The position numbers and the translations under genes are program-made. 64,000 nt of DNA, taken from contig JBAXAI010000006.1 in assembly GCA_037142615.1 (NCBI GenBank), forward strand, positions 85,118 to 149,117. The letters run 5' to 3'. A model generated the notes under the pieces. It worked only from the letters and a program-made list of their open reading frames with translations. It did not search any database and was not told the origin of the DNA. This DNA is from Spirochaetales bacterium. Its GTDB lineage: Bacteria; Spirochaetota; Spirochaetia; JABEVK01. Shown one piece after another: positions 1 through 64,000 of the stretch (within the stretch, counting starts at the first letter, position 1; every line of letters starts with the position of its first letter).

Positions 1-19
1 AAGTTTCTTGCGTAACCGA

Positions 20-47
20 TTGACAAGTCGTCAGACTGGCGTAAGAT
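20..47 (+). promoter_or_regulatory. sigma70-type promoter for the SDR-GH88 operon
   Basis: TTGACA (20-25), 16-bp spacer, TAAGAT (42-47) upstream of the SDR gene. Confidence 0.6.
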
Positions 48-78
48 GGACACAGCGGGAAACCGCCGAGGAGAAGTA

Positions 79-783
79 ATGGGAAACTTTCAGGGAAGGC
101 GCATCGTTCTGACAGGTGCGACACGAGGGGTCGGTTTTGAGTCGGCCAAACTGTTCTTGGCGGCGGGTGCCCACGTTTTGGGAACCGGCCGTGATGCGGC
201 GCGGCTCGAAAAGTCCACCGCAGAACTGTCAAAGTTGGGGACCTTTCACCCTTGCCTGGCCGACTTCGACGATCCGACCGCACCGGAAACCGTCGCCAAG
301 TCGGCCCGCAAGCTGTGGCCAGCGGTCGACCTGCTCATCAACAATGCGGCGGTACAAACCTACAAGGCTGGCTGGGCCGACGAGGGCCTGGAACTGCTCG
401 ACCATCAGTGGCGCTGCAACGTGTTTGCGCCGCACGAGCTGACTTTCCGCCTTGTCGAGCTGCTGGAAAAGGGAGACCAACCCCGAATTGTCAATGTGAG
501 CTCGGGGGCCGGCACGCTGAGCGCGCTCAAAGCGTCGAAAGATATGCCGACTTACCGGCTTACCAAGTACGCTCTGGGCGGTGTGACGATTCTGTGGGCC
601 AATCAGCTCCAGGGAAAAGTATCGGTGAACTGCTTGGACCCCGGGTGGTTGAAGACAGACCTGGGTGGTCCGAACGCACCGGGCGAACCCGCCGATGGGG
701 GCCGAAGGATGTGGGAGGTTTGCTCCCTTCCGTGGTCAACCACCGGACGGTTCTACAGCGGCGACAGGGAGCTCGAGTTTTGA
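79..783 (+). CDS. Short-chain dehydrogenase/reductase (carbonyl-reductase-like)
   Basis: TGATRGVG Rossmann motif, NNAA, NVSS, YRLTK (YxxxK), PGWLKTDLGG. ATG 79 follows GAGGAG; alternative start at 46. Confidence 0.9.
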   Translation: MGNFQGRRIVLTGATRGVGFESAKLFLAAGAHVLGTGRDAARLEKSTAELSKLGTFHPCLADFDDPTAPETVAKSARKLWPAVDLLINNAAVQTYKAGWADEGLELLDHQWRCNVFAPHELTFRLVELLEKGDQPRIVNVSSGAGTLSALKASKDMPTYRLTKYALGGVTILWANQLQGKVSVNCLDPGWLKTDLGGPNAPGEPADGGRRMWEVCSLPWSTTGRFYSGDRELEF

Positions 784-1250
784 CCGCCCCCTCGACCTTC
801 CTGGCCTGCCTGGCCGAAGAAAACGAACTGCTGCTGGACTCCTTCACGGCCCAGGAGGCCCTCGAGCTGGGGCTGAAGGTGCTGGACGTCGCCCGTGAAA
901 TGACCAGCAAACCGGTGGCCATTCACATCGACAACCTGCAGCATCCACTGTTCACGCACTTCATGGACGGCACCGGCACAGGCAACTGGGATTGGGTAGG
1001 CAAAAAGCGCCGGGTGGTGCGCGAGTTTGGGCACTCGTCGTGGGGCGTGGGGCTGGACTTCCGCGAAAAGGGGCTCACGTTTGCCACCGAAACGGGCCTG
1101 GACCCCGACCGCTACCGTGCCGAAGGCGGCTCGATTCCGCTTCACCTCCGCGACGGAAAGTGCGTGGGGAGCCTGACCATTTCGGGTCTGGAAGGCTTTG
1201 AGGACCATGCCGTGGCCGTGGCAGGGCTGCGCCGCTGGTTGGGAAGGTAG
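780..1250 (+). CDS. Heme-degrading/GlcG-HbpS family (UPF0303-like) protein
   Basis: C-terminal part of ORF 252..1250: F..EALELG, NWDWVGKKRRVVREFGHSS, EGGSIPL, ISGL..EDH. TTG start overlaps the SDR stop. Confidence 0.8.
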   Translation: MTAPSTFLACLAEENELLLDSFTAQEALELGLKVLDVAREMTSKPVAIHIDNLQHPLFTHFMDGTGTGNWDWVGKKRRVVREFGHSSWGVGLDFREKGLTFATETGLDPDRYRAEGGSIPLHLRDGKCVGSLTISGLEGFEDHAVAVAGLRRWLGR

Positions 1251-1252
1251 CC

Positions 1253-1867
1253 GTGCCTGAACTCCTCATTTTCGGTCGAACCGAGGGGGCACCCTACCAT
1301 CCTCTCGAGCCCCTCAAGGACGACCTGCTGTCTCTGTTCGGAGGCAAACAGCAAGCCGAGTGCACAGAGTCACCGGGGCGGCTCAACGATCTAGCGACCT
1401 CGGGCGTGAAAACGTTGGTCGCCCTCGACGACAACTGGAACGAGCCCCTCGACGTGACAGCCCTGTTTTCTGTGGAGCGCTGGGTCAGAAAAGGGGGGAA
1501 CCTGCTGGTGATCCACAACGGCATTTGCTGGGCGCGTCACCGTCGCTGGAAGTCCCTTGCTGCGGCGAGCTTTGTGGGCCACGAACCCGCCAAGCTTCTG
1601 ACCTTCGGGCGCCCGGACGGCACCCACTTCGAGCTCTTCGAGGAGCCCTACCGCTTTTCGTTTGCCCGCGGGAAAGCCAAGACGGTCTTGGCAACCTACC
1701 GCGATGAGGGCAAGGACTGGCCCGCCGCGTGGTTCTGCCCCGTCGGCAAAGGAAGAATCACCTACGCGCTGCCTGGCCACTTTCCAACCGCGTTCCAAGT
1801 GCCGCTCTATCGCAACTGGCTGAAGGAGTGGGCAACGCCCGCCCCGGATGAAGGGGCCTCCCTTTGA
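1253..1867 (+). CDS. ThuA-like (class I glutamine amidotransferase-like fold) protein
   Basis: YHP, GGNLLVIHNG, F.GH, EEPY, PAAW, GKGRITYALPGH. Confidence 0.75.
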   Translation: MPELLIFGRTEGAPYHPLEPLKDDLLSLFGGKQQAECTESPGRLNDLATSGVKTLVALDDNWNEPLDVTALFSVERWVRKGGNLLVIHNGICWARHRRWKSLAAASFVGHEPAKLLTFGRPDGTHFELFEEPYRFSFARGKAKTVLATYRDEGKDWPAAWFCPVGKGRITYALPGHFPTAFQVPLYRNWLKEWATPAPDEGASL

Positions 1868-3006
1868 AAGCCACGTCAGCGAATCCAGACAGCGACCTCT
1901 TGCTGCGCACGGTGACCAAACTTCAGCGTACCGCCGAGCGCTTGCAGGACAGCATGCCGTACACCACCGTCGCAGGGCGCTACCAAAACTGTGAAAGCGT
2001 CGACCCCAGTTGGTGGACCAACAGTTTCTGGGCGGGCCTGCTGTGGCTCCTCTACCGCGAAACCAACGAGGCACGTTACCGCGTTTGGGCCGAGTCGGTC
2101 GAGGCCAAGCTCGACCAGGTGCTGCTGGACTACAACGGCCTCCACCACGACGTGGGCTTCCAATGGTTGCTCACCGCTGTACTCAGCCACGAAACCACCG
2201 GCAACGCCGCCTCGAGATCAAGGGCCCTGTTGGCAGCCTCGGTGTTGGCATCGCGCTTTAACCTTTCGGGGGGCTTTATCCGGGCCTGGAACTGGGATCA
2301 GCCGGGGCTGACCATTATTGACTGCCTGATGAACCTGCCGCTGCTCTATTGGGCCAGTCGGCAAACCGACGACGACCGCTTTGCCCAAATCGCCCGGGCG
2401 CATACCGACAAGGTCGTCGCCCACTACCTTCGCGACGACGGCTCGGTGCCTCACATTGTGGTTTTTGACGCCCCCACGGGTGCCAAACTCGACACGCCGC
2501 GTGGGCAGGGGTTCGCTGCCGGCTCTTCCTGGAGCCGGGGGCAAGCCTGGGCACTTTATGGCCTGGCGCAGGGCCATCGTTGGACCGGCCAGGCCACCTA
2601 CTTGGAGGCCGCGCGGCGCGTGGCAGCGTTCCTGTTGCGGGCCCTGCCAGCCACCGGCTATTTGCCGCCCTGCGACTACGCCCAGCCGGCCCAACCGGAG
2701 CGTTGGGACAGCAGTGCCGGCGCGGTGACGGCGTGTGGGTTTCTGGAGCTCGCGGCGCAGGTACCCGCTTCCGAGGGCCAGAAGTATGCGAATGCTGCCG
2801 AGTGCCTTCTTTCGGCGCTCGAAACCCGTTGCCTGGCAGCGGGCGACGAGGCCCTGCTGACGCTCGGTACTTCGGCCTACCACACCGGCGACAGCCGCTG
2901 GGATGTGGTTCACGGAGCTCTTATCTACGGTGACTACTACTTTCTCGAGGCCCTGTTGAAACTGAGGGCCTGGCACACAACTCAAGGAGCACTTTCCCAT
3001 GAATGA
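1864..3006 (+). CDS. Unsaturated glucuronyl hydrolase, GH88
   Basis: WTNSFW, HDVGF, IIDCLMNL, WSRGQAW, DSSAGA and YGDYYF motifs. Confidence 0.92.
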   Translation: MKATSANPDSDLLLRTVTKLQRTAERLQDSMPYTTVAGRYQNCESVDPSWWTNSFWAGLLWLLYRETNEARYRVWAESVEAKLDQVLLDYNGLHHDVGFQWLLTAVLSHETTGNAASRSRALLAASVLASRFNLSGGFIRAWNWDQPGLTIIDCLMNLPLLYWASRQTDDDRFAQIARAHTDKVVAHYLRDDGSVPHIVVFDAPTGAKLDTPRGQGFAAGSSWSRGQAWALYGLAQGHRWTGQATYLEAARRVAAFLLRALPATGYLPPCDYAQPAQPERWDSSAGAVTACGFLELAAQVPASEGQKYANAAECLLSALETRCLAAGDEALLTLGTSAYHTGDSRWDVVHGALIYGDYYFLEALLKLRAWHTTQGALSHE

Positions 3007-3922
3007 CCGCCTTCCCCCCCTCACCCCCTACACCTTTGGCAGCATGTCGCTGGGCCACGACCCGGCCAAGTTCCCAGACGATGTCCGGGTCGCCCGGCAC
3101 GCCATGGACCTCGGGCTCTGGGTGCATTCCAGCCGCGCGTACGCAGGAGGCAAAACGTTTGAAGTGCTAAAGAAGGCCTTCGACGAGGCGCCGGCAAAAC
3201 GTCCCCGCACCATGTTCAAGGTCTCGTGCGAGAGCGCGACCGAGCTGGCGGCCGACGTGGAGTTCACGCTGACGTCGCTGGGCCTCCCCAAAATCGAAAT
3301 CGCCCAACTGGCGGGCAAGACCCACCAGAAGCGAGACATTGTCGCCGACTTTCTGACGCAAGGACCCATGTACCAGACTTGCAGCCGGCTCAAGGAACAG
3401 GGACTGGTGGATCGCTTTGTGTTCGAGATCTTTTACAGCTACTCGGCGGACGCGCTCAAGGCCGTGCAGAATGACCTGTTCGACGGCTACATTTTCTACT
3501 ACAGCCTTCTGGAGCGACAGGTCAGCAACGAAATCTGGCAGCTTCTCTGGGAGCGCCAACTGCCGGTGCTCGCCCTTCGCCCCGTCGCCGGGTCCTTCCT
3601 CACCGACTCGCCCAAGCTTCGCGAGCGCCGCCAAACCGATCCAAAACATCCAGCTTTCCAGCGGCTTGACGAGCTCGCTCCGGTGCTGGCCGCGTCGGAC
3701 TGCCACGACTTGCTCGAGCTCAGCCTCCGCTTTCTGGCCTCGCACCCGAACGTGGTCACGGCCATCGCCGGTACGGGAAGTTTGGCCCATCTGGACCAGC
3801 TCGAGTCGTCGGTACGAACCGCCAAACCGCTGGCGCCAGAACTGGTCGAGAGGATCCGCACTCTCCACCGAACCTGGTGCAGCCAAGAGGCAACCTACCA
3901 GTTCGCGAAGGAACTCTGGTAG
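2999..3922 (+). CDS. Aldo/keto reductase family protein (divergent)
   Basis: FGSMSLG, HSSRAYAGG, YSLLERQ, ALRPVAG, LRFLASHPNVVTAIAGT..HL. Confidence 0.75.
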   Translation: MNDRLPPLTPYTFGSMSLGHDPAKFPDDVRVARHAMDLGLWVHSSRAYAGGKTFEVLKKAFDEAPAKRPRTMFKVSCESATELAADVEFTLTSLGLPKIEIAQLAGKTHQKRDIVADFLTQGPMYQTCSRLKEQGLVDRFVFEIFYSYSADALKAVQNDLFDGYIFYYSLLERQVSNEIWQLLWERQLPVLALRPVAGSFLTDSPKLRERRQTDPKHPAFQRLDELAPVLAASDCHDLLELSLRFLASHPNVVTAIAGTGSLAHLDQLESSVRTAKPLAPELVERIRTLHRTWCSQEATYQFAKELW

Positions 3923-3935
3923 GCAACCCTGTGCG

Positions 3936-5390
3936 TCAGCGGGTCCGGAGGAAAAGACTCTTGACCCGCGTGTAGGCGAGCAGGCTTTCGATGCCACCTT
4001 CGCGGCCAAAGCCGCTGAAGCCGATTCCGCCGAACGGAACTTCGATCCCGAAACCGCCAGAGCCGTTAACCGTAACATGGCTGGAGTTCAGCCGGCGCGC
4101 AAAGGCAATCGCCTTCCCCGGATCCTGCGTCCAAAGCTCGGCCGACAAACCATAGACGGTATCGTTGGCGAGGGCCAGCGCGGCTTCCTCATCCCCGTCG
4201 GGATAGGTCAAAATCGCCAACACGGGGCCGAAGATTTCCTGCTGGGCCAACGACATGTGCGTCTCGACGCCCGTGAAGACGGCGGGAGTGAGAAAACTTC
4301 CCTTCGCCAAAGAGGCGTCCACGGGAACTTCGCCTCCAAACTCCAGCCGGGCCCCTTCGTTCTTGCCTCGGGCAATCGCCGCCAGCACTTCCTCCCGTTG
4401 CCGGAAATTGACCAGTGGCCCCATGCGAGCCCCCGAGTGGGAGTGCCCCAACGCGACCTGACGGAAGATCTCTTTGACGACCTTGGTCACCGCAGCCAGT
4501 TGGGAAGCCGGCACAATCAAGCGCGACCGGCAACCACACGATTGCCCTGAGTTGTGGATAATCCCGTTGGCGCAGCCCGAGGCCGCTCGCAAAGCGTCCC
4601 CGTCGGAAAGCACCAGACAGGGCGCCTTTCCACCCAGTTCGAGCGACAAAACCGGTACCAGCGTCGAAGCGGCGGCCTTCAGCACGTCTTGGCCCACCTC
4701 GGCCGAACCGCAAAAGACCAGCCCGTCCAAGTCGCGGGAATGGATGAGCGCGTCTCCAGCCTCCGATCCGTAGCCAAGAACCACGTTGAAGACTCCCGCA
4801 GGAAAGCCGGCCTCGGTGGCGAGGCGTGCAATTTCGAGCGACGAAAGGGGGGTGTCGCGAGCAGGTTTGGCGATCACCGTGTTGCCCGCGGCAAGGCAGG
4901 GCGCCGCCCCCCGGAGAAGGATATCGACCGGGTAGTTCCAGGGAATGATGTGAGCCACCACCCCCACGGGTTCGCGGCGGGTCACGGCAAACTCCCCGCC
5001 CGGGAGAGGAATCTCCCGCCCGTCGAGCTTGTCCGCGTAGCCTGCGAAAAACTCGCAATAGCGGGCAGCGACGCTGATTTCGCCCTTGGCATCGCCCAAA
5101 GGTTTACCGTTTTCGCGGGCCAGCAGCCCGGCCAGGCGGTCTCGGTCTCTCTCGATGAGTTGGCCCAAGCGAAGGAGCCAGCGCCCCCGCTGAGCCGGGT
5201 CGACCCCCGCCCAAGACGGCGCCGTCAGGGCCTTGCGGGCCGCAGCGATCGCAGCCCGAACGTCCTCGGCGCCACCTCGAGCCGCCTTGCCGACAGGACT
5301 CCCGTCCCCGGGATCGAGCACCTCAAACCACTGTCCGTTGGCTGAAGGGCGCTCGTACCCGTCAATCCAGTGTCCCGTCACCTGTTCCAT
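3936..5390 (-). CDS. NAD(P)-dependent aldehyde dehydrogenase (candidate sulfolactaldehyde/sulfoacetaldehyde dehydrogenase)
   Basis: IIPWNYP, LELGGK, GQSC catalytic Cys, EIFGPV, PFGG. Lies directly downstream of yihQ; substrate is inferred from context only. Confidence 0.9.
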   Translation of the reverse strand: MEQVTGHWIDGYERPSANGQWFEVLDPGDGSPVGKAARGGAEDVRAAIAAARKALTAPSWAGVDPAQRGRWLLRLGQLIERDRDRLAGLLARENGKPLGDAKGEISVAARYCEFFAGYADKLDGREIPLPGGEFAVTRREPVGVVAHIIPWNYPVDILLRGAAPCLAAGNTVIAKPARDTPLSSLEIARLATEAGFPAGVFNVVLGYGSEAGDALIHSRDLDGLVFCGSAEVGQDVLKAAASTLVPVLSLELGGKAPCLVLSDGDALRAASGCANGIIHNSGQSCGCRSRLIVPASQLAAVTKVVKEIFRQVALGHSHSGARMGPLVNFRQREEVLAAIARGKNEGARLEFGGEVPVDASLAKGSFLTPAVFTGVETHMSLAQQEIFGPVLAILTYPDGDEEAALALANDTVYGLSAELWTQDPGKAIAFARRLNSSHVTVNGSGGFGIEVPFGGIGFSGFGREGGIESLLAYTRVKSLFLRTR

Positions 5391-5434
5391 AACTTTGCTC
5401 CTCTTTACGGACGCCTTGCGGAGTTCCCGCTTGA

Positions 5435-5462
5435 AGTCTAGCACAGACTCTAGTTATGTCAA
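5435..5462 (-). promoter_or_regulatory. Promoter of the aldehyde dehydrogenase gene
   Basis: Minus strand TTGACA-N16-TAGACT with an extended -10 TG. Confidence 0.5.
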
Positions 5463-5519
5463 CCTGTTATCTAACGTATTTGTGTAACGTGACGTGGCAG
5501 ATTGTCCGGGCGACGTGAC

Positions 5520-7586
5520 TCAGCCCAGCAGGTCACCTGCCTTCAGGAAGGTTTCGAGGTCGGCCGACGCGGCCCGGGTAAAAACGGGAATGCGGCCCAC
5601 GGGCGCCAACACGGTGTAGGTTCGCCCCGGGCCAGTTGCCCCGCCGAACCGCTTGCCCGTCCCGAGTTGAACCCAGTCACCTGCGGGCAGGTACACCTGG
5701 CGACTGCGGTAGCCTTCGCGGACTACCGGCGCGACGAGCAGGTCGGCGCCGAGCATGAACTGGTCTTTGATCGTCCAGCACACGTCGTCGCCCTCAAACT
5801 CCCAAAACAGAGGGCGCATCACGGCGATTCCGGTGGCGGCGTTTTCAGCGATCAGGCGCCTTCGATACGGTGCCAGCGCCTGGAACAATTGGCCAAACCG
5901 AGCCAGGTGGTCCAGCGTTTCGTCGTCGCTGTCGAACTGCCAGTTGTCGCCGGGCCGGTTGCCTTCGTGCGAGCGCATCAGCACCGTGAACGCCGACAAC
6001 TCCACCCACCGCTGGAACAACTCGCGGGTGCGCTTCATGCCAAACAGCGTGGTGTAACCGCCCATGTCGCTGTGATGCAGGCCCATGCCGCACACGGCCA
6101 GCGACAACGCGGCGGGAATCACCGAGATCAGGCCGTCGTCCTCGGACCAGTCGACGTTCTGGTCGCCGGCCCACGCCATGCCGCACCACTTTTGGCTCCC
6201 GGTGTACCCGGCGCGCATAAAGTACAGAATCTCGTCGCGCGCGCCCACCTCGTCGATGGCTTCGCGGTTGATGCGCGCCCAGATGGCCGGCCATTCGTTG
6301 TGCGCCAGCTCGGCAGGGGTGCCGTCGTGCAGCACCACGTCGGTGGGCAGGTACTCGCCAAAGTCGGCCATCCACCCGGCCAGGCCAAACGCGATCAGGT
6401 TGGTCTGGATCACCTTTTTGTACCAAACGCAGGCGGCCGGGAGCGTAAAGTCGACAATACCAGCGTCGAACTCGCCAAAATCGACAAAATAGTCCTCGCC
6501 CTTCCGGTTCTTCACCAGGTAGCCCTTGGCCTGCGCCTCTTGGCACAGCGGTTTGTCTTTCACCACGTAGGGGTTGATGTAGCCGAGGAACCGAACACCC
6601 CGCTGGCGGAGCTTGGGCAGGGCGGCGTCGAGGCCGGGGTAGTGCTTTTCGTCCCATTGCCAGTTCCACATCAGGCGCTTGCCAAAGCTGGTGATCCGTT
6701 GGCCCTGCCAGTCCTGGGCCCAAATGCCCACGACCGGGACCTGGTGCGTTTGCGCGCGTTCCAGCTTGTCGAGGCACACCTGCGTGCCCCCCTGAATGCC
6801 CAGAATCACCCCGTCTTGGGTCCATTCCGGGAGAACAGGCTGGCGGCCCAACAGGTGCGACAGCGATTGGGCACAGGCCTTGAGGGTGGCCCCGGTTCCC
6901 AGCGTCAGGCGCGGGGGAATCTCGTGGAACTCGAGCGCGTGACGGTCGGCCTTCGAAAAGTCGAACACCGCGTAGGCTCGGCTGTCGGCGTGCAGCCAGT
7001 ACCGTGCCGACGACACAAACGTGGGCTGGGGGAAGAACGTCCACCAGTAGTCGCCGCCGGCTTTGTCGAGCACGTCGGCCTTCCACGTGACCCAAGTGCT
7101 CTTGTTGCGGCCCACGCCTTGCTCGCTGGTCCACAGGGGAAACCGCCGGCCACGCAGATCGAAGTGCGAGAACTGCTCGCCACAACCGTAAATATGCTCG
7201 TCGGCACCGGCGTCGAGCTCGAGCCACAACCGGTTCCACCGGGCGTTGGTGCAGCGGGGCAAGACTTCGAGCCGTTGGTGCACGGCTTTCCGGTCGGCCA
7301 CTTCCTGCGGCCGAAACTCCAGGCGCAAGGTGCAGTCGGCAGCGTCGGCGGCAACGCGCGGGAACAGCTCGAGCAGGCCCGTTGCTGCGGTGAACCGCCA
7401 GCCCTCGAGTGGGACCTTCTGAAACAGGTGATCCTGCACCTGAAAGTTGCCCCGGTACATCTGAATGTCGTCCTGGCCTTGGCCCAAAGCGGCGCAAGGT
7501 CGTTGCACACTGTGGCGCAACACAAGCCGACCCTCGAACGACAGTTCGAAGCCTTCGGCGGTTTCGGCGAAATGCAGACCCCTCAT
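5520..7586 (-). CDS. yihQ: Sulfoquinovosidase (GH31, YihQ)
   Basis: WAQDW, SFGKRLMWNW (sulfonate-binding Arg/Trp), GWMADFGEY (nucleophile), WAGDQNVDW, HSDMGGYTTLF (Tyr). These match the YihQ-type SQase motifs. Confidence 0.93.
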   Translation of the reverse strand: MRGLHFAETAEGFELSFEGRLVLRHSVQRPCAALGQGQDDIQMYRGNFQVQDHLFQKVPLEGWRFTAATGLLELFPRVAADAADCTLRLEFRPQEVADRKAVHQRLEVLPRCTNARWNRLWLELDAGADEHIYGCGEQFSHFDLRGRRFPLWTSEQGVGRNKSTWVTWKADVLDKAGGDYWWTFFPQPTFVSSARYWLHADSRAYAVFDFSKADRHALEFHEIPPRLTLGTGATLKACAQSLSHLLGRQPVLPEWTQDGVILGIQGGTQVCLDKLERAQTHQVPVVGIWAQDWQGQRITSFGKRLMWNWQWDEKHYPGLDAALPKLRQRGVRFLGYINPYVVKDKPLCQEAQAKGYLVKNRKGEDYFVDFGEFDAGIVDFTLPAACVWYKKVIQTNLIAFGLAGWMADFGEYLPTDVVLHDGTPAELAHNEWPAIWARINREAIDEVGARDEILYFMRAGYTGSQKWCGMAWAGDQNVDWSEDDGLISVIPAALSLAVCGMGLHHSDMGGYTTLFGMKRTRELFQRWVELSAFTVLMRSHEGNRPGDNWQFDSDDETLDHLARFGQLFQALAPYRRRLIAENAATGIAVMRPLFWEFEGDDVCWTIKDQFMLGADLLVAPVVREGYRSRQVYLPAGDWVQLGTGKRFGGATGPGRTYTVLAPVGRIPVFTRAASADLETFLKAGDLLG

Positions 7587-7588
7587 GG

Positions 7589-8431
7589 TTAGCCCTTGAC
7601 CCCGCCGGAAGTCAGCCCGGCGATGATTTTGTTGTGCATGAACACATAAACAGCCACGGTGGGCAAAATGGACAACATGATGGCGGCAAACATCGGACCG
7701 TAGTCCGTCAGGAACTGGCTCTGAAAGAACCGGATGCCGAGCTGCACGGTACGGGTCGTCTCGCTCGAGGTGAACAGCATGGCCAGGATGAACTCATTCC
7801 AGGCGTAGATGAAGCAGAAGGTGCCCGCCGTGGCCAAGCCCGACTGGGCGAGCGGTAAAATCACCTTCCAAAAGCGGTCGATGAAGTTGCAGCCGTCGAT
7901 GGTGGCCGCCTCTTCCAGTTCCTTGGGAATGGCCTTCATAAACGACGTGAGCAAAAAGATCGACACCGGGATGTTGACCGCCGAATACACCAAAATGAGG
8001 GCCAGCAGATTGTTGTACAGCCCGATGCGGTTGACCAGGATGAAGTACGGCACCAGGAACGAAATGATGGGGATCAGCACTCCGGCCGTCAGCATCACGT
8101 ACAGAAAGTCCTTGCCTGGAAACTTTTCACGCGCAAAGACAAACGACGCCAAGGCCGCCACCACGAGGTTGAGCAGCACAGTAAAGGCGGCCACGAGGAT
8201 GGAGTTCATGAACAGAACCGGCAGGTTGGCCACCGAAAGCGCGTTCGCGTAGTTGACGAACTGCGGAACCGCCGGCAGCGTGAACCCGCTGGTCTCGATC
8301 TCGAAGCTGGTCTTGAGCGATGAAACCAACAACCACAGGAAGGGCATCAGCGTCACGATCAAGAAGAACAGCAGGATGGCCCACTTGAGCAAAAAGCCGG
8401 GGTAGTCGCGAACGGTCAGTTTTGTGGTCAT
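7589..8431 (-). CDS. Carbohydrate ABC transporter permease (MalG-like)
   Basis: About 6 TM segments, EAA loop ELEEAATIDG, C-terminal GLTSGGVKG. Confidence 0.93.
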   Translation of the reverse strand: MTTKLTVRDYPGFLLKWAILLFFLIVTLMPFLWLLVSSLKTSFEIETSGFTLPAVPQFVNYANALSVANLPVLFMNSILVAAFTVLLNLVVAALASFVFAREKFPGKDFLYVMLTAGVLIPIISFLVPYFILVNRIGLYNNLLALILVYSAVNIPVSIFLLTSFMKAIPKELEEAATIDGCNFIDRFWKVILPLAQSGLATAGTFCFIYAWNEFILAMLFTSSETTRTVQLGIRFFQSQFLTDYGPMFAAIMLSILPTVAVYVFMHNKIIAGLTSGGVKG

Positions 8432-8440
8432 GGTAGGTTC

Positions 8441-9331
8441 CTATTGGGAGGCGTCGGACATCGGGTCTTTGCTGCCGAAAATGGCGCGCAGCAGCACAAT
8501 CATGCCGGTACCGAAGGCAATGAGGATGAGCGCAACCGCGCCCGCCCGCCCGTATTGAAGCTCGTCCATCTGCTGAAACAAAACGATACCCATGGTGGTG
8601 GTGGAATACGCCGGGCCCCCTCCGGTCATCAGAAAGGTCGCCTCAAAGTGGCGGATTCCATAGGCCATGGCCAGCGTCGCCGACGTGACCAGCGTTCCCC
8701 GGAGCATGGGAATCGTGATGGCGAACTCCTGTTGCGTGCGCGTGGCCCCGTCGAGCTCGGCGGCCTCGTAGAGTTCGATGGGAATGTTCGTGGCGGCGGC
8801 CATCAGAATGATCATGAAGTAACCGATGTACAGCACCGACTGGGCAATGATGGCGGCCAAAGCCGTGGCGGGAACTCCCAGCCAGTGGTAGTGGGCCAAA
8901 TCGGGAAAAATCGGCGCCAGGAGCGCGTTGAGCAGGCCGTGATTGGGGTTGTACACCTGCGTCCACATCATCGCGATGGCCACCGCCGAAATCACGTTCG
9001 GCAAAAAGAAGATCGTGCGGAAAGCTCCCCAGCCCTTGGGTTTGCGGTTGAGCAGGATGGCGACCAACAGAGCCAGCGGCACCTGGATGAACCCCGAGGC
9101 CAGCGCCCAGATCAGGTTGTTTCCCAGGGCCATCTGGAACGTGTCGTCGGTAAACAGCCGCTCGAAGTTCCTCAGCCCGATGAACTCCATGTCGCCGATG
9201 CCTTTCCACTTCATCACGCTGGTTTGCGCGGTGAAGAACAAGGGAAAGACGAAGAACAGGACAAACAGGATCAGCACAGGCAGAAGAAACAGCACGATGT
9301 AGAGTCCGTTCCGGTTGCGGCTTCGGGCCAT
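8441..9331 (-). CDS. Carbohydrate ABC transporter permease (MalF-like)
   Basis: FIGLRNF, ELYEAAELDGA, MTGGGP. Confidence 0.93.
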   Translation of the reverse strand: MARSRNRNGLYIVLFLLPVLILFVLFFVFPLFFTAQTSVMKWKGIGDMEFIGLRNFERLFTDDTFQMALGNNLIWALASGFIQVPLALLVAILLNRKPKGWGAFRTIFFLPNVISAVAIAMMWTQVYNPNHGLLNALLAPIFPDLAHYHWLGVPATALAAIIAQSVLYIGYFMIILMAAATNIPIELYEAAELDGATRTQQEFAITIPMLRGTLVTSATLAMAYGIRHFEATFLMTGGGPAYSTTTMGIVLFQQMDELQYGRAGAVALILIAFGTGMIVLLRAIFGSKDPMSDASQ

Positions 9332-9346
9332 AGAGTCCTCCTGAAG

Positions 9347-9379
9347 AAAAAAACGGACCGGTCACACGCCTGACCGGTC
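9347..9379 (-). terminator. Intra-operonic stem-loop with U-tract between the binding-protein and permease genes
   Basis: Minus strand GACCGGTCA-GGCGTG-TGACCGGTC followed by CGTTTTTTT. Confidence 0.65.
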
Positions 9380-9397
9380 ACAAGCTGCGATGAAACT

Positions 9398-10654
9398 CTA
9401 GTCTTCGAGCTTCTTGGCGATGGCCTTCAGCATGTCGGCTTCGGTGGTTTCACCGGCAACGTACTTGCTGATCAGCTGGCCAAACTCTGCCACGGCGGCG
9501 GGTCCGAGCGCCACTTCGAGGTTGGGAACCGTGAAGGAGGCCTTCTGGACCAGGTCCATAAAGCGCTGCATGCCCTTTTCGACGGGAGTGGCGGCCTGGA
9601 AGGTAAAGGGAACCGTGAACATCGCACCGGAAGCCAGCGAAATCTTCTTCACGCTGTCGGGTGACGTCAGCACCTTGAGGAAGGTGATGATGGCGGCGCG
9701 ACGGGCGGGATCCTTGGTTTCGCCAGCGGCGAGCATGGCCTGCAGGAACATGGGAACCGAGTTCTTGTAGGTGCCGAACGACGGCAGGTAGTCAAACGCC
9801 AGGTTGGAGAACACGGCGGGGCCGTCCTTCTCGGAGGGAGCCAAGCGCCACGAACCGTTGGAGTAGATGGCCGACTCTTCCTTGAGGAAGTGACCGTTGG
9901 CAATCGCCGGAGCGGCACCCACCGAGTCAACGTTGGCGTAGCTGAACATCTTCTTCAGGTCCTTGAGCGATTCGACGAACACCGGGTCGGTGATGGGCTT
10001 CGACCAGACATTTTCGCCGCCACGGGTGGCCGCAATCTGGGTGAACCACAGCATGGTGATGTAGGCGTTGGTGCCACCGGTGTTCTGGGCGATGGGGCTG
10101 ATGCCCAGCGCCTTGAGCTTGTCGGCAGCGGCCCAGAACTCAGCCGAGGTGGCGGGAACCTTGGTGACGCCGGCCTTCTTGAGCAGCGCCATGTTGTACC
10201 AGACGGGGGTGACGCCCACTTCGAAGGGGAGCGACTTGAGCTGGCCCTTGATGGTGGCCTGCTTGATCGAGGCTGCGGGGAACGACTTGGCCCAAGTACC
10301 GGTCAGGTCCTTGCTGAAGTCCATCACCAACGGAGATTTGTAGAACTCCGAGGTAGCAGGGTTGAGCTTGAACGTGAAAATGTCGCCCGGGCTGGTACCG
10401 GCGGCCAACGAGGTGCGGATCTTCTGCTCATAGGCGTCGTAGTTGGGTTGGGCCTCAATATCAACACGGATCTTGCCCACATTGGCGGCATTGAACGCGT
10501 CGACAATCTCCTTGACGGGTGCGGCTTTGGCGTCGCCACCGACCCAGATACAGGGCCAGGTGAGCACAATTTCCTGGGCCGCCGCCTGGGCACCCACGAG
10601 CGTCAAGACAACGCCAAGCGTCGTCAGAAACTTCAGAACTTTGCTGGTTCGCAT
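9398..10654 (-). CDS. Sugar ABC transporter solute-binding protein (candidate SQ/SQ-glycerol binding)
   Basis: Signal peptide MRTSK...AQAAA, SBP family-1 features (FNAAN, SLPF, WYN..LLKKAG, NGSW), RBS AGAGGAG. Confidence 0.88.
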   Translation of the reverse strand: MRTSKVLKFLTTLGVVLTLVGAQAAAQEIVLTWPCIWVGGDAKAAPVKEIVDAFNAANVGKIRVDIEAQPNYDAYEQKIRTSLAAGTSPGDIFTFKLNPATSEFYKSPLVMDFSKDLTGTWAKSFPAASIKQATIKGQLKSLPFEVGVTPVWYNMALLKKAGVTKVPATSAEFWAAADKLKALGISPIAQNTGGTNAYITMLWFTQIAATRGGENVWSKPITDPVFVESLKDLKKMFSYANVDSVGAAPAIANGHFLKEESAIYSNGSWRLAPSEKDGPAVFSNLAFDYLPSFGTYKNSVPMFLQAMLAAGETKDPARRAAIITFLKVLTSPDSVKKISLASGAMFTVPFTFQAATPVEKGMQRFMDLVQKASFTVPNLEVALGPAAVAEFGQLISKYVAGETTEADMLKAIAKKLED

Positions 10655-10700
10655 ACTCTTCTCTCCTCTTTTGACTTTTTCCCTTGCTAGGGATTTAATT

Positions 10701-11438
10701 TCAAACAACCAACATCACGATTCCCGTGACAAACAGCATCGAAAACACGATCTTGGCGAACAGGTCGGAATCGACCCGCCGATGCGCAAACTCCCCGGCG
10801 ATGATGCCGGCAATCAGGAAGGGTGACATCAGGCCCAGTTCGCCCAGCGACTCGGTGGTAAACATGCCCTGCAGGTAAAACTGCGTCATGAGCACGGAAT
10901 TAAGTGTCACCCACAAAAGGACTAACGTCGAGCGGAAGTTGCCTTTGTCGGGTAGCGTGCGGCTGGCGTACAGCACCACCAAAGGCCCTCCCGTGGCAAA
11001 CGCGCCGTGCACAATGCCGCCCAGGAACAGCAGAACCCAGTAAAACGGCGTCGGCAGGCCCTTCGAGGCCCCCTCGCGGGCGGGCAAGAACCGCTTCCAC
11101 AGCTGGTAGCCGGCGCTGAACAAAATGAACACGGCCAAGGCCTTGGTCAGCAGCACCTTGTCGAGCACCTGGTAAGCCCACATGCCCAGCGGCAACCCCA
11201 GCCCGACGAAGAACAGGATGATCCCGAACTCCTTCCAGACGATCTTGCGGAACGCAGTGATCACAAAATACAGGGCCAGCACCCAGGCCAGCACCGCCAG
11301 CAGGAACTTGGCCTTGCCCAACCCCAGCAGCATGCTGACAAAGGGCATGGCGAGCACGGTACACCCGAAGCCGGTGATGGCTTCCAGTCCGTGGGTAACG
11401 AGCACCACGAACCCGGTGACCAGCCAGGTCAGAGTCAT
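10701..11438 (-). CDS. TauE/SafE-family sulfonate exporter (SqwE/SqvE-like)
   Basis: TGFG...AMP, about 8 TM segments, GAFATGGP..V, FRSTL. Confidence 0.88.
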   Translation of the reverse strand: MTLTWLVTGFVVLVTHGLEAITGFGCTVLAMPFVSMLLGLGKAKFLLAVLAWVLALYFVITAFRKIVWKEFGIILFFVGLGLPLGMWAYQVLDKVLLTKALAVFILFSAGYQLWKRFLPAREGASKGLPTPFYWVLLFLGGIVHGAFATGGPLVVLYASRTLPDKGNFRSTLVLLWVTLNSVLMTQFYLQGMFTTESLGELGLMSPFLIAGIIAGEFAHRRVDSDLFAKIVFSMLFVTGIVMLVV

Positions 11439-12604
11439 GTGCGCTTGGCTCCCACCAATTGACGTACGGCTTCGACGCCCATCGGGGGCACGTTGTTGAG
11501 CAGCTTGAAGTCGGTTTGGCACTTGTCGAACAGCTCGGCGAGGCGCGCGTCGGTGAGCACCCCCGCCCCGGCGATATCGGCGAAACGGCACGGCAGACCG
11601 GTGTGCACTTTGAGGCGCAGCAGCTCATCGGCCAGGCGTTTCACCGGCTCGGCGGCTCGAGGCCACAGCTGGTTCGCAACGGCCTCGAGCTTGGGGCGCA
11701 CCCTGGGGTCGACCGCGTTGAACGCAAACACATCCTCGGTGAAAAACGCGCAGGCCGCGCCGTGCGGCACGTGCCATTCCTCGCTGAGAATGAACGACAG
11801 CGCGTGGATGGCGGCCGTCCCGGTGTTGTTGAAGGCCACGCCCGCAGCGCACGCGGCGGCCAGCAGTTCGGCGGTTCCCTCGCTCCTGCCAGCTTTGCGG
11901 GCGTCGTAGGCCGGTTGGAAAAAGCGCAGCAGGTTCACCAGCGCGTCGGTCGCCAGCAGGTCACTGACCGGGGTGGCATTTTTGTTCCACAGGGTTTCGA
12001 GGGCGTGCGTCATGGCATCGTAGGCGGTGCTGGCCAGCAAAGCCGGAGGAATGTCGGCCACCAGCGCCGCTACCAGCAGCGCCAAGTCGGCCTGCAGCAA
12101 CGGGCTGCCCAGCGAGTACTTGCGGCCGCTGCGGGCGGTGTACACGCCGAACTTGGTCACCTCGGCGCCGGTGACACAGGTGGTGGGGACCAGCAACAGT
12201 TTGGCGCCCCGGCGTTCCAGTTTGCGGGTGGCGTGGGGTCCCAGGTAGTCGTCGAGGTCGCCTTCGTGGCCGGCCATGGCACACACGGCCTTGGCGGAAT
12301 CCAGCGCGCTGCCGCCACCGATGCCGAGCACCAGGTCGGGGGCAAACACGCGGGCGTCGGCCACCATGGCCATGATGTCGGCGGTTTGCGGGTTGGGCAC
12401 AATGCGGTCGTCCACGCGCATGCGGGCCGGTTCCACAAACTCCGCCAGCACCTTGTCGAGCAGCGGGAACGGCCTGGGATCTTTGATGAGGAGCACCCGG
12501 GCATCAGTCCGGTTGGCCAGAAAGGCCGTCACCTGGCGCAGGGTAGCGGCGTCGAGGTGGTCGAGCGCCTGAACTTTGGTGGAACTCTGAACGCTGAAAA
12601 GCAT
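11435..12604 (-). CDS. sqwF: Iron-containing alcohol dehydrogenase (SqwF-like sulfoacetaldehyde reductase by context)
   Basis: GIGGGSALDSAK, PTT..TGAEVT, metal ligands DAMTH/AAIHAL/VPHG. Sits between the RpiB-like isomerase and TauE, as in the sulfo-TK cluster. Confidence 0.75.
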   Translation of the reverse strand: MLFSVQSSTKVQALDHLDAATLRQVTAFLANRTDARVLLIKDPRPFPLLDKVLAEFVEPARMRVDDRIVPNPQTADIMAMVADARVFAPDLVLGIGGGSALDSAKAVCAMAGHEGDLDDYLGPHATRKLERRGAKLLLVPTTCVTGAEVTKFGVYTARSGRKYSLGSPLLQADLALLVAALVADIPPALLASTAYDAMTHALETLWNKNATPVSDLLATDALVNLLRFFQPAYDARKAGRSEGTAELLAAACAAGVAFNNTGTAAIHALSFILSEEWHVPHGAACAFFTEDVFAFNAVDPRVRPKLEAVANQLWPRAAEPVKRLADELLRLKVHTGLPCRFADIAGAGVLTDARLAELFDKCQTDFKLLNNVPPMGVEAVRQLVGAKRT

Positions 12605-12613
12605 GCCGTCCCC

Positions 12614-13117
12614 TTATTTGCTCACTACGGGCTTGAACTGTTCGGCTTCGAGCTTGCGCACCTGCTCAAACGCGTTGGTCAAAAAGTCCTTCTTGAACTC
12701 CATCTTCTGGGTGAACTCCATGGCCAACCACGCATCGACAATTTGGCAGCCGAGGAAAGGCGCGGTGATCCAGCCACCCAGCGTGATCACGTTGGCGTTG
12801 TTGACGATTTTGGCGCGCTCGCCGCTGAACACATCGTCGACGACGCAGGCGTACACGCCTTGGTGTTTGTTGGCGACGATGGCCATGCCCTGGCCGGTAC
12901 CGCAGATCAGAATGCCCTTGTGCGCGGCGCCGGATTGAACCGCCGTGGCCACCTTGGGTGCCTGCTCAAAGTACGGCTTGGGCGCATCGGCGCTGTCGAT
13001 ACCGAAGTCCTGGATCTCGAGGGTGGGGTATTTTTCGCGCAGGTGCTTCACGATTTCCTGCTTGAGGGGAAAGCCGGAAAGGTCGCTGGCGATGGCAAGT
13101 TTGATGGTTTCAGACAT
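12614..13117 (-). CDS. sqwI: RpiB/LacA/LacB-family isomerase (SqwI-like 4-deoxy-4-sulfoerythrose isomerase by context)
   Basis: GILICGTGQGMAIVANK, NNANVITLGG. The usual SDH motif reads SDL. Confidence 0.75.
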   Translation of the reverse strand: MSETIKLAIASDLSGFPLKQEIVKHLREKYPTLEIQDFGIDSADAPKPYFEQAPKVATAVQSGAAHKGILICGTGQGMAIVANKHQGVYACVVDDVFSGERAKIVNNANVITLGGWITAPFLGCQIVDAWLAMEFTQKMEFKKDFLTNAFEQVRKLEAEQFKPVVSK

Positions 13118-13144
13118 GGTGTTCTTCCTTTTGGCGAGAGCAGT

Positions 13145-14080
13145 CTATAGACGTTCGACGATTTCCAGGGTGTCCTTGGCGGTGAGGGCAAAGCGGGGTT
13201 GCAGGTAGTCGACCGTGCCCACTTCGCCAAACAGGTCCTTGACCCCTTGGCGGGCAAACTTGACGGCGATGCCGGCTTCCATTAGGTACTCCGCCACGGC
13301 CGAACCCAAGCCGCCGATGGCCTGATGGTTTTCCATAGTGACGACCTTGCCGCACTTGCGGGCCCAGGTGCCGATCAGTTCCGTGTCGAGGGGTTTGAGG
13401 CTCAGCACGTCGATCACGGCGGCTTTGACGCCTTTTTCGGCCAGTTGATCGGCGGCTTTGAGTGCCTCGGCCACCATGAGCACGCCGAGGGCGACCAGCA
13501 GAACGTCGGTGCCTTGGCGCAGCAGTTTGCCCTTGCCGAGCTCGAACTTTTCGCCGGCCGGGTAGAGCGCGGGTGCGGCGCGGCGGGTGAGGCGCAGGTA
13601 CACGCAACCCTGGTGGGCCGCCGCGAGCCCCACCAGCGCCGCCAGCGAAACCGGGTCGCTGGGTTCGATCACCGTGAGGCCGGGAATGACGCGCATCAAG
13701 GCCAGGTCTTCAAACGGCATGTGAGTGCCGCCGTTGAAGGCCGCCATCACGCCGGGGTCGGTACCAACCAGCTTGACGTTCAGGTGGGCGTAATTGGCCG
13801 ACAGGAAAAACTGGTCGTAGGCGCGGCGGCTGGCAAAACACGCGAACGTCGCGGCAAACGGGATCTTCCCGGTGGACGACAAGCCGGCGGCAACGCCCAC
13901 CATGTTGGCCTCGGCGACGCCAATGTTGAACGCGCGGTCGGGGTAGGTCTTGGCGAACACCCCGGTTCCGGTGGCCCTCATCAGGTCGGCCTCGAGAATG
14001 ACGATGTCGGGGTTGGTCTTCGCGAGCTCCACCAGGGTGCCGTTGTAAACCACCCGCATTTCGATCGGTGCGTCTGCCAT
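13145..14080 (-). CDS. sqwH: Transketolase C-terminal subunit (SqwH-like)
   Basis: EADL, GVAEANMVG, FACF, NGGTHM, VYLR, ENH...GGLGSAV. Confidence 0.8.
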   Translation of the reverse strand: MADAPIEMRVVYNGTLVELAKTNPDIVILEADLMRATGTGVFAKTYPDRAFNIGVAEANMVGVAAGLSSTGKIPFAATFACFASRRAYDQFFLSANYAHLNVKLVGTDPGVMAAFNGGTHMPFEDLALMRVIPGLTVIEPSDPVSLAALVGLAAAHQGCVYLRLTRRAAPALYPAGEKFELGKGKLLRQGTDVLLVALGVLMVAEALKAADQLAEKGVKAAVIDVLSLKPLDTELIGTWARKCGKVVTMENHQAIGGLGSAVAEYLMEAGIAVKFARQGVKDLFGEVGTVDYLQPRFALTAKDTLEIVERL

Positions 14081-14093
14081 GGGTCTGCTCTCC

Positions 14094-14918
14094 TTACGCC
14101 AGGGCCGCGAGGGCCTGTTGAACTTGCTCGGCGGTGATGGGCATGTTGTGGCTGGTCACCAGGCCTTCACAGAACGAGCAGCCCTTGCCCTTGATGGTGT
14201 CCATCACGATCATGCTCGGTTGCCCGCGGTGAGCTTTGGCTTCCACCACCGCCCGCTCGAGGGCTTCGAAGTTGTGCCCGTCGATCTGCACGGCATTCCA
14301 GCCAAAAGCCACCCATTTGTCGAGCAACGCGCCTTGGTCCATGATTTCACTCGTCATGCCGTCAATCTGCATCTTGTTGAAGTCGGTGAACGCGATCAAG
14401 TTGTCCAACTTGTAGTGGGCGGCCATCATCGCCGCCTCCCAAACCAGGCCCTCATCGCTCTCGCCGTCGCCGATGATGCAGTACGTGCGGGCTCCCTTGC
14501 CGTCAAGACGCTGTCCGAGCGCAATGCCGCAGGCGGCCGAGATGCCCTGCCCCAGCGAGCCGGTCGACATGTCGATACCGGGGGTTTTGGTGCGGTCACA
14601 ATGCGATGGAAGATTGGTGCCGCCCTTGTTGAGCGTGTGCAGCCAGTCCTTGGGGAAAAAGCCCTTCTGGGCCAGCATGGCGTACAGCGCGGGGCCGGCG
14701 TGCCCCTTCGACAGCACGAACCGGTCGCGATGCGGCAGGTTGGGTTGCTTGGCGTCAAAACGCAGATGGCGATGGTAGACCACCGCAAGCGCGTCGACGA
14801 CCGACATGGACCCGCCAATATGGCCGACACCCAGATGGCCGATCTCGTCGATGGTCAGCCGCCGGACTTCCTTGGCAAGCTCGACCAGTTCCTGCAGTTC
14901 CTTCGGTTCCATGCTCAA
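14094..14918 (-). CDS. sqwG: Transketolase N-terminal (ThDP-binding) subunit (SqwG-like)
   Basis: GHIGGS, DRFVLSKGH, TGSLGQG, GDGE..EG..WEA, N..QIDG, TIKGKG. Start is TTG 14918 or ATG 14912. Confidence 0.8.
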   Translation of the reverse strand: MSMEPKELQELVELAKEVRRLTIDEIGHLGVGHIGGSMSVVDALAVVYHRHLRFDAKQPNLPHRDRFVLSKGHAGPALYAMLAQKGFFPKDWLHTLNKGGTNLPSHCDRTKTPGIDMSTGSLGQGISAACGIALGQRLDGKGARTYCIIGDGESDEGLVWEAAMMAAHYKLDNLIAFTDFNKMQIDGMTSEIMDQGALLDKWVAFGWNAVQIDGHNFEALERAVVEAKAHRGQPSMIVMDTIKGKGCSFCEGLVTSHNMPITAEQVQQALAALA

Positions 14919-14960
14919 AACCCGCCCCCTTGCCCCACTGTCACGTCAGGCCCTCCCTTA

Positions 14961-14989
14961 TATTAAAATCGTTATCGACTTATTGTCAA
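14961..14989 (-). promoter_or_regulatory. Promoter of the transketolase-yihQ operon with operator copy A1
   Basis: Minus strand TTGACA (14984-14989) and TAATAT-like -10. The imperfect palindrome TTAAAATCG-TTAT-CGACTTATT (14963-14984) fills the spacer. Confidence 0.7.
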
Positions 14990-15036
14990 CGAAATCTTTC
15001 CCTGTTACAGTAAGGCGGGATGCAAGGAGTCCAATC

Positions 15037-16209
15037 ATGGCTTTCGGCACGGTGATCGAACAGCGCAAGACCGCTAAACGCAACCACGTGATCGGTCTTT
15101 TCCGCGAAAAGACGCACCTGTCGAAAGCCGAGGTGCGCCAGCTGTCGGGGTACTCGATGGAAACCCTGATCGGGATTTTCCGCAACCTGGAAGACAGCGG
15201 GCTGCTTTGCCCCAGCGAGGTGGCCGCGGCGCGCCTCAAGGGTCGCCCATCCGAGCGTTACCGGCTCAACCCGCTGGTCGGGCTGTACCTCGGGGTCACA
15301 TTTACCAGCGCGCGTCTGCACCTGATGCTGGTCAACCTTTCGCTGGAACGGCTGAGCTTCCGGTCGGTCGACGTTCCCGATGGCGCGGCACAGGACGAGT
15401 TCGAGCGGTTCTTTACCGCCGAACTGGCGCGCTTCGCGGCCGACAACCAACACCATTTGCCGGCCATCCGCAAGATCGCGTTGGCCCTTCCCGGCCAGGT
15501 GGACCCGGCAACCGGCGTGCTGAGGCACTACGGCCTGATGCCCTCCTGGCGGAACCTGGACCTGGCGTCGGTGGTGACCCGCGTGTTCGGCGCCGTGCCG
15601 CTGGTGGTACGCCACAATATCGCCGGGTACGCGCGCGAGGTGCTTTCCACCCCGGCTTTGCGCGATTTCGACGGCCGCATCCTGTACGTGACCGCGCGCT
15701 CGGGCACCGCGCATGCCCTCCTGCAACAGGGAAAAATCGTGCTCGACAACGGCGAAATGGGGCACCTGCACGTCAGTCAGTCCAACCTGGTGTGCGAATG
15801 TGGGCGCACCGGCTGCCTCGACACCATTTTTTCGCTCAAGGCCATCGGCAAACTGCTGCCCGGACAGACGCTGGGCGACTTTGGCCACCACCTGCGCAAC
15901 CTGGCCGTGGCAGCTCAAGCCGAAGCGCTGGCGCCCCTGGAGACGGCCTACCAGGCCTTTTCGGAAGCCCTGCTCGACCTCTGTGCTGCCACCTCGCCCG
16001 ACCTGGTGGTGCTGTCGGGCGAGCTGCTGGCCGTGCTGCCCGAACCCGTGGCGTGGATCGAACGGTGGCTGGGCCAGCTGTACAACCCTGCCCAGCCGCC
16101 GGTCTGGCTGCCCGAGGACTTTCTGTACCTTCCTTCGGGGACCGAAGCCGCGGCGTTGGGCCTCTGCAGCGCGCTCATGGACGAGGATCTGCAGGGCGGG
16201 ACATTTTAA
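15037..16209 (+). CDS. ROK-family transcriptional regulator 1
   Basis: N-terminal HTH (LSKAEVRQLSGYS), GRP, PGQVD, GEMGH..CECGRTGCL zinc motif. ATG follows AAGGAG; divergent from the transketolase operon. Confidence 0.9.
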   Translation: MAFGTVIEQRKTAKRNHVIGLFREKTHLSKAEVRQLSGYSMETLIGIFRNLEDSGLLCPSEVAAARLKGRPSERYRLNPLVGLYLGVTFTSARLHLMLVNLSLERLSFRSVDVPDGAAQDEFERFFTAELARFAADNQHHLPAIRKIALALPGQVDPATGVLRHYGLMPSWRNLDLASVVTRVFGAVPLVVRHNIAGYAREVLSTPALRDFDGRILYVTARSGTAHALLQQGKIVLDNGEMGHLHVSQSNLVCECGRTGCLDTIFSLKAIGKLLPGQTLGDFGHHLRNLAVAAQAEALAPLETAYQAFSEALLDLCAATSPDLVVLSGELLAVLPEPVAWIERWLGQLYNPAQPPVWLPEDFLYLPSGTEAAALGLCSALMDEDLQGGTF

Positions 16210-16258
16210 TCGTTGTCGATTTTAACCCTTGACAGCCGTGTTGGAACGGGTTGAAGAT
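16204..16258 (+). promoter_or_regulatory. Operator copy A2 and promoter of the DUF4867 gene
   Basis: TTTTAATCG-TTGT-CGATTTTAA (16204-16225), which resembles the 14963 motif, immediately followed by TTGACA (16229-16234). Confidence 0.65.
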
Positions 16259-16264
16259 GCCCGC

Positions 16265-16912
16265 ATGAAATATTTTTCTTGTGAGGACGAGGCCTTCCGG
16301 CCCTACGGCCGAGTGCTCTCCGGGTTACCGACCAGCGGTCTGGTCGATTGGATGCAGGCCCAGGTCAAGATTGCCGAGGGCACCCAGTACCAGCGGAGCG
16401 TCGGTGCCCTCGAGGACCTGCCAGGCCCCGAGCAACTGACCTGGAAGCAGTGGGCGTCGAAGGTGTTTTACGGCTCGTTCCCCGCGCAGGTGGGCTGGGT
16501 GGCCGGGCACAGCCGCAAACTCAACGCGCTGGAGTACCACAAAGCCAGCGAGATCACCGTGGCCACCACCGACCTGGTGCTGTTCCTGGGGCGCCTGCAG
16601 GACCTCCGCGACCACCGCACCTATGATTCCAGCCTTTTGGAAGGGTTCCGCGTTCCGGCAGGTACCGCAATTGAGATTTATTCGACCACGCTGCACTTTG
16701 CGCCCGCCACCCTGAGCCCCGCGGGGTTTCAGGCGGTGATCATCCTTCCCCTGGGGACCAACGCCCCGCTCGAAAAGGTGAACACCCAGGCCGCCGGCGA
16801 GGAAGCCCTGCTGTGGATGGCCAACAAGTGGCTTATCGCTTGTCAGGACTCGATTCCCGCCAAGCGCGGGGCCAAGGTGGGTATCTCGTCCAACCTCGAA
16901 TTGCCCGGCTGA
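16265..16912 (+). CDS. DUF4867-family protein (SftX-like, found in SQ clusters)
   Basis: FRPYGRVL, LNALEYHK.SE, VPAGTAIEIY.TTLHFAP, LP.GTN, NKWLIA. Confidence 0.85.
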   Translation: MKYFSCEDEAFRPYGRVLSGLPTSGLVDWMQAQVKIAEGTQYQRSVGALEDLPGPEQLTWKQWASKVFYGSFPAQVGWVAGHSRKLNALEYHKASEITVATTDLVLFLGRLQDLRDHRTYDSSLLEGFRVPAGTAIEIYSTTLHFAPATLSPAGFQAVIILPLGTNAPLEKVNTQAAGEEALLWMANKWLIACQDSIPAKRGAKVGISSNLELPG

Positions 16913-18033
16913 TCGGCCGGCAGGTCCAAAAAGAACGCTCGCACCGCGATGGCGGCCCCTCCTAAATAGGGAGCGGCCTCGTCGAGCGCCGAATGGCGGA
17001 TCACCGCGGCGGCCTGCGGGTTGGCGGTGAGTTCCACCAATTGGTCGACCAGCAGACCCAGGACCAGCGGGTGGTTGAGAAAGCTGCCGTAAAGCACCAC
17101 CCAGTAGGGGTCGAGCAGCTGGATGGCGTGGTCGATGGCCAGCGCCAAATGCCCCAGCGTCGTCTGGACCAGCTCCTTCACCCGGGCATCCCCGTCGGCC
17201 AGCGCCTGCAGGATCAACGCCGGTGACGCCAGCCCCGTAGCGGCCACCAACGCGGCGGGTGAGGCCAAGGTCTCCAGGCACCCGGTGCGGCCGCAGCGGC
17301 AGACCAGCTTGTTGCCCGGCACCAGCGTGTGACCGATCTCGCCCGAGCGGTCGTGCGACCCGGTGTCGATGCGGTGCTCCAGAATCAACGCCGAACCGAT
17401 GCCCGGTCCGTACTTGAGGAACAGCTGGCGGCCGTCGCCGGGGTTGCCGCCAAAGTCCATTTCGGCCAAGGCCAACGCGCGCACGTTATTTTCCAGGCAC
17501 ACGGGCACACCCAATGCGGCTTCCAGAAGCGCCACCACCGGCACGGGCTGGTCCCACAGGCCGTAGTCGTGCAAGGTGCGCCCCGTTTGCCGGTCCACGC
17601 TTCCCACCACCACCACCCCGACCCCCACAAGCTGTGCCACCGCGAGGTTGTGCGAGGCCGCCAGTTGCAGCAGTGAGGTGGCGACCCGCGCCAGGATTTG
17701 CTCCGGGGTTTCTCCGTCCAGCGGTGGCAGGCGGCTGGAAGCCAGCGGCACCCCATCGAGGCGGCACAGCGCCGTAGTGAGTCCCTCGGTCTCGATGGAC
17801 GCGGCCCCGACAAAAGATCGACTGTAGTCGAGGTCGACGAGAATCTTGCGGCGGCCGGCGCGGTTTTCGACCTCCTCGCCGCGTTCAACCAGCAGGCCGG
17901 CGTCGAGCATCTTGGCCGTCAGAATGGTCACCGCCGCCGGGGTGAGCCCAATGCGCGCCGCGATGTCTTTGCGCGACAAGGGGCCGCTCTTGCGCAGCAC
18001 CCGCAGCACGGCGATCTGACTCAGTAGTCGCAG
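16843..18033 (-). CDS. ROK-family transcriptional regulator 2
   Basis: GPLSRKDIAARIGLTPAAVT HTH, GRR, LENNVRALALAE, GEIGH..CRCGRTGCLE. Start codon uncertain (CTG 18033, GTG about 18009 or TTG 18114). Confidence 0.85.
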   Translation of the reverse strand: MRLLSQIAVLRVLRKSGPLSRKDIAARIGLTPAAVTILTAKMLDAGLLVERGEEVENRAGRRKILVDLDYSRSFVGAASIETEGLTTALCRLDGVPLASSRLPPLDGETPEQILARVATSLLQLAASHNLAVAQLVGVGVVVVGSVDRQTGRTLHDYGLWDQPVPVVALLEAALGVPVCLENNVRALALAEMDFGGNPGDGRQLFLKYGPGIGSALILEHRIDTGSHDRSGEIGHTLVPGNKLVCRCGRTGCLETLASPAALVAATGLASPALILQALADGDARVKELVQTTLGHLALAIDHAIQLLDPYWVVLYGSFLNHPLVLGLLVDQLVELTANPQAAAVIRHSALDEAAPYLGGAAIAVRAFFLDLPADQPGNSRLDEIPTLAPRLAGIES

Positions 18034-19361
18034 ACTTCCATCCCCAACAGCGAACCCAGCACGCGCAGCTCGGCCACCACGTCGTCGTAGATCACCACGA
18101 AGTGCGGTTCCCAACCGTCCTTGACGGCCTTGGTGATCAACTGCTCGGCGTTCATGCGCGGCTGGAACACCAGCGAGGTGCCGCTGAACTGCTGCGGCGC
18201 GTCGAGCACGCTGCCCGGCGACACCAGAAACCGGAAGCTGCCGTCGGGTTTGCGGCCCACGCGGAACACCGTGGCCTTTTCGGCAGGCTTGCAGCCAAAC
18301 TCCATCGTCGGTCCGATTTTACGGTTGGGGTGCACGCCCATGGCAGCGCCGCTGTCGGCGCGCGCCAGCGAGCATGCCGCCGTTCCGCAGTGCCAAAACG
18401 TCACGGTGTTGGCGGCTTCGTCGAGCGAGACGGGGTCGCCGAAAAACACCGCGGCGTGCGACAGCTCGATGCCGATGTACATCGAAATGGCGCCGTACAG
18501 GTCGGCTTCGCAGGCCGCCGCCACGAGGTTGTCGTTGAGCATGCCCAGCACGCCGCACACCGGCGTTCCATAGTCGACGAAGTAGTCGGGCCAGCAACGT
18601 GAGGCCAGGGCTTGCACATTCTTGGACACGACAAAGTCCTTGTAGGCCTTGTACAGGCGCACGTAGGCCTCGACGTTTTCGGCGGGCAGTTTGTCCAGGC
18701 CGACCATTTTGGCGCGGGACTCTTCCCACTCGACGGTCAGGTCGGCGGCGGCGTAGCTTTTGGCCTTGGTCATCAGCTCGCGCGCCTCCACCGACTCGAG
18801 GTTGGCACCGAAGGCGCGCACCACATCGGCGTCGAGCGCGCGGCCAAAGCCGAAACCCTGCGGCGTGTGCCCGATCGAAGCCACGGTGAGCCCGCGCAGC
18901 TGCTTTTTGACGCGGGCGGCACCGATCACGGCCTTGAGGGTGTTGCGCACCTTGTCTTCGCCCGGTCCGCCAAACACGTACTCGAAGTTGGGGCGGTCCA
19001 GGTGGTGCATCAGGTTACCGGCCGAAAACGCCCCGGTGAGCGAGTTCAGCCGCAACCGGCCGCCGTCGATCACCGGTTCTCGCAACGTCCACAACACCAG
19101 CGGGCAGGCGCAGCTTTTCACCACCTCGGTGGCGAAGGCCGAGTTGGCGAAGGTGTTGTTTTGCAGCACCACCAGGTCGGCGTTCAGCGTGTCGAGGTAG
19201 GCCTTGAGGTCGTCGAGCTTGAGCAAGGGACCAGCGGGAACCACGCAGTCGGGGCTCAGCGACTTGAGCAGTTCCACCGAGCGGTGAAACTGCTCGTGGG
19301 CGCTCTCCATGTGAAACGTGGGCACCCCGATGGGCACGTAAGCGAGCTGAAAGGGTTTCAT
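18021..19361 (-). CDS. sqvD: Sulfoquinovose isomerase (SqvD/SftI; L-fucose/arabinose isomerase-like fold)
   Basis: YVPIGVPTF, LREPVIDGGRLRLNSLTG, GHTPQGF, ASRCWPD, ACEAD, WHCG, VHPNRKIGPTM, GWEPH. Confidence 0.88.
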   Translation of the reverse strand: MKPFQLAYVPIGVPTFHMESAHEQFHRSVELLKSLSPDCVVPAGPLLKLDDLKAYLDTLNADLVVLQNNTFANSAFATEVVKSCACPLVLWTLREPVIDGGRLRLNSLTGAFSAGNLMHHLDRPNFEYVFGGPGEDKVRNTLKAVIGAARVKKQLRGLTVASIGHTPQGFGFGRALDADVVRAFGANLESVEARELMTKAKSYAAADLTVEWEESRAKMVGLDKLPAENVEAYVRLYKAYKDFVVSKNVQALASRCWPDYFVDYGTPVCGVLGMLNDNLVAAACEADLYGAISMYIGIELSHAAVFFGDPVSLDEAANTVTFWHCGTAACSLARADSGAAMGVHPNRKIGPTMEFGCKPAEKATVFRVGRKPDGSFRFLVSPGSVLDAPQQFSGTSLVFQPRMNAEQLITKAVKDGWEPHFVVIYDDVVAELRVLGSLLGMEVCDY

Positions 19362-19371
19362 AGGGGTCTCC

Positions 19372-20448
19372 TTAACCGACCAGGTATTTTCGCAGAATCA
19401 GCACGAGTTTGTCGTACCCGGCGTAAAAACCGCGCAGCGTGGCCAAGGTGGCCCCGTAGGTATCAAACTCGGGGATGGTCAGGCCGTCGGGCTCGTACGC
19501 CTGCCGGAACTCGGGGAACTTGTCGAGCAGCGCGGCCAAAAGCGCGGGCGGGACTTCGTCGTTCATCGTGGGCACAATGGCGATGTCGGACGCGTTGTAG
19601 TTCAGCTGCCACTGGTAGGGAATCGTGTGCAGCATGTCGCCGCCGATGAGTTGGGCCAAGTGGTGGCGGTTGCGGTACGCCGCACCCAGCAGTTTGGTGG
19701 TAAACCGGCGTTCCTGGTAAATTCCGTAGGCGCGTTTGATCACCGCCACGCCGCACCAGTCGAGCGCGGCCGGGTCGATCACCGTGCCTTTTTTGGCCGC
19801 GACGTCCTTGAGGTAGTCGTCGGTGCGGCCGCCCATGATAGTGCACACCGGGTTGATTCCCGCGGTGGTGAGGCCTTCGCTCTTGCGGCGCGCCAACCCG
19901 CGCTCCACCGCTTCGGCGACAGAGAGAGCCTGGGCCACCGTGAAACTCACCGTGGCGTTGATGCTGAAGCCGCGGTAGGTGACTTCCTCGATGGCTGCGA
20001 TGCCGGCGCTGGTGGCGGGCAGCTTGATCTGGATATTGGGGGCGAGCGTGCCAAAGTGCAGCGCCTGTTCCACCATCAGCGCGGTGCTGCGATGGAACTT
20101 GGTGTTCGTCTGGATCGAGATGCGTCCGTAGCCCTTGGCCGGGTCAAAAATCGGGAGCAGGGTGCGGGCCCCGTCGACGGCCAGGTGCTCAATCATCTTC
20201 CACGCCAGCTCGTCCTCGGTGGCGTGCGGAAACGCCTTCACCAGCTCGCGGATCACCGGGTCGTACTTGGGCAGTTCCTTTTCGAGCACCGCCTGCACGA
20301 TCAGCGGGTTGGTGGTGGCACCCACCGCGCCGTTTTCGAGGGCGTACGCCAGCTCGGTTTGTGAACAGGAATCCAGCCAGTATTGCGTGGGCGTGGTGGC
20401 CGCCATCTCATGGAGCTTGCTGCGATACGTCATGGTGCCCGGTTTCAC
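19372..20448 (-). CDS. Long-form transaldolase family protein
   Basis: YWLDS, GATTNP, IQIKLP (Schiff-base Lys), INATVSF, MGGR.DD, AAYR. Confidence 0.85.
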   Translation of the reverse strand: MKPGTMTYRSKLHEMAATTPTQYWLDSCSQTELAYALENGAVGATTNPLIVQAVLEKELPKYDPVIRELVKAFPHATEDELAWKMIEHLAVDGARTLLPIFDPAKGYGRISIQTNTKFHRSTALMVEQALHFGTLAPNIQIKLPATSAGIAAIEEVTYRGFSINATVSFTVAQALSVAEAVERGLARRKSEGLTTAGINPVCTIMGGRTDDYLKDVAAKKGTVIDPAALDWCGVAVIKRAYGIYQERRFTTKLLGAAYRNRHHLAQLIGGDMLHTIPYQWQLNYNASDIAIVPTMNDEVPPALLAALLDKFPEFRQAYEPDGLTIPEFDTYGATLATLRGFYAGYDKLVLILRKYLVG

Positions 20449-21128
20449 GGTGCCACCTTGGTCTCGTCCCAGGCTTTGCGGAACACCCCCAACCCATGAT
20501 CGGTGAACGGATGGTGCATCGCGTCCTGGTACACCTGCAGGCCGCAGGTGACGATGTCGGCTCCGGCGATGGCCGCTTCGGCGATCTGGCGTCCGTTGCG
20601 CAACGCCGCGACGATGATTTCGGTTTTGAAATGGTAGTTACGGTACATGGTGACGATGTCGCGCACGTAGTCGAGCCCCTCATCACCGCTGTTTTCCTTC
20701 CAGCCCACGAAGGGCGACACAAACAGCGCGCCGATCTTAGCGATGGGCAAGGCCTGCGACGGCGAAAAGACAAGCGTGACGTTGGTGCGGATGCCCTCTT
20801 TTTCCAGTTGGCGGGCGGCGATGATGCCTTGTTCGGTGCAGGGAATCTTGATCACAAAATGGGGCGACAGGGCGGCGATCTTGCGGCCTTCGGGAACCAT
20901 TTCGGCGGCCTTTTCGAGGTGCGGGTTGATCTCGACCGAGATGGGAAACTGCTTCAGACCGTCGAGCTTGAGCGAGGCCGCCCAGTCGCCCAGCTCACGG
21001 ATTACCGTCAGGAACGGCTTGCCGCTGGCCTGAATGTGGCGGGGGTTGGTCGTCACGCCGTCGATTCCCCAACTCTCGTAGGCATACCGGATCTCTTCAA
21101 TTTTGGCGCTGTCGAGAAAATACTTCAT
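20445..21128 (-). CDS. sqvA: 6-deoxy-6-sulfofructose transaldolase (SqvA/SftT)
   Basis: MKYFLDSA..EEIRYAYE.W.IDGVTTNPRHI..SGKPF, FPISVEINPHL, IKIPCTE, SPFVGWKENSG, FTD.GL..FRKAWD. TTNPRH and GWKE follow Bacillus SqvA as I recall it, not ordinary Tal/Fsa (TTNPSL, GR.DD). Confidence 0.88.
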   Translation of the reverse strand: MKYFLDSAKIEEIRYAYESWGIDGVTTNPRHIQASGKPFLTVIRELGDWAASLKLDGLKQFPISVEINPHLEKAAEMVPEGRKIAALSPHFVIKIPCTEQGIIAARQLEKEGIRTNVTLVFSPSQALPIAKIGALFVSPFVGWKENSGDEGLDYVRDIVTMYRNYHFKTEIIVAALRNGRQIAEAAIAGADIVTCGLQVYQDAMHHPFTDHGLGVFRKAWDETKVAP

Positions 21129-21142
21129 CGGGCCCTCCAGGG

Positions 21143-21196
21143 TATTTGATTAAATCATTTAATCAAATAATAGAGGGGCCTCGAAGGTTCTGTCAA
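21143..21196 (-). promoter_or_regulatory. Promoter of the sqvA-tal-sqvD-ROK2 operon with perfect palindromic operator B
   Basis: TATTTGATTAAAT-C-ATTTAATCAAATA (21143-21169), a perfect 13-bp inverted repeat, overlapping minus-strand TTGACA(21191-21196)-N18-TATTAT. Confidence 0.8.
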
Positions 21197-21289
21197 GAAG
21201 ATAACTGCGTGAGAGGTCCCTCAGACTCCTGAGGTCCGTTCTCACAAGCGCGTCTTTCTGCTATATTCGACTCCCCAGTGAGAACCCAT

Positions 21290-22471
21290 ATGAAACAAAA
21301 TGATTCCAGCCCCGCAGCGGAAGACTTCACCAGCCTGTACGAGAAGAGCTTCCTAGGCATGACCAAACTCCAACCCGGCCAACTGGTCGAGACCCAGGTT
21401 CTGTCGATTTCCAAGGACACCATCTTCTTGCAACTGAACGGCAAGAGCGAAGGCGTGCTACCCCGCGAAGAACTGACCGACAAGCAAGGTGAGTTGACCG
21501 TCAAGATCGGCGACGCGCTCAAGGTGTACTTTCTGAAGGCCGACAACGGCGAAATGTTGTTCACCACGCGCCTGACCGGCGAAACGGCGGGCCCCGACCT
21601 GCTCGAAAAGGCCTACCACGAAAAGATTCCCGTGGAAGGCGTGGTCGAAAAAGAAATCAAGGGCGGCTTTGAAGTCAAAATCGGCGACACGCGGGCCTTT
21701 TGCCCCTACTCGCAAATGGGCGACAAGCGCTCCGACAACGCCGCCGAATACGTGGGCAAACGCCTGACTTTCCGCATCCAGGAATACAAAGAAAAGGGCC
21801 GCAATATTCTGGTGTCGAACCGGGTCTTCCACGAAGAGGCCCGCCAAGACCAACTCGCTTCGCTGAAGACCACCCTCAAAGAGGGCCAGATCATCAAGGG
21901 CGCCATCCAGTCCGTGCAGGACTTCGGCGCGTTTATCGACTTGGGTGGCGTTCAAGCCCTGTTGCCCGTTTCCGAAATCGGCCGTGCACGCGTCGATGAC
22001 ATCCGCGCCGTCTTGTCGGTCGGTCAGGAGATCGAGGCTTCCATCCTCAAAATCGACTGGCACAACGAAAGGATCACGCTGAGCATGAAGAGCCTGGCGG
22101 CTGACCCGTGGGAAAAAGCGGTGGAAAAGTACCCTGCGGGGTCAAAACACGCCGGGCGAGTGGCCCGTGTGACCGACTTTGGCGCCTTTGTCTCGCTCGA
22201 ACCCGGCCTCGATGGCTTGGTACACATTTCGGAGTTTCGAACCGAAGGCAAGTACGGCCGCGAGGGTCAACTGTCTGGCAAGAGCGATATCCCGGTCAAG
22301 GTAGGGCAAACTCTTTCCGTGCAAGTGCTTACGGTGGATCGCGCTAACCGGCGGATTTCACTCAAGCAGGCCACCAGCCGCGAAGAGGACGAAACCTCGG
22401 CCAAGTACCTGGGGAACGCGGGCGACAGCGACACCTACAATCCCTTCGCCAACCTGCTGAAAAAAAAGTAG
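21290..22471 (+). CDS. rpsA: 30S ribosomal protein S1 (short, four S1 domains)
   Basis: KSEG, KGGFEV...AFCP.SQ, DFGAFIDLGGVQALL..SE, DFGAFVSLEPGLDGLVHISE, YNPFA.LLK. Confidence 0.85.
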   Translation: MKQNDSSPAAEDFTSLYEKSFLGMTKLQPGQLVETQVLSISKDTIFLQLNGKSEGVLPREELTDKQGELTVKIGDALKVYFLKADNGEMLFTTRLTGETAGPDLLEKAYHEKIPVEGVVEKEIKGGFEVKIGDTRAFCPYSQMGDKRSDNAAEYVGKRLTFRIQEYKEKGRNILVSNRVFHEEARQDQLASLKTTLKEGQIIKGAIQSVQDFGAFIDLGGVQALLPVSEIGRARVDDIRAVLSVGQEIEASILKIDWHNERITLSMKSLAADPWEKAVEKYPAGSKHAGRVARVTDFGAFVSLEPGLDGLVHISEFRTEGKYGREGQLSGKSDIPVKVGQTLSVQVLTVDRANRRISLKQATSREEDETSAKYLGNAGDSDTYNPFANLLKKK

Positions 22472-22541
22472 CTCGGCACCTCCGGTAACCTTCTCTTGAA
22501 ATTGGCACGCTTTGGGCCAATGCTGGAGTGGGAGACCGCCG

Positions 22542-24251
22542 GTGAGTCGTTTACGCTTTCAAGACCTTTCTCTTTCCACGAAAATCATGAGCCTCAGCTT
22601 GCTGTGGGCTGCGGCGCTGGCGCTGCTCGCGCTGTCGTTGCTGGTGCCTACGCTGCGAAGCCTGTTGCTCGACGAGAAAAAGGCCCAGCTGCGCAGTGTC
22701 ACCGAGGTGATTTCTCACATTGTCGCGGAATATCGGGACATGGCCGCCAAGGAACAGATGGACGTCGAGTCGGCCCAGCGGGCCGCGATTGACCGTATCC
22801 GCTCGAGCCGGTACGCCGCGGGCGTGGGGTACTTTTTCGTTACCGACATCGGCAAGCCCTTCCCTTCCATGATCCTGCATCCCATCACGCCCGCCCTTGA
22901 GCATCAAGTTCTCAGCGATCCGAAGTACAACACCGCTGGCGGCCAGAATGTGTTCCAGAAGTTTGTTCAGGTCGCCCTCGCTGACGACCAAGGGTTCGTC
23001 GAGTACCTGTGGCCCAAACCGACGGCAAACGGTCTCAGCTCGCAGCAACCCAAGCTTTCGTACGTGCAGTTGATCAAGGATTGGAACTGGGTACTTGGCA
23101 CGGGAGTGTACATCGACGAGCTCGATTCCCAGCTTGGACAGGTCACCGGCGCCATCTTCGTGGCCCTCGGCGCGCTCTGCATCGCCCTCTTGCTCTTGTC
23201 GTTTGGCATTGGCCGCGGGCTGGGTAAACGGTTGCGCGTCGTGGTGTTCGAAGCCGACCAGATCGGCCTGGGCGTACTAGGCAGCGCCCGCGCCCACGAT
23301 GGCGCCCGCGACGAGGTCGGGCAGCTTTCCGCCAGTTTTGAGCGCATGGCCGAACAACTTCGAACCAAAGAAGCCTATCTGGAGACCCTCGCGTCGAAAG
23401 ACCTTTCGGTGGACGCACCGCTTTCCTCACCAGACGACCGGCTTGGCCTGGCGTTGACCACGCTGACCGAAAGCTTCCGTGAGCTGTTCGTTTCGTTCGT
23501 GGAGGCCTCAGACCGCGTAAATGTCGAGGCCGACCAGCTTTCCGTTTCGTCTTCCACACTCTCGAAGCAGGCCGCCGACCAATCGTCGTCACTGGAGGAG
23601 ATGGGGGCTGCCGTTGAGTCGTTGACTCAGCAATCGCGGCGGACCTCGCACGATTCGCTCGAGGTGACCCGCTTGACCGCCGAGAACGCGCAGAGTGCCT
23701 CCCGGGGGCAGGAAGCTCTTGAACGCTTGGTGGGAGCGATCCGTGCCGTGAACGTGTCGGCTCAAAAAATCTCACAGATTAACAAGCTGGTTGACGACAT
23801 TGCCTTTCAGACCAACCTGCTGGCGCTCAACGCCAACGTCGAGGCTGCCCGAGCGGGCAAATACGGTCGCGGGTTCTCGGTCGTGGCGCAGGAAGTCCGC
23901 AGTTTGGCCAACCGCACGGCGGTATCGGCGCAAGAAAGTTCCGAAGTGATCGGCGGAACGCTGGCTAGCCTTGGTGAAATCAGCACCCTGGCACAGGCCG
24001 CCACCTCCGCCCTGGGAGATATTCACAGTGGCGTCGAGGCCGTGCGGGCCTTGGCCGCCGGGGTGTCGTCGGCGAGCCAGAACCAGTCCACCAGTTTGGA
24101 ACAGGTTTCCGAGGCTCTGGCGCAGATTGAGCGGACGACCCTGGGCCTCACCAACAACTCGCAGGAGGGAGAGGTGGCCTCGGCCGAGCTCAACGCCCAA
24201 GCCCGCCACTTGCAGCATTTGATCCGGCAATTCCAGTTGCCAGACCGTTAG
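22542..24251 (+). CDS. Methyl-accepting chemotaxis protein with Cache_2 sensor and HAMP domain
   Basis: TM1, [39 protein letters not shown]2, [27 protein letters not shown]. Confidence 0.92.
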
Positions 24252-24537
24252 GAGCCTGTCGGACTTAGGGTTTCGGATCCATTCGGAGCGAATTTCGAGG
24301 ATGATTTTGGATCGGAAAGAGCCTCGAATCGAGATTCGGGGCGACTGACGGGCCGGAATCAGACCGAAAGACGCCCGAATGGACCGAAAGACCTTTGGAC
24401 GCCGGGTTTTGGACGAGCCCCTGGGGGTCGGCTGGGCCTCTTCGGTCGCACCATAACGGATTATGGCACTCGCTCAGAGGCCCAGCCGGCCCCCAGCTCC
24501 TTCGCCCAAAACCCGGCCCCTAAGTCCGACAGGCTCC
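24251..24537. mobile_element. MITE (non-autonomous element, probably IS5-family-related), 287 bp
   Basis: Perfect 20-bp terminal inverted repeats GGAGCCTGTCGGACTTAGGG / CCCTAAGTCCGACAGGCTCC, flanked by TA on both sides. No ORF; two long internal hairpins. Confidence 0.8.
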
Positions 24538-26555
24538 TAGGCGTTCAGCAATTCCCGCAGTTGGCTCAACAGGAGCGGCTTTCGAAGCAGCTTGGTGTGG
24601 GGGGTCGACGCCACCAAATCAAGAACGCTTTGGTCGGCCAGGCCGGTTGAAATGATCACCGGCAGGTGCGGGCGCTGTTTCCGCAACTGCACCAAGGTGG
24701 CCGCTCCGCTGAGTTTGGGCATGTTCATGTCGAGCAGAACCAAGTCAAACAGCTCGCCGCGTCCGAGCCGGTCCAAGGCAAGCAGTCCGTCGGAAGCTTC
24801 CTCCACGTGAAAGCCGAGGGTCTCGAGTAGCTCCCGCAAGTTTTCGCGCACGAGGTCGTCGTCATCGACGAGGAGAATCCGACGCCCGGAAGGGCCGACG
24901 GTAACCTCTGCGTGGAATTTTGTCGGGGCAACCGAGGCTCCCGCCGCCGGAAAACTCATTCGCACGGTCGTACCATGACCGACTTCGCTGTCTATCTCGA
25001 GGTGCCCACCGTGGGACTCCACGACGCGAAGCGCCAAAGCCAAACCAAGACCCGTGCCTGCGTGAGGCGCCTTGGTGGTGAAAAAAGGCTCGAGCGCGTG
25101 GGCCCTGACGTCGGGATCCATGCCCTCGCCGTTGTCGGTGACTTCGATCACGACTCTCGTCGCGTTCTGGCGCGAAGTGATCAACAGCACGGATTCGCGG
25201 CTCGTGTTCTTCATGGAATCGAGGGCGTTGAGGCACAGGTTCATCAGCACGTGACCGAGGCTCTCGACCTCACCGTCGATAGCTTCCAGATTGGGGTCGA
25301 GCTCCACCCGAAAGCTCACCCGCGAAAGGGTGGTGTACCGAAGCAGTTCGAGGTGCTCGGTGATAACCTGGTTCCAGGCGACTGCTTGGGTCAGGCCCGG
25401 CTTCTTGCGGACAAAGTTGAGCAGACCGGTGGTCAGGGCCCCGCCGCGCTCAACGGCCTTCTCAATCGTGGTCAACGCCTTGAGGCTGGGATCTCCGGGA
25501 CTGAGTTGCAGCACTTGTCGGCTGGCAACGGTACCGATGGCCGACAACACGTTGTTGACATCGTGGGCGACGCCGCTGGCCAGTTGTCCCAAGCTTTCCA
25601 GCTTCTGCGACTGCTGGTACAGGACTTCGAGCTCGCGTAGTCCTTTTTCGGTGGCCCTGCGGGCCGAAACGTCTTCCATCACTCCAACAAGAACCAACTT
25701 TTCGTCGCTGACTCGAACGCTGGTAATCGACAGCGAGTTCCAGAACGGCGTCCCGTCGCGCCGGTAGTTGAGAAGTTCGCATCGCATGGCGCCGCAAGCA
25801 GCCACTTGCGAACGAAGTCTGGCCACCTCGACCTGGTCAGTGCCCGGGCCCTGCAAAAGGCGCAGGTTCTTGCCGAGGATTTCGTCGGCGCTCCAACCAG
25901 AAAGGGTTGTGAAGGCCTCATTCACAGACAGCACGTCGCCCAGCAACGTAGTGGTGACAACCCCAATGGCAAGGGACTCCAGCGCCAGGTGGCTGATCTC
26001 CAGGTCGTCGTAGTGCCGGGTTCGGCGAATTGACACCGTGTAGATTTCCGCCAGGACCTTCAGGATGTCCAGATCGTCGTCCGTGAACGGCACCGGAGAG
26101 TTCGCCAAACCGATCAGTCCGACAGCCCGGCCGTTGTCGAGCGCCGGGGCTGCCAGGAACGAGCGGATAGCGACGTGCCCGGGAGGAACTCCGGTCGACG
26201 CGGGGTGGTGCGGCGCGTCGTTGGTATAGAACGCCTGAAGTGTGTTGAGGGCATGGCCCAGCAAAGCGGGATAGCGGCCCTGTTGATTCCTGTGGAACAC
26301 TATTCGCCGATCCGACTCGGCCAACGAGGGCATGGTGGCGAACGCGTCGAGGTGGGTGTGCGAGATCAACGTGCCGGTGGCAGGGTCGACAGTAGACACA
26401 AAAGCCAGCGTGGCTCCGGTACTTTCTATCGCCACGGTCCGGATCAGCCGAGCGAGGTCCAACAAGTCCAAGTCCGGCTGAAGGAGGCCTTGAAGCTGCG
26501 CTGTGGAGAGGGGAGCCCTTCTTGGCGGACTGGAGGTGCTTTTCATCGAATCCAC
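24537..26555 (-). CDS. GAF-PAS hybrid histidine kinase/response regulator
   Basis: GAF (GVPPGH.AIRSFL), PAS (NLRLLQG, NYRRDGTPFWN), AHDVNN, NLCLNA, DNGEG, PFFTTK, REC LLDMNMP. Confidence 0.92.
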   Translation of the reverse strand: MDSMKSTSSPPRRAPLSTAQLQGLLQPDLDLLDLARLIRTVAIESTGATLAFVSTVDPATGTLISHTHLDAFATMPSLAESDRRIVFHRNQQGRYPALLGHALNTLQAFYTNDAPHHPASTGVPPGHVAIRSFLAAPALDNGRAVGLIGLANSPVPFTDDDLDILKVLAEIYTVSIRRTRHYDDLEISHLALESLAIGVVTTTLLGDVLSVNEAFTTLSGWSADEILGKNLRLLQGPGTDQVEVARLRSQVAACGAMRCELLNYRRDGTPFWNSLSITSVRVSDEKLVLVGVMEDVSARRATEKGLRELEVLYQQSQKLESLGQLASGVAHDVNNVLSAIGTVASRQVLQLSPGDPSLKALTTIEKAVERGGALTTGLLNFVRKKPGLTQAVAWNQVITEHLELLRYTTLSRVSFRVELDPNLEAIDGEVESLGHVLMNLCLNALDSMKNTSRESVLLITSRQNATRVVIEVTDNGEGMDPDVRAHALEPFFTTKAPHAGTGLGLALALRVVESHGGHLEIDSEVGHGTTVRMSFPAAGASVAPTKFHAEVTVGPSGRRILLVDDDDLVRENLRELLETLGFHVEEASDGLLALDRLGRGELFDLVLLDMNMPKLSGAATLVQLRKQRPHLPVIISTGLADQSVLDLVASTPHTKLLRKPLLLSQLRELLNA

Positions 26556-26562
26556 GTGGTCC

Positions 26563-26591
26563 AGACTACTTCAATACGTCCATTATGTCAA
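26563..26591 (-). promoter_or_regulatory. Promoter of the hybrid kinase gene (probably leaderless)
   Basis: Minus strand TTGACA-N17-TAGTCT, 7 nt before the GTG at 26555. Confidence 0.6.
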
Positions 26592-26624
26592 GTCTCTTGA
26601 CAACCTCTGTTCGGGCTCCCAAAG

Positions 26625-27857
26625 CTAGAACGCGTATTTGAACGTCGCCTCGACGACGCTATTGTTGTTCCACGAGCCCCAGGTCACCGCCGTGTCGCCA
26701 AGAAAGGCGAACCCGGCCAGCGTGGCGCTCAAGCCGTCCGCCACGGTGTAGGTGAGCTGTGGCGACACCATGCCGGCCCCGTCGAAGTCCCACGCGCTAA
26801 CCGCCTTCCAGGACCAACGGCTGTCGGGAGCAGCACTCAGCGCAAGCACGGCCTTCGCCTTCGCGGTGCCCTCGTACCCGGCGGTGTTGGTCCAGTCGAC
26901 GACGCCCTCGGCGATGGCCTTCACGCCAATGACCGGCAGGGTGTACTCGAGCGAGGCAACCCCCTGCGCTGTGGCGTCACCAGCCACCGGGTTCTGAGGG
27001 TCGGTATCGCGCCAAAGCCGACCTGCGGCCTCCGTTCGCAGCACAAGCCCTTCCAGAGCGACCACGGCGTCGGCACCCGCCAGCAGGAAACGGTCGTAGT
27101 CAAGTGTCGAAGTGGCCTTCATCTGCCCGGGAGTGCCCGCCGAGGCCAGCGTGACCGTGGCGCGAGGCAGGGGGTTGCGTCCCTGGTAGAACGTGACCCC
27201 GAAGTCGACACCCTGGAACACGTCGAGACTGGCCCCGGCGCGCCCACCCCACGCCAGGTTGTCCCAGATCAGCGCGGGCACCTGGTCGACCAGGGTGCGG
27301 CTGACAATGGTCACGCCGGTGGGGGGCGTCAGCGTCGTAGCCGGTTGCCACCGGGCCTCGGGAACAACGCCCTTTGCGAACGCCGGCACCAACACCAGGT
27401 CGAGCGAGAGTCCTGACCCAGTCAGAAGCACCCTTCCCGACGGCACGGGAATCTTCACCGAGTCCAGGGGGTGGCTCATGTCGCGCGGGTTCACCACGTC
27501 GAGAGGTGTGAACACGTCGGTGACACCCCAAGCGATGGTCTGGTTTCCCACCGAAACGTCGGCCGGCCCCAGATACGCCTTGACCCACGCGTCGGCCAAA
27601 GCGAACGAGGTTTGTCCCCCGGGGAGAAGCTTGGCTTGAAAACCGATGGAGTACTGACCGGCCGGAGCCTCGGCCGCACCGACGTTTCCGGCCACTTTGG
27701 CGTCGAATTGGGGGCCCGCCGCCGCAAGGTCGCTGGAGTTGTAGAACCAACCCCAGCCCGACTGCAGAGTGCCCGAAAAGGTCTGGGCGGAACTAGGCAA
27801 AAGGGCACCCAGCAGCAAGACTGCGGCAAGGGCCCGGCGAAGGTGTGTGCGTGTCAT
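26625..27857 (-). CDS. Outer-membrane beta-barrel protein (DUF1302/TP0788-like)
   Basis: Signal peptide, VGNQTIAWG.TDVFTPLDVVNPRD, terminal KYAF. Confidence 0.75.
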   Translation of the reverse strand: MTRTHLRRALAAVLLLGALLPSSAQTFSGTLQSGWGWFYNSSDLAAAGPQFDAKVAGNVGAAEAPAGQYSIGFQAKLLPGGQTSFALADAWVKAYLGPADVSVGNQTIAWGVTDVFTPLDVVNPRDMSHPLDSVKIPVPSGRVLLTGSGLSLDLVLVPAFAKGVVPEARWQPATTLTPPTGVTIVSRTLVDQVPALIWDNLAWGGRAGASLDVFQGVDFGVTFYQGRNPLPRATVTLASAGTPGQMKATSTLDYDRFLLAGADAVVALEGLVLRTEAAGRLWRDTDPQNPVAGDATAQGVASLEYTLPVIGVKAIAEGVVDWTNTAGYEGTAKAKAVLALSAAPDSRWSWKAVSAWDFDGAGMVSPQLTYTVADGLSATLAGFAFLGDTAVTWGSWNNNSVVEATFKYAF

Positions 27858-27866
27858 TTCGGCCTC

Positions 27867-28625
27867 CTACTGCTTCAAGAACCGCTCAGTGAACGTCGCA
27901 TCGCTCACGTCCTGGTCTACCTTCTGGTCGCTGACCTTGAGCTCGGTCTTGGAGCCGCTGGTCGAAGTCATCACGATGAGCGAAGGGAGCAAGTAGGCGC
28001 CCACCTTTTCAAGCGTGAGCACCTGCGCCTTGGCGAGTTTGCCCGCCTTGTAGTACTCGATCTTTCGCGCGGCGAAGTCACCCAAGTCGAGCGAGTACAC
28101 CAGCCTTTCGTAGCCCATCTCTTTTTTCGGCTTGGCTTCGATAGTGGCCGTGTTGTTGGCCGTGCTCAGCAGAGTGTAAGTGAAGTCGGCCTCGACGAAC
28201 CCGCTGATGTCGCGGTTGGTGAAGTCGGACCCGAAGAACGCCGAATCCTGATCCGAAGCCCCCGAACCGAGGCGGCGGACCTTGCCCAGCGCGGGCAGCC
28301 ACAGTTGGCTCTCGGTAGAGCCGTCGACCTTCTTCGAGGTGAGGAAGCCCGAGCCCTTGATGTCGCCGGGGGCCAGGAACTTGACGACCCGGCGTTCCAC
28401 CTCGCCCTTGGCGTTGTCGCCCGTGCCCCAGTTCATCATGGTGCGGGTCAGCGAGGCGCCGTTCTTGGTGATGGTCATCACCATGGTGGTGATCTCGGTT
28501 TTGGGTTTGGTTCGGTGGAAGTACTTGGCCATCAACTCGGCCCCCGAAAGGTCTTGCGCGGCGGCGGGCAACAGGCACGCGAGTGCGACGGCCGCCAAAC
28601 TGATTCTGAAAATGAACTTAAGCAT
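27867..28625 (-). CDS. Outer-membrane lipoprotein-sorting (LolA-like/TP0789-like) protein
   Basis: F.AP.DIKG.GFL, QLWLPALGKVRR, FFGSDFT..D, FTERFL. Confidence 0.85.
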   Translation of the reverse strand: MLKFIFRISLAAVALACLLPAAAQDLSGAELMAKYFHRTKPKTEITTMVMTITKNGASLTRTMMNWGTGDNAKGEVERRVVKFLAPGDIKGSGFLTSKKVDGSTESQLWLPALGKVRRLGSGASDQDSAFFGSDFTNRDISGFVEADFTYTLLSTANNTATIEAKPKKEMGYERLVYSLDLGDFAARKIEYYKAGKLAKAQVLTLEKVGAYLLPSLIVMTSTSGSKTELKVSDQKVDQDVSDATFTERFLKQ

Positions 28626-30879
28626 GGGAAAGCTCCTTTGATTTGGGTTTGCGAGGATTGCGCAGGAAGATTAGGCAGGCGGCGGGCAAAATGGTGAGGG
28701 TGAACAAGCCGACAATCATCACGGTGAGAACCATCACGCCGCCCAGGGTCGACACAGGAACCATTTGGCTGAAGGTGAGCGCCAAAAACCCTCCGCCGAG
28801 CGTGAGCGCCGTGAAAAACACCGAGCGACCCGAGGTGGCAAGGGCCGAAACCACGGCGTCTTCGGGGGACAGACCTGCTTGCCGGTCTTCCATATAGCGC
28901 ACGGTGAGGTGGATGGCGTAGTCGCCCACCCCGATGGCCAGAGCCCCAGCGAGGGCCGTGGCCAGGTTGAACGGCAGACCCGCCAAGCCCAGAATGCCGT
29001 ACTGAAGCACAATGGTCGAAATCAGCACGGTGATCGTCACCAGCGCGGCCCGCACGCTTCGGATCATGCTGTCGATCAGGATGACGAGCAGAATGGCCAG
29101 CGTCAGGCTCAAGATGAAGTCGTGCACGATGGTGTCTTCGACGGCCACCTCGGACAAAATGTCACCGGCGAACTGAACCTTGGCGGTGGAGCCCAGGTAG
29201 AAGTCGGTTCGGGCCTGCAACTTGGTGAGCAGCGCCTTGGTTTCGTGGGTTGGCAACCGGGGAGCCACGATGGTGACCACGCCGCGGGTGTAGTCGAGGT
29301 TGGTCAGCGACGTGATGTCGTCCACGCTGCCCGAGGCCTGGTAAACGAGCAGCTCCTGGGCCACCAGCTCGCGGCTTGCAGGCATACCCGCTTCACCCGT
29401 GAGCGTTTCGTGCAACGACCGCACCAGCGTCGCGAGCGAGGTCGAGGCGCCGAGTTGGGGAGCCGTGGTTTTCAGGTCTTCCTGAAAGGCCAGAAGACCT
29501 TTCAGCACTTGCGGATCCTGAAGGTCGCCGCTTACGAGGGCCTTCACCGCCGTGGAACCCCCAAACACTTCATCGACGGCATTCATACCCCGCACCACCG
29601 ACGAATCAGGCTTGAAGAACCCGACCAGCGAGGTGTTGGGCACGATGCGACCGATGCCGAACGCTGCAATGACGAGTGTAGCGACGCCTACCAACAGGAT
29701 CGCCCGAGGGTGGCGGCCGATCCAACGGCCGAGACGGCTCAACTGATGGCTGAGTACGCCGGTGTCTTCCAGCTTGACCCTCACCTTGGGCGCCCCAAGC
29801 ACGTTGAGCAAGCTTGGCACCAGCGTCAACGACGACACCATGGCGGTGAACACGCCCGTGGCGCACAGCACGCCGATTCCGCGCACCATCGCGAGGTCCG
29901 ACAGCAAAAACGTGAGCATCGAGGCCGTGATGGCCAGCCCCGAAACAAACACCCCGAGCCCGGTTTTGCCCAGCACGTTCAGAATGGCCTGACGCTTTTC
30001 GGTGCCCTGCGAAAGCTCGAGGAAGTAACGGCCCAACAAGTGGAGCGTGAACGAACTGCCCACCGCGAGCACGGCCACCGGCGCAATGATGGTGAGGGCG
30101 CCGAACTTGAGGTGGAGCCAACCGTACAGACCGGCACCCCACACCAGGCCGACGACGACCTGGAGCAGTGGCAGCCACATGCCCAGCGGCGAACGGAAGT
30201 TGAACAAAAACATCAGCAGGATGATCACCAGCGCGGTACCGCCAAGCGTCGGCATGTCGATGTGCATGGCGTTGAGCATGTACGATTCCATGGAGGGCAG
30301 TCCGGTGAGGTCGTAGGTACCCGTCCAGCGCTGCTTGACGGCCGCTTCCATGGCCGCAGCGATGGTGGGCAGGTCGACGGCGTCTTCAAACTCGACGACG
30401 ACGTTGGTCGAACTGCCATCGGCGGCTGCGAGCATGCCCGACTTGGTGGCGTAGTTGGTTGCCAGGTATTGGCGCAACGCCGCGATGTCGGTGCCCGAGG
30501 GATTGTCGCTTTCGACCATGTCGCTGCTCACCAGCAGGCCGTCAGTTTCGACCATTTTCTTGGTGTTGCTGAGCGAGGTGACCTTTTTGACACCGGTGAC
30601 CCCCTCGAGCGCCGCGGTGAGGGCTCTGACTTCGGTCAGGTGCCCCGGGGTAAACACGTCGGGGGCGCGCAGAACGAACACTTCGGTCCGGCCCGAGTTG
30701 AACTCGCGGCTGATTTGATCGTTCAGCTGCACGATGGCGTTGTTGTCAGGATTCAGCGCGTCGGCTGAGGCGTCCTGTACGATGTGCGTGGCTCCAACAG
30801 CCATGAACACGGTCAAGACGGCGAAGGCGGCGATAATCCACCAACTGCGGTCGAGCATTCCTTTCCAAAAAGTCTTCAA
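28618..30879 (-). CDS. MMPL/RND-family efflux transporter
   Basis: Two repeats of a periplasmic domain plus TM bundle, AIGVGDYAIH, GRSVFFTALT..GGF. TTG 30879 follows GAGGAGG (ORF track start 30897). Confidence 0.9.
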   Translation of the reverse strand: MKTFWKGMLDRSWWIIAAFAVLTVFMAVGATHIVQDASADALNPDNNAIVQLNDQISREFNSGRTEVFVLRAPDVFTPGHLTEVRALTAALEGVTGVKKVTSLSNTKKMVETDGLLVSSDMVESDNPSGTDIAALRQYLATNYATKSGMLAAADGSSTNVVVEFEDAVDLPTIAAAMEAAVKQRWTGTYDLTGLPSMESYMLNAMHIDMPTLGGTALVIILLMFLFNFRSPLGMWLPLLQVVVGLVWGAGLYGWLHLKFGALTIIAPVAVLAVGSSFTLHLLGRYFLELSQGTEKRQAILNVLGKTGLGVFVSGLAITASMLTFLLSDLAMVRGIGVLCATGVFTAMVSSLTLVPSLLNVLGAPKVRVKLEDTGVLSHQLSRLGRWIGRHPRAILLVGVATLVIAAFGIGRIVPNTSLVGFFKPDSSVVRGMNAVDEVFGGSTAVKALVSGDLQDPQVLKGLLAFQEDLKTTAPQLGASTSLATLVRSLHETLTGEAGMPASRELVAQELLVYQASGSVDDITSLTNLDYTRGVVTIVAPRLPTHETKALLTKLQARTDFYLGSTAKVQFAGDILSEVAVEDTIVHDFILSLTLAILLVILIDSMIRSVRAALVTITVLISTIVLQYGILGLAGLPFNLATALAGALAIGVGDYAIHLTVRYMEDRQAGLSPEDAVVSALATSGRSVFFTALTLGGGFLALTFSQMVPVSTLGGVMVLTVMIVGLFTLTILPAACLIFLRNPRKPKSKELSHA

Positions 30880-30901
30880 ACTTACCTCCTCAAACATTCA
30901 G

Positions 30902-30918
30902 TTCAACCACTTGGTTGA
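30902..30918. promoter_or_regulatory. TetR operator copy upstream of the MMPL gene
   Basis: TTCAACCACTTGGTTGA, a near-copy of the palindrome at 31587-31608. Confidence 0.7.
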
Positions 30919-30943
30919 CTCGAAGACAAAAAAAGAGACCCTC

Positions 30944-31585
30944 TCAGCGCAGGGTCACATCCACAAGACTCTTGGCCAGACCGACCTGTCGGTCCAGCAC
31001 CTGGGCCCAACGTTCGGGCTGCACATCGAGAAGAATCTGCAGGATGGGGCCGCCCAAAGTGGGGAACACCAGCAGCGAAATGACTCCCGTGAGCAGCACC
31101 TCGAGCCGGTCGCCCACTTCGGAAGCTGCCGGTGTGACGCCCTCGGGCTCCCGCGCCAGTTCCAGCAGGTGGGCAGGAACGGCGAACACGCGCAGTTCCT
31201 GCAGCAGGGTCCGGATGAGGGCGGGATTTCGGTTCACTTCGTTGATCAGAAACATGGGCATCTGCGGGAACTTGCGCAGGAACTGGGCCCGGTCGTCGAT
31301 CCAAAACTTGAGCACCTCGCGCAGCGACTGTCCCGCCACAGGCCCAGGTTGCCGGACCGACAAACCCTCGGCCGGACGGAGCAAGGCCTGCATTTCCTCG
31401 CGGAAGATGAGCAGGAAGAGGGTGTCTTTGCTGCGGTAGTAGTAGTGCAGCTGGGCCTTGTTGAACCCGGCGCGGTCGGCGATGGCCTGCATGGTAGCGC
31501 CGTCGTAGCCCTTGGCGACAAACACTTCTCTGGCAGCCTCTTTGATTTTGAGCGCGGAGGTTTCTTCGAGCACTTTCCCTTTCAT
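30944..31585 (-). CDS. TetR/AcrR-family transcriptional regulator
   Basis: IKEAAREVFVAKGYDGATMQAIADRAGFNKAQLHYYYRSKDTLF. Confidence 0.92.
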   Translation of the reverse strand: MKGKVLEETSALKIKEAAREVFVAKGYDGATMQAIADRAGFNKAQLHYYYRSKDTLFLLIFREEMQALLRPAEGLSVRQPGPVAGQSLREVLKFWIDDRAQFLRKFPQMPMFLINEVNRNPALIRTLLQELRVFAVPAHLLELAREPEGVTPAASEVGDRLEVLLTGVISLLVFPTLGGPILQILLDVQPERWAQVLDRQVGLAKSLVDVTLR

Positions 31586-31586
31586 C

Positions 31587-31621
31587 GGTTCAACCATATG
31601 GTTGAACCAAAAGATTGTCAA
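31587..31621 (-). promoter_or_regulatory. tetR promoter with perfect 22-bp operator palindrome
   Basis: GGTTCAACCATATGGTTGAACC (31587-31608) overlapping minus-strand TTGACA-N17-TATGGT. Confidence 0.8.
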
Positions 31622-31687
31622 GCACTCGTGAGAAGCTCGGCCCATGGCTGAACTTCCCGTGACCCGTCTTTGTAAACGGCTTCACTC

Positions 31688-31781
31688 CGGCTGGAGCCGT
31701 GCCGAGATTCCGTTTGCCGTCGCGGTCAATTTGCTGCTGTTCGGGCTGGTCGGCGTGTTCGACGTGGCCGGCACACTCCTA
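31688..31781 (+). pseudogene. Possible remnant of an MFS transporter gene
   Basis: Translates GWSRAEIPFAVAVNLLLFGL-VGVFDVAGTLL, resembling two non-adjacent MFS segments joined together. Confidence 0.35.
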
Positions 31782-32756
31782 AGGTCGCGCTTCGGTGGTC
31801 GTGATCCTCTGGCTGATCTGCGTGCCGGCTTTTCCCGCGATGGCGTCGAGCATGCGGTCGAGGGTCGTGATGATGGCCGTTCCCTCGGGGTGGGCTCCCG
31901 TGTACTTCACAGTGGCCATGACCTTTTCGAGCATGCTGCCCTTGGCGAAGTAGCCGTTGTCGCAGCGTTCCTTGGCCTCGGTGTAGGTCAATTTGGCCAA
32001 GCGCCTCTCGGTAGGTTTTCCAAAGTCGAGGGCGATGCCGTCGCCTCCAGCCGTGGGAATCACAAGGTAGTCGGCGCGCAACAGGGTGGCCAGCAGCGCA
32101 GAGGTGAGGTCTTTGTCGATCACGCCCTCGATTCCGTTGAGGATGTTGCCCTCGCGGACCACAGGCACCCCGCCTCCCCCACACGCGATCACCAGATAGC
32201 CGTCTTCCGAGAGCTTCTGGATCTGCCGTAGCTCGACCAGTTCGAGCGGCGCCGGCGAGGGCACACAACGGCGCCAGCCCCGTCCGGAGTCTTCCATGAC
32301 CGTCCAGCCCATTTCTTGGGCCAGGTGCTCGGCAGCCTCTTTGTCGTAGAACGAGCCGATAGGCTTGGAAGGGTTGGCAAACGCAGCATCGTCTTTGCTG
32401 ACAACGGTTTGTGTGATCACGGTGGCCACGGGAATGTCGAGCCCTTCCATCGCGAACGCCTCGTGGAAGGCCTTCTGGAACATGTAGCCGAGCGTACCTT
32501 GGGTGTTGGCAATGGCGTAGTCCATGGGCACCGGCGCCAACTCCTTGGCGGCCAGTTCGGAGCGGCGCAGAGCGAAGCCCACCTGCGGGCCATTACCGTG
32601 GGTGAGCACGACCCGCCAACCTTCCTTGACCAGTTTGACCACCGAGGCGGCGGTTTGTTCGGCGGCCTCGAATTGGTCGGCGATCGAGGCCTTCTTGGGG
32701 TCCTTGATGAGGGCGTTTCCTCCGACGGCGATGACGACGAGTTTGGTGTTGGCCAT
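31779..32756 (-). CDS. arcC: Carbamate kinase
   Basis: VIAVGGNAL, THGNGPQVG, TQG.LGY, NPSKPIG.FY, GWRR.VPSP.P, GGGGVPV, GVIDKD, FAKGSM..KV. Confidence 0.95.
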   Translation of the reverse strand: MANTKLVVIAVGGNALIKDPKKASIADQFEAAEQTAASVVKLVKEGWRVVLTHGNGPQVGFALRRSELAAKELAPVPMDYAIANTQGTLGYMFQKAFHEAFAMEGLDIPVATVITQTVVSKDDAAFANPSKPIGSFYDKEAAEHLAQEMGWTVMEDSGRGWRRCVPSPAPLELVELRQIQKLSEDGYLVIACGGGGVPVVREGNILNGIEGVIDKDLTSALLATLLRADYLVIPTAGGDGIALDFGKPTERRLAKLTYTEAKERCDNGYFAKGSMLEKVMATVKYTGAHPEGTAIITTLDRMLDAIAGKAGTQISQRITTTEARP

Positions 32757-32757
32757 G

Positions 32758-34170
32758 TCATTGAACTCCTTTGAGAGCAAGAGCCTCGAGGGCCTGAACA
32801 AAGCAGGCCAACGGGGCATTGGTGATACCGGCACCGATTTGTCCGATGCCGGCCTGCTGGTGCGCGATGCCGGTGTTGATCACTGGCAAAATGGACGTGT
32901 CGACCACCTTGCGGGCGTCAATACCGGCTGGACAACCCCCGAAGTCGAGCGGCGGCAGGGTGAAGGCCGCGTTCTGTCCCAGGGTGATGTGGAGCATGCG
33001 TCGGGTGTTGGCGATAGCGTCGGCCGGGGTTCCCCCGACAAACTGCACGATGGCAGGCGAGGCGGCCATCGAAAAGCCGCCCAACCCGGCGGTCTCGGTG
33101 ATGGCGCTATCGCCCAGGTCGCGTGCCGCGTCGTCGCGGCTGTAGCCCGAAAAGTACAAGCCCTCGATGAAGTTGGCCGGTGCTGTGAACCACTGGCCCG
33201 GAAGACCCGACAACTGAATGCCGAAATCGACCCCGTTGCGCGCCATCACCGTCACCAGCGTGGAGTTCTTGACGCCCTCTGCGGCTTGCAACATGCCCTT
33301 GCACGCGGCCATCGACAGGTTGAGGAAGAAGTGGTCGTTGGAGGCCACAAAGGCCAAGGTCTCGCGCACCTTCTGCAGGTCGAGCGACGGAAGCTCACCC
33401 AGAGCGGCCAAGGTCAGCTTTTTGAAGAACAGAGCGCTGGCCGCGGCGTTGCGGTTGTGCACCTCGTCGCCCATGTGGAGCGCCTGCGCCATCAGGGGCT
33501 TGAGCGCTACCGGCCCCAGGCTTGCCAGGATAACCTTCAGGGTCGGGGCCAGCACGTCGCGCATCCACACCAAGCGCTCGAGCACTTCGGGCGAGTTGGC
33601 CCCGAAGCGCAGCACTTTGCCCAAGCCTTCGTTCAGGTTGCAGTACGATCGGTGGCCGTTGGTCGTGTTTTCGACGATCCACACCGGCATCGAGGGGCTG
33701 ATGACTCCGGCCATAGGGCCGACGGCGTTGTGGTGGTTGCAGGCATCGAGATTCACCCCGCCGCCGACCACCAGCGCCTCGGCCTCGCCCAGCGTTTTGG
33801 CCCAGCCTTCGTACAAAATGGCTCCGAGCACCGCTCCCTTTTGAGGGCCACACATGGCACTCCACGAAATGGGGGGTCCCGAATGCAGCAAGGTTCGGGC
33901 ACCAAAACCCGGGAGTTCGTCGCGCGCCACTCCGAGCCCCACCAGCACCGGCTGGGCGCTCAGATAGCGCTCGTAGGCCGTCTGGTTGGCGGCATTTACT
34001 TGGGGATGGTTGATCAGCTCAGCCAGCGCCATTCCAGCCTGACTATTGCCTTCAGCCGGGGGTCGCCACTCGAGGTCGAGGGCCGTTCCTCCGTGGGCGC
34101 GGATCGGCTCACTGAACGACTTCAGCCCGATATTGATCACCCGGATTTCACTCGACAGCAGGGGATTCAT
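32758..34170 (-). CDS. ylbE: DUF1116 protein (YlbE/AllG/YahG-like carbamoyltransferase subunit)
   Basis: WRPPAEG N-terminal segment, LLHSGPPI, AVGPMAG, NEGLGKVLRFGAN, MGDEVHNRN, FFLNLSMA, DLGDSAITET.G.GG, INTGIAH. Confidence 0.9.
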   Translation of the reverse strand: MNPLLSSEIRVINIGLKSFSEPIRAHGGTALDLEWRPPAEGNSQAGMALAELINHPQVNAANQTAYERYLSAQPVLVGLGVARDELPGFGARTLLHSGPPISWSAMCGPQKGAVLGAILYEGWAKTLGEAEALVVGGGVNLDACNHHNAVGPMAGVISPSMPVWIVENTTNGHRSYCNLNEGLGKVLRFGANSPEVLERLVWMRDVLAPTLKVILASLGPVALKPLMAQALHMGDEVHNRNAAASALFFKKLTLAALGELPSLDLQKVRETLAFVASNDHFFLNLSMAACKGMLQAAEGVKNSTLVTVMARNGVDFGIQLSGLPGQWFTAPANFIEGLYFSGYSRDDAARDLGDSAITETAGLGGFSMAASPAIVQFVGGTPADAIANTRRMLHITLGQNAAFTLPPLDFGGCPAGIDARKVVDTSILPVINTGIAHQQAGIGQIGAGITNAPLACFVQALEALALKGVQ

Positions 34171-35708
34171 GCTTGGCTCCCGGCGACGAGTTGTCGCACC
34201 AGTTCGGCGGCGTGGGCATTGCTCTCGGCAACGAAAACCCCGGCGCCGCTTAAAGCCGCCCGCTGTTGGGCCAGGTTCTGGGGGTCCTTGTCGGTGCCGC
34301 AGACAAAGCCCACAAACTCCAGCTTGCGACCTTCGGCTTGGGCAACCGCCCGTGAGCGGGCGATCACCTCGACGAGGCCCGCCGCCGGGTTCTCATGCGC
34401 TCCGTAGCCGAGCACGAGGTCCAAGAGAATCAGCCCGGTCTGGGGGTCTTTTGCCTCTTGCAGCAGGCGATCGTTGCGGGTGGAAGGATCGATCATCGGG
34501 TGGGGTTTTCCGCGGGTAAAGTCGTCATCGCCCAGGTCAATCAGGGTATGACCCTGGCTCTTCCACAGGTCAGGAAGTTTTTGCACGCCTTTGGTCGGGG
34601 TATTGGAAAATACCTCACCCAGAAAAGGCTGCAGCAAAATCTGGGCCTCGTAACAGAACGTGCCGCCAGTGAAAAGTCCCCGGACAAAGCCCGCGGCGTG
34701 GCGGCCTTCGAGCAGGGCACGGTCGCTATCGCCGCGTTCGGGGCCCGCCTTTGTTCGCTGGCCCGTCAAGAGACCGACAGCCAGCACGGCAGCCTGTTCC
34801 AGCGTCGGGGCAAAGGTCAGCTTGCCCCGAGCGGGTCTGATTTCGTCGCCGAGAAAGCAAATCACGATGGGCTTGGTGACTTTCTGCGCCTCTTCCAGAA
34901 TTCTGGCAGCAACCGACTCGGCCGGCGGCTTGGAAAGCAACACAATGACCTTTGTCTTTTCGTCGGCGGCGAAGAGCCCAAGGGCAGACAGCATCGTGAT
35001 GCCCCCGACTTCCTGGCTCAAGTCGTGCCCGCCGGTGCCAATGGCGTGCGAAATACCTTGCCCCAAGGAATCGATCAGGCAGGTCACCTGCTGGATGCCC
35101 GTGCCCGACGCCCCCACGACGCCGATGGCCCCGGGGGTCACCACATTGGCAAACGCCAGCGGAACCCCACCCAAGATGCTGGTACCGCAGTCGGGGCCCA
35201 TCACCAGCAAATCATGGTCGCGGGCGTAGGTCTTGAGCTTCACTTCTTGCCAACCCGGCACATTGTCGCTGAACATCATGACGTTGAGGCCCTGCTTGAG
35301 GGCCTTGAGCGCTTCGGCACCGGCAAACTCCCCGGGCGTCGAAATAAGCACCACGTTGCCAAGCGGGTCTTGTGCCAGCGCCATCGCGATCGAGCGGGGG
35401 GGCTCGGTCTTGGCCGAAGAGTCACCGACGCCCTTCTTCTCGTCGAGGGCCTGCTGGGCAAACTCCAAAGCCGCCTGACCCTGGGCTACCGAGTTTGCCT
35501 GCACCACCACGAGCAGGTCGTTGGGTCTGGCTGCCAGCGGTTGGCTCAGCAACCCGGTGTTGAGCAGCAGGTCGAGGTTGGCGGCGGTGGCCATCTGCAC
35601 CGAGGCAGATACCACGCCGTCCTGGGCGGTCAACTTGGCCGACAATTGCATCAGGGCCACCGAGTCGCGGTAGTACCCCGGCAGGAACTGCTGAACCCTC
35701 TCCATCAC
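34167..35708 (-). CDS. fdrA: FdrA (AllF/YahF-like, succinyl-CoA-ligase-like fold)
   Basis: [78 protein letters not shown]. Confidence 0.92.
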
Positions 35709-36370
35709 GCCAAGGCTTCAATGATTCGCTGCGAAGGGGTGACCCAGCCGAAGATTCCGCCCTGGGCCTTGATCATCTCGAGGGCCAGCCGGTTGAACTC
35801 GGGAAAGTACGACGCCACGGCGTCGGAAGCGACCACGCACTCGTAGCCCCGATCGTTGGCTTCGCGCACGGTGGTCGTGACGCACACCTCGGTGGTGACG
35901 CCGCAGCAGATCAGGGTCTTGATGCCGTAGTTGCGCAGAATCAGGTCGAGGTCGGTGGCGTGGAACGACCCCTTGCCGGGCTTGTCGATCACCGGCTCGC
36001 CGGGCAGGGGCTGAAGCTCGGGGATGATGCCGTGGCCTTTTTCGCCCCGGATCAGGATGCGGCCCATGGGCCCGACGTCGCCAATGCCGGTCTTGAGGTT
36101 GCCCCGGGCTTTTTTGGTGGGCGGACAGTCCGACATTGTCGGGTCGTGGCCCTCACGGGTGTGGAGCACCCGAATTCCTGCCTTCCGGGCGGCCGTGAGC
36201 AGGGCTTGGCAGGGTCCTATCGCTGCCCGGAGCAGGGTCACGTTGTTGCCCAGCAGGGTGCCAAACCCCCCTTCTTCCACAAAGTCCCGCTGCATGTCGA
36301 TCACGACCAGGGCTGTCGTTTTAGGGTCAAACTCGAGGTTGTACGGCTCGGCGACGATCTCTTTTTTCAT
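35705..36370 (-). CDS. trtA: Triuret hydrolase (isochorismatase-like cysteine hydrolase)
   Basis: [43 protein letters not shown]. These are TrtA-type residues rather than BiuH-type (GGYVD.MGY, TTDVC, GATD, GGVF). Confidence 0.82.
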
Positions 36371-36756
36371 TGGGGTGTTCCTTTCTTGCTCTGCATGTAC
36401 TTGCGCCAGTCGCCAAAGTGCGAAATATCGACGTGTTCGGGTCGGATCTTGTCTTTCGGGAACAGAATACCATCCACGACACGCCCGTCTTCCAGTTCTA
36501 CCGGTCCGTCGTACAGGTGAGGGGGCTCCCCGGCCTGAACCCGGTTCCAGACGTCGTCGGGAAGCCGGTAGAGCTCCCCGGCGACAGCGACGCCGCCCTG
36601 CTGCACTTCGTACATGCCAGGGTGAACGTCGCCGATGCTGAAGACCCGGTATCTGGGCTTGGTGTAAAACTCACCCAGAAACTCCGCGCCGGCGAGGTTC
36701 TTGTGCAGGGCCAATCCCCGCATCAAGGTCCCGTTGACAAAGAGGGTCTTCGGCAT
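36367..36756 (-). CDS. Stand-alone GGCT/AIG2-fold protein resembling the allophanate hydrolase C-terminal domain
   Basis: [20 protein letters not shown]...[30 protein letters not shown]. Confidence 0.8.
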
Positions 36757-36759
36757 GGT

Positions 36760-38352
36760 TCAGTCGTCCGCTGCTTCGCTGACGGGCTTCCAACTGATGG
36801 CATGACCGTCTTTCTTTTCCTGGTACATAAAGTAGACAAACACCAGAGCGGCCAGAAGGTAGCCGAACGAGACTGTCGGCGAGGCATTGAAGGCCAACTG
36901 GCTTCCGTGGATGAACCCGAAGAACGACAGGACGACGGCGATGCCCGCGTAGACGGCGGCCCAGTTGAAGCGTTTTTCGATGACGAACACACCGATGGCT
37001 CCCAGCACCAAACCAGCCAAGATGCCACCACCACCGGTCACCGAGATGCCGTTGTAGTACACGGCCGCGTTCGAGGCCATGGCCGAGGCGAGCTCGGGGC
37101 TCACGCCCTTGCCGGTGGCCACACTCACCACGTTGTTGATCTGGGTATGCAGCCAGTCAGCAATGTTGGGAACCAAGGCCAGGATGATCGCTGGCGCATG
37201 GCGCCGGGGAGTCGCTTGAAAGGCCTGCGCCCCGATGATCAAACCAATGAACAGCAGAATCGGCAAAATCGCCACCAGCGGGATCACCGAAAGCAGCAAG
37301 GCCGTCAGCCCAAGCATACACACCAGACCGATGGCGATGCCGGTGGCCAGCGAGTAGCCGATGCGTCCGCCGATGGCCTTCCAGCCAGGGTGGCCGATGT
37401 AAACGGCGGGAGGGAACGGGGAACCAGCGAAGGCGCCCAGAACAGCACCCGAACCGTCGGCCAGCAACACGGCGCGGAGGTTGTATTCATCCCCAGCGGT
37501 GGCGGCCGATTCCACGTTGTTCATGGCCTCGGTAAAGTTGTAAATGCCCAGCGGGATGGCGGTGACCAGCAGCGGCCACACTTGGTCCATCGAAAGCGAG
37601 AACACATCGAGGCTGAACATCGGGATGCGGAACCCAAACTGCCGGAACGAATCGCCCACGGCGGCCGGATGCATGTACTCCGAATAGCCCGGTAGCCCCA
37701 GAAGCACGGCTCCCCAAGCCAAAATCGCCCCCACGACGACGACCGCGAGGCCGCCCGGAATGCCAAATGGCAGGCGAACGTTTCCCATCCACGAAATCAT
37801 GATAATCATGAAACAGATCAGGCCGATCCAGGCCACGTCGAACATCTGGAAGGCGGGAGCCATCGAGATGAAGGTGATCGAGATACCGGCCAGGGTGCCC
37901 AACATGGCGGCCTTTGGCGTGAACTTGCGGATGATGGGCCCCACCAGCGCACCGGCCATGACAATCAGACCGATGATGAGCGCCCACACCAAACCGAGAA
38001 CCCACGCCATCACCGGATTACCGGTGGTCAAATAGGTCGGCAGCATGACGGCAAACACAACGATGAACATGTGCGGCACCGAGGGGCCGTACGGCAAAGC
38101 TGCAACCGTGTCACGCTTTTCCTTCTTGGCCTTTTGGAACGCGAGGTAGGCGTAAAAAATGTTGCCCAGCATAAGCGCCAGGCCCAAGGCAGGAAGGATG
38201 CGCCCGTAGACGGTGGCCTCCGGGATCTTGATGACGAACAGGGAAAGGCTCGTCAGGACAATGGTGTTCAAGAGGACGTTGGTAAACAGGCCGAAAAAGC
38301 CGTTTAAGTCACCCAGGACCCACAGTTTCGGTTTGGTCAGATCTTGTGCCAT
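36760..38352 (-). CDS. Nucleobase/ureide permease (NCS2-like)
   Basis: WV.GD.NGFFG, ALPYGPSVPH, AMLGTLAGI, NVESA..AGD, PAVYIGHPGWK..GGR.GY, FFGFIH, about 12-14 TM segments. Confidence 0.85.
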   Translation of the reverse strand: MAQDLTKPKLWVLGDLNGFFGLFTNVLLNTIVLTSLSLFVIKIPEATVYGRILPALGLALMLGNIFYAYLAFQKAKKEKRDTVAALPYGPSVPHMFIVVFAVMLPTYLTTGNPVMAWVLGLVWALIIGLIVMAGALVGPIIRKFTPKAAMLGTLAGISITFISMAPAFQMFDVAWIGLICFMIIMISWMGNVRLPFGIPGGLAVVVVGAILAWGAVLLGLPGYSEYMHPAAVGDSFRQFGFRIPMFSLDVFSLSMDQVWPLLVTAIPLGIYNFTEAMNNVESAATAGDEYNLRAVLLADGSGAVLGAFAGSPFPPAVYIGHPGWKAIGGRIGYSLATGIAIGLVCMLGLTALLLSVIPLVAILPILLFIGLIIGAQAFQATPRRHAPAIILALVPNIADWLHTQINNVVSVATGKGVSPELASAMASNAAVYYNGISVTGGGGILAGLVLGAIGVFVIEKRFNWAAVYAGIAVVLSFFGFIHGSQLAFNASPTVSFGYLLAALVFVYFMYQEKKDGHAISWKPVSEAADD

Positions 38353-38398
38353 GCGAAACTCCTCTATGCGATTCATGTGCTTGCCCAGCTACGCCAGG

Positions 38399-38443
38399 AT
38401 TGTATACAATTGCTAGCGTAATCCCGGTTTTCTGCTTTGTCAA
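38399..38443 (-). promoter_or_regulatory. Promoter of the triuret operon with GntR/FadR-type operator
   Basis: Palindrome ATTGTATACAAT (38399-38410) just downstream of minus-strand TTGACA-N17-TACGCT. A related TTGTATAC-TGATATAC lies at 38531-38546 in front of gntR. Confidence 0.75.
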
Positions 38444-38583
38444 TATCTTCTTGATTCTTTAGTATTATGTTGTTATATAATACTTTAAGTATCTATCTGC
38501 GAAATTTGAGTTCCGTTCGAACAAGATTCTTTGTATACTGATATACTGAGAACGAGCCCCGGAAGGCGGGAGGAGACCGACAA

Positions 38584-39270
38584 GTGGCCGAGAACTTGAG
38601 TGCCGACGTGTACGAACGTCTGAGCGAGCGCATCCTCAAACTGGACTATCCGCCGGGGTACCGACTGACCGAGGAAGGGTTGTGCGCCGAGTTCCAGGTG
38701 AGCCGTAGCCCGGTGCGGGAAGCGCTGAACATGCTGGTGCAGCGTGGCCTGGTCCGAAAGAATCCGCGGCAGAACTACGTGGTTCGTGAACTCGACGTCA
38801 AAGAGATCCGCGATGCCTACCACGTACGGCTCGTGCTGGAGCTTGAGGTGATGACACTCCTGTGTCGGCAGGGTGTCGACCAGGCGATCCTCGACCGGCT
38901 CGAAGCCCACTGGCTTGGCGTGCGCGACCGCTTGCCCGAGGGCATGGCGCACGCTGCCGACGACGACGAGAGGTTTCACCGCGAACTCGCCGAGGCCACG
39001 GGCAATCAAGCTCTAACCCGGACCTTGGCCGCCATCGATTCGCAGATTCACTTTGTACGCCTGTACGATATCACCAACATCGAACGCCTTCGCCGGACCT
39101 GCACCGATCACCTGGAGATCCTCACCGCGCTGCGCCGTCAAGACCTCAAGAATGCGGTGGTCGCCTTGGCCAGGAATATCGAGTGGGCCGAGGCCAACGT
39201 CGAGGGAGCGCTCAGCGACGTGGCCTCGCGGAGCCGTGCCGGAGGGCGCGAAGGAACCTCGAGGGGCTAG
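38584..39270 (+). CDS. GntR-family (FCD) transcriptional regulator
   Basis: PGYRLTEE.L..EFQVSRSPVREAL, D.RFH..L....GN, DH..IL.AL. Confidence 0.92.
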   Translation: MAENLSADVYERLSERILKLDYPPGYRLTEEGLCAEFQVSRSPVREALNMLVQRGLVRKNPRQNYVVRELDVKEIRDAYHVRLVLELEVMTLLCRQGVDQAILDRLEAHWLGVRDRLPEGMAHAADDDERFHRELAEATGNQALTRTLAAIDSQIHFVRLYDITNIERLRRTCTDHLEILTALRRQDLKNAVVALARNIEWAEANVEGALSDVASRSRAGGREGTSRG

Positions 39271-40325
39271 TCGACCAGCCCCGCCAACTGGCCGCACGCC
39301 GCTGCGATGGATTCGCCGGCTGACCGACGAACTGTCGATACGATGCCCGCCTCGCGGAGTGCCCGCTGGAAGGCATCAAGAACCGGCCGTGCCGACGGTG
39401 ACCAACTGCCCGAAATGCCGGGGTTGTAGGGAATCAAATTGACATGAGCGTCCCGGCCGGCAACCAAGGCGATCAACTCGGCCAGTTCGCGCTCGCTGTC
39501 GTTGACTCCGGCGATCATGATGTATTCCAAGAAGAGGCGGTGGCCGGTGTTGTCTTGGTAGCGTCGAAGGGCTTCCATCAGCTTTTCGAGCGGCCAGCGC
39601 CGGCAGCCGGGCATCAGGGTGTCGCGCAGGTCCTGCCTCGGGGCGTGGAGCGAAACCGCCAGCCTGACCTTGGGAAACTCGCGCCCGAACCTTTCGATGG
39701 CCCCGACCACCCCGCAGGTCGAAACCGACAGGTAGCGCGGCGCCAACTCAAAGCGCCGCTGGTCGGTCAGGCCGCGTAGAGCCTCTGCCAGGGCCTCGAA
39801 GTTGAGCAGGGGCTCGCCCATGCCCATGAACACGACATTGCGCAACCGGCCGCCCTCAGCCCGCAGTTGCTCTACAGCCCAGGTGGCCTGTTCCAGAATC
39901 TCGGCCGCGCCCAGGTCGCGAATCAGGCCAAGGCGCCCGGTAGAGCAAAAGGCGCAGCCCAGGGCGCAGCCAATCTGGGTGCTCACACACAGGGTGTTGC
40001 GGCCCTCGCGCTGCCGGAGGAGCACCGCTTCAAACCGCTGCCCGTCGGGGGCTTCGAACAACGCCTTGGTTGAGCCATCGGCAGCGGCTTCGAGGCGTTT
40101 TGTCCTTGTGGTCTTCCACTCGAAAAGCTGGGCCACCTCAACCGCCAAGGGCTCGGGTAACCGCGCAAGGGCGGCTTCCCAGGTGACTCCCTCGCGAAAA
40201 AGCGCCTTTCTGAGCGCCGAATAGCCTTGTTGGCCTCCGGTTCGGGTTCGGAGGATGCTCAGAACGGCTCCTTCGTCATGAAACGAAGGGCGAAGCGACC
40301 CAGAGGGCGCAGGCGGGCTGGTCAT
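39267..40325 (-). CDS. rlmN: 23S rRNA (A2503-C2) methyltransferase, radical SAM
   Basis: CVSTQIGCALGCAFCSTG, VVFMGMGEP, SLHAP, EYIMI.GVND, NLIPYN, AACGQL. Confidence 0.88.
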   Translation of the reverse strand: MTSPPAPSGSLRPSFHDEGAVLSILRTRTGGQQGYSALRKALFREGVTWEAALARLPEPLAVEVAQLFEWKTTRTKRLEAAADGSTKALFEAPDGQRFEAVLLRQREGRNTLCVSTQIGCALGCAFCSTGRLGLIRDLGAAEILEQATWAVEQLRAEGGRLRNVVFMGMGEPLLNFEALAEALRGLTDQRRFELAPRYLSVSTCGVVGAIERFGREFPKVRLAVSLHAPRQDLRDTLMPGCRRWPLEKLMEALRRYQDNTGHRLFLEYIMIAGVNDSERELAELIALVAGRDAHVNLIPYNPGISGSWSPSARPVLDAFQRALREAGIVSTVRRSAGESIAAACGQLAGLVD

Positions 40326-40482
40326 GGTTGATAGACTACATCGTAGGACGGTGATTTCTCTTCGTCAACCAAGGGATTCGTCCACAATCTATTGCCGAAG
40401 AGGGAGGCTTCTGGCTAGCCCTTGCGCCATAGCCTGTCATGCTAGATAGTTACACGGAGCTGTTCGTGGTTTTGGAGTTGCC

Positions 40483-43239
40483 ATGTTTCCAATCATCCTG
40501 TTCGACGAGTCAGATCGAAACCTCCGCCGTCTCGTGCAACTACTCTACGCGATTGTTGGGCCGTCGTTTGTTCTGATTCTGGTGCTGGTGGGGCGCGAAC
40601 AGGTGCTTTGGTCGGCGCTGGCGACCGGCGTCCTCTGTCTGGCGGCGGTGGCCATCACGGGTTTTTCCAAAAACGTCGGGCCCTACCGGTGGATCTTCCC
40701 GGGCGGTGTGGCCCCGGTGTTGTGCTGTGGCCTGGCGGCGGTGTCGCTGGGCCCGATGGGATGGGTCTTCCTGGCCGTGTCGACGGCACCCATCGCCTGG
40801 GCCGGGGTCTTGTTCTCGGCCCCCGCCGTGATCGGCGCTTTGGTCAGCGGCGTCATCGTTTGCTTTACGGTTCTGACCATCCAGGGCGGCTGGGTCTTCG
40901 GTCTGCTGAGCACCGCGATCTACGCCATCATTCAAGGACTGGTGGCCTGGGTGGCCTTCGCCAAGGCCAACAGTCTCCGGGGGGCCCGCCTGGAAAGCCT
41001 GGCCCGACAAATCGACGAAATGGAACTCAGCATGACCACCGACGGTCACATCACCTTCGCCAACGAGCACGCGGCGAAAAACTACGGGTACAGCGTCGAC
41101 GAGCTGTGCCGAATGAGCATCCGCGACCTGCGGGCCGACCCGGATTCCACCGAGTTCCGGCAGCAGTTTTCCGACGTTCAGGAAAGGAGTGTTTTGTTCG
41201 AGGCCGTCCACCGGCGGGCCGACGGCACCACCTTTCCCGTCGAAGTCAATTCCCGCCGTTTCTGGTCGCAGGGTCGCACACTGGTGCACAGCGTCGTGCG
41301 CGACATCACCGAGCGCCGCGCCAGGGAACAGGCCCTGCGCCAAACCCTCGAGGAGCTACGGCAGAATCAGTACCAACTCACCAAGGTCATCGAGTCGATG
41401 TCCGAGGGCTTGGTCGCCATCGACGCGCAGGGTCGTATTGTCCTGGCGAATAAGTCGGCCGAAAAGACTCTTGGTGTGCCGCAGGAAACACTGCTCAAAA
41501 TGTCGGTCAGTGACACGGATTATCAGGCCGTTCATAGCGACGGAACCCCGTGGCCCGCGAAAGACCAACCGGCCATGCTCGCCTTGGCAAGCGGGTTGCC
41601 GCTCATCGACCAAGTGATGGGCCTTGACGACCCGAAAGAGGGTCGTCGGTGGATCAGCGTCAACGCGGTGCCGTTGTTTCTGCACGGCGGAGAGCAGCCC
41701 GATCAGGTAATTTTGACGTTTGTCGATGTCACCGAGAGAAGATCCTTTACAGACGAGCTGATCAAGACTCGAGAACGATATCAGATGATTTTCGACCATG
41801 CAGCCTCGGGCAACGCCATTTTTGACCGCGAGTGTCGTCTTGTGGTTCAAAACCGGGTTGCGGAAAAAAGGTCGGGTATGGCGGCAGGAATGAATGTCGG
41901 CAAAAGCGTCGAGGAGATGTATGGAGTCGAGCGCGGAGGCCGCCTTCGCAAGCGCATCGTTCGAGTCTTGCAGGACCGGGTTACCGACGTTCTGCAATCC
42001 GAGTATGCAACTGAACGGGGCCCCAGGTGGGTTGAGTCGACAATCAACCCGGTTTTTGACGATGACGACACCCTTGCCGTCGGGGTTCACGTGCAGCTGC
42101 GCGACATTACGGCCGAGCGTGAACTCGAGGCCCGCGTGGTCCAGGCCCAAAAGATCGACAGTTTGGGCGTGCTGGCCGGCGGCATTGCGCACGACTTCAA
42201 CAATCTATTGGCAGGTCTCTCAGGCAATGTCGAACTGGCGCGCATGAACCTCAAAGCCAACCGAGTCGACACCGCGATCGAAAAGCTCGACCGCACGTTG
42301 CCGGTTTTTCAGCGGGCCAAGGCGCTCAGCCGCCGGGTCCTGACGTTTTCAAAGGGCGGGGAGCCGGTCAAGCGGGTCGAGTTTCTCGGTCCTCAGTTGG
42401 AACGGTGGGCCGAGTTCTCGTTGGTCGGCTCAAGTCTCAAGCTCGAAACGTCCATCGATCCGGACCTGTGGGCCTGCAACTGCGACAAAGACCAGATCAG
42501 CCAGATCATTGACAACCTGGTGGTCAACGCCCGTCAGGCTTCGCAACCGGGAGGAACCGTGAGGCTGGAGGCCGGGAACCGCGAGGGGAACCCGAAACTG
42601 ATCCGGATCAGCGTCATCGACTCCGGAGCGGGCATTGAACCGGGTGTGCAAGCCAAGATCTTCGACCCGTTCTTCACGACCAAGACGAGCGGAACCGGCC
42701 TCGGACTGACCACGTCCTTTTCGATCGCCAAGCGGCACGAGGGCTGGATCGAGGTCGACTCGCGCGCGGGCCAAGGAAGCACCTTTTCGCTCGTGTTGCC
42801 CGCCTTGGGCGATGTCGCGCCCGAAGCACAACCCGTCGCTCGGCTCGTGGAGTTTCGCGGTAGCGGTACGGCCCTTGTGGTCGACGACCAGGATTCGGTT
42901 CGCGAGGCGGCAGCCGAAATGCTGGAACTTTTGGGCTTTGAGGTGCTGCAGGCCGCCGACGGCGAGCGAGGGCTTGAGCTCTACCGCCAAGCGAGGGGCG
43001 AAGGGCGGACGCCTGTGATCACGTTGACGGACCTGACGATTCCCGGCGGCATGGGAGGCCTTGAAATGGTGAGGCAACTCAAGGCCGAAGGTGCCAGCTC
43101 AGAGTTTGTCGCCATGAGCGGGTACTCAAGTGAAGGGGAAAGCCCTGATTTCAGGGAAGTGTTCCACGGGCGCCTCGGCAAACCCTTCACCTTGCGGGAA
43201 GTCACCGAACTTCTTGCTCGCCTGCTGCCGGAAGGCTAG
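40483..43239 (+). CDS. Membrane-bound multi-PAS hybrid histidine kinase
   Basis: N-terminal TM bundle, three PAS domains, AHDFNN, DSGAG, DPFFTTK..GTGLGL, REC DLTIPGGMGG. Confidence 0.92.
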   Translation: MFPIILFDESDRNLRRLVQLLYAIVGPSFVLILVLVGREQVLWSALATGVLCLAAVAITGFSKNVGPYRWIFPGGVAPVLCCGLAAVSLGPMGWVFLAVSTAPIAWAGVLFSAPAVIGALVSGVIVCFTVLTIQGGWVFGLLSTAIYAIIQGLVAWVAFAKANSLRGARLESLARQIDEMELSMTTDGHITFANEHAAKNYGYSVDELCRMSIRDLRADPDSTEFRQQFSDVQERSVLFEAVHRRADGTTFPVEVNSRRFWSQGRTLVHSVVRDITERRAREQALRQTLEELRQNQYQLTKVIESMSEGLVAIDAQGRIVLANKSAEKTLGVPQETLLKMSVSDTDYQAVHSDGTPWPAKDQPAMLALASGLPLIDQVMGLDDPKEGRRWISVNAVPLFLHGGEQPDQVILTFVDVTERRSFTDELIKTRERYQMIFDHAASGNAIFDRECRLVVQNRVAEKRSGMAAGMNVGKSVEEMYGVERGGRLRKRIVRVLQDRVTDVLQSEYATERGPRWVESTINPVFDDDDTLAVGVHVQLRDITAERELEARVVQAQKIDSLGVLAGGIAHDFNNLLAGLSGNVELARMNLKANRVDTAIEKLDRTLPVFQRAKALSRRVLTFSKGGEPVKRVEFLGPQLERWAEFSLVGSSLKLETSIDPDLWACNCDKDQISQIIDNLVVNARQASQPGGTVRLEAGNREGNPKLIRISVIDSGAGIEPGVQAKIFDPFFTTKTSGTGLGLTTSFSIAKRHEGWIEVDSRAGQGSTFSLVLPALGDVAPEAQPVARLVEFRGSGTALVVDDQDSVREAAAEMLELLGFEVLQAADGERGLELYRQARGEGRTPVITLTDLTIPGGMGGLEMVRQLKAEGASSEFVAMSGYSSEGESPDFREVFHGRLGKPFTLREVTELLARLLPEG

Positions 43240-43240
43240 G

Positions 43241-44095
43241 CTAGCGGCGCGTGAGCTTGAGCCCCTGCGCCAGAGCCTTGTCGAACAGGCGCTTCGGCAG
43301 GTGCACCGGGAACCACCAGTCGCCCAAAAAGTTCCGCGTCAGCACGTAGCGGGCCTTGGGTTTGCGCAGATTCACCGCCCGCTCCACGGCCTGTGCGATA
43401 ACGCTGCCCTCCAACCCGGTCTTGGCCGAGTTCACGGCGAAAGCCTGGATGGCTCGGCTGGCTTCTTCGTAGCGGGTGGCGTCCAGGTGCGAAAAGTCGG
43501 TTTGCTCGGCCTTGTCCCAAATCGGCGTCTTGACCGCTCCCGGCCCCAAAACGATGACATCAATGCCCCACACCAAGAGTTCCCGGCGCAATGCGTCGCT
43601 GTAAGCCTCGAGCGCATGTTTGCTCGCCGCGTACGGGCCCATCAACGGGAACGAAATCCGCCCCGCCACCGACGAAATGTTGACAATGCGGCCGGGAACG
43701 CCCGAAAAACCTTCGCGTGCCCCCAGCAACGGTAAGAAGGCGCGGGTAACGATGTGCGGTCCCACCACGTTGGTTTCGAGCTGGCGTCGCAGGTCGGCGG
43801 TGCTGACCGTCTCGAGCGGACCGGCGACGGCGATGCCGGCGTTGTTGACCAGCGCCGCCAGCGGTTCGCCTGCCAAGGCCGTTTTTACCTCGTCGCTGGC
43901 ACGGGCTACGGCGGCTTCGTCGGTCACATCAAACACCAGCGGGTGGAACGAACCTCCCCACAGCTTGGCCAATTCAGCTCCCGTATCGGCCTTGCGCACC
44001 GAGCCATAGACCCGGAAACCCAACCCCAAGAAGTGCTCGGCGGTGGCGCGGCCGATGCCCGTCGACACTCCGGTGATGACAATGCTGGAACTCAT
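43241..44095 (-). CDS. Short-chain dehydrogenase/reductase
   Basis: TGVSTGIG, LVNNAG, NISS, YAASK, PG.VKTPIW. Confidence 0.92.
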   Translation of the reverse strand: MSSSIVITGVSTGIGRATAEHFLGLGFRVYGSVRKADTGAELAKLWGGSFHPLVFDVTDEAAVARASDEVKTALAGEPLAALVNNAGIAVAGPLETVSTADLRRQLETNVVGPHIVTRAFLPLLGAREGFSGVPGRIVNISSVAGRISFPLMGPYAASKHALEAYSDALRRELLVWGIDVIVLGPGAVKTPIWDKAEQTDFSHLDATRYEEASRAIQAFAVNSAKTGLEGSVIAQAVERAVNLRKPKARYVLTRNFLGDWWFPVHLPKRLFDKALAQGLKLTRR

Positions 44096-44223
44096 GCAAA
44101 CCTCCGTATCCCGTGGGAGGGACCCTGATGGATTATATCAGATAGGAGGCGTCGCCTTTCGCTTGTTTGGTGGGTGGCAATGCACTAGCTTTAGGCATGA
44201 GCCCCCGGGGGCAAGGAGTTTGC

Positions 44224-44565
44224 ATGGCGAAAAGTAAGAATGACATTCTGAAAGCGGGGCGAAAGGTGGTCGAAAAGGCTTCGGCGGCCGGACTGGCCGT
44301 GACCGCGCTGGCAAAAGTCGTGGAACGCTTGGAAAAGCTGCAAAAGGAACGCCAGAGCCTCAAGGCTCAGCTCGAAAAGAATGGTGACGACGCCAAACTG
44401 GTCTGGAAGGCGTTGAAGGCCGAAGTGAAAGGCCTCGAGGCCGAGTTGAAGCAGAAGCCTGCGACAACCAAGACTGTTACCGCAAAACCTGCCATCAGGC
44501 CTGCAGCCAAGGCACCGGTGAAAACTCCAACCAAGGCGGCTCCCAAAAAGCCGGCAAAGGTCTAG
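44224..44565 (+). CDS. Small basic coiled-coil protein with Lys/Ala/Pro-rich (histone H1-like) tail
   Basis: ATG follows AAGGAG; C-terminus KPATTKTVTAKPAIRPAAKAPVKTPTKAAPKKPAKV. Confidence 0.65.
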   Translation: MAKSKNDILKAGRKVVEKASAAGLAVTALAKVVERLEKLQKERQSLKAQLEKNGDDAKLVWKALKAEVKGLEAELKQKPATTKTVTAKPAIRPAAKAPVKTPTKAAPKKPAKV

Positions 44566-44569
44566 GCCC

Positions 44570-45019
44570 ATGATCCTCGACTCCCTCAACTCCAGCTCTC
44601 GCTACGAATGCCTCGGTCCCCGCTTCGCTCAGGCTTTTGCCTGGCTGCGCACGGTCGACCCGACCACGCTTCCCGACGGCAAGACCGTGCTCGACGGCGA
44701 CAACCTGTTCGTCATAACCCAGCGTGGCCTCACCAAGCCTCTCGACCAGGTGAAGTGGGAGGCGCACCAAAAGTACGCCGACATCCAGTACCTCGCCTCG
44801 GGCACCGAAGAAATGCGCTGGCAGGCGCTCGAGTTCACGCAGACCGAAGACTACGTCGAGGAAAAGGACTTTGTTCCCCTCAATACCGACGTCTGGACGA
44901 CGTTTGAGGTGATCGAAGGGCAGTTCGCCGTGTTCTTTCCCGACGACGCCCACCGGCCCAGCATCGAGGTTCCGGGAGCCCCGCCTGTGGTCAAGCTGGT
45001 GGTAAAAGTCCGGCTCTAG
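44570..45019 (+). CDS. YhcH/YjgK/YiaL (NanQ/EbgC-like) family protein
   Basis: WEAH.KYADIQY...G.E, Y..EKD, FAVFFPDDAHRP, KLVVKV. Confidence 0.92.
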   Translation: MILDSLNSSSRYECLGPRFAQAFAWLRTVDPTTLPDGKTVLDGDNLFVITQRGLTKPLDQVKWEAHQKYADIQYLASGTEEMRWQALEFTQTEDYVEEKDFVPLNTDVWTTFEVIEGQFAVFFPDDAHRPSIEVPGAPPVVKLVVKVRL

Positions 45020-45080
45020 TTTGTGGGGTGCACCATCAATGCACAAGCCTCCTGTACATTTGTATACGGAGGCATTCACC

Positions 45081-45308
45081 ATGACCCTGACCGCACCTTT
45101 TACAGCCTTTGTTCCCCGCCAAGCCAGCCTGGCCACCGTTGTTCCCCAACTGGTCGACGCTTACCCCTACTACGACGAGTTTGACATCGCCCAGTTCCTC
45201 GAGGAACGCTGGGGCCGACGCGTGTCCGACGCCGACTTCGAGCGCATCCGCACGTTCTACGTCCGCGCACGCCTGCAGCAGTACCTGCCCGAAGGCGACG
45301 ACGACTGA
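45081..45308 (+). CDS. Hypothetical small acidic protein
   Basis: ATG follows GGAGG, GC3-rich codon usage, fills the intergenic space. Confidence 0.55.
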   Translation: MTLTAPFTAFVPRQASLATVVPQLVDAYPYYDEFDIAQFLEERWGRRVSDADFERIRTFYVRARLQQYLPEGDDD

Positions 45309-45407
45309 GCAAAGCGCTCGCTTTGGCTAAACATTGTGCCTGTAAGCGTATACACGCACACCCATTCGGCCCACACTGCTGGCAGGAGCTCCAAGGAGCC
45401 TCCCACC

Positions 45408-47348
45408 ATGTCCAAGTCCGACGCCGAGATCCGATCACGGGAGTTCCTCGAAAACGTGATTGATGCGGTACGGGAACCCCTTGTGGTTCTTGACCAGGAC
45501 CTGCGCGTGCTGACGGTCAGCCGCGCCTTTTACGACGTTTTTCACGTCAAACCGAGTGAAACCATTGGCTTTTTGATCTACGAGCTTGGCAACCGCCAGT
45601 GGGACATCCCCAAGCTCCGCGAGCTGCTCGAAGAAATCCTGACGAGGCAGACCGCGTTTCAAGACTACGAGGTGACTCACACCTTTTCGACGATCGGTGC
45701 GCGCATCATGCTCTTGAACGCGAGGCAGATTCCCAGGGCTCTGGGGCAGAAACGCATCGTTCTGCTGGCCATCGAAGACATCACCGTGCGTCGAAACACC
45801 GAAATGGCGCTCGATAAAGCCCGGGTCGACCTGGCCGAGCTTCGCATCTCGGAAGACAGGGCGAGGGAGTTTACCCAAAGCATCATCGACACCATCAGGG
45901 AACCGCTGATGGCGCTCGACGGCAACCTGCGCATCGTGGCCGTCAGCCGCGCGTTTTACGAGGTCTTCAAAACCCGGCCCGAAGACACCATCGGCAAGCG
46001 GATCTACGATCTGGGCGAACAACAGTGGGACATTCCCAAGCTCCACGACCTTTTGGAGACGTTGCTTGTGCAGACCACGTCGTTCAACGACTACGAGGTC
46101 GATCACGACTTCGCCGACATCGGCCGCAGGGTGATGCTCCTCAACGCGCGCCAAGTGAAGCAGAACGAAGGCAAAGACCTTTTGATCCTGCTGGCCATTG
46201 AGGACGTGACCAAGCGCTAACGCATGGAAATGGACCTGCAGAAGGCCCAGCGCATCGAGTCGCTCGGCGTGCTGGCAGGCGGCATCGCTCACGACTTCAA
46301 CAACCTGATGGCCGGTCTGCTCTCGAACACCGAGCTGGCCCAGTATTACTTGGGCGAGGGCAACGTGGAGTCGGCGGTCGAACGGCTTTCCAAAACGCCG
46401 TCCATTTTTGCTCGGGGAAAGGCGCTCACCAGGCGTCTGCTCACGTTTTCCAACGGAGGGGCCCCCGTACGGCTTCCGACAGCTCTGGGGCCGCTTCTGG
46501 CGGAGTGGGTGGAGTTTGCGCTCCTGGGGGCCGACGTCACCGCCGAACTGCAGATCGACCCGGCGCTGCGAAGTTGCGACTGCGATGTGGGCCAGATCAG
46601 CCAGGTGCTCAACAACCTGCTCATCAACGCCAGGCAGGCTTCGCCCGACGGTTCGGTGATCCAGGTGAGCGCCCACAACGTGCACAAGCTGGGAGAGTTT
46701 GTGGCTTTGTCGGTGGCGAACCCGGGACCACCCATTCCGCCCGAGGTACAGGCCCGCATGTTCGACCCCTTTTTTACGACGAAAGCGCTCGGTTCGGGGC
46801 TCGGCCTGTCGATCGCGTATTCCATCGTCCGCCAGCATAACGGGCGCATCGAAGTCGTCTCCGAAAAGGAAAAGGGAACGACTGTCACCGTGTTCCTTCC
46901 AGCCCTCGCTGCGGCCGCGCCGTCCGAAGGGCCAGAACCCGTGGTGGAGGGTTACCAGGGCATCGGGACAGCGCTGCTGATGGACGACAGCGAAGAACTC
47001 CGCGACGGGCTTGGCGTGATGCTCGAAACATTGGGCTACCAGGTGTTACTGGCTTCGCGGGGCGAGGAGGCGCTCGAAGTCTTCCTGGCGCGCAAGAACG
47101 CGGGACTCACCGTTGAGGTGTTCCTCCTCGACAACAAGATTCCCGGCGGTTTGGGCGGAGTCGAGACGGCCCACCGGTTGCGCCAGGCGGGATGCACGGC
47201 ACCCATTTTGCTGATGAGCGGCATTTTTGACGAAACGCTCAGCCCGCGTTGGGCTGGTCAGGACGGGCTGTGGCAGCTGGCCAAACCCTTCCGGATTGAG
47301 GAGTTGATGCGAGTTCTCGCGTCGCTGTCGCCCACCGATGGACGCTGA
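45408..47348 (+). pseudogene. PAS-PAS hybrid histidine kinase interrupted by an in-frame TAA (46218-46220)
   Basis: ORFs ..46220 and 46224.. are in the same frame. The junction EDVTKR*RMEMDLQKAQRIESLG is the canonical PAS-HisKA linker. Confidence 0.75.
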
Positions 47349-47374
47349 CCCCGCAAACGGCTAAGCTCGGGGCC

Positions 47375-49753
47375 ATGACACCCGAAGTGCTTGCCCCCGG
47401 TGGCAGTCTCGACCACGCGCTGTGGGCGCTCGAAGGCGGCGCCGACGCGGTCTATGTCGGTATGCAGAAGTTCTCGGCCCGCAGCCACGCCGACAATCTG
47501 ACACTCGACGACATGGCGGCCCTGACAGCCGTGGCCAAGAGTAAAAACGCCCGGGTGTTTTGCGCCCTGAATATCATCCTGGACGCCGACGAAACCGCCG
47601 AGGCCGTCGTGCTCGCGTGGGAACTGCACTTTCGCGGGGTCGATGCCCTCATTGTGCAAGACCTCGGTGTGGCGTTGGCCTTGCGCAAGTTCGGCCCACC
47701 GATCGACCTGCACGCGTCGACGCAGGCGGCGGTTCACAACGCCAGCGGGGTGGCCGCGCTCAAGGCCCTGGGGTTTTGCCGGGTAGTGCTGGCCCGCGAA
47801 CTGACCATGGACGAAATTCGCGCCCTTGTCGGTGCCGACCCGGCCATGGAGTACGAGGTGTTTGTGCACGGGGCGCTGTGCTACGCCGTCTCGGGCAATT
47901 GCATGGCGTCGGGCCTGATGATCGGCCGCTCGGCCAACCGGGGCGACTGCGGCCAGATCTGCCGCACCAAGTTCGAGCTCGACTACCTGATCCCGGGCCC
48001 TAAACGCCGCGAGAGCCCCCACGAAGAAGGCCTGCCCGAGGGCATCCACGCGCCGCCGGGCGAACTCACGTGGAAGGGCGGCGCAGCCGGGGCGTTTGCC
48101 AGCATGAACGACCTGGAACTCGGCGCCAGAATCCGCGAACTGCGGGCCTGCGGCGTGCAAAGCTTCAAGATCGAGGGGCGCATGAAGCCTCCCGCCTACA
48201 GCTTCAACACGGCCCGGGCGTACAAGGCCTTTCTCGAGGGCGGGCGCGACGCCGAAGCGTGGGGCTGGCTCGACGAGGCCCGCATGCGCTACGGACGCCT
48301 GCCAAGCGCCGGCTGGTTCGACGGCCACAAAGCCCTGGCGCAGACCAACCCTGGCTGGGCCGGCACGCTTGGCATGCCGCTGGGGGTAGTTTCGCACGCG
48401 GCCGAGCGCTCGGTACGGGTGCCCACGGGTGCCCGCACGAAGGTTTTTGCCAGATTGAGCAAGGGCGACGGCGTGCTCATCCTGGGTCCGGTGGCGGGTC
48501 AGGTGTTCCGCGGGGCCCTCACGGGCGAAGTGTCGATCCTCGGCTCGGGAACCAAGGCGGCAGCGGAACTCCCTCTGGCCGACAAGATCGGGTTCGACGC
48601 ACGCGAGGGCACGCTGTGGCTGGTGAGCCGCCACGATGGCAAGCTCCCGGTCAAAAAGACCGGCAAGACGTGGCGCCATCCAATCGGGCTGGTGGTGACG
48701 ATCGCGCCGGAGTCACCGACCGAGGCCGCTGCCCAAGTTCGCCGTTCGTCGATCACGGTAACCAGCCCCGACTTGGGTGGCCTGAGCTTCTCGGAGGTTC
48801 TGCTGGCCGACGAGGCACGGGGCGACCGTCGGCTAGAAGCTTCGCTGGCCGAGGTGCTCAGGGCTTCCGACAGCCGCTTTGGCCCAGGCGAGCTGGTGAT
48901 CCACAACACGGCAGGGGCGTTGTTCATTCAGCCCAAGGTGCTCAAGGAGTTCCGCCGCCGGTTCTATGCCCACGTCGAAGCCGCGGCCCAGGCCTTTGTC
49001 GCGGCGCTTCCCGGGCGCTTAGCCGCCGAAGTCGCCGTGCGAAAGCGCGCTGCGGGTAAAGCACCGCTGCGCGGAACGCTGTCGCCGCTCACCGGCGTCA
49101 ACAAGCTGGTGGGCTTTGTGGTCGAGTGGGAAAACCTCCGCGCCGAACACCTGCCCCAAACCCGGTGGGGGCTGGCGCTCCCACTGGCACCGTTCACCCC
49201 CGACGAAGGCTCGTATTTTCGGCGGCTGCGCGAGTTTCTGCTCCGGCTGAAAAACGAGGGAGTAACAGCCGTTTTGCCTGGGCTCAGCAATCCCGGGCAC
49301 CTGACCTGGCTAGGGCGCTTGCGGGCCGAGGGCTTGGCCACGGGTTCCTGGTTTGCCGACTGGGGCTTTCACAGCGCCAACCCCTGGACGCCAGCCCAAC
49401 TGGCCGAGGCCCTGCCGGGCCTGGAGTTTGTGGTGCCGTGGCTCGAGAGCCCCGACGGCGCCGACAAGAGCTACTTTCCGCCCCTTTTCACCAGCCGGGC
49501 CTGCATGCTGCGCAACAGCTTCGGCGACCTGGTGCCGTCGGCCCTTCCTACCCCGGGCAACCACGCCTTTGACTCACGCGACTGGATTTCGGCCCAGGTG
49601 ACTGGCAAAACACTCGCCCGTCCAGGGCAGGGACCCCGATGCCCCGACGGTTGCGCGGGCCACTTTTCGGCGCGGCTCACCCAGGGCAAACGCAACTTCC
49701 GCGTCGAGGCGCGCGACTGCATCAATTACCTGATCGCCGAGGAAAACGCCTGA
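47375..49753 (+). CDS. U32-family protein (RlhA-like rRNA hydroxylation protein)
   Basis: PEVLAPGG, GADAVY.G, HASTQ, RVVLAREL, EVFVHGALC..SG.C, RSANRG.C.Q.CR, SFKIEGRMK. Confidence 0.85.
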   Translation: MTPEVLAPGGSLDHALWALEGGADAVYVGMQKFSARSHADNLTLDDMAALTAVAKSKNARVFCALNIILDADETAEAVVLAWELHFRGVDALIVQDLGVALALRKFGPPIDLHASTQAAVHNASGVAALKALGFCRVVLARELTMDEIRALVGADPAMEYEVFVHGALCYAVSGNCMASGLMIGRSANRGDCGQICRTKFELDYLIPGPKRRESPHEEGLPEGIHAPPGELTWKGGAAGAFASMNDLELGARIRELRACGVQSFKIEGRMKPPAYSFNTARAYKAFLEGGRDAEAWGWLDEARMRYGRLPSAGWFDGHKALAQTNPGWAGTLGMPLGVVSHAAERSVRVPTGARTKVFARLSKGDGVLILGPVAGQVFRGALTGEVSILGSGTKAAAELPLADKIGFDAREGTLWLVSRHDGKLPVKKTGKTWRHPIGLVVTIAPESPTEAAAQVRRSSITVTSPDLGGLSFSEVLLADEARGDRRLEASLAEVLRASDSRFGPGELVIHNTAGALFIQPKVLKEFRRRFYAHVEAAAQAFVAALPGRLAAEVAVRKRAAGKAPLRGTLSPLTGVNKLVGFVVEWENLRAEHLPQTRWGLALPLAPFTPDEGSYFRRLREFLLRLKNEGVTAVLPGLSNPGHLTWLGRLRAEGLATGSWFADWGFHSANPWTPAQLAEALPGLEFVVPWLESPDGADKSYFPPLFTSRACMLRNSFGDLVPSALPTPGNHAFDSRDWISAQVTGKTLARPGQGPRCPDGCAGHFSARLTQGKRNFRVEARDCINYLIAEENA

Positions 49754-49801
49754 AGAGGCGGGAGACTAGCTTCTTTTTTATGGAGAGAGTAGACTTATTG
49801 A

Positions 49802-52331
49802 ATGACACTCTCGCTCGATACGCCCAGCGTCGCTGCCGTCATCGCCTTGTACTTCGTGGCTTTGGCAGTGGTGACAGGCTATTTGCACGTCAACGGAATT
49901 GCCGAGAAACGGGCCACAGGCCCGTGGTTTTTCGCCAACCTGTTGCTGCTGCTGTCGATGCTCTGCTACCTCGTGCGTCTCACCACCGACGTGGCCTCCC
50001 GTACCTCTGCTGGTCGTCACGAACGGGCTCCTGCTGCTGGGTTACGTTTTGAACGTCGTGGGTATGGCCCGCCTCCTTGAGGTCCCCTATCGCCTGGTGC
50101 CGAGTACTGTTGTCGTCGCGGTCACTTGCGCGTTGCTGGTGGTGTTTGCCACGTGGTGGAATGACCTGCTGGCGCGGTCGTCGACTTTTGCCGTGGGGAT
50201 GCTGATTCTGCAGGGCTTCGCCCTCCGAATGTACTGGAAAGCCCGCCGCCACGAACTGGCGTCGAAGCTTTTGCCCAGCTTGTGGTTTCACCTTTTCTTC
50301 GTGGTGCTCTTCGCCATTTGGGCAATGTGGCCCCTTTGGGACTCACCGAACGCCGACGTTCATACCCTTGGCGGTGCTCCGATTGCGATCTTCGCGCTGC
50401 TGCTCAACCTTGGAATCTTTGGGCTTCAAATGGGCGAACTCCTGTTCCTGAACCGCTGGATGACCCTCAGAGAAGCCTCACAAACCAACCTGAACCGACT
50501 CCTGCTGGATACCATGCCCGACCTGGTTTGGATGAAAGACACCGGCGGGACCTACCGCGTGGCCAACAGGGCCTTCCTCAAGACCTTCGCACCGAGTGAC
50601 GGTGAACTGATCGGGCGAACCGACTTTGACCTGATGGATAACGAGAGTGCTCGGAAACTGCGACGCGACGATGCAGAGGTCCTTCGGCAAGCAACGGTCC
50701 TGCGTTTCATCGACACGGTGCCAGCGGCCGACGGACGGACCATGAGTTTCGACACCATCAAGGCTCCGGTGTACAACTCGGCAAGCGAGGCCATCGGAGT
50801 CTTGGGGCTGGCGCGCGACCTCACCGAGCGCCTCGCAGCGGAACAGGACCTGAGGCGGAGCGAAGACCGCTTTCGGTCGCTGATCGAGCAGGCTCCGCTG
50901 GCGGTTTGCATCACTCGCGGACTGAGGATCATCTACGCGAACTCGAAGTTCCTGGCTGCCCTGGGTCTCGAGAGCACTCAGGTGATGGGTCTGTCGCTTT
51001 TTGCCTTCGTGGCTGTGGCCCACCGGTCTACCCTTACGAGGTACTTCCGTCGTCAGTTGGAAAGCCGGGCGCCGATGGAGATTGAGTCGAGGGCGCTTCG
51101 ACGCGACGGCACCGAGTTCCCGGTCCGGGTCAGTTCTTCGCTGGTCCAGCTTTCTGATGGCGACGCCGCCGTGTCGTTCCTGGCCGACCTGACCGAAGCC
51201 AAACAGGCCGAGGAGCACCGAGCAAAGTTGCAGGCCCAACTCCTGGAAGCGCAAAGGATAGAAAGTCTGGGCAACCTCGCCGGCGGCGTGGCGCACGACA
51301 TGAACAACACCCTCACGGCCATCCTGAGCGTGGCGACGGCTACTTTGGCGACGCAGGAAAGCAACGGAACAATCCAGCGACCGCTTTCGACCATTGTCAA
51401 AGCGGCCGAACGCGGGGGCAAAATGGTCAAGAGCCTGCTCGGCATCGCCCGCAAAACACCCCTGGAGTTCCTTCCTGTCGATATCAACCAAATGTTGCGC
51501 GAGGAGGCCTTTCTGCTCGAACGGGTCGCCCAAGGAAAGTCCCAACTCCGCCTCGACCTCGAAGTGGGGCTCAAGCCGGTGCTCGGCGACGCGAGCACCC
51601 TGTCGAACGCCATCATGAACCTTTGTATCAACGCCCTGGATGCCATGACCGAAAAAGGCACCCTGACCTTGCGAAGCCGTGACGGCGGCGACTGCGTCGA
51701 GATCCAGGTGGAAGACACCGGAGTGGGTATGTCCAAAGAGGTACTCGAGCGGGCAAGCGACCTGTTCTTCACGACGAAACGGCCCGGCAAGGGTACCGGC
51801 CTTGGGTTGGCCCTGGTCGCCTCGACGGTGCAGGCGCATGGGGGCAAAATGACGCTGGAAAGCGAGCTGGGCAAAGGAACGCTGGTGACGGTGCGGCTAC
51901 CGTTCGTCGAGGGGGCGGTGGTGGTCGAAGCCCCCAAGGTCTCCGGGCTGACCCAGGCTCAGCCGCTCCGGGTTCTGCTTATCGACGACGATGAACTGGT
52001 GCGCGAGGCCCTGCAGGAGTCGTTGGCTTTGTTGGGTCACCACGTGACTACGGCCGAGAGCGGCGAACACGCCCTGAGTCTGCTCACCGAGCAGGCATCG
52101 CCCGATGTCGTAATCCTCGACATGACCATGCCCGGGCTGGGTGGTGTTGGCACCCTTCCGCTCCTCAAGGGCAAGCTCCCGCTGGTGCCTGTGCTGCTTT
52201 CGACGGGGCAGCACGATCAAGCTGTGACCGACCTCGCTGCGTCGTTCCCCTCGGTACACATCCTGCCCAAGCCCTACTCCATCGAGGCGTTGCGCTCCAA
52301 GCTGCAAATGGCCGTTTCGCGCGGGGGCTAG
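49802..52331 (+). pseudogene. Membrane-anchored PAS-PAS hybrid histidine kinase with a frameshift near 50000
   Basis: The TM-rich N-terminus in the 49802 frame continues as VPLLVVTNGLLLLG... in the 49899 frame, followed by PAS, AHDMNN, NLCINA, FFTTK and REC LDMTMP. Confidence 0.7.
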
Positions 52332-52391
52332 CCACTTTCCACGGCGGACTTTTCCCGTGCTATGCTAACCGAGGTAACAAAGGAGCCTTGC

Positions 52392-53522
52392 ATGAAGAAG
52401 TTTTTTGCCGTTCTGGGTCTTTTGACCCTGACCCTTGGTCTCGCCTCGCAAGAAGCAGCACCGTCACCCGACCCCGCCGCAGGGTTCCTCACCTACACCC
52501 TGGCCGACTTCAACTTTCCCCTCGCCGAAGCCGAGGTGGGCGCAGCTTGGAACCAGGCGCTGTTGCCGGGGCTGCTCACGTCGTTTTACGGCCAAGTGGG
52601 GGGCGGCTACATGTGGCTCAAGAGCCCCCGCGACCTGACCACCGGCGACCCCACTTCCAGCCTGGGCGGTTTGGACGACCCGTACAAGTACGACAGCGCC
52701 TACGGTCGCTGGGCGGCGATTGTTCTGCAGGGTCTTGTTGCGAAGTCACCCACCAAAAACCTGCTCGAAGCCTTCGCCGGGTATCGCGGCCGCTACGAAG
52801 TCGCGCTGGTCGAGGCCTACCCGGGCACCCAAGCCCGTAACACAGCCATTTTCAGCGATGGCCTGAGCCTGCTCGGCAATTCGGTGTTGACGGGACTCAA
52901 ATACAACGGCCTCGACGCCAACGGCCACGACGTGCTCAGTGGCGTATACAGCGAACTTTCGGCCGAGTCCGACGTGAGCAGCTACTGGCGGACCACGTTC
53001 AAGGTGAAAGGGGCCCTCCCCTTGTTCGACGTGGCCCCCGACGACAAGATGAACCTGCTGTCGGGCTACGTGATCGGCCGCGTCATGGCCGACTACGCCG
53101 GCGCAGGGATGGCTGCGGGAACCAACGTGCCGTTGTACGTCGACACCAGTTTTGGCGGCTGGAAGTTCGGTGGCAACGCGGGCGAAGAAATCCGTGGCTA
53201 CAAGGGCCTGAACCTCAGCTCGACGTTCAAGGCCGTGGGCAACGCGGAGTTCCGGCTGATCGGCCCAGCGCTCTTCGGCTTCGAGTCGGTCTATCCGCTG
53301 GCCTTGGTCTTCGTCGATACGGCGTACTACAGCGGCTTTATCGACTCTCCCAACCATTCCAGCGACAGCGGTTTCGTGGCCACCACGGGTGCCGCCGTGG
53401 CGGTGAACGCGCTGGGCATCGGTCAGGTTGGAGCTCGCGTCGTGATGCCGGTGGTCCATACCGCAATCCCGGCACAGGTAGGCCAAACCAGCGTTGAGCT
53501 GATGCTGACCTGGAAGTTCTAG
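52392..53522 (+). CDS. Outer-membrane protein, Omp85/BamA-TamA barrel-like, no POTRA domains
   Basis: Signal peptide MKKFFAVL..., IRGY motif, KAVGNAEFR, FVD.AY, terminal WKF. Confidence 0.6.
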   Translation: MKKFFAVLGLLTLTLGLASQEAAPSPDPAAGFLTYTLADFNFPLAEAEVGAAWNQALLPGLLTSFYGQVGGGYMWLKSPRDLTTGDPTSSLGGLDDPYKYDSAYGRWAAIVLQGLVAKSPTKNLLEAFAGYRGRYEVALVEAYPGTQARNTAIFSDGLSLLGNSVLTGLKYNGLDANGHDVLSGVYSELSAESDVSSYWRTTFKVKGALPLFDVAPDDKMNLLSGYVIGRVMADYAGAGMAAGTNVPLYVDTSFGGWKFGGNAGEEIRGYKGLNLSSTFKAVGNAEFRLIGPALFGFESVYPLALVFVDTAYYSGFIDSPNHSSDSGFVATTGAAVAVNALGIGQVGARVVMPVVHTAIPAQVGQTSVELMLTWKF

Positions 53523-53534
53523 CCCCGGCCGACT

Positions 53535-55352
53535 CTATGGGGCCAGGGTCTCCAGCGCCGTCTTCACGTTGCCAAACGGGGGACTGACCTGGAGGCCCTG
53601 AATCAGCGGCCGGAAACGGGCAATGATTTCGCGGCTGATCGCGATGCCCTCTCGCCGCGCCGCTTCCTTGTCGTCGAAGCGGGCCATGCGGTCGAGCACG
53701 TTCTGCGGAATGTGCACGCCGGGCACCTCGGTGTTCAAAAACAGCGCGTTGCGGTAACTGGCCAGTGGCCATACCCCCAAGAGCACGGGCACCTTGAGCC
53801 GATTCAACTCCAGCAGAAACTTTTCGAGCACCGCGAGGTCCCAGACCGGCTGGGTGATGAAGTACTCGGTGCCGGCTTCGGCCTTTTGGCGCGCCCGTTC
53901 GAGCTCCTTTTCCATCACCGGGAACTCCGGATTGACGCCGGTGCCGTGCACAAAGCTGGTTTTTTGCGGCAGGGCCTCGGCGCCCATGTCGACCCCGCCG
54001 TTGAAGCGGCGCACAATCTTGGTCAGCCCGATGGAATCGACGTCGAACACGCCGGTCACGTTGGGGTATTTGCCCACTTTGGGCGGGTCGCCGGTCACCA
54101 GCAGCACGTTGCGCAGGCCGTCGGCGTGGTAACCGAACAGGTCGCCCTGCAGGCCGATCAGGTTTTTGTCGCGGCAGGCCAGGTGCAAAATCGGTTCCAA
54201 CTGGGTGGCGCGGGCAATCAGGCTGGCCGTCATCAGGGCACTGAGGCGGGCGCTGGCTCGGGGGCCATCGGGAAGGTTGACGAACTTCACGCCGCCGGCC
54301 TCGAGGTCGCGGGCCTTTTGCACCACGGCGCTGGCGTCCACGCCCAGTGGCGCCACCAGCTCGACGGTCTCGATCCACTCGCCGTGCGCCAAAGCTGCTC
54401 CCAACGCCGAACGCTCGGCCAGCGGCGCCTGCGGTTGTTCCACCACCTCGGGTGCGCTGGGAACCCACTTCACCTGGCGGCGGCCCGCGTCGAAGCTCAG
54501 AATCGCTTGGCCGGCCTTTTCGATGAACTCGGGCGTCGTGCCGCAGCACCCCCCCACTCCAGCAGCTCCGGCGTCGACGAACAGCTTGGCGTACTCGGCG
54601 AAGCTGTCGGGCGTCGTGGTGTAGAACTGGCGGCCGTCGATCTCTTTGGGCATTCCGCTGTCGGGCATGACGATCACCGGCTTGGTGAGGTGCTTTTTGA
54701 GGATGCTCAGCGCCTCGAGCGCGTCGGCGGGGCCCATTAGGTTGACCCCAACCACATCGACGGGCAAGGTTTGCAACAGCTGCGCCCACGCCTCGGCTTC
54801 GGTTCGGTAGTAGTCCTCGCCCGAAAACACAGCGCGTGCAAACGTGAACTGCGCCTGGATCGGCAAGTCGGGGGACAGACCTCGGGCGACCTCGACGGCC
54901 AAGGTCAGTTCTTCCCGGTTTTGAAACGTCTCCAGCAAGATGAGGTCGACCCCTGCACGCACCAAGGCCCCGATATGGGCCTCAAAACTGGCGCGGGCCT
55001 CCGGTCCCAGAGTCGCTTGCCCGGTAGGACCGACCGACCCGGCCACGTACACCTCGTCGCCGGCCGCCTGCCGCGCCAATCGGACAGCACTGGCGTTGAT
55101 GGCCTCGGTCTTCTCACTCAAATGCCAGCCCCGCAATTTGAGCGGATTGGCGCCGTAGGTGTTGGTTTCGATGGCCTGCGCGCCGCGGGCGATGTACTCC
55201 CGGTGCACGTCGAGCACCAACTGCGGGTGCGTCATGCACACTTCCTCGAAGCACTTTTTAAGGTACACGCCCTTGGTATACAGGTAGGTGGCCATGGCGC
55301 CGTCGAACAGCAACACGCCGTCGTTCAGGCGCTCGAGGTAGGGTTTGCGCAT
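53535..55352 (-). CDS. yitJ: Bifunctional homocysteine S-methyltransferase / 5,10-methylenetetrahydrofolate reductase
   Basis: FDGAMAT, ETNTYGAN, AGSVGP, LETF, GGCCGTTP, N.PDGPRA, HLACRDKN..GLQ, TGDPPK.G.YP, ITQP. Confidence 0.92.
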   Translation of the reverse strand: MRKPYLERLNDGVLLFDGAMATYLYTKGVYLKKCFEEVCMTHPQLVLDVHREYIARGAQAIETNTYGANPLKLRGWHLSEKTEAINASAVRLARQAAGDEVYVAGSVGPTGQATLGPEARASFEAHIGALVRAGVDLILLETFQNREELTLAVEVARGLSPDLPIQAQFTFARAVFSGEDYYRTEAEAWAQLLQTLPVDVVGVNLMGPADALEALSILKKHLTKPVIVMPDSGMPKEIDGRQFYTTTPDSFAEYAKLFVDAGAAGVGGCCGTTPEFIEKAGQAILSFDAGRRQVKWVPSAPEVVEQPQAPLAERSALGAALAHGEWIETVELVAPLGVDASAVVQKARDLEAGGVKFVNLPDGPRASARLSALMTASLIARATQLEPILHLACRDKNLIGLQGDLFGYHADGLRNVLLVTGDPPKVGKYPNVTGVFDVDSIGLTKIVRRFNGGVDMGAEALPQKTSFVHGTGVNPEFPVMEKELERARQKAEAGTEYFITQPVWDLAVLEKFLLELNRLKVPVLLGVWPLASYRNALFLNTEVPGVHIPQNVLDRMARFDDKEAARREGIAISREIIARFRPLIQGLQVSPPFGNVKTALETLAP

Positions 55353-55428
55353 GCGGCTAGAGTAGCGGAATTCGGGAAAGCTTGGGAGGCCCCTAGGCTT
55401 GCGGGACGTTTTGACCGATTCTGTGGTT

Positions 55429-58125
<2,697 letters not shown>

Positions 58126-58138
58126 GCAGAACGGGACT

Positions 58139-58750
58139 CTAGTTCAGCCGCGCCTCGAGCTCGGCGAGAACCTCTGCGATCGGGATGTCCTTCACCTCGA
58201 GCAGCACCATCATGTGGTAGATGAGGTCTGCCGCTTCGCCGATCATCTCTTTGCGGTCGGTGGCCAGAATGAGTTCGATGGCTTCTTCGCCGGTCTTCTT
58301 GCGGATTTTGTCTTCACCTTTCGTGAAGAGATGGGTCGTGTAGCTGCCCTCGGGCATGTCTTTGCGGCGCCCGGCGATCACCTGGCGCAGCATTTCCAGG
58401 GTGGAATCGCGCTGGGTCTTGGGGTTCGACGGGTCGTGCTGCAGGTCGCCGGGGGCGGGGCCGACCGAGTCGAGCTTCAAAAAGTCACCCATCTGTTTGT
58501 CGCGCTCTTTTTGGAACGCTTTGACGCCATTGGCATCGAGCACCACGCGGTAGTGGGTGGGCACCGAGGTTTCCAGGTGGACAAAACCCACGCCTTCCAA
58601 CGGCAGCACGCGATGGTTCACCGGATGCACAAACCAGAGTTCGTGACGTTCCAAGCTCTTCTGGTAAGCCTTGCGGTTGGTCAGCAAGGCGCCGAGAAAG
58701 CTGCCGTCGTAGGAGCGGACTTCGAGCGGAAGGGTCAGACCATCGTTCAC
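58139..58750 (-). CDS. hisE: Phosphoribosyl-ATP diphosphatase with degenerate HisI-like N-terminal domain
   Basis: C-terminal GSYT..LF.KG..KI.KK.GEEA.E...EAADL.YH. GTG start overlaps the hisA stop. Confidence 0.88.
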   Translation of the reverse strand: MNDGLTLPLEVRSYDGSFLGALLTNRKAYQKSLERHELWFVHPVNHRVLPLEGVGFVHLETSVPTHYRVVLDANGVKAFQKERDKQMGDFLKLDSVGPAPGDLQHDPSNPKTQRDSTLEMLRQVIAGRRKDMPEGSYTTHLFTKGEDKIRKKTGEEAIELILATDRKEMIGEAADLIYHMMVLLEVKDIPIAEVLAELEARLN

Positions 58751-59508
58751 CACAGGCCTCCGGTATCGGGGGTTTGATAGCGGCCGATCACGTCGGCCAG
58801 GTTGATACGGTTCTTGTAGAGCGCCTTGCCAGTGATGACACCCACCAGCAGCGGGTGCGCGGCCTGGGAGATCGCCTCGAAGTCGGCCAGGGAACTGACC
58901 CCGCCCGACAGGATCACGGGCAACCCGGCCGCTTCGGCCACGAGGAGCGTGCGCTCCAGGTCGGGGCCGCTGAGGGTGCCATCGCGATCGATGTTGGTGT
59001 ACACGAGGCTGATCAGGCCGAGTTCGCGGCAACGCGCGGCCAGGTCGGTGTCGAGCAGTTTGCTGCCTTGTTCCCAGCCGGAGACTTTCACTTCGCCGCC
59101 ACGGGCGTCGATGCCGCCGATGAACTTGGCCCCAAAGCGGGCCACCCAGCCGGCGACGGCGTCGGGATCACGAACCAGCAGGGTTCCGACGATCAGCCGA
59201 TCTGCGCCCGCGTCGAGCAACTCGGCCACGTCGTCGGCCGTGCGCACGCCGCCGCCGACCTCGACCACGCCGTCAAAGGCCTCGCACAACCGACGGATCA
59301 CCGGGCGGTTGATCGACGAACCTGCGGCGGTGGTGCCCCCGCGCGCGGCGTCGAGGTCAACGATGTGCAGTCGCTTTGCCCCGGCCGCCGCAAACTCCCG
59401 CGCCACGGCCACCGGGTCGAGCCCGTAGGTTTCCACCTGGCCGTAGTCGCCCTGATGCAGGCGCACGCACTGGCCGCCGAGCAGATCGATGGCCGGGAGA
59501 ATCAGCAT
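58747..59508 (-). CDS. hisA: ProFAR isomerase
   Basis: PAIDLLGGQCVRL.QGDY, LHIVDLD.A, VGGGVR, TNIDRDGTL.GP, SGGVSS, GKALY. Confidence 0.95.
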   Translation of the reverse strand: MLILPAIDLLGGQCVRLHQGDYGQVETYGLDPVAVAREFAAAGAKRLHIVDLDAARGGTTAAGSSINRPVIRRLCEAFDGVVEVGGGVRTADDVAELLDAGADRLIVGTLLVRDPDAVAGWVARFGAKFIGGIDARGGEVKVSGWEQGSKLLDTDLAARCRELGLISLVYTNIDRDGTLSGPDLERTLLVAEAAGLPVILSGGVSSLADFEAISQAAHPLLVGVITGKALYKNRINLADVIGRYQTPDTGGLW

Positions 59509-59509
59509 G

Positions 59510-59965
59510 CTAGAACCCGGCTCCGGCCAGGTGTTCCTTGAGGCTCTGCGACCAAGCCGCCAAAGCCTCGGGGGCCTGCGCCTTGCGGCTGTTGGGTCCT
59601 AACTTGAAGGCGAAACCGTCTCCCGGAAAGCGAGGCAGCACATGAAGGTGGGCGTGGGGAACTTCCTGCCCCGCGTCGGGCCCATCGTTGACGAAAAAGT
59701 TGACCCCCGAGCACTTCAGGGCGCCAGCACGAGCAGCGGCCTTTTGCGCGGCCGCCACTTTTTGGCCGATGGCCACCACGTGCGCGGCGAGGTCGGCCGG
59801 CAAGTCAGCGAAGTTCTCCACCGGTGCCTTGGGAATCACGAGCGTGTGCCCCGGGTTGATGGGGAAGATATCAAGGATGGCCAGGCAGTGGTCATCTTCG
59901 TACACCTTGTGGCTGGGCAATTCGCCGCGAAGAATGCGGGCAAAAATGTTGTGGGGATCGTACAC
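59510..59965 (-). CDS. HIT family protein
   Basis: NIFARILRGE, LDI.P..PGHTLVIPK, AGQEVPHAHLHVLPR. GTG follows GGAGG. Confidence 0.92.
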   Translation of the reverse strand: MYDPHNIFARILRGELPSHKVYEDDHCLAILDIFPINPGHTLVIPKAPVENFADLPADLAAHVVAIGQKVAAAQKAAARAGALKCSGVNFFVNDGPDAGQEVPHAHLHVLPRFPGDGFAFKLGPNSRKAQAPEALAAWSQSLKEHLAGAGF

Positions 59966-59967
59966 GG

Positions 59968-60990
59968 TCAGCCTCCTGCCAGCGACCAATTCAGGGTCTG
60001 CCCCGAACACAAGGGCACAACGTTGTGGTACATCTTGAGCACCGTCCAGGGTTCTTTCACAAAGGTCACGGTGTCCTGATTCTGGGCCAGACCGTAGAAC
60101 TCGGCGCCAAACCGGCTGACGAAACCCTCGAGCTTTCCCAACTGCTCGTGCCGCTCAAACAACTCGACCAGCAGGCTCAGGGCCACCGGCATGGTGTAAC
60201 AACCCGCGCTGCACAGCGAGGCCTCTTTGTTTTCACGGGCGTGGGGAGCGCTGTCGCTGCCAAAAAACCACTTGGGACTCCCCGAAAAGGCGGCGCCGAG
60301 CAGGGCTTCGCGGTCCTCGGGCCGCTTGAGGAGCGGTTTGCAAAACAGATGGGGGTCGAGCTTGCCGCCCACCATGTCGTCCAGGGTGTACAGCAGATGA
60401 TGCACGGTGAGAGTGCCGGCGGTCAGCGGCCCGTTGTCTTTCACGGCAGCGACGCCTTCGGCGGTGGAAACGTGCTCCAGCACGATCCGCAGCTTGGGAA
60501 ACGCCTCGCGGAGGTTCGCCAAAGCACCCACGAAGACCTTCTCACGGTCCAGGCTGAAGGCAACGGGGTCTTCGCCGTGCAGGCAAAGCACCAGATCGAG
60601 CTCTTCCATCAGCGCGAACACGCCCCAAGCGTCTTTCAGTTGCCGGATGCCGTCCTCGGAATGGGTCGTGGCGCCTTCGGGGTAGAGTTTGCCGGCCACG
60701 GCTCCGGCCTGTTTGAGGGCCAGCAGCCGGGCGCGGTCGGCGCCGGGTGTCTTGTCGTCGGGGCGCAACTTGAAGGTCATCAGCGTTTTGAGGCCGGGGG
60801 CCGCGACTTCGATCTCGCGCCGGTACCCGGTGAGGCCCGCCGCGTCCAAAATGGGGGGCAGGGTGTTGGGCATCACCAGCACACGGGCGAACCCTGCGTT
60901 GCGCGCGTCGCGGGCGAAGTGTCCCGCATCGGGGCCCTGGCGCAGGTGGACGTGAAAATCGTCGGGCCGGTGAAAGGTGATGCGGTCCAT
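59968..60990 (-). CDS. pyrC: Dihydroorotase (homodimeric, E. coli-type)
   Basis: PDDFHVHLR, VMPNT.PP, KLYP.GATT.S, LHGE, VLEHVST, FCKP.LK, FFGSDSAPH. Confidence 0.92.
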   Translation of the reverse strand: MDRITFHRPDDFHVHLRQGPDAGHFARDARNAGFARVLVMPNTLPPILDAAGLTGYRREIEVAAPGLKTLMTFKLRPDDKTPGADRARLLALKQAGAVAGKLYPEGATTHSEDGIRQLKDAWGVFALMEELDLVLCLHGEDPVAFSLDREKVFVGALANLREAFPKLRIVLEHVSTAEGVAAVKDNGPLTAGTLTVHHLLYTLDDMVGGKLDPHLFCKPLLKRPEDREALLGAAFSGSPKWFFGSDSAPHARENKEASLCSAGCYTMPVALSLLVELFERHEQLGKLEGFVSRFGAEFYGLAQNQDTVTFVKEPWTVLKMYHNVVPLCSGQTLNWSLAGG

Positions 60991-60993
60991 GGG

Positions 60994-61995
60994 CTACTGC
61001 GCGGTGACAAGACTGGGCATCTCGGCGCTGGTGCGGGTCCACACTTTTTCGCCCTTCGGATTGATGTAGCTTACCTCGGAACCTTCGAGGACCATGGCTA
61101 GGCCTCCCATAAAGTCCTGTGCGGCCGAGAATTGCGGCTTGATGACAAACTCTCCTTTGGTGTCGATGTAGCCCATTTTTCCATCTTGCAGGGCCACGGC
61201 CAGGCCTTCGGAGAAGCTGCGGGCGTACTTGAAACTGGGCGCGACAATGGTTTCGCCCTTGGCGTTGATGAACCCAACCTGATTGCCAACCCCGATCAAG
61301 GCCATCCCGTTCGAAAACGGTTCCGCCGAGTCAAACTTCACCTCAAAGAGCTTCTTGCTGTTCTTGTCGATGAAACTGTTTTCAGTGCCCTTTTGCACGA
61401 TGGCGAACCCTTCTTTGAACGGGCTCGCCGACGAGTACTGAATGTCGATAACGACCTTGCCGGTCTTGTCGACGTAGCCGCCCAAGTTGTTGTCGACGAC
61501 CTGTCCCAGTCCTTCGCTGAAGGTGCCGGCAAACTGGTACTTGGGGGGCACGATCACGGCGCCGGCCTTGTCGATGTAGCCGAACTTGTTTCCGACGGCG
61601 ATGGCAGCAATCCCGTCGCTGAAGTCGAACGCGTAGTCGTACTGAAACGGAATCACGGTCTTGCCAGTTTTGTCGATGAAGCCAGTGCGGTTGTCTTTCG
61701 AGGCATGGGCAAGCCCTTCGCTGAACCGGCCGGCGTTGGGGTACTGGAAGTCGATGATCACCTTGCCGGTGGTGTCGATGTAGCCGGCCAGGCCTTCTTT
61801 CATCACCACGGCGAGCCCCTCGGTGAAGTCGCCGCACTGGTCGTAGGCGGGAGCGATGATCACTTTGCCCGTGGCGTCGGCGTAGCCGAACTGGCCCCTT
61901 TCGAAAATGGGGTAGAGTTTGGCCGGCCCCGAACACGAGGTGACAACAAGGGCGAGCAGGGCAGCGACGACCGCAGTGGTTCGGTAACGGTTCAC
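60994..61995 (-). CDS. WG (KWG Leptospira)-repeat lipoprotein
   Basis: Lipobox VTSC, about 8 repeats of GYID.TG..I...Y..A..FSEGLA. Confidence 0.9.
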   Translation of the reverse strand: MNRYRTTAVVAALLALVVTSCSGPAKLYPIFERGQFGYADATGKVIIAPAYDQCGDFTEGLAVVMKEGLAGYIDTTGKVIIDFQYPNAGRFSEGLAHASKDNRTGFIDKTGKTVIPFQYDYAFDFSDGIAAIAVGNKFGYIDKAGAVIVPPKYQFAGTFSEGLGQVVDNNLGGYVDKTGKVVIDIQYSSASPFKEGFAIVQKGTENSFIDKNSKKLFEVKFDSAEPFSNGMALIGVGNQVGFINAKGETIVAPSFKYARSFSEGLAVALQDGKMGYIDTKGEFVIKPQFSAAQDFMGGLAMVLEGSEVSYINPKGEKVWTRTSAEMPSLVTAQ

Positions 61996-63305
61996 AGCAA
62001 GACCTCCTTCAGGGTTTTCGAAAGGTCGGCCAAAGTGTTGCCGATCGCAATGGACTGTTTTTGCTTTTTGGCGACCTCGACCAACTGGGGCGGCAGTTCG
62101 GGCCGTCGGCCGGTGGCCTGCTCCACTACCTCAAGGAACTTGGCCGGGTGCGCCGTCGCCAGCACCGAAATGTGGCCACGGTCGATGTGGTTTTCGCGCA
62201 AAAAGCGCCGGGCGGCGGCATAACCCACAGCGGTGTGCGGGCAAATGTCCATGTTGGAACGAGCTTTCACGTCGCGCATGGTGTCGAGGGTTTGAGCGTC
62301 GCTCACGGTGTCGCCAAACACCAGCGCGCGCATCAGGTTGCGATTCTTGTGGAAAAGCGCTTCCATGCGCTCGAAGTTCGAGGGGTTGCCTACGTCCATG
62401 GCGTTGCTGAGCGTCAGTCGGCTGGGGCGGGGCGAGTAAATGCCGGTTTCGAGGTACTGGGGCACCACGTCGTTCGCGTTGGTCGCGGCCACAAACCCGG
62501 TCACCGGCAGGCCCCATTTCCAGGCATACAACCCGGCTGTCAGGTTGCCGAAGTTTCCGCTGGGAACCGAAAAGTAGAACTCTTCCTTGAGCTGTTCCTT
62601 GAGCTGTGCAAAGGCCCAGATGTAGTAAAACGACTGGGGAATCAGGCGGCCCAAGCTGATGGAATTGGCCGAAGTGAGCGGGAACTGGTGGCTGAGATCG
62701 GGGTCGAGAAAGGCCTTTTTGACCATGTTCTGGCAGTCGTCGAACGAACCTTTCACCTCGAGTGCGGTGACGTTGCCGCCCAGCGTGGTGAGCTGCTTTT
62801 CTTGCAGGGGGCTGACACGCCCGGTAGGGTACAAGATGACGACGTCAATGTTCTTCTTGTTATGGAACGCCTGTGCTACAGCCGAACCGGTGTCGCCGCT
62901 GGTGGCGGTCAGGATGACGGCTTTGCGGTCGGAGTGTTGCAAAAACTCTTCCATCGATGCGGCCAAAAAACTCGCCCCGAAGTCCTTGAACGCGCAGCTC
63001 GGGCCATGAAAAAGCTCGAGGATGCTGAGCTGCTCGTCCATCATGACCAGCTTGGGCTCGAACGGGAAGGCGTTCTTGACGATGCGATGCACGCTGCCGC
63101 CGTCGAGTTCGCCCTTGAGCAGGTAGGCCGTCACCAACGCGGCGATCTCGTGGAAGCTGGAGTTCTTGTCGAGGGCCTTGAAGTGGGTCTGCAACTGCAG
63201 GTCTTCTTCGGGAATGTACAGGCCGCCGTCGGGCGCCAAGCCCTGAAACAGGGCCTCTTGAAAGTTGACCCGGGCCTGTGGGTCGCGGGTGCTGTAGAAC
63301 TTCAC
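61992..63305 (-). CDS. thrC: Threonine synthase
   Basis: GLAPDGGLY, LELFHGP..AFKDFGA, ATSGDTG.AV, SANSIS.GRL.PQ, VPSGNFGN, TLSNAMDVGNPSNFER, TAHPAKF. Confidence 0.95.
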   Translation of the reverse strand: MKFYSTRDPQARVNFQEALFQGLAPDGGLYIPEEDLQLQTHFKALDKNSSFHEIAALVTAYLLKGELDGGSVHRIVKNAFPFEPKLVMMDEQLSILELFHGPSCAFKDFGASFLAASMEEFLQHSDRKAVILTATSGDTGSAVAQAFHNKKNIDVVILYPTGRVSPLQEKQLTTLGGNVTALEVKGSFDDCQNMVKKAFLDPDLSHQFPLTSANSISLGRLIPQSFYYIWAFAQLKEQLKEEFYFSVPSGNFGNLTAGLYAWKWGLPVTGFVAATNANDVVPQYLETGIYSPRPSRLTLSNAMDVGNPSNFERMEALFHKNRNLMRALVFGDTVSDAQTLDTMRDVKARSNMDICPHTAVGYAAARRFLRENHIDRGHISVLATAHPAKFLEVVEQATGRRPELPPQLVEVAKKQKQSIAIGNTLADLSKTLKEVLL

Positions 63306-64000
63306 TTTTTGACTCCTGCACCAATAAACGCCGCGTGAACCGTGTTGAGGGCCTTTTCGCGGTCTTTGCTCTGGATGACAAAGCTGATGTTGCGCTCGCT
63401 CGAACCCTGGGCGATGGCGAGCACGTTGACGTTGGCGTTGCCGAGGCTGCTGAACAAACGGCCGGTGATGCCAGGGCGGCCGCGCATGTTCTCGCCGATC
63501 ACGGCGATGATTTCGAGACCCGTGACCAGCTCGCAGTCCTTGAGCTTCTTCTGTTTGTGCTCGACCGCGAGCTCGGCGCGCAACGCCGCCAACGCGGTTT
63601 GAGCCTCGACCTCGCGGCAAACGATGCAGATGGAGTGCTCTGAGCTCGCCTGGCTGATCATGATGACGTTGACTTTGACACGCGCCAACGCCCCGAACAC
63701 CCGACTGGCAAACCCCGGAATGCCGATCATGCCGCTGCCTTCGATGTTGATGAGCGCGGCGGCCGATATGCTGGCTATGCCGGTGATGTCGTTCTGATGC
63801 GGCGTGGGGTTTTGGCGGATCAGGGTTCCCTTGACCGACGGGTTGAGCGTGTTCTTGATGCGCAGCGAAATGCCGCGTTCGAGCAGAGGCATCATGGTAG
63901 AAGGGTGGATGACCTTGGCGCCGAAGTAGCTGAGCTCCATGGCCTCTTCCATGCTGATTTCGTCGAGCACGATGGTGCCTTTGACAAAGCGCGGGTCGGC
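63302..64000 (-). CDS. Aspartate kinase (C-terminal part with two ACT domains; 5' end outside the window)
   Basis: ADPR, EAMELSYFGAKVIHP, IKNT.NP..GT, MISQASSEHSI, IAQGSSERNIS. Confidence 0.92.
   Translation of the reverse strand, partial: ADPRFVKGTIVLDEISMEEAMELSYFGAKVIHPSTMMPLLERGISLRIKNTLNPSVKGTLIRQNPTPHQNDITGIASISAAALINIEGSGMIGIPGFASRVFGALARVKVNVIMISQASSEHSICIVCREVEAQTALAALRAELAVEHKQKKLKDCELVTGLEIIAVIGENMRGRPGITGRLFSSLGNANVNVLAIAQGSSERNISFVIQSKDREKALNTVHAAFIGAGVKK

What the first reader, a model, noticed from the sequence alone, without database searches (positions are those of the whole stretch)
3936..21196. Hybrid sulfoglycolysis locus encoding both the sulfo-transketolase and the sulfo-transaldolase routes
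Seen in the sequence: yihQ SQase, an ABC importer, TauE, Fe-ADH, an RpiB-like isomerase and a split transketolase form one operon. A SqvA-like transaldolase, a second transaldolase and an SqvD isomerase form a second operon. DUF4867, two ROK regulators and an ALDH flank them. Established: sulfo-TK (Clostridium sp. MSTE9; SqvD, SqwGH, SqwI, SqwF, SqwE) excretes the C2 product isethionate. Sulfo-TAL/SFT (Bacillus, Eubacterium rectale; SqvA/SftT, SqvD/SftI) excretes the C3 products sulfolactate or DHPS. To my knowledge they are described as alternative pathways, mainly in Firmicutes. Inference: this probable spirochaete shares one isomerase and branches 6-deoxy-6-sulfofructose into two routes, harvesting either 3 or 4 carbons and releasing C3 and/or C2 sulfonates. 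A coupled TK/TAL sulfo-pentose-phosphate-like rearrangement is an alternative.
Basis: partly seen in the sequence, partly recalled or inferred. Interest (0 to 1): 0.85.

Follow-up and report, generated by a model that had tools for sequence, protein, structure and literature searches.

The report
Spirochaete sulfosugar cluster with two transaldolases
This is a spirochaete's gene set for eating the plant sulfur-sugar sulfoquinovose, of a layout already described in gut clostridia; comparing genomes suggests that its unexplained second transaldolase links the two routes instead of leaving them as separate branches.

Summary
The genes are there as described, in a spirochaete (three FlaA). The headline is not new. 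Borusak et al. 2024 (PMC11659671) describe this sulfo-transketolase/transaldolase cluster in Faecalicatena, with both transaldolases and the same active-site residues. The aldehyde dehydrogenase belongs to a neighbouring module.

What is new is a pattern. Among 79 sqvA loci, the long second transaldolase accompanies the transketolase in 35 and is missing with it in 40; the 4 mismatches lie on short contigs. Sulfolactaldehyde reductase- or dehydrogenase-type genes lie in 47 of 54 transketolase-negative loci and 0 of 39 positive ones. A same-genus genome has the same cluster minus both transaldolases, with the same operator moved onto the isomerase. The long enzyme's other main home is inositol clusters, whose substrate resembles a C5 sulfo-ketose.

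Best reading (about 40%): sulfolactaldehyde is recycled through transketolase and the long transaldolase to sulfoacetaldehyde, then isethionate. No enzyme was assayed.

The parts
20445..21128 (-). SqvA/SftT sulfofructose transaldolase, 227 aa
   Evidence: Best PDB match BmSF-TAL 8bc3, E 6.5e-99, next family E 6e-47; about 68% identical by my count of the printed match line; D6, E66, K94, N116, S138 and R30, W143, R177
19372..20448 (-). Long transaldolase-family protein, 358 aa; orthologue of Faecalicatena 'F2'; proposed C5 sulfo-ketose transaldolase
   Evidence: PF00923; D26, Q113, K142, N164, T203 match F2 D23, Q111, K140, N162, T201; these and M205, R208, R259 invariant in 44 SQ and 10 inositol rows; overlaps sqvA by 4 bases
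18021..19361 (-). SftI/SqvD-type SQ isomerase, 446 aa
   Evidence: Only NCBIfam hit NF048012, 382 bits, below cut-off 700; 68% to the isomerase in the Clostridium sediminicola SQ locus L054
21143..21196 (-). Sigma70-like promoter (21196-21167) and 27-nt palindrome (21143-21169), candidate ROK operator
   Evidence: 11 of 12 consensus match; perfect 13-nt arms; single site in the genome, 0 in 100 shuffles; 2 mismatches before sftI in G001 and inside Bacillota SQ locus L031
16843..18114 (-). ROK regulator 2; true start unclear, ORF overlaps sftI by 94 bases
   Evidence: PF00480 + HTH; G001 orthologue 56% has an ATG after the sftI stop, the window has none there
16229..16912 (+). DUF4867 (SqvB/SftX, putative mutarotase or ring opener)
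   Evidence: PF16161 213 bits; role as proposed in PMC9594981
15037..16209 (+). ROK regulator 1, divergent from the transketolase operon
   Evidence: PF00480; ATG at 15037 after an AGGAG; 63% in G001
14960..14989 (-). Sigma70-like promoter of the transketolase operon
   Evidence: 10 of 12 consensus match; about 30 bases identical in G001
14094..14918 (-). SqwG-like transketolase, TPP-binding subunit
   Evidence: PF00456; GDGE motif at 150
13145..14080 (-). SqwH-like transketolase, C-terminal subunit
   Evidence: PF02779 + PF02780; R9, A36, D108, R166 as in the Faecalicatena enzyme; groups with same-phylum rows, support 99
12614..13117 (-). SqwI-like RpiB-family isomerase
   Evidence: PF02502; 81% to G358, 68-75% to three further spirochaete sulfo-TK loci; the genome has a separate RpiA
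11435..12604 (-). Fe-dependent alcohol dehydrogenase in the SqwF position (probable sulfoacetaldehyde reductase)
   Evidence: PF00465 + PF25137; metal-ligand D196/H200/H267/H281 pattern (roles recalled); only 31% to a Bacillota SqwF-like protein; same order TK-RpiB-FeADH-TauE in G358 and G001
10701..11438 (-). TauE-family exporter in the SqwE position
   Evidence: PF01925
7589..10708 (-). Sugar ABC importer: binding protein (likely start 10654) and two permeases; no ATPase in the locus
   Evidence: PF13416/PF01547, PF00528 twice
5520..7586 (-). YihQ sulfoquinovosidase (GH31), 688 aa
   Evidence: NF007746 over cut-off; E. coli YihQ 5aed E 2e-238; R304, W307, Y511, D408, D475 align with the E. 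coli sulfonate and catalytic residues (alignment; residue roles recalled)
3936..5444 (-).
   Evidence: 75-76% orthologues in G001 and G002 precede the SDR and HbpS-like genes; no ALDH hit in 39 TK-positive sqvA loci

Best explanation
A sulfoquinovose catabolic locus (about 0.92 for this much) built as an isethionate-type sulfo-transketolase cluster plus a two-gene transaldolase cassette. Steps taken from characterised relatives: import, YihQ releases SQ, the isomerase gives sulfofructose (SF), SqwGH and SqwI cut SF in two C2 steps to sulfoacetaldehyde (SAA), the Fe-ADH reduces it, TauE exports isethionate; SqvA turns SF + G3P into sulfolactaldehyde (SLA) + F6P. Inferred, not shown: SLA is not the end product. 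The transketolase uses SLA as C2 acceptor, as it uses G3P, giving 5-deoxy-5-sulfoxylulose. The long transaldolase moves the C3 unit of that ketose onto G3P, giving SAA + F6P. At the limit 3 SF + 4 G3P give 3 SAA + 4 F6P: four carbons per SQ reach glycolysis as F6P with less load on the pentose-phosphate shuffle. The number below is for the whole coupled mechanism.
For: Three-way distribution. sqvA with TK: long TAL present in 35 of 36 loci, the miss being a contig that ends 7 bases after sqvA; sqvA without TK: absent in 54 of 57, the 3 others being whole contigs of 6-8 kb; with 8 kb on both sides 23 have both, 31 neither, 0 one only. TK without sqvA: absent in 10 of 10 SQ-type loci. YihU-like or SftD-like genes in 47 of 54 TK-negative and 0 of 39 TK-positive loci. 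G001 has the same cluster minus both transaldolases, the operator then preceding sftI. Of 20 long-TAL loci picked by sequence, 10 are inositol clusters, 5 SQ clusters; 8 of 11 such genomes have no IolC over cut-off, and 2-deoxy-5-ketogluconate to malonate semialdehyde is the carboxylate twin of sulfoxylulose to SAA (chemical inference). No Dak1 found in this genome, so free dihydroxyacetone has no obvious outlet. Cultures with this layout make mainly isethionate: 5.8 mM with 0.2 mM sulfolactate from 6.9 mM SQ (PMC11659671); Caproiciproducens lacks sftR and sftD and makes no DHPS or sulfolactate (PMC13219744).
Against: No enzyme assay; sulfoxylulose has not been seen. The long TAL keeps both arginines (R208, R259) that bind phosphate in ordinary transaldolases (roles recalled) and has Q113 and M205 where an acid-base Glu or Tyr is usual, so its chemistry is open. 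Its inositol role is itself only contextual: 3 of 11 genomes have IolC, L127 has a kinase and a class II aldolase beside it, and 4 of 20 loci are in neither context. No residue cleanly separates SQ from inositol copies. Caproiciproducens gives only about 7 mM isethionate from 10 mM SQ, so recycling is not complete there. A second Fe-ADH lies in 10 of 39 TK-positive loci and Dak genes in about 10; 3 of 5 TK-positive genomes have 30-36% YihU-family genes elsewhere. The loci are related to each other and are the best 79 of at least 552 hits.
Confidence: 0.42

Rival explanations
1. True bifurcation, as published and: SF is split between TK (isethionate) and SqvA (SLA), and SLA is excreted or turned into sulfolactate or DHPS by unlinked or broad-range enzymes (here the ALDH next door or the Fe-ADH).
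For: Small amounts of SL and SLA (pure culture) or DHPS (consortium) were measured (PMC11659671); about 30% of sulfonate is unaccounted for in Caproiciproducens; an ALDH lies 129 bases after yihQ on the same strand.
Against: C3 products were about 3% or less of SQ; no SLA reductase or dehydrogenase type gene in 39 TK-positive loci; ALDH has its own promoter-like site and another home in the genus; does not explain why the long TAL is always present.
Confidence: 0.22
2. The long TAL works on phosphosugars only: an F6P aldolase (Borusak's suggestion) or transaldolase that regenerates G3P for the two G3P-consuming enzymes. SLA stays a minor leak.
For: Q113 as in aldolase-type enzymes and two retained arginines; glycerol dehydrogenase and DHA kinase genes are co-induced in Faecalicatena and lie in about a quarter of TK-positive loci.
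Against: G3P is also needed in sqvA-only and TK-only clusters, which lack the gene; no Dak1 found in G000; no Tyr at the aldolase position (M205 in 54 of 54 rows); an inositol cluster has no need of an F6P aldolase.
Confidence: 0.24
3. Coupling by another route: a transaldolase adds a C3 unit to sulfoerythrose to give a C7 sulfo-ketose, and TK plus the RpiB-like isomerase work it down, a fuller sulfo-pentose-phosphate cycle.
For: Same co-occurrence pattern; SqvA can use erythrose-4-phosphate as acceptor (PMC9594981).
Against: It needs a pentulose epimerase, and none appears among the protein clusters shared by TK-positive loci; it does not by itself remove SLA.
Confidence: 0.08
4. The transketolase block serves another acidic or phosphorylated sugar and only neighbours a sulfo-TAL operon.
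For: The R-A-D-R residue set is not specific: 8 of 18 transketolase loci without SQ genes in view carry it; TK-C is 47%-level similar to many split transketolases.
Against: TK, RpiB, Fe-ADH and TauE share one operon with yihQ; G001 keeps them with yihQ and sftI and has no sqvA; the genome has separate RpiA and single-chain TK matches.
Confidence: 0.04

Closest known systems
Bifurcated sulfo-TK/TAL cluster of Faecalicatena sp. DSM22707 (Borusak et al. 2024, PMC11659671) and Caproiciproducens (PMC13219744)
   Same: SQ isomerase, SqwGH, SqwI, Fe-ADH, SqvA (F1), long second transaldolase (F2), DUF4867, ABC importer, ROK repressor; same key residues; no SLA reductase or dehydrogenase in the cluster.
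   Different: Spirochaete host; two operons, not one; YihQ in place of the NAD-dependent SQase; TauE exporter; Fe-ADH only 31% to the Bacillota type; no glycerol dehydrogenase or DHA kinase; TK and RpiB of a spirochaete lineage.
Sulfo-TK pathway of Clostridium sp. MSTE9 (Liu et al. 2021; seen only through PMC9594981, PMC12890257, PMC11659671)
   Same: SqvD, SqwG, SqwH, SqwI, SqwF-position Fe-ADH, SqwE-position TauE, YihQ, DUF4867. G001 of the same genus is such a cluster.
   Different: The window adds sqvA and the long transaldolase. No direct sequence comparison with MSTE9 proteins was possible.
Sulfo-TAL (SFT) pathway of Priestia/Bacillus and Eubacterium rectale
   Same: SqvA about 68% identical to BmSF-TAL with the sulfonate residues; SftI-type isomerase; DUF4867; YihQ.
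   Different: No SftD or YihU/SftR-type gene, which 47 of 54 TK-negative sqvA loci have; isomerase under the NF048012 cut-off.
Sulfoacetate variant of sulfo-TK (SqwD, SqwKL; Chu et al. 2023, seen through PMC12890257)
   Same: Closest RpiB and TK-C relatives include spirochaete loci of this type (L223, L226, L237).
   Different: No SqwD/K/L orthologue in G000; Fe-ADH and TauE stand in their place.

Membership tests
Bifurcated sulfo-TK/TAL cluster (Borusak 2024) | [quoted passage not shown] | tested here: met
   definition
Bifurcated sulfo-TK/TAL cluster (Borusak 2024) | Second, long transaldolase with D/K/Q triad and N/T sugar residues (F2) | tested here: met
   D26, Q113, K142, N164, T203 against D23, Q111, K140, N162, T201; 47% to the copy in Faecalicatena contorta locus L066
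Bifurcated sulfo-TK/TAL cluster (Borusak 2024) | Growth on SQ with isethionate plus small amounts of C3 sulfonates | not testable with these tools
   Needs culture
SqvA/SftT sulfofructose transaldolase | High identity to BmSF-TAL with D6/K/E triad and W-R-R sulfonate site | tested here: met
   W143 aligns with W138 of BmSF-TAL
SqwGH sulfofructose transketolase | Split enzyme with RAFDR head-group residues | tested here: inconclusive
   R9, A36, D108, R166 present and in 35-36 of 36 Bacillota SQ copies, but also in 8 of 18 loci with no SQ gene in view; the Phe of the motif was not located; context decides
SqwI sulfoerythrose isomerase | RpiB-family gene directly after sqwH in an SQ cluster | tested here: met
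   separate RpiA in the genome
SqwF sulfoacetaldehyde reductase | Orthology to characterised SqwF | tested here: inconclusive
   31% to a Bacillota SqwF-like protein; NF050025 SarD 131 bits, cut-off 700; position conserved in G001 and G358
SftI/SqvD SQ isomerase | NCBIfam NF048012 curated cut-off (700 bits) | tested here: not met
   382 bits; another isomerase from a Bacillota SQ locus also fails with 208, a Bacillus one passes with 841, so the model covers the Bacillus subfamily; it works like SftI by context
YihQ sulfoquinovosidase | GH31 with NF007746 over cut-off and the sulfonate-binding residues | tested here: met
   (residue roles recalled)
Sulfo-TAL (SFT) pathway, complete | SLA reductase (YihU/SftR) or SLA dehydrogenase (SftD/SlaB) | tested here: not met
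   No YihU-type hit in the genome at E 1e-6; best PF03446 match reads as 6-phosphogluconate dehydrogenase; ALDHs 27-32% to an SftD-like query
Sulfoacetate variant of sulfo-TK | SqwD and SqwKL | tested here: not met
   Best hits 23% and 27%, none for SqwK

The most novel reading that the evidence does not exclude
The published 'bifurcated' pathway is a coupled sulfo-pentose shuffle. SqvA makes sulfolactaldehyde, SqwGH extends it to 5-deoxy-5-sulfoxylulose, and the long transaldolase, recruited more than once from a family that cleaves unphosphorylated 2-deoxy-5-ketogluconate in inositol clusters lacking IolC, returns it as sulfoacetaldehyde. That would name a new sulfosugar, a new enzyme activity, the missing fate of SLA in Faecalicatena and Caproiciproducens, and a missing step of kinase-free inositol catabolism.
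Probability: 0.38. Interest if true: 0.7.

Novelty: new member of a known kind. Interest (0 to 1): 0.42.

Why it matters
The dual cluster itself is published, so finding it in a spirochaete only widens its range. The value lies in an open point of two recent papers: why these clusters keep and express SqvA but have no enzyme to dispose of its product, and what the second transaldolase does. The distribution found here, with a same-genus pair differing by exactly the two transaldolases, turns that into a three-enzyme test. If right, these gut and sediment anaerobes send nearly all SQ sulfur to isethionate, which decides which sulfide-producing partners they feed, and genome surveys should stop scoring them as C3-sulfonate producers.

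Tried and rejected
ALDH as SftD/SlaB: rejected (32% identity, other home in the genus). RAFDR residues as proof of sulfo-specificity: rejected as diagnostic. Whole cluster as one recent transfer from Bacillota: rejected; TK-C and RpiB group with same-phylum rows while SqvA and SftI have their best hits outside the phylum (72%, 68%), and GC3 of the cluster genes is 0.80-0.87 throughout (the ROK1 row of that call was out of frame and is not used). I built no tree for SqvA or SftI, so a donor is not shown. Gain or loss of the cassette: undecided; sqvA was found in 0 of 40 relatives at orthologue level, which favours gain, but L005 has the same order sqvA-longTAL-sftI with a 65% isomerase, which allows loss in G001. 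Residues that separate SQ from inositol long TALs: only two weak columns. Long-TAL tree: only the quick search finished; the window's row is long, so its place beside spirochaete inositol copies (support 98) is unsure. Structure prediction from the single sequence failed (pLDDT 41.8) and was not used; no fold search was run. The Atlas gave only unnamed transaldolase clusters; no solved structure of the long family (best E 5e-18). Literature searches for an inositol transaldolase gave 0, 1 and 1 unrelated papers; passages of three inositol papers name no transaldolase. The supplement of PMC11659671 (Table S7, origin of its 21 clusters) could not be read, so a spirochaete may already be listed there. 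No complex prediction or read mapping was run.


Full report
Observation. One minus-strand operon runs TK-N, TK-C, RpiB, Fe-ADH, TauE, binding protein, two permeases, yihQ, with gaps of -4 to 66 bases. A second runs 227-aa transaldolase, 358-aa transaldolase, isomerase, ROK. A ROK gene and DUF4867 lie between on the plus strand. Each operon has a sigma70-like site (5 sites found against 2.9 expected, so weak alone). A 27-nt palindrome at 21143-21169 is unique in the genome and absent from 100 shuffles. The host has three FlaA genes over cut-off, against none in 14 controls: a spirochaete. There is no ABC ATPase in the locus.

Identity of the enzymes. YihQ passes its NCBIfam cut-off and aligns with E. 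coli YihQ at E 2e-238. The short transaldolase is SqvA: BmSF-TAL at E 6.5e-99, ordinary transaldolases at 6e-47 or worse, with D6, E66, K94, N116, S138, R30, W143, R177. TK-C has R9, A36, D108, R166, the positions reported for the Faecalicatena enzyme. That set is not diagnostic: of 27 high-scoring TK-C loci fetched, 9 were SQ-type and 18 showed no SQ gene, 8 of them with R-A-D-R. Context carries the call. The isomerase is under the NF048012 cut-off (382 of 700), as is another one from a Bacillota SQ locus. The Fe-ADH is only 31% like a Bacillota SqwF-type protein, but the order TK-RpiB-FeADH-TauE recurs in spirochaete G358. A separate RpiA exists.

The ALDH is a neighbour. It is 32% like an SftD-type query. 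Its 75-76% orthologues in same-genus G001 and G002 lie directly before the SDR and HbpS-like genes that open this window, and neither genome has sqvA.

What is in print. PMC11659671 (I read the abstract, part of the introduction, sections 3.2, 3.3 part 1, 3.4 and the discussion; supplement unreadable) reports the joint TK/TAL cluster in Faecalicatena and 21 genomes, with a short SqvA (F1) and a long second enzyme (F2) whose residues D23, Q111, K140, N162, T201 match D26, Q113, K142, N164, T203 here. It found 5.8 mM isethionate and 0.2 mM sulfolactate from 6.9 mM SQ, ran no enzyme assays, and guessed that F2 is an F6P aldolase. 'Spiroch' does not occur in its main text. PMC13219744 (passages and section 16 part 2) finds the same in Caproiciproducens, notes that sftR and sftD are absent and that SLA may be handled by unknown enzymes, measures about 7 mM isethionate from 10 mM SQ, and reports sulfo-TK in 11.8% of 246 Sphaerochaetaceae genomes. 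PMC12890257 and PMC9594981 (passages) list Spirochaetes for sulfo-TK and say that other acceptors of SqwGH were not tested. PMC12330013 and PMC13436972 (passages) add nothing on the second enzyme. Liu 2021, Chu 2023, Snow 2023 and Frommeyer 2020 I did not read.

Distribution. A scan with SqvA gave at least 552 relatives, of which the best 79 loci were kept; 14 of 400 same-phylum genomes also matched and were fetched. Of the 79, 35 have TK and long TAL, 40 neither, 3 long TAL only (whole contigs of 6-8 kb) and 1 TK only (contig ends 7 bases after sqvA). The 14 spirochaete loci have neither, though only 4 have full flanks. YihU-like reductases (24 loci) and SftD-like dehydrogenases (23 loci), named from Pfam and context, occur in 47 of the 54 TK-negative loci and give no hit at E 1e-3 in the 39 positive ones. 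Ten SQ-type TK clusters without sqvA (L216-219, L223, L225, L226, L235, L237, L269; L225 is only 3.6 kb) have no long TAL in the stretch, nor was one found in those genomes; an sqvA orthologue was not found in them either. So the long TAL appears where SqvA and TK meet and SLA has no outlet. These loci are kin and no independent-contrast test was run. Against: 3 of 5 TK-positive genomes have 30-36% YihU-family genes elsewhere, and 10 of 39 loci have a second Fe-ADH.

A natural pair. G001, same genus, 90% complete, has the whole cluster in the same order at 56-85% protein identity but lacks both transaldolases. The contig runs on for more than 6 kb with unrelated genes. The promoter and palindrome that precede sqvA here precede sftI there. 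The two genes move as a unit between operator and isomerase. G001 is the only one of 40 relatives with this isomerase at orthologue level. Direction is open (see Tried and rejected). TK-C and RpiB group with same-phylum rows (support 99, FastTree), while SqvA and SftI have their best hits in other phyla: the locus looks like a mosaic, but no donor is shown.

The long enzyme's family. Its own paralogue (53%) sits beside MMSDH, IolB, IolG, IolD and IolE. Searches of 400 same-phylum and 300 further genomes of the order of G435 gave 7 and 12 new hits. With the paralogue, 10 of 20 lie in inositol clusters, 1 beside an MMSDH-like gene, 5 in SQ clusters, 4 elsewhere. IolC over cut-off was found in 3 of 11 of the inositol-type genomes (several are incomplete). 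The quick tree needs 3 changes of the SQ label, at least 2 forced by well-supported branches. PMC13617567 (passages) notes that iolC and iolJ are often missing beside iolGEDB; PMC13311982 and PMC8355322 (passages) name no transaldolase.

Mechanism. By established chemistry, the IolB product 2-deoxy-5-ketogluconate is a ketose with a free terminal CH2OH and fructose-like stereochemistry, a possible transaldolase donor that leaves malonate semialdehyde. Replace carboxylate with sulfonate and it is 5-deoxy-5-sulfoxylulose, leaving sulfoacetaldehyde. A transketolase would make that ketose from SLA just as it makes X5P from G3P, and SqwGH already binds sulfonated aldehydes as products. Hence the inferred cycle: SqvA gives SLA, SqwGH gives sulfoxylulose, the long TAL gives SAA + F6P, the Fe-ADH and TauE give isethionate. 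Every step after SLA is inference. The enzyme keeps two arginines typical of phosphate binding and lacks the usual acid-base Glu or Tyr (Q113, M205; roles recalled), so a phosphosugar role stays possible; no Dak1 was found in this genome. A search for sulfoxylulose and related words gave 0 papers and one for SLA, transketolase, acceptor and SqwGH gave 13 papers, 11 listed, of which those I opened do not propose this; subscription journals were not searched.

Verdict. Real locus, correctly read, a new member of a published kind. Interest 0.42: low for the headline, raised by a specific and testable account of the second transaldolase (probability about 0.38, interest 0.7 if true). Earlier notes of this scan: none on this sequence and one on a different split-TK/transaldolase island in another genome.

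Noticed in passing
G000:C2:27685-28737 (L100:9659-10765): Paralogue of the long transaldolase inside an inositol cluster (MMSDH, IolB, IolG, IolD, IolE) in a genome with no IolC over cut-off; candidate for a kinase-free cleavage of 2-deoxy-5-ketogluconate.
   Followed up: partly
window 17940-18130: The second ROK gene has no ATG after the sftI stop, where its G001 orthologue has one; it may start at CTG, overlap sftI, or be damaged, which could leave the sqvA operon derepressed.
   Followed up: partly
window 21143-21169; L269:13788-13814; L031:1574-1600; L024:1469; L073:2070: The palindrome recurs with 2-6 mismatches in several Bacillota SQ loci, often just before the Fe-ADH gene: a candidate conserved ROK operator for SQ clusters. 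These genomes are AT-rich and no chance control was run on them.
   Followed up: partly
window 46-5444; L170, L171: SDR, HbpS-like, ThuA-like, GH88, aldo-keto reductase and ALDH form a separate sugar module; in G001 and G002 the ALDH lies before the SDR, here it is behind and inverted.
   Followed up: partly
L221, L222, L224, L227-L234, L236, L239-L241: Many spirochaete split transketolases 50-64% like this one carry R-(A/S/C)-D-R residues without SQ genes nearby; some lie by FGGY kinases. Substrate unknown.
   Followed up: no
L223, L226, L237: Spirochaete sulfoacetate-type sulfo-TK clusters (SqwD, SqwKL, DASS transporter) share close RpiB and TK with this locus; the end module seems exchangeable with Fe-ADH + TauE.
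   Followed up: partly
G321 and G329 (L110, L113, L127, L128): These genomes hold an sqvA cluster with a YihU-like reductase and, on other contigs, a long transaldolase in an inositol cluster: the raw material for recruitment.
   Followed up: no
L017:10697-12019 and 26 related loci: SQ isomerases fall into at least three subfamilies only 21-37% alike; NF048012 passes only the Bacillus type among the three tested.
   Followed up: partly
window 21278-22471: A 397-aa S1-domain protein (RpsA-like, under all RpsA cut-offs except none passed) is transcribed away from sqvA; not examined.
   Followed up: no

Follow-up and report, generated by a model that had tools for sequence, protein, structure and literature searches.

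A TrtA-type hydrolase operon with FdrA/AllG and carbamate kinase genes in a Spirochaetales bacterium: a candidate ATP-yielding route for triuret or a close ureide

Introduction

Can the breakdown of triuret yield ATP? Arginine deiminase and similar routes convert a nitrogen-rich compound to carbamoyl phosphate, from which carbamate kinase makes ATP, and the same logic can be read from an operon in the genome of a Spirochaetales bacterium, probably from freshwater (assembly GCA_037142615.1, here G000, 96.7% complete). The operon lies in a 64,000-nucleotide stretch of contig JBAXAI010000006.1, which was analysed as a whole and is called the window below. An earlier note on this DNA had proposed that triuret is hydrolysed to carboxybiuret, which gives biuret, and that biuret is then split by phosphate into urea and carbamoyl phosphate. 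The enzyme forming carbamoyl phosphate would be of the FdrA/DUF1116 type and not, as in the arginine deiminase route, of the ornithine-carbamoyltransferase fold (PMC11326118).

Results

A coupled six-gene operon with a divergent regulator

Six genes on the minus strand, running from 38376 to 31779, encode a permease, an AH_C protein, a TrtA-type hydrolase, FdrA, AllG (DUF1116) and carbamate kinase (Table 1). ATGA overlaps are found at the AH_C/TrtA and the FdrA/AllG junctions, and the TrtA stop and the FdrA start form TGATG, with the FdrA ATG at 35705 having one base in common with the stop codon. Judged from the coordinates, the permease and AH_C genes are separated by 3 nt and the AllG and kinase genes by 1 nt. 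All six reading frames are open. The start of the kinase is most likely M27 of the listed open reading frame (32756 rather than 32834); with TIGR00746 this protein scored 351.7 bits, slightly below the cut-off of 358.25. The tightly coupled operon with a divergent GntR gene, as described in the earlier note, was thus present in all its parts, and the gene that had been called AtzF-C-like indeed encodes an AH_C domain.

Table 1. Features of the operon and its regulatory region (positions in the window)
Feature	Position	Strand	Remarks
Carbamate kinase	31779..32756	-	NF009007 332 bits (cut-off 266)
AllG/DUF1116-like subunit, 470 aa	32758..34170	-	PF06545 310.9 bits
FdrA/AllF-like (succinyl-CoA-synthetase-alpha-like) subunit, 513 aa	34167..35708	-	NF004760 504.6 bits (cut-off 433)
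Isochorismatase-family, TrtA-type hydrolase, 221 aa	35705..36370	-	PF00857 154.9 bits
AH_C/GGACT protein, 129 aa	36367..36756	-	PF21986 106 bits; no amidase domain
Membrane protein/permease	36760..38376	-	Start probably 38352 rather than 38376
Perfect 10-bp palindrome TTGTATACAA, candidate GntR operator	38400..38409		Near permease start
Second TTGTATAC site, followed by direct repeat of TATACTGA	38531..38538		Near GntR start
GntR-family regulator with FCD ligand domain	38584..39270	+	PF00392 64.1 bits, PF07729 62.9 bits; divergent from operon

The operator palindrome of the earlier note was found, with the correction that a second TTGTATAC site lies on the GntR side of the intergenic region. 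The 8-mer TTGTATAC occurs four times in the window as against 0.12 copies expected, and none of 100 shuffles reached four. Both candidate sites are also present in the matching intergenic region of the same-genus genome G002, and TTGTATACTGATATA is found there as its reverse complement. The palindrome presumably fits the consensus of FadR-type GntR proteins. GntR/FCD genes flank related cassettes and, likewise, canonical hydrolytic BiuH/TrtA/AtzF clusters. The GntR/FCD protein is probably a repressor that acts on the operon through the TTGTATAC(AA) sites and would be relieved by binding of a ureide ligand.

The hydrolase, the AH_C protein and the permease

Compared with solved structures, the hydrolase scored 285.6 bits with TrtA (6xix) and 221.8 bits with BiuH (6azo), and its score with the NCBI BiuH model, 274 bits, was under the cut-off of 370. 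Twelve of the 13 residues of the TrtA signature are retained (D24, F29, F35, N41, E72, K129, K132, E160, C162, Y187, Q202 and I205). The sole change, A134 to S, is harmless in TrtA according to the accessible part of the TrtA study, from which the roles of the residues were also taken (PMC7948467). A134S aside, the catalytic triad and the specificity residues, like the first enzyme itself, correspond to those described in that part for the hydrolytic TrtA-(TrtB)-BiuH-AtzF pathway of Herbaspirillum sp. BH-1 and Rhizobium. On these sequence criteria the hydrolase is a TrtA-type enzyme and a candidate triuret hydrolase, as the earlier note had it.

The best solved relative of the AH_C protein is the stand-alone 137 aa protein 5c5z (72.6 bits), and an AH_C domain, alone or within a full AtzF, occurs in 18 of 27 TrtA-AllFG loci. 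The protein is taken to decarboxylate an N-carboxy-ureide, which may be carboxybiuret or allophanate.

No Pfam family was found for the permease even at E<=10, and no PDB sequence match. Among named Atlas clusters, Xan_ur_permease comes closest to it (score 0.89). The AF2 model (pLDDT 83.7, pTM 0.78) gave 48 Foldseek matches listed of ranks 1-50, which comprise SLC26/SulP, NCS2/SLC23, AZG and SLC4-type carriers; among the matches listed the best E value was 1.7e-6 and TM ranged from 0.33 to 0.52. On the predicted structure the permease belongs to an unnamed family with the 7+7 'UraA-type' fold. Homologues are encoded in 22 of the 25 TrtA-AllFG loci described below and, beside TrtA alone, in eight of 17 Pseudomonadota carriers. 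The protein probably imports triuret or a closely related ureide, and this single permease distinguishes the operon from the canonical cluster of a sister genus, which has a Bmp/ABC system.

The hydrolytic downstream enzymes were not found in the genome

The earlier note had pointed out that biuH, the AtzF amidase domain and urease were missing from the window, and had regarded biuH or atzF elsewhere in the genome as a possible alternative outlet for biuret. The absence was found to extend to the whole of G000, where searches detected neither BiuH nor allophanate hydrolase nor urease alpha. The genome has two isochorismatase genes, the second of which is not BiuH-like. The amidase genes code for GatA, for a generic amidase next to cydDC/acs and, on contig C6, for a partial one (74 of 445 profile positions). 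Unlike in the hydrolytic triuret pathway, the place of the downstream steps is taken by FdrA/AllG and carbamate kinase.

TrtA and FdrA/AllG form a conserved cassette

Among 80 loci encoding the closest AllG relatives, a TrtA-type gene lies beside FdrA-AllG in 25. Carbamate kinase is present in 23 of the 25, and in none was another IHL gene found less than about 10 kb away. When the two loci cut at a contig end were left out, the signature was of the TrtA type in 23 of 23 checkable loci, one of them N-truncated. In the AllG tree (which, like the TrtA tree, is a quick tree) one clade (SH-aLRT 98) comprises 36 rows, including 27 linked to TrtA; it sits on a long branch and is separate from E. coli K-12 AllG. 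Five of the nine members without TrtA are from contigs cut near the genes, and four have amidases or other genes instead. The second AllG copy of G000 falls in a separate, cyclase-linked clade of 47 rows. The pairing occurs in Chloroflexota, Pseudomonadota, Myxococcota and G000, and is not due to chance; the link of TrtA to FdrA, AllG and carbamate kinase, seen at a single locus by the earlier note, is conserved across phyla and has an AllG clade of its own. TrtA itself does not depend on the AllFG module, since TrtA-type genes occur also without it: in an even sample of further Pseudomonadota carriers the context was AllFG in 3/17, the permease only in 8/17 and AtzF/BiuH/Bmp in 4/17.

The suggested survey of trtA, fdrA, DUF1116 and arcC neighbourhoods for those lacking biuH was run as well. 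No BiuH gene was found in seven of ten other carriers; one (G062) was ambiguous, and two (G061 and G065) have a gene with the BiuH signature. As in G000, neither urease nor AtzF above cut-off was found in G002, G068 and G069. Many carriers are metagenome-assembled genomes, so these absences mean 'not found'. In nine related cassettes (five by Pfam, four by arrangement) a full AtzF gene is divergent from TrtA; two of five such genomes examined (G063 and G064) lack a BiuH-type gene, and urea carboxylase above cut-off was found in none of the five.

The operon lacks AllH

The arrangement resembles the allFGHK operon of E. coli K-12 (PMC11326118) in that genes for FdrA-type and DUF1116-type subunits are followed by carbamate kinase in a single operon, and in the presumed chemistry, in which phosphate splits a carbamoyl-N bond and the resulting carbamoyl phosphate yields ATP. 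It differs in identity, which is only 43% (AllF), 52% (AllG) and 38% (AllK), and in its neighbours, which are TrtA, AH_C and the permease rather than allECD. The boundary between AllF and AllG is also shifted by about 50 residues: residues 3-52 of AllG align with 505-554 of K-12 AllF (E 3e-7), which suggests that FdrA and AllG act as one enzyme, the 50-residue segment being part of AllF in K-12 but of AllG in this operon.

A further difference, missed by the earlier note, is that this operon has no gene for AllH (DUF2877), which in E. coli forms the third subunit. Relative to G002, which has the gene as does nearly every related locus examined, the AllH reading frame is precisely absent at the TrtA-FdrA junction, and translational coupling is re-formed exactly at the deletion point. 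Colinearity across this junction is also seen in a 4772-nt contig obtained in a different study; it differs from G000 by many substitutions, yet the only indels are a 1-base insertion and a 1-base deletion, paired at a distance of five bases. Genome G433 has the matching gene order without AllH, and no AllH was found anywhere in it. These observations show that the lack of AllH is genuine and that it recurs. G000 has a single AllH gene, which lies on another contig, C43, and is only 28% identical to the cassette AllH of G002. In E. coli all three genes are required in vivo: deletion of allH lowered oxamate from 17.7 to 1.2 mM (PMC11326118). Without help from the C43 copy the operon may therefore have little or no activity. 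Either FdrA/AllG functions without AllH, or the C43 AllH serves in trans.

Proposed route and alternative readings

We give a probability of roughly 0.6 to the reading that the operon is an intact example of a conserved catabolic cassette acting on triuret or on a ureide very close to it, in which a phosphorolytic, ATP-yielding step replaces BiuH and AtzF. The 7+7-fold permease would import the compound, and the TrtA-type hydrolase, to judge by its signature, would release one terminal amide as ammonia and leave carboxybiuret. FdrA/AllG, a paralogue of the oxamate carbamoyltransferase AllFGH, would then move the remaining terminal carbamoyl group to phosphate, as homology and conserved synteny suggest, and carbamate kinase, by its family function, would convert carbamoyl phosphate and ADP to ATP, ammonia and CO2. 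With carboxybiuret as donor the product would be allophanate, possibly followed by a second transfer from allophanate to give carbamate. The location of AtzF beside TrtA, with BiuH not found in two and urea carboxylase in none of the five such genomes examined, points to allophanate as product and thereby to carboxybiuret as donor. Carboxybiuret or allophanate is favoured over biuret, the biuret-to-urea route being next most likely. The passage through carbamoyl phosphate proposed in the earlier note is therefore retained as the best reading, and its reaction of biuret with phosphate to urea becomes one of several possible donor reactions. The BiuH genes present elsewhere in G061 and G065 count against the replacement of BiuH.

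The exact route of the earlier note, in which AH_C or spontaneous decay provides biuret and urea is the waste of a urease-less organism, is a sub-case of the general model and is possible, if doubtful. It is favoured by the stand-alone AH_C gene directly upstream of TrtA, by the BiuH searches in G000 and the other carriers, and, in the accessible part of the TrtA study, by the roughly 20 min half-life with which carboxybiuret decays to biuret and by the existence elsewhere of a carboxybiuret decarboxylase, TrtB (PMC7948467). E. coli similarly discards oxamate in its allantoin pathway (PMC11326118). However, G000, G002, G068 and G069, in which neither urease nor AtzF was found, would lose half of the nitrogen; biuret has no charge, unlike the known substrate oxalurate with its carboxylate; and the nine cassettes with full AtzF would be left unexplained, an objection weakened by the reported side activity of AtzF on biuret. 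It is rather unlikely that two independent pathways are merely neighbours, TrtA (with AH_C) releasing nitrogen and FdrA/AllG/kinase splitting oxalurate as an ordinary oxamate carbamoyltransferase at the end of purine or allantoin breakdown. Comammox Nitrospira, where allFGHK lies beside trtA/biuH/atzF, was interpreted in this way in the one paper found to mention this gene arrangement (PMC12625717), FdrA and AllG pass their family models, and Ldh_2 (AllD-family) genes are present on other G000 contigs. Against it stand the base common to the TrtA stop and the FdrA start, the recurrence of the pairing across phyla with an AllG clade apart from that of E. coli, and the lack of an onward route for the TrtA product. 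Moreover, no allantoinase above cut-off was found in G000, and a further FdrA-AllG-AllH-kinase cluster is already present there, next to xanthine-dehydrogenase-type and xanthine-permease genes.

We consider it unlikely that loss of AllH inactivated the carbamoyltransferase and that at most the permease, AH_C and TrtA are in use. The requirement for AllH in E. coli (PMC11326118) and its near-constant presence in related loci would agree with such decay, as would the lower identity between G000 and G002 of FdrA (70%) and AllG (78%) than of the permease, AH_C, TrtA and kinase (86-89%). In contrast, the six open frames, the exact coupling at the deletion, the AllH-less layout kept by a related strain of another study and by G433, and the AllH gene on C43 argue for a working operon. 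It is most improbable that another amide is the substrate of the TrtA-like enzyme, which would for example convert oxaluramide (an oxalyl-ureide) to oxalurate, with FdrA/AllG keeping its known specificity. The substrate range assayed for TrtA was limited in the accessible part of the study, and AllFG-linked TrtA rows fall, in the quick tree, outside the clade formed by 13 rows that have the TrtA signature but a different gene context; but the same part calls TrtA ultraspecific (PMC7948467), and the triuret-specificity residues are retained in every AllFG-linked copy checked.

A related accessory cassette in E. coli

An accessory E. coli cassette encodes a cysteine hydrolase, DUF2877, FdrA, DUF1116, arcC, an allophanate-hydrolase-related protein, a cytosine permease and a LysR regulator. 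The core genes of the two are orthologous. Its hydrolase is 71% identical to that of the operon and has the full TrtA signature; identities are 49% for FdrA, 62.5% for AllG, 52.5% for the kinase and 41% for AH_C. Unlike the operon, it has AllH between TrtA and FdrA, an NCS1-type permease, a LysR regulator and AH_C after the kinase. A literature search found no biochemical test of this cassette as a unit. With 1560 carriers among 5426 complete E. coli genomes (29%), and with the collocation already reported for comammox Nitrospira, such cassettes are not rare and have not been overlooked. The solved structure matched by the AH_C protein of the E. coli cassette is 5c5z, which is the UPEC protein c4763 according to a citation in the accessible part of PMC7558591.

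Organization of the operon

The window lies at the end of contig C6; the genome measures 4.27 Mb, with a completeness of 96.7%. A six-gene operon with a divergent GntR gene and a palindrome had been described here in the earlier note, and this layout was borne out by profile matches, coordinates and gene junctions. The genes follow one another in the same orientation on the minus strand, from 38376 to 31779, and throughout the operon they overlap or are spaced by 1-3 nt; the stop codon of the hydrolase and the start codon of FdrA have one base in common (TGATG). The operon is real and intact, and is a new, AllH-less, spirochaetal member of a widespread uncharacterised cassette. Judged from its genes, its most likely function would be ATP-yielding triuret breakdown through carbamoyl phosphate.

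Features of the operon and of its divergent regulator
Feature	Coordinates	Strand	Profile match or remark
Membrane protein/permease, 538 aa	38376..36760	-	no Pfam family
AH_C protein, 129 aa	36756..36367	-	PF21986 106 bits; only the C-terminal domain of allophanate hydrolase
Isochorismatase-family (TrtA-type) hydrolase, 221 aa	36370..35705	-	PF00857 154.9 bits
FdrA/AllF subunit	35708..34167	-	NF004760 504.6 bits, cut-off 433
AllG/DUF1116 subunit	32758-34170	-	PF06545 310.9 bits
Carbamate kinase	32756 (most likely start)..31779	-	NF009007 332.1 bits, cut-off 266
GntR/FCD regulator	38584-39270		transcribed opposite to the operon

The carbamate kinase scored slightly below the cut-off of a further model, TIGR00746 (351.7 bits, cut-off 358.25). 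For the permease the most likely start is at 38352. In the intergenic region, direct reading revealed a perfect palindrome, TTGTATACAA (38400-38409), as a candidate regulator site, and a second intergenic copy, TTGTATAC, at 38531-38538. The 8-mer TTGTATAC was counted four times in the window versus 0.12 expected, and both sites are present in the corresponding region of the same-genus genome G002. An inverted-repeat search of the intergenic region gave no match; the palindrome arms are only 5 nt long. Promoter and terminator scans stayed at chance level (3 vs 1.0 and 11 vs 8.8, respectively) and did not mark the operon ends. The fourth TTGTATAC copy is at 45060-45067, outside the operon control region.

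Next to the regulator (39267-40325, minus strand) is a radical-SAM RlmN-like rRNA methyltransferase gene (TIGR00048 283 bits, slightly under the cut-off of 290), which scored far under the Cfr-family cut-offs and is an ordinary housekeeping gene. Downstream of the operon (26625-31645, minus strand) are genes for a TetR regulator, an HAE3/MMPL-type RND transporter, a LolA-like protein and a 410-aa unknown protein, a block that is probably unrelated to the operon.

Identity of the hydrolase

Assignment of the hydrolase to the TrtA (triuret hydrolase) type, as proposed in the earlier note, was upheld by its scores and by its signature residues. The best solved relative was TrtA (6xix, 285.6 bits), with biuret hydrolase (6azo) at 221.8 bits, and the NCBI BiuH model NF050097 gave 274 bits, below its cut-off of 370. 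The catalytic triad D24, K129, C162 is complete at the aligned positions. Residues that discriminate TrtA from BiuH are named in PMC7948467; the window hydrolase retains D24, F29, F35, N41, E72, K129, K132, E160, C162, Y187, Q202 and I205, and its sole signature change is A134 to S, a replacement that, according to the same paper, is not deleterious in TrtA. All six of F35, N41, E160, Y187, Q202 and I205 are of the TrtA type, the BiuH consensus being Y, Y, D, T, Q, V. As a control, BiuH-signature copies in loci L100, L102, L176 and L187 showed Y Y S D C T Q V at the corresponding eight positions; since true BiuH-type copies elsewhere show different residues, the test discriminates between the two enzymes.

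Downstream enzymes

The operon partners of TrtA in characterised strains, biuH and atzF, were found neither in the window nor in the whole genome. Absences in this genome are to be read as 'not found' in an assembly of the stated completeness. The genome has two isochorismatase genes, the second with only a weak YcaC-like match. Amidase-family matches were GatA, a generic amidase encoded next to cydDC and acs, and a partial match on C6 (74/445 profile positions); neither of the two full-length amidases reaches the allophanate-hydrolase cut-off. The urease alpha subunit was not found, no allantoinase in the genome exceeded the cut-off and no allantoin genes are near the operon; Ldh_2 (AllD-family) genes are on other contigs. 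Thus the lack of biuret hydrolase, allophanate hydrolase, urease and allantoin genes reported for the window holds, and genome-wide searches likewise detected no BiuH, AtzF, urease alpha subunit or above-cut-off allantoinase. AtzF and urease were also not found in G002 and in two further carriers of the cassette, G068 and G069. In genome-wide searches of ten other carriers, two (G061, G065) proved to have a BiuH-signature gene and one (G062) an ambiguous candidate; the seven in which none was detected include the complete genome of Klebsiella sp. MISC125 and Phytobacter ursingii.

Conserved association of TrtA with FdrA and AllG

AllG genes were collected from one genome per species, which yielded 80 loci, and these were searched by tblastn with the proteins of the window. 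In 25 of the 80 loci a TrtA-type gene (63-74% identical) adjoins FdrA-AllG; carbamate kinase is present in 23 and a homologue of the permease in 22 of these 25, and none has a second isochorismatase-like gene in its flanks. Two of the 25 loci end at a contig end; in the remaining 23 the hydrolase signature was of the TrtA type in every case, one being N-truncated.

In a quick maximum-likelihood tree of AllG (84 rows) the window protein falls in a 36-row clade (SH-aLRT 98), 27 rows of which are linked to TrtA. Of the nine TrtA-less rows, five are on contigs ending near the genes (L017, L026, L032, L043, L061), and in the remaining four (L015, L021, L022, L038) the place of TrtA is taken by an amidase or other genes. 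In L015, L021 and L022 a PF01425 amidase-signature gene stands beside AllH-FdrA-AllG-kinase, and in L038 a PF04909 amidohydrolase was found; the amide hydrolase may have been swapped in these loci. Outside the genus, the nearest relatives are a Myxococcota/'delta' MAG (L018) and G433 (L171), a genome of the Pseudomonadota. AllG of E. coli K-12 stands far off as an outgroup (branch 1.83), and the window AllG has neither the orthology nor the allECD context of AllFGH, the E. coli oxamate carbamoyltransferase.

The sister group of the window's AllG clade comprises 47 rows linked to a PF04199 'cyclase' gene, and the second AllG of the genome belongs to it, among Spirochaetota. This placement indicates that the source genome is probably a spirochaete, with one vertically placed FdrA/AllG cluster, the TrtA-linked one having been acquired. 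The sister group spans Spirochaetota, Thermotogota, Bipolaricaulota, Bacillota and others. The second cluster of this genome (contig C43, L007, about 771-17423, minus strand) encodes FdrA, AllG, the PF04199 'cyclase', a 228-aa unknown protein, a thiolase-like protein, AllH and carbamate kinase, and continues with xanthine-dehydrogenase-type FAD and molybdopterin subunits and a xanthine/uracil permease.

Within the class, TrtA was detected (E<=1e-20) in two of four other same-genus genomes, in two of seven other same-family genomes and in none of 49 from other families. Both same-family carriers outside the genus have clusters of the canonical BiuH/TrtA/AtzF/Bmp-ABC type. One of them, L100 in the sister-genus genome G010, encodes a GntR/FCD regulator, a Bmp-type ABC transporter, a BiuH-signature hydrolase, a TrtA-like hydrolase with Y35 and full AtzF; therefore both solutions occur in one bacterial family. 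Among 401 evenly drawn Pseudomonadota genomes 18 carry a TrtA-type gene (E<=1e-80). The contexts of 17 of these genes, counted within about 9 kb and besides the centre genome, were FdrA-AllG-kinase in three, the permease alone in eight, AtzF, BiuH or Bmp in four, and none of these in two. The permease is thus the commonest partner of TrtA, and at least three alternatives exist for the downstream part, FdrA/AllG being one, a pattern that would be expected if FdrA/AllG and the kinase replace BiuH (plus AtzF). In a quick TrtA tree, 13 TrtA-signature rows from non-AllFG contexts formed one clade (SH-aLRT 100), with the AllFG-linked rows outside.

Of 5426 complete E. coli genomes, 1560 contain an orthologous cassette, with the order cysteine hydrolase, DUF2877, FdrA, DUF1116, arcC, AH-related protein, cytosine permease and LysR. 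The encoded hydrolase shares 71% identity with that of the window and has the full TrtA signature. Since the cassette also occurs in cultured Phytobacter, Kosakonia and Klebsiella strains, the idea is testable in tractable hosts. In Phytobacter diazotrophicus DSM 17806 (L034, about 10001-12060) no carbamate kinase match was seen between AllG and AH_C, where the near-identical cassettes of Kosakonia sp. S29 and Phytobacter ursingii do have the kinase; the gap may be a deletion.

Absence of AllH

In E. coli, oxamate fell from 17.7 mM to 0, 0 and 1.2 mM in single allF, allG and allH deletion strains, respectively, as reported in PMC11326118, which indicates that all three genes are needed. No match to PF11392 (AllH/DUF2877) was found in the window, and the single AllH of the genome is in the cyclase-linked cluster on C43. 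In related loci AllH is common: PF11392 matched gap genes of ten (L011, L012, L015, L018, L019, L021, L022, L038, L039, L051), and tblastn detected AllH in L016, L023, L027, L033 and L043 as well; one candidate ORF of L020 gave no PF11392 match. In G002, AllH is located between TrtA and FdrA, with the junctions TrtA-TAA, 7 nt, AllH and TAA, 2 nt, FdrA; the window junction is TrtA-TGATG-FdrA. The AllH ORF is precisely absent from the window operon. A run from a different study yielded a 4772-nt contig that is colinear with the window and of equal length over 33311 to 38082, so the absence is not an assembly error. G433 has the same AllH-less gene order, and no AllH match was found in its whole genome. 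The earlier proposal of ATP-yielding triuret breakdown, with its hypothetical key step, stands in outline and is incomplete in the subunit make-up, where the absence of AllH had been missed.

Identity between this genome and G002 is 70% for FdrA and 78% for AllG, and 86-89% for the other four proteins. For FdrA/AllG, three possibilities are adaptation to function without AllH, use of the C43 copy, or impairment. The stretch 3-52 of AllG can be aligned with positions 505-554 of K-12 AllF (34% identity, E 3e-7), so that the gene boundary has moved inside one enzyme complex. The same shift is seen in the TrtA-linked clade, where the approximately 50 residues that end K-12 AllF (L103) begin AllG. 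The AllH-less form is a natural case that is able to show whether the third subunit is needed.

The carbamoyl donor

To our knowledge, the only known triuret route is purely hydrolytic. We assign a probability of about 0.6 to the general model, in which the cassette would break down triuret with a yield of ATP via carbamoyl phosphate. If it does form carbamoyl phosphate from a product of triuret, this would be a second substrate class for FdrA/DUF1116 carbamoyltransferases, a substrate-level ATP gain from a polyurea, and a function for a cassette found in about three in ten complete E. coli genomes.

Within the general model, the BiuH searches of the ten carriers given above bear on the choice of donor, as does the AH_C domain, which is found together with the module in 18 of 27 loci. 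Nine of these (the window, G002, L018, L019 and five enterics) encode AH_C on its own. In the other nine it is inside a full AtzF divergent from TrtA, as seen by Pfam in L012, L020, L027, L030 and L051 and as the same layout suggests for L024, L025, L029 and L031. The window protein is without the amidase-signature domain and reached 58 bits with TIGR02713 (cut-off 511), and is therefore not an AtzF. None of the canonical-type clusters examined (L100, L148, L149, L101 and L102) contained a stand-alone AH_C protein. For TrtB, the published carboxybiuret decarboxylase, PMC7948467 gives no protein family. None of five AtzF-type genomes examined had a urea carboxylase over the cut-off, and two (G063, G064) had no BiuH-type gene, so the cassette is the simplest source of the AtzF substrate there. 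Carboxybiuret and phosphate would then give carbamoyl phosphate and allophanate, and in the AH_C-only genomes (G000, that of the window, G002, G068 and G069) allophanate may be phosphorolysed in turn, or either allophanate or carboxybiuret may be decarboxylated and urea discarded. Carboxybiuret/allophanate as donor is a tentative choice, to which we would give somewhat worse than even odds. The earlier note had biuret, formed from triuret through carboxybiuret, split into urea and carbamoyl phosphate. AtzF is reported to act weakly on biuret (PMC3944691), which softens the AtzF-based argument; we consider biuret a possible but less likely donor, and the rest of the odds falls to donors other than these.

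A bolder form of the carboxybiuret/allophanate scheme would have a two-subunit, AllH-free FdrA/AllG strip carbamoyl groups successively, from carboxybiuret to allophanate to carbamate, so that triuret would be mineralised completely, each molecule yielding up to two ATP with no need for BiuH, AtzF or urease. We regard this as doubtful. If true, it would represent a novel ureide pathway based on phosphorolysis, with a new specificity in a barely known enzyme class, and an anaerobe could ferment a by-product of urate oxidation or fertiliser for energy; triuret is described as a urate-oxidation product and urea-fertiliser impurity in PMC7948467.

The best solved relative of the AH_C protein was 5c5z, which is protein c4763 of uropathogenic E. 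coli according to a citing paper (PMC7558591). No paper joining N-carboxycarbamate with allophanate hydrolase was found in the literature searched. Among the full texts searched, only PMC12625717 contained both triuret/biuret and carbamate-kinase/transcarbamylase terms; its main text describes, for comammox Nitrospira, allFGHK as collocated with trtA, biuH and atzF and reads allFGHK as an oxalurate pathway.

The permease

No Pfam family matched the permease at E<=10, and a sequence comparison with the PDB gave nothing below E 0.7. Its structure was predicted with 32 homologues (pLDDT 83.7, pTM 0.78), and the 48 Foldseek matches listed (ranks 1-50) were all 7+7 inverted-repeat carriers (probability 1.00, TM 0.33-0.52), BicA, SLC26Dg, SVCT1, UraA, UapA and AZG1 being among those listed. 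The predicted fold is thus that of an NCS2/SulP-type 7+7 inverted-repeat carrier (UraA/UapA/SLC26/AZG). In the E. coli and Vibrionaceae MAG cassettes an NCS1-type permease replaces the window-type one. The eight Pseudomonadota genes with the permease alone, without FdrA/AllG, are in L174, L177, L180, L181 and L183-L186; the permease family is a candidate triuret transporter family. Five Chloroflexota (Anaerolineae) loci (L011, L013, L014, L035, L041), which have no AH_C in the locus, carry two tandem permease paralogues, about 50% and 44% identical to that of the window.
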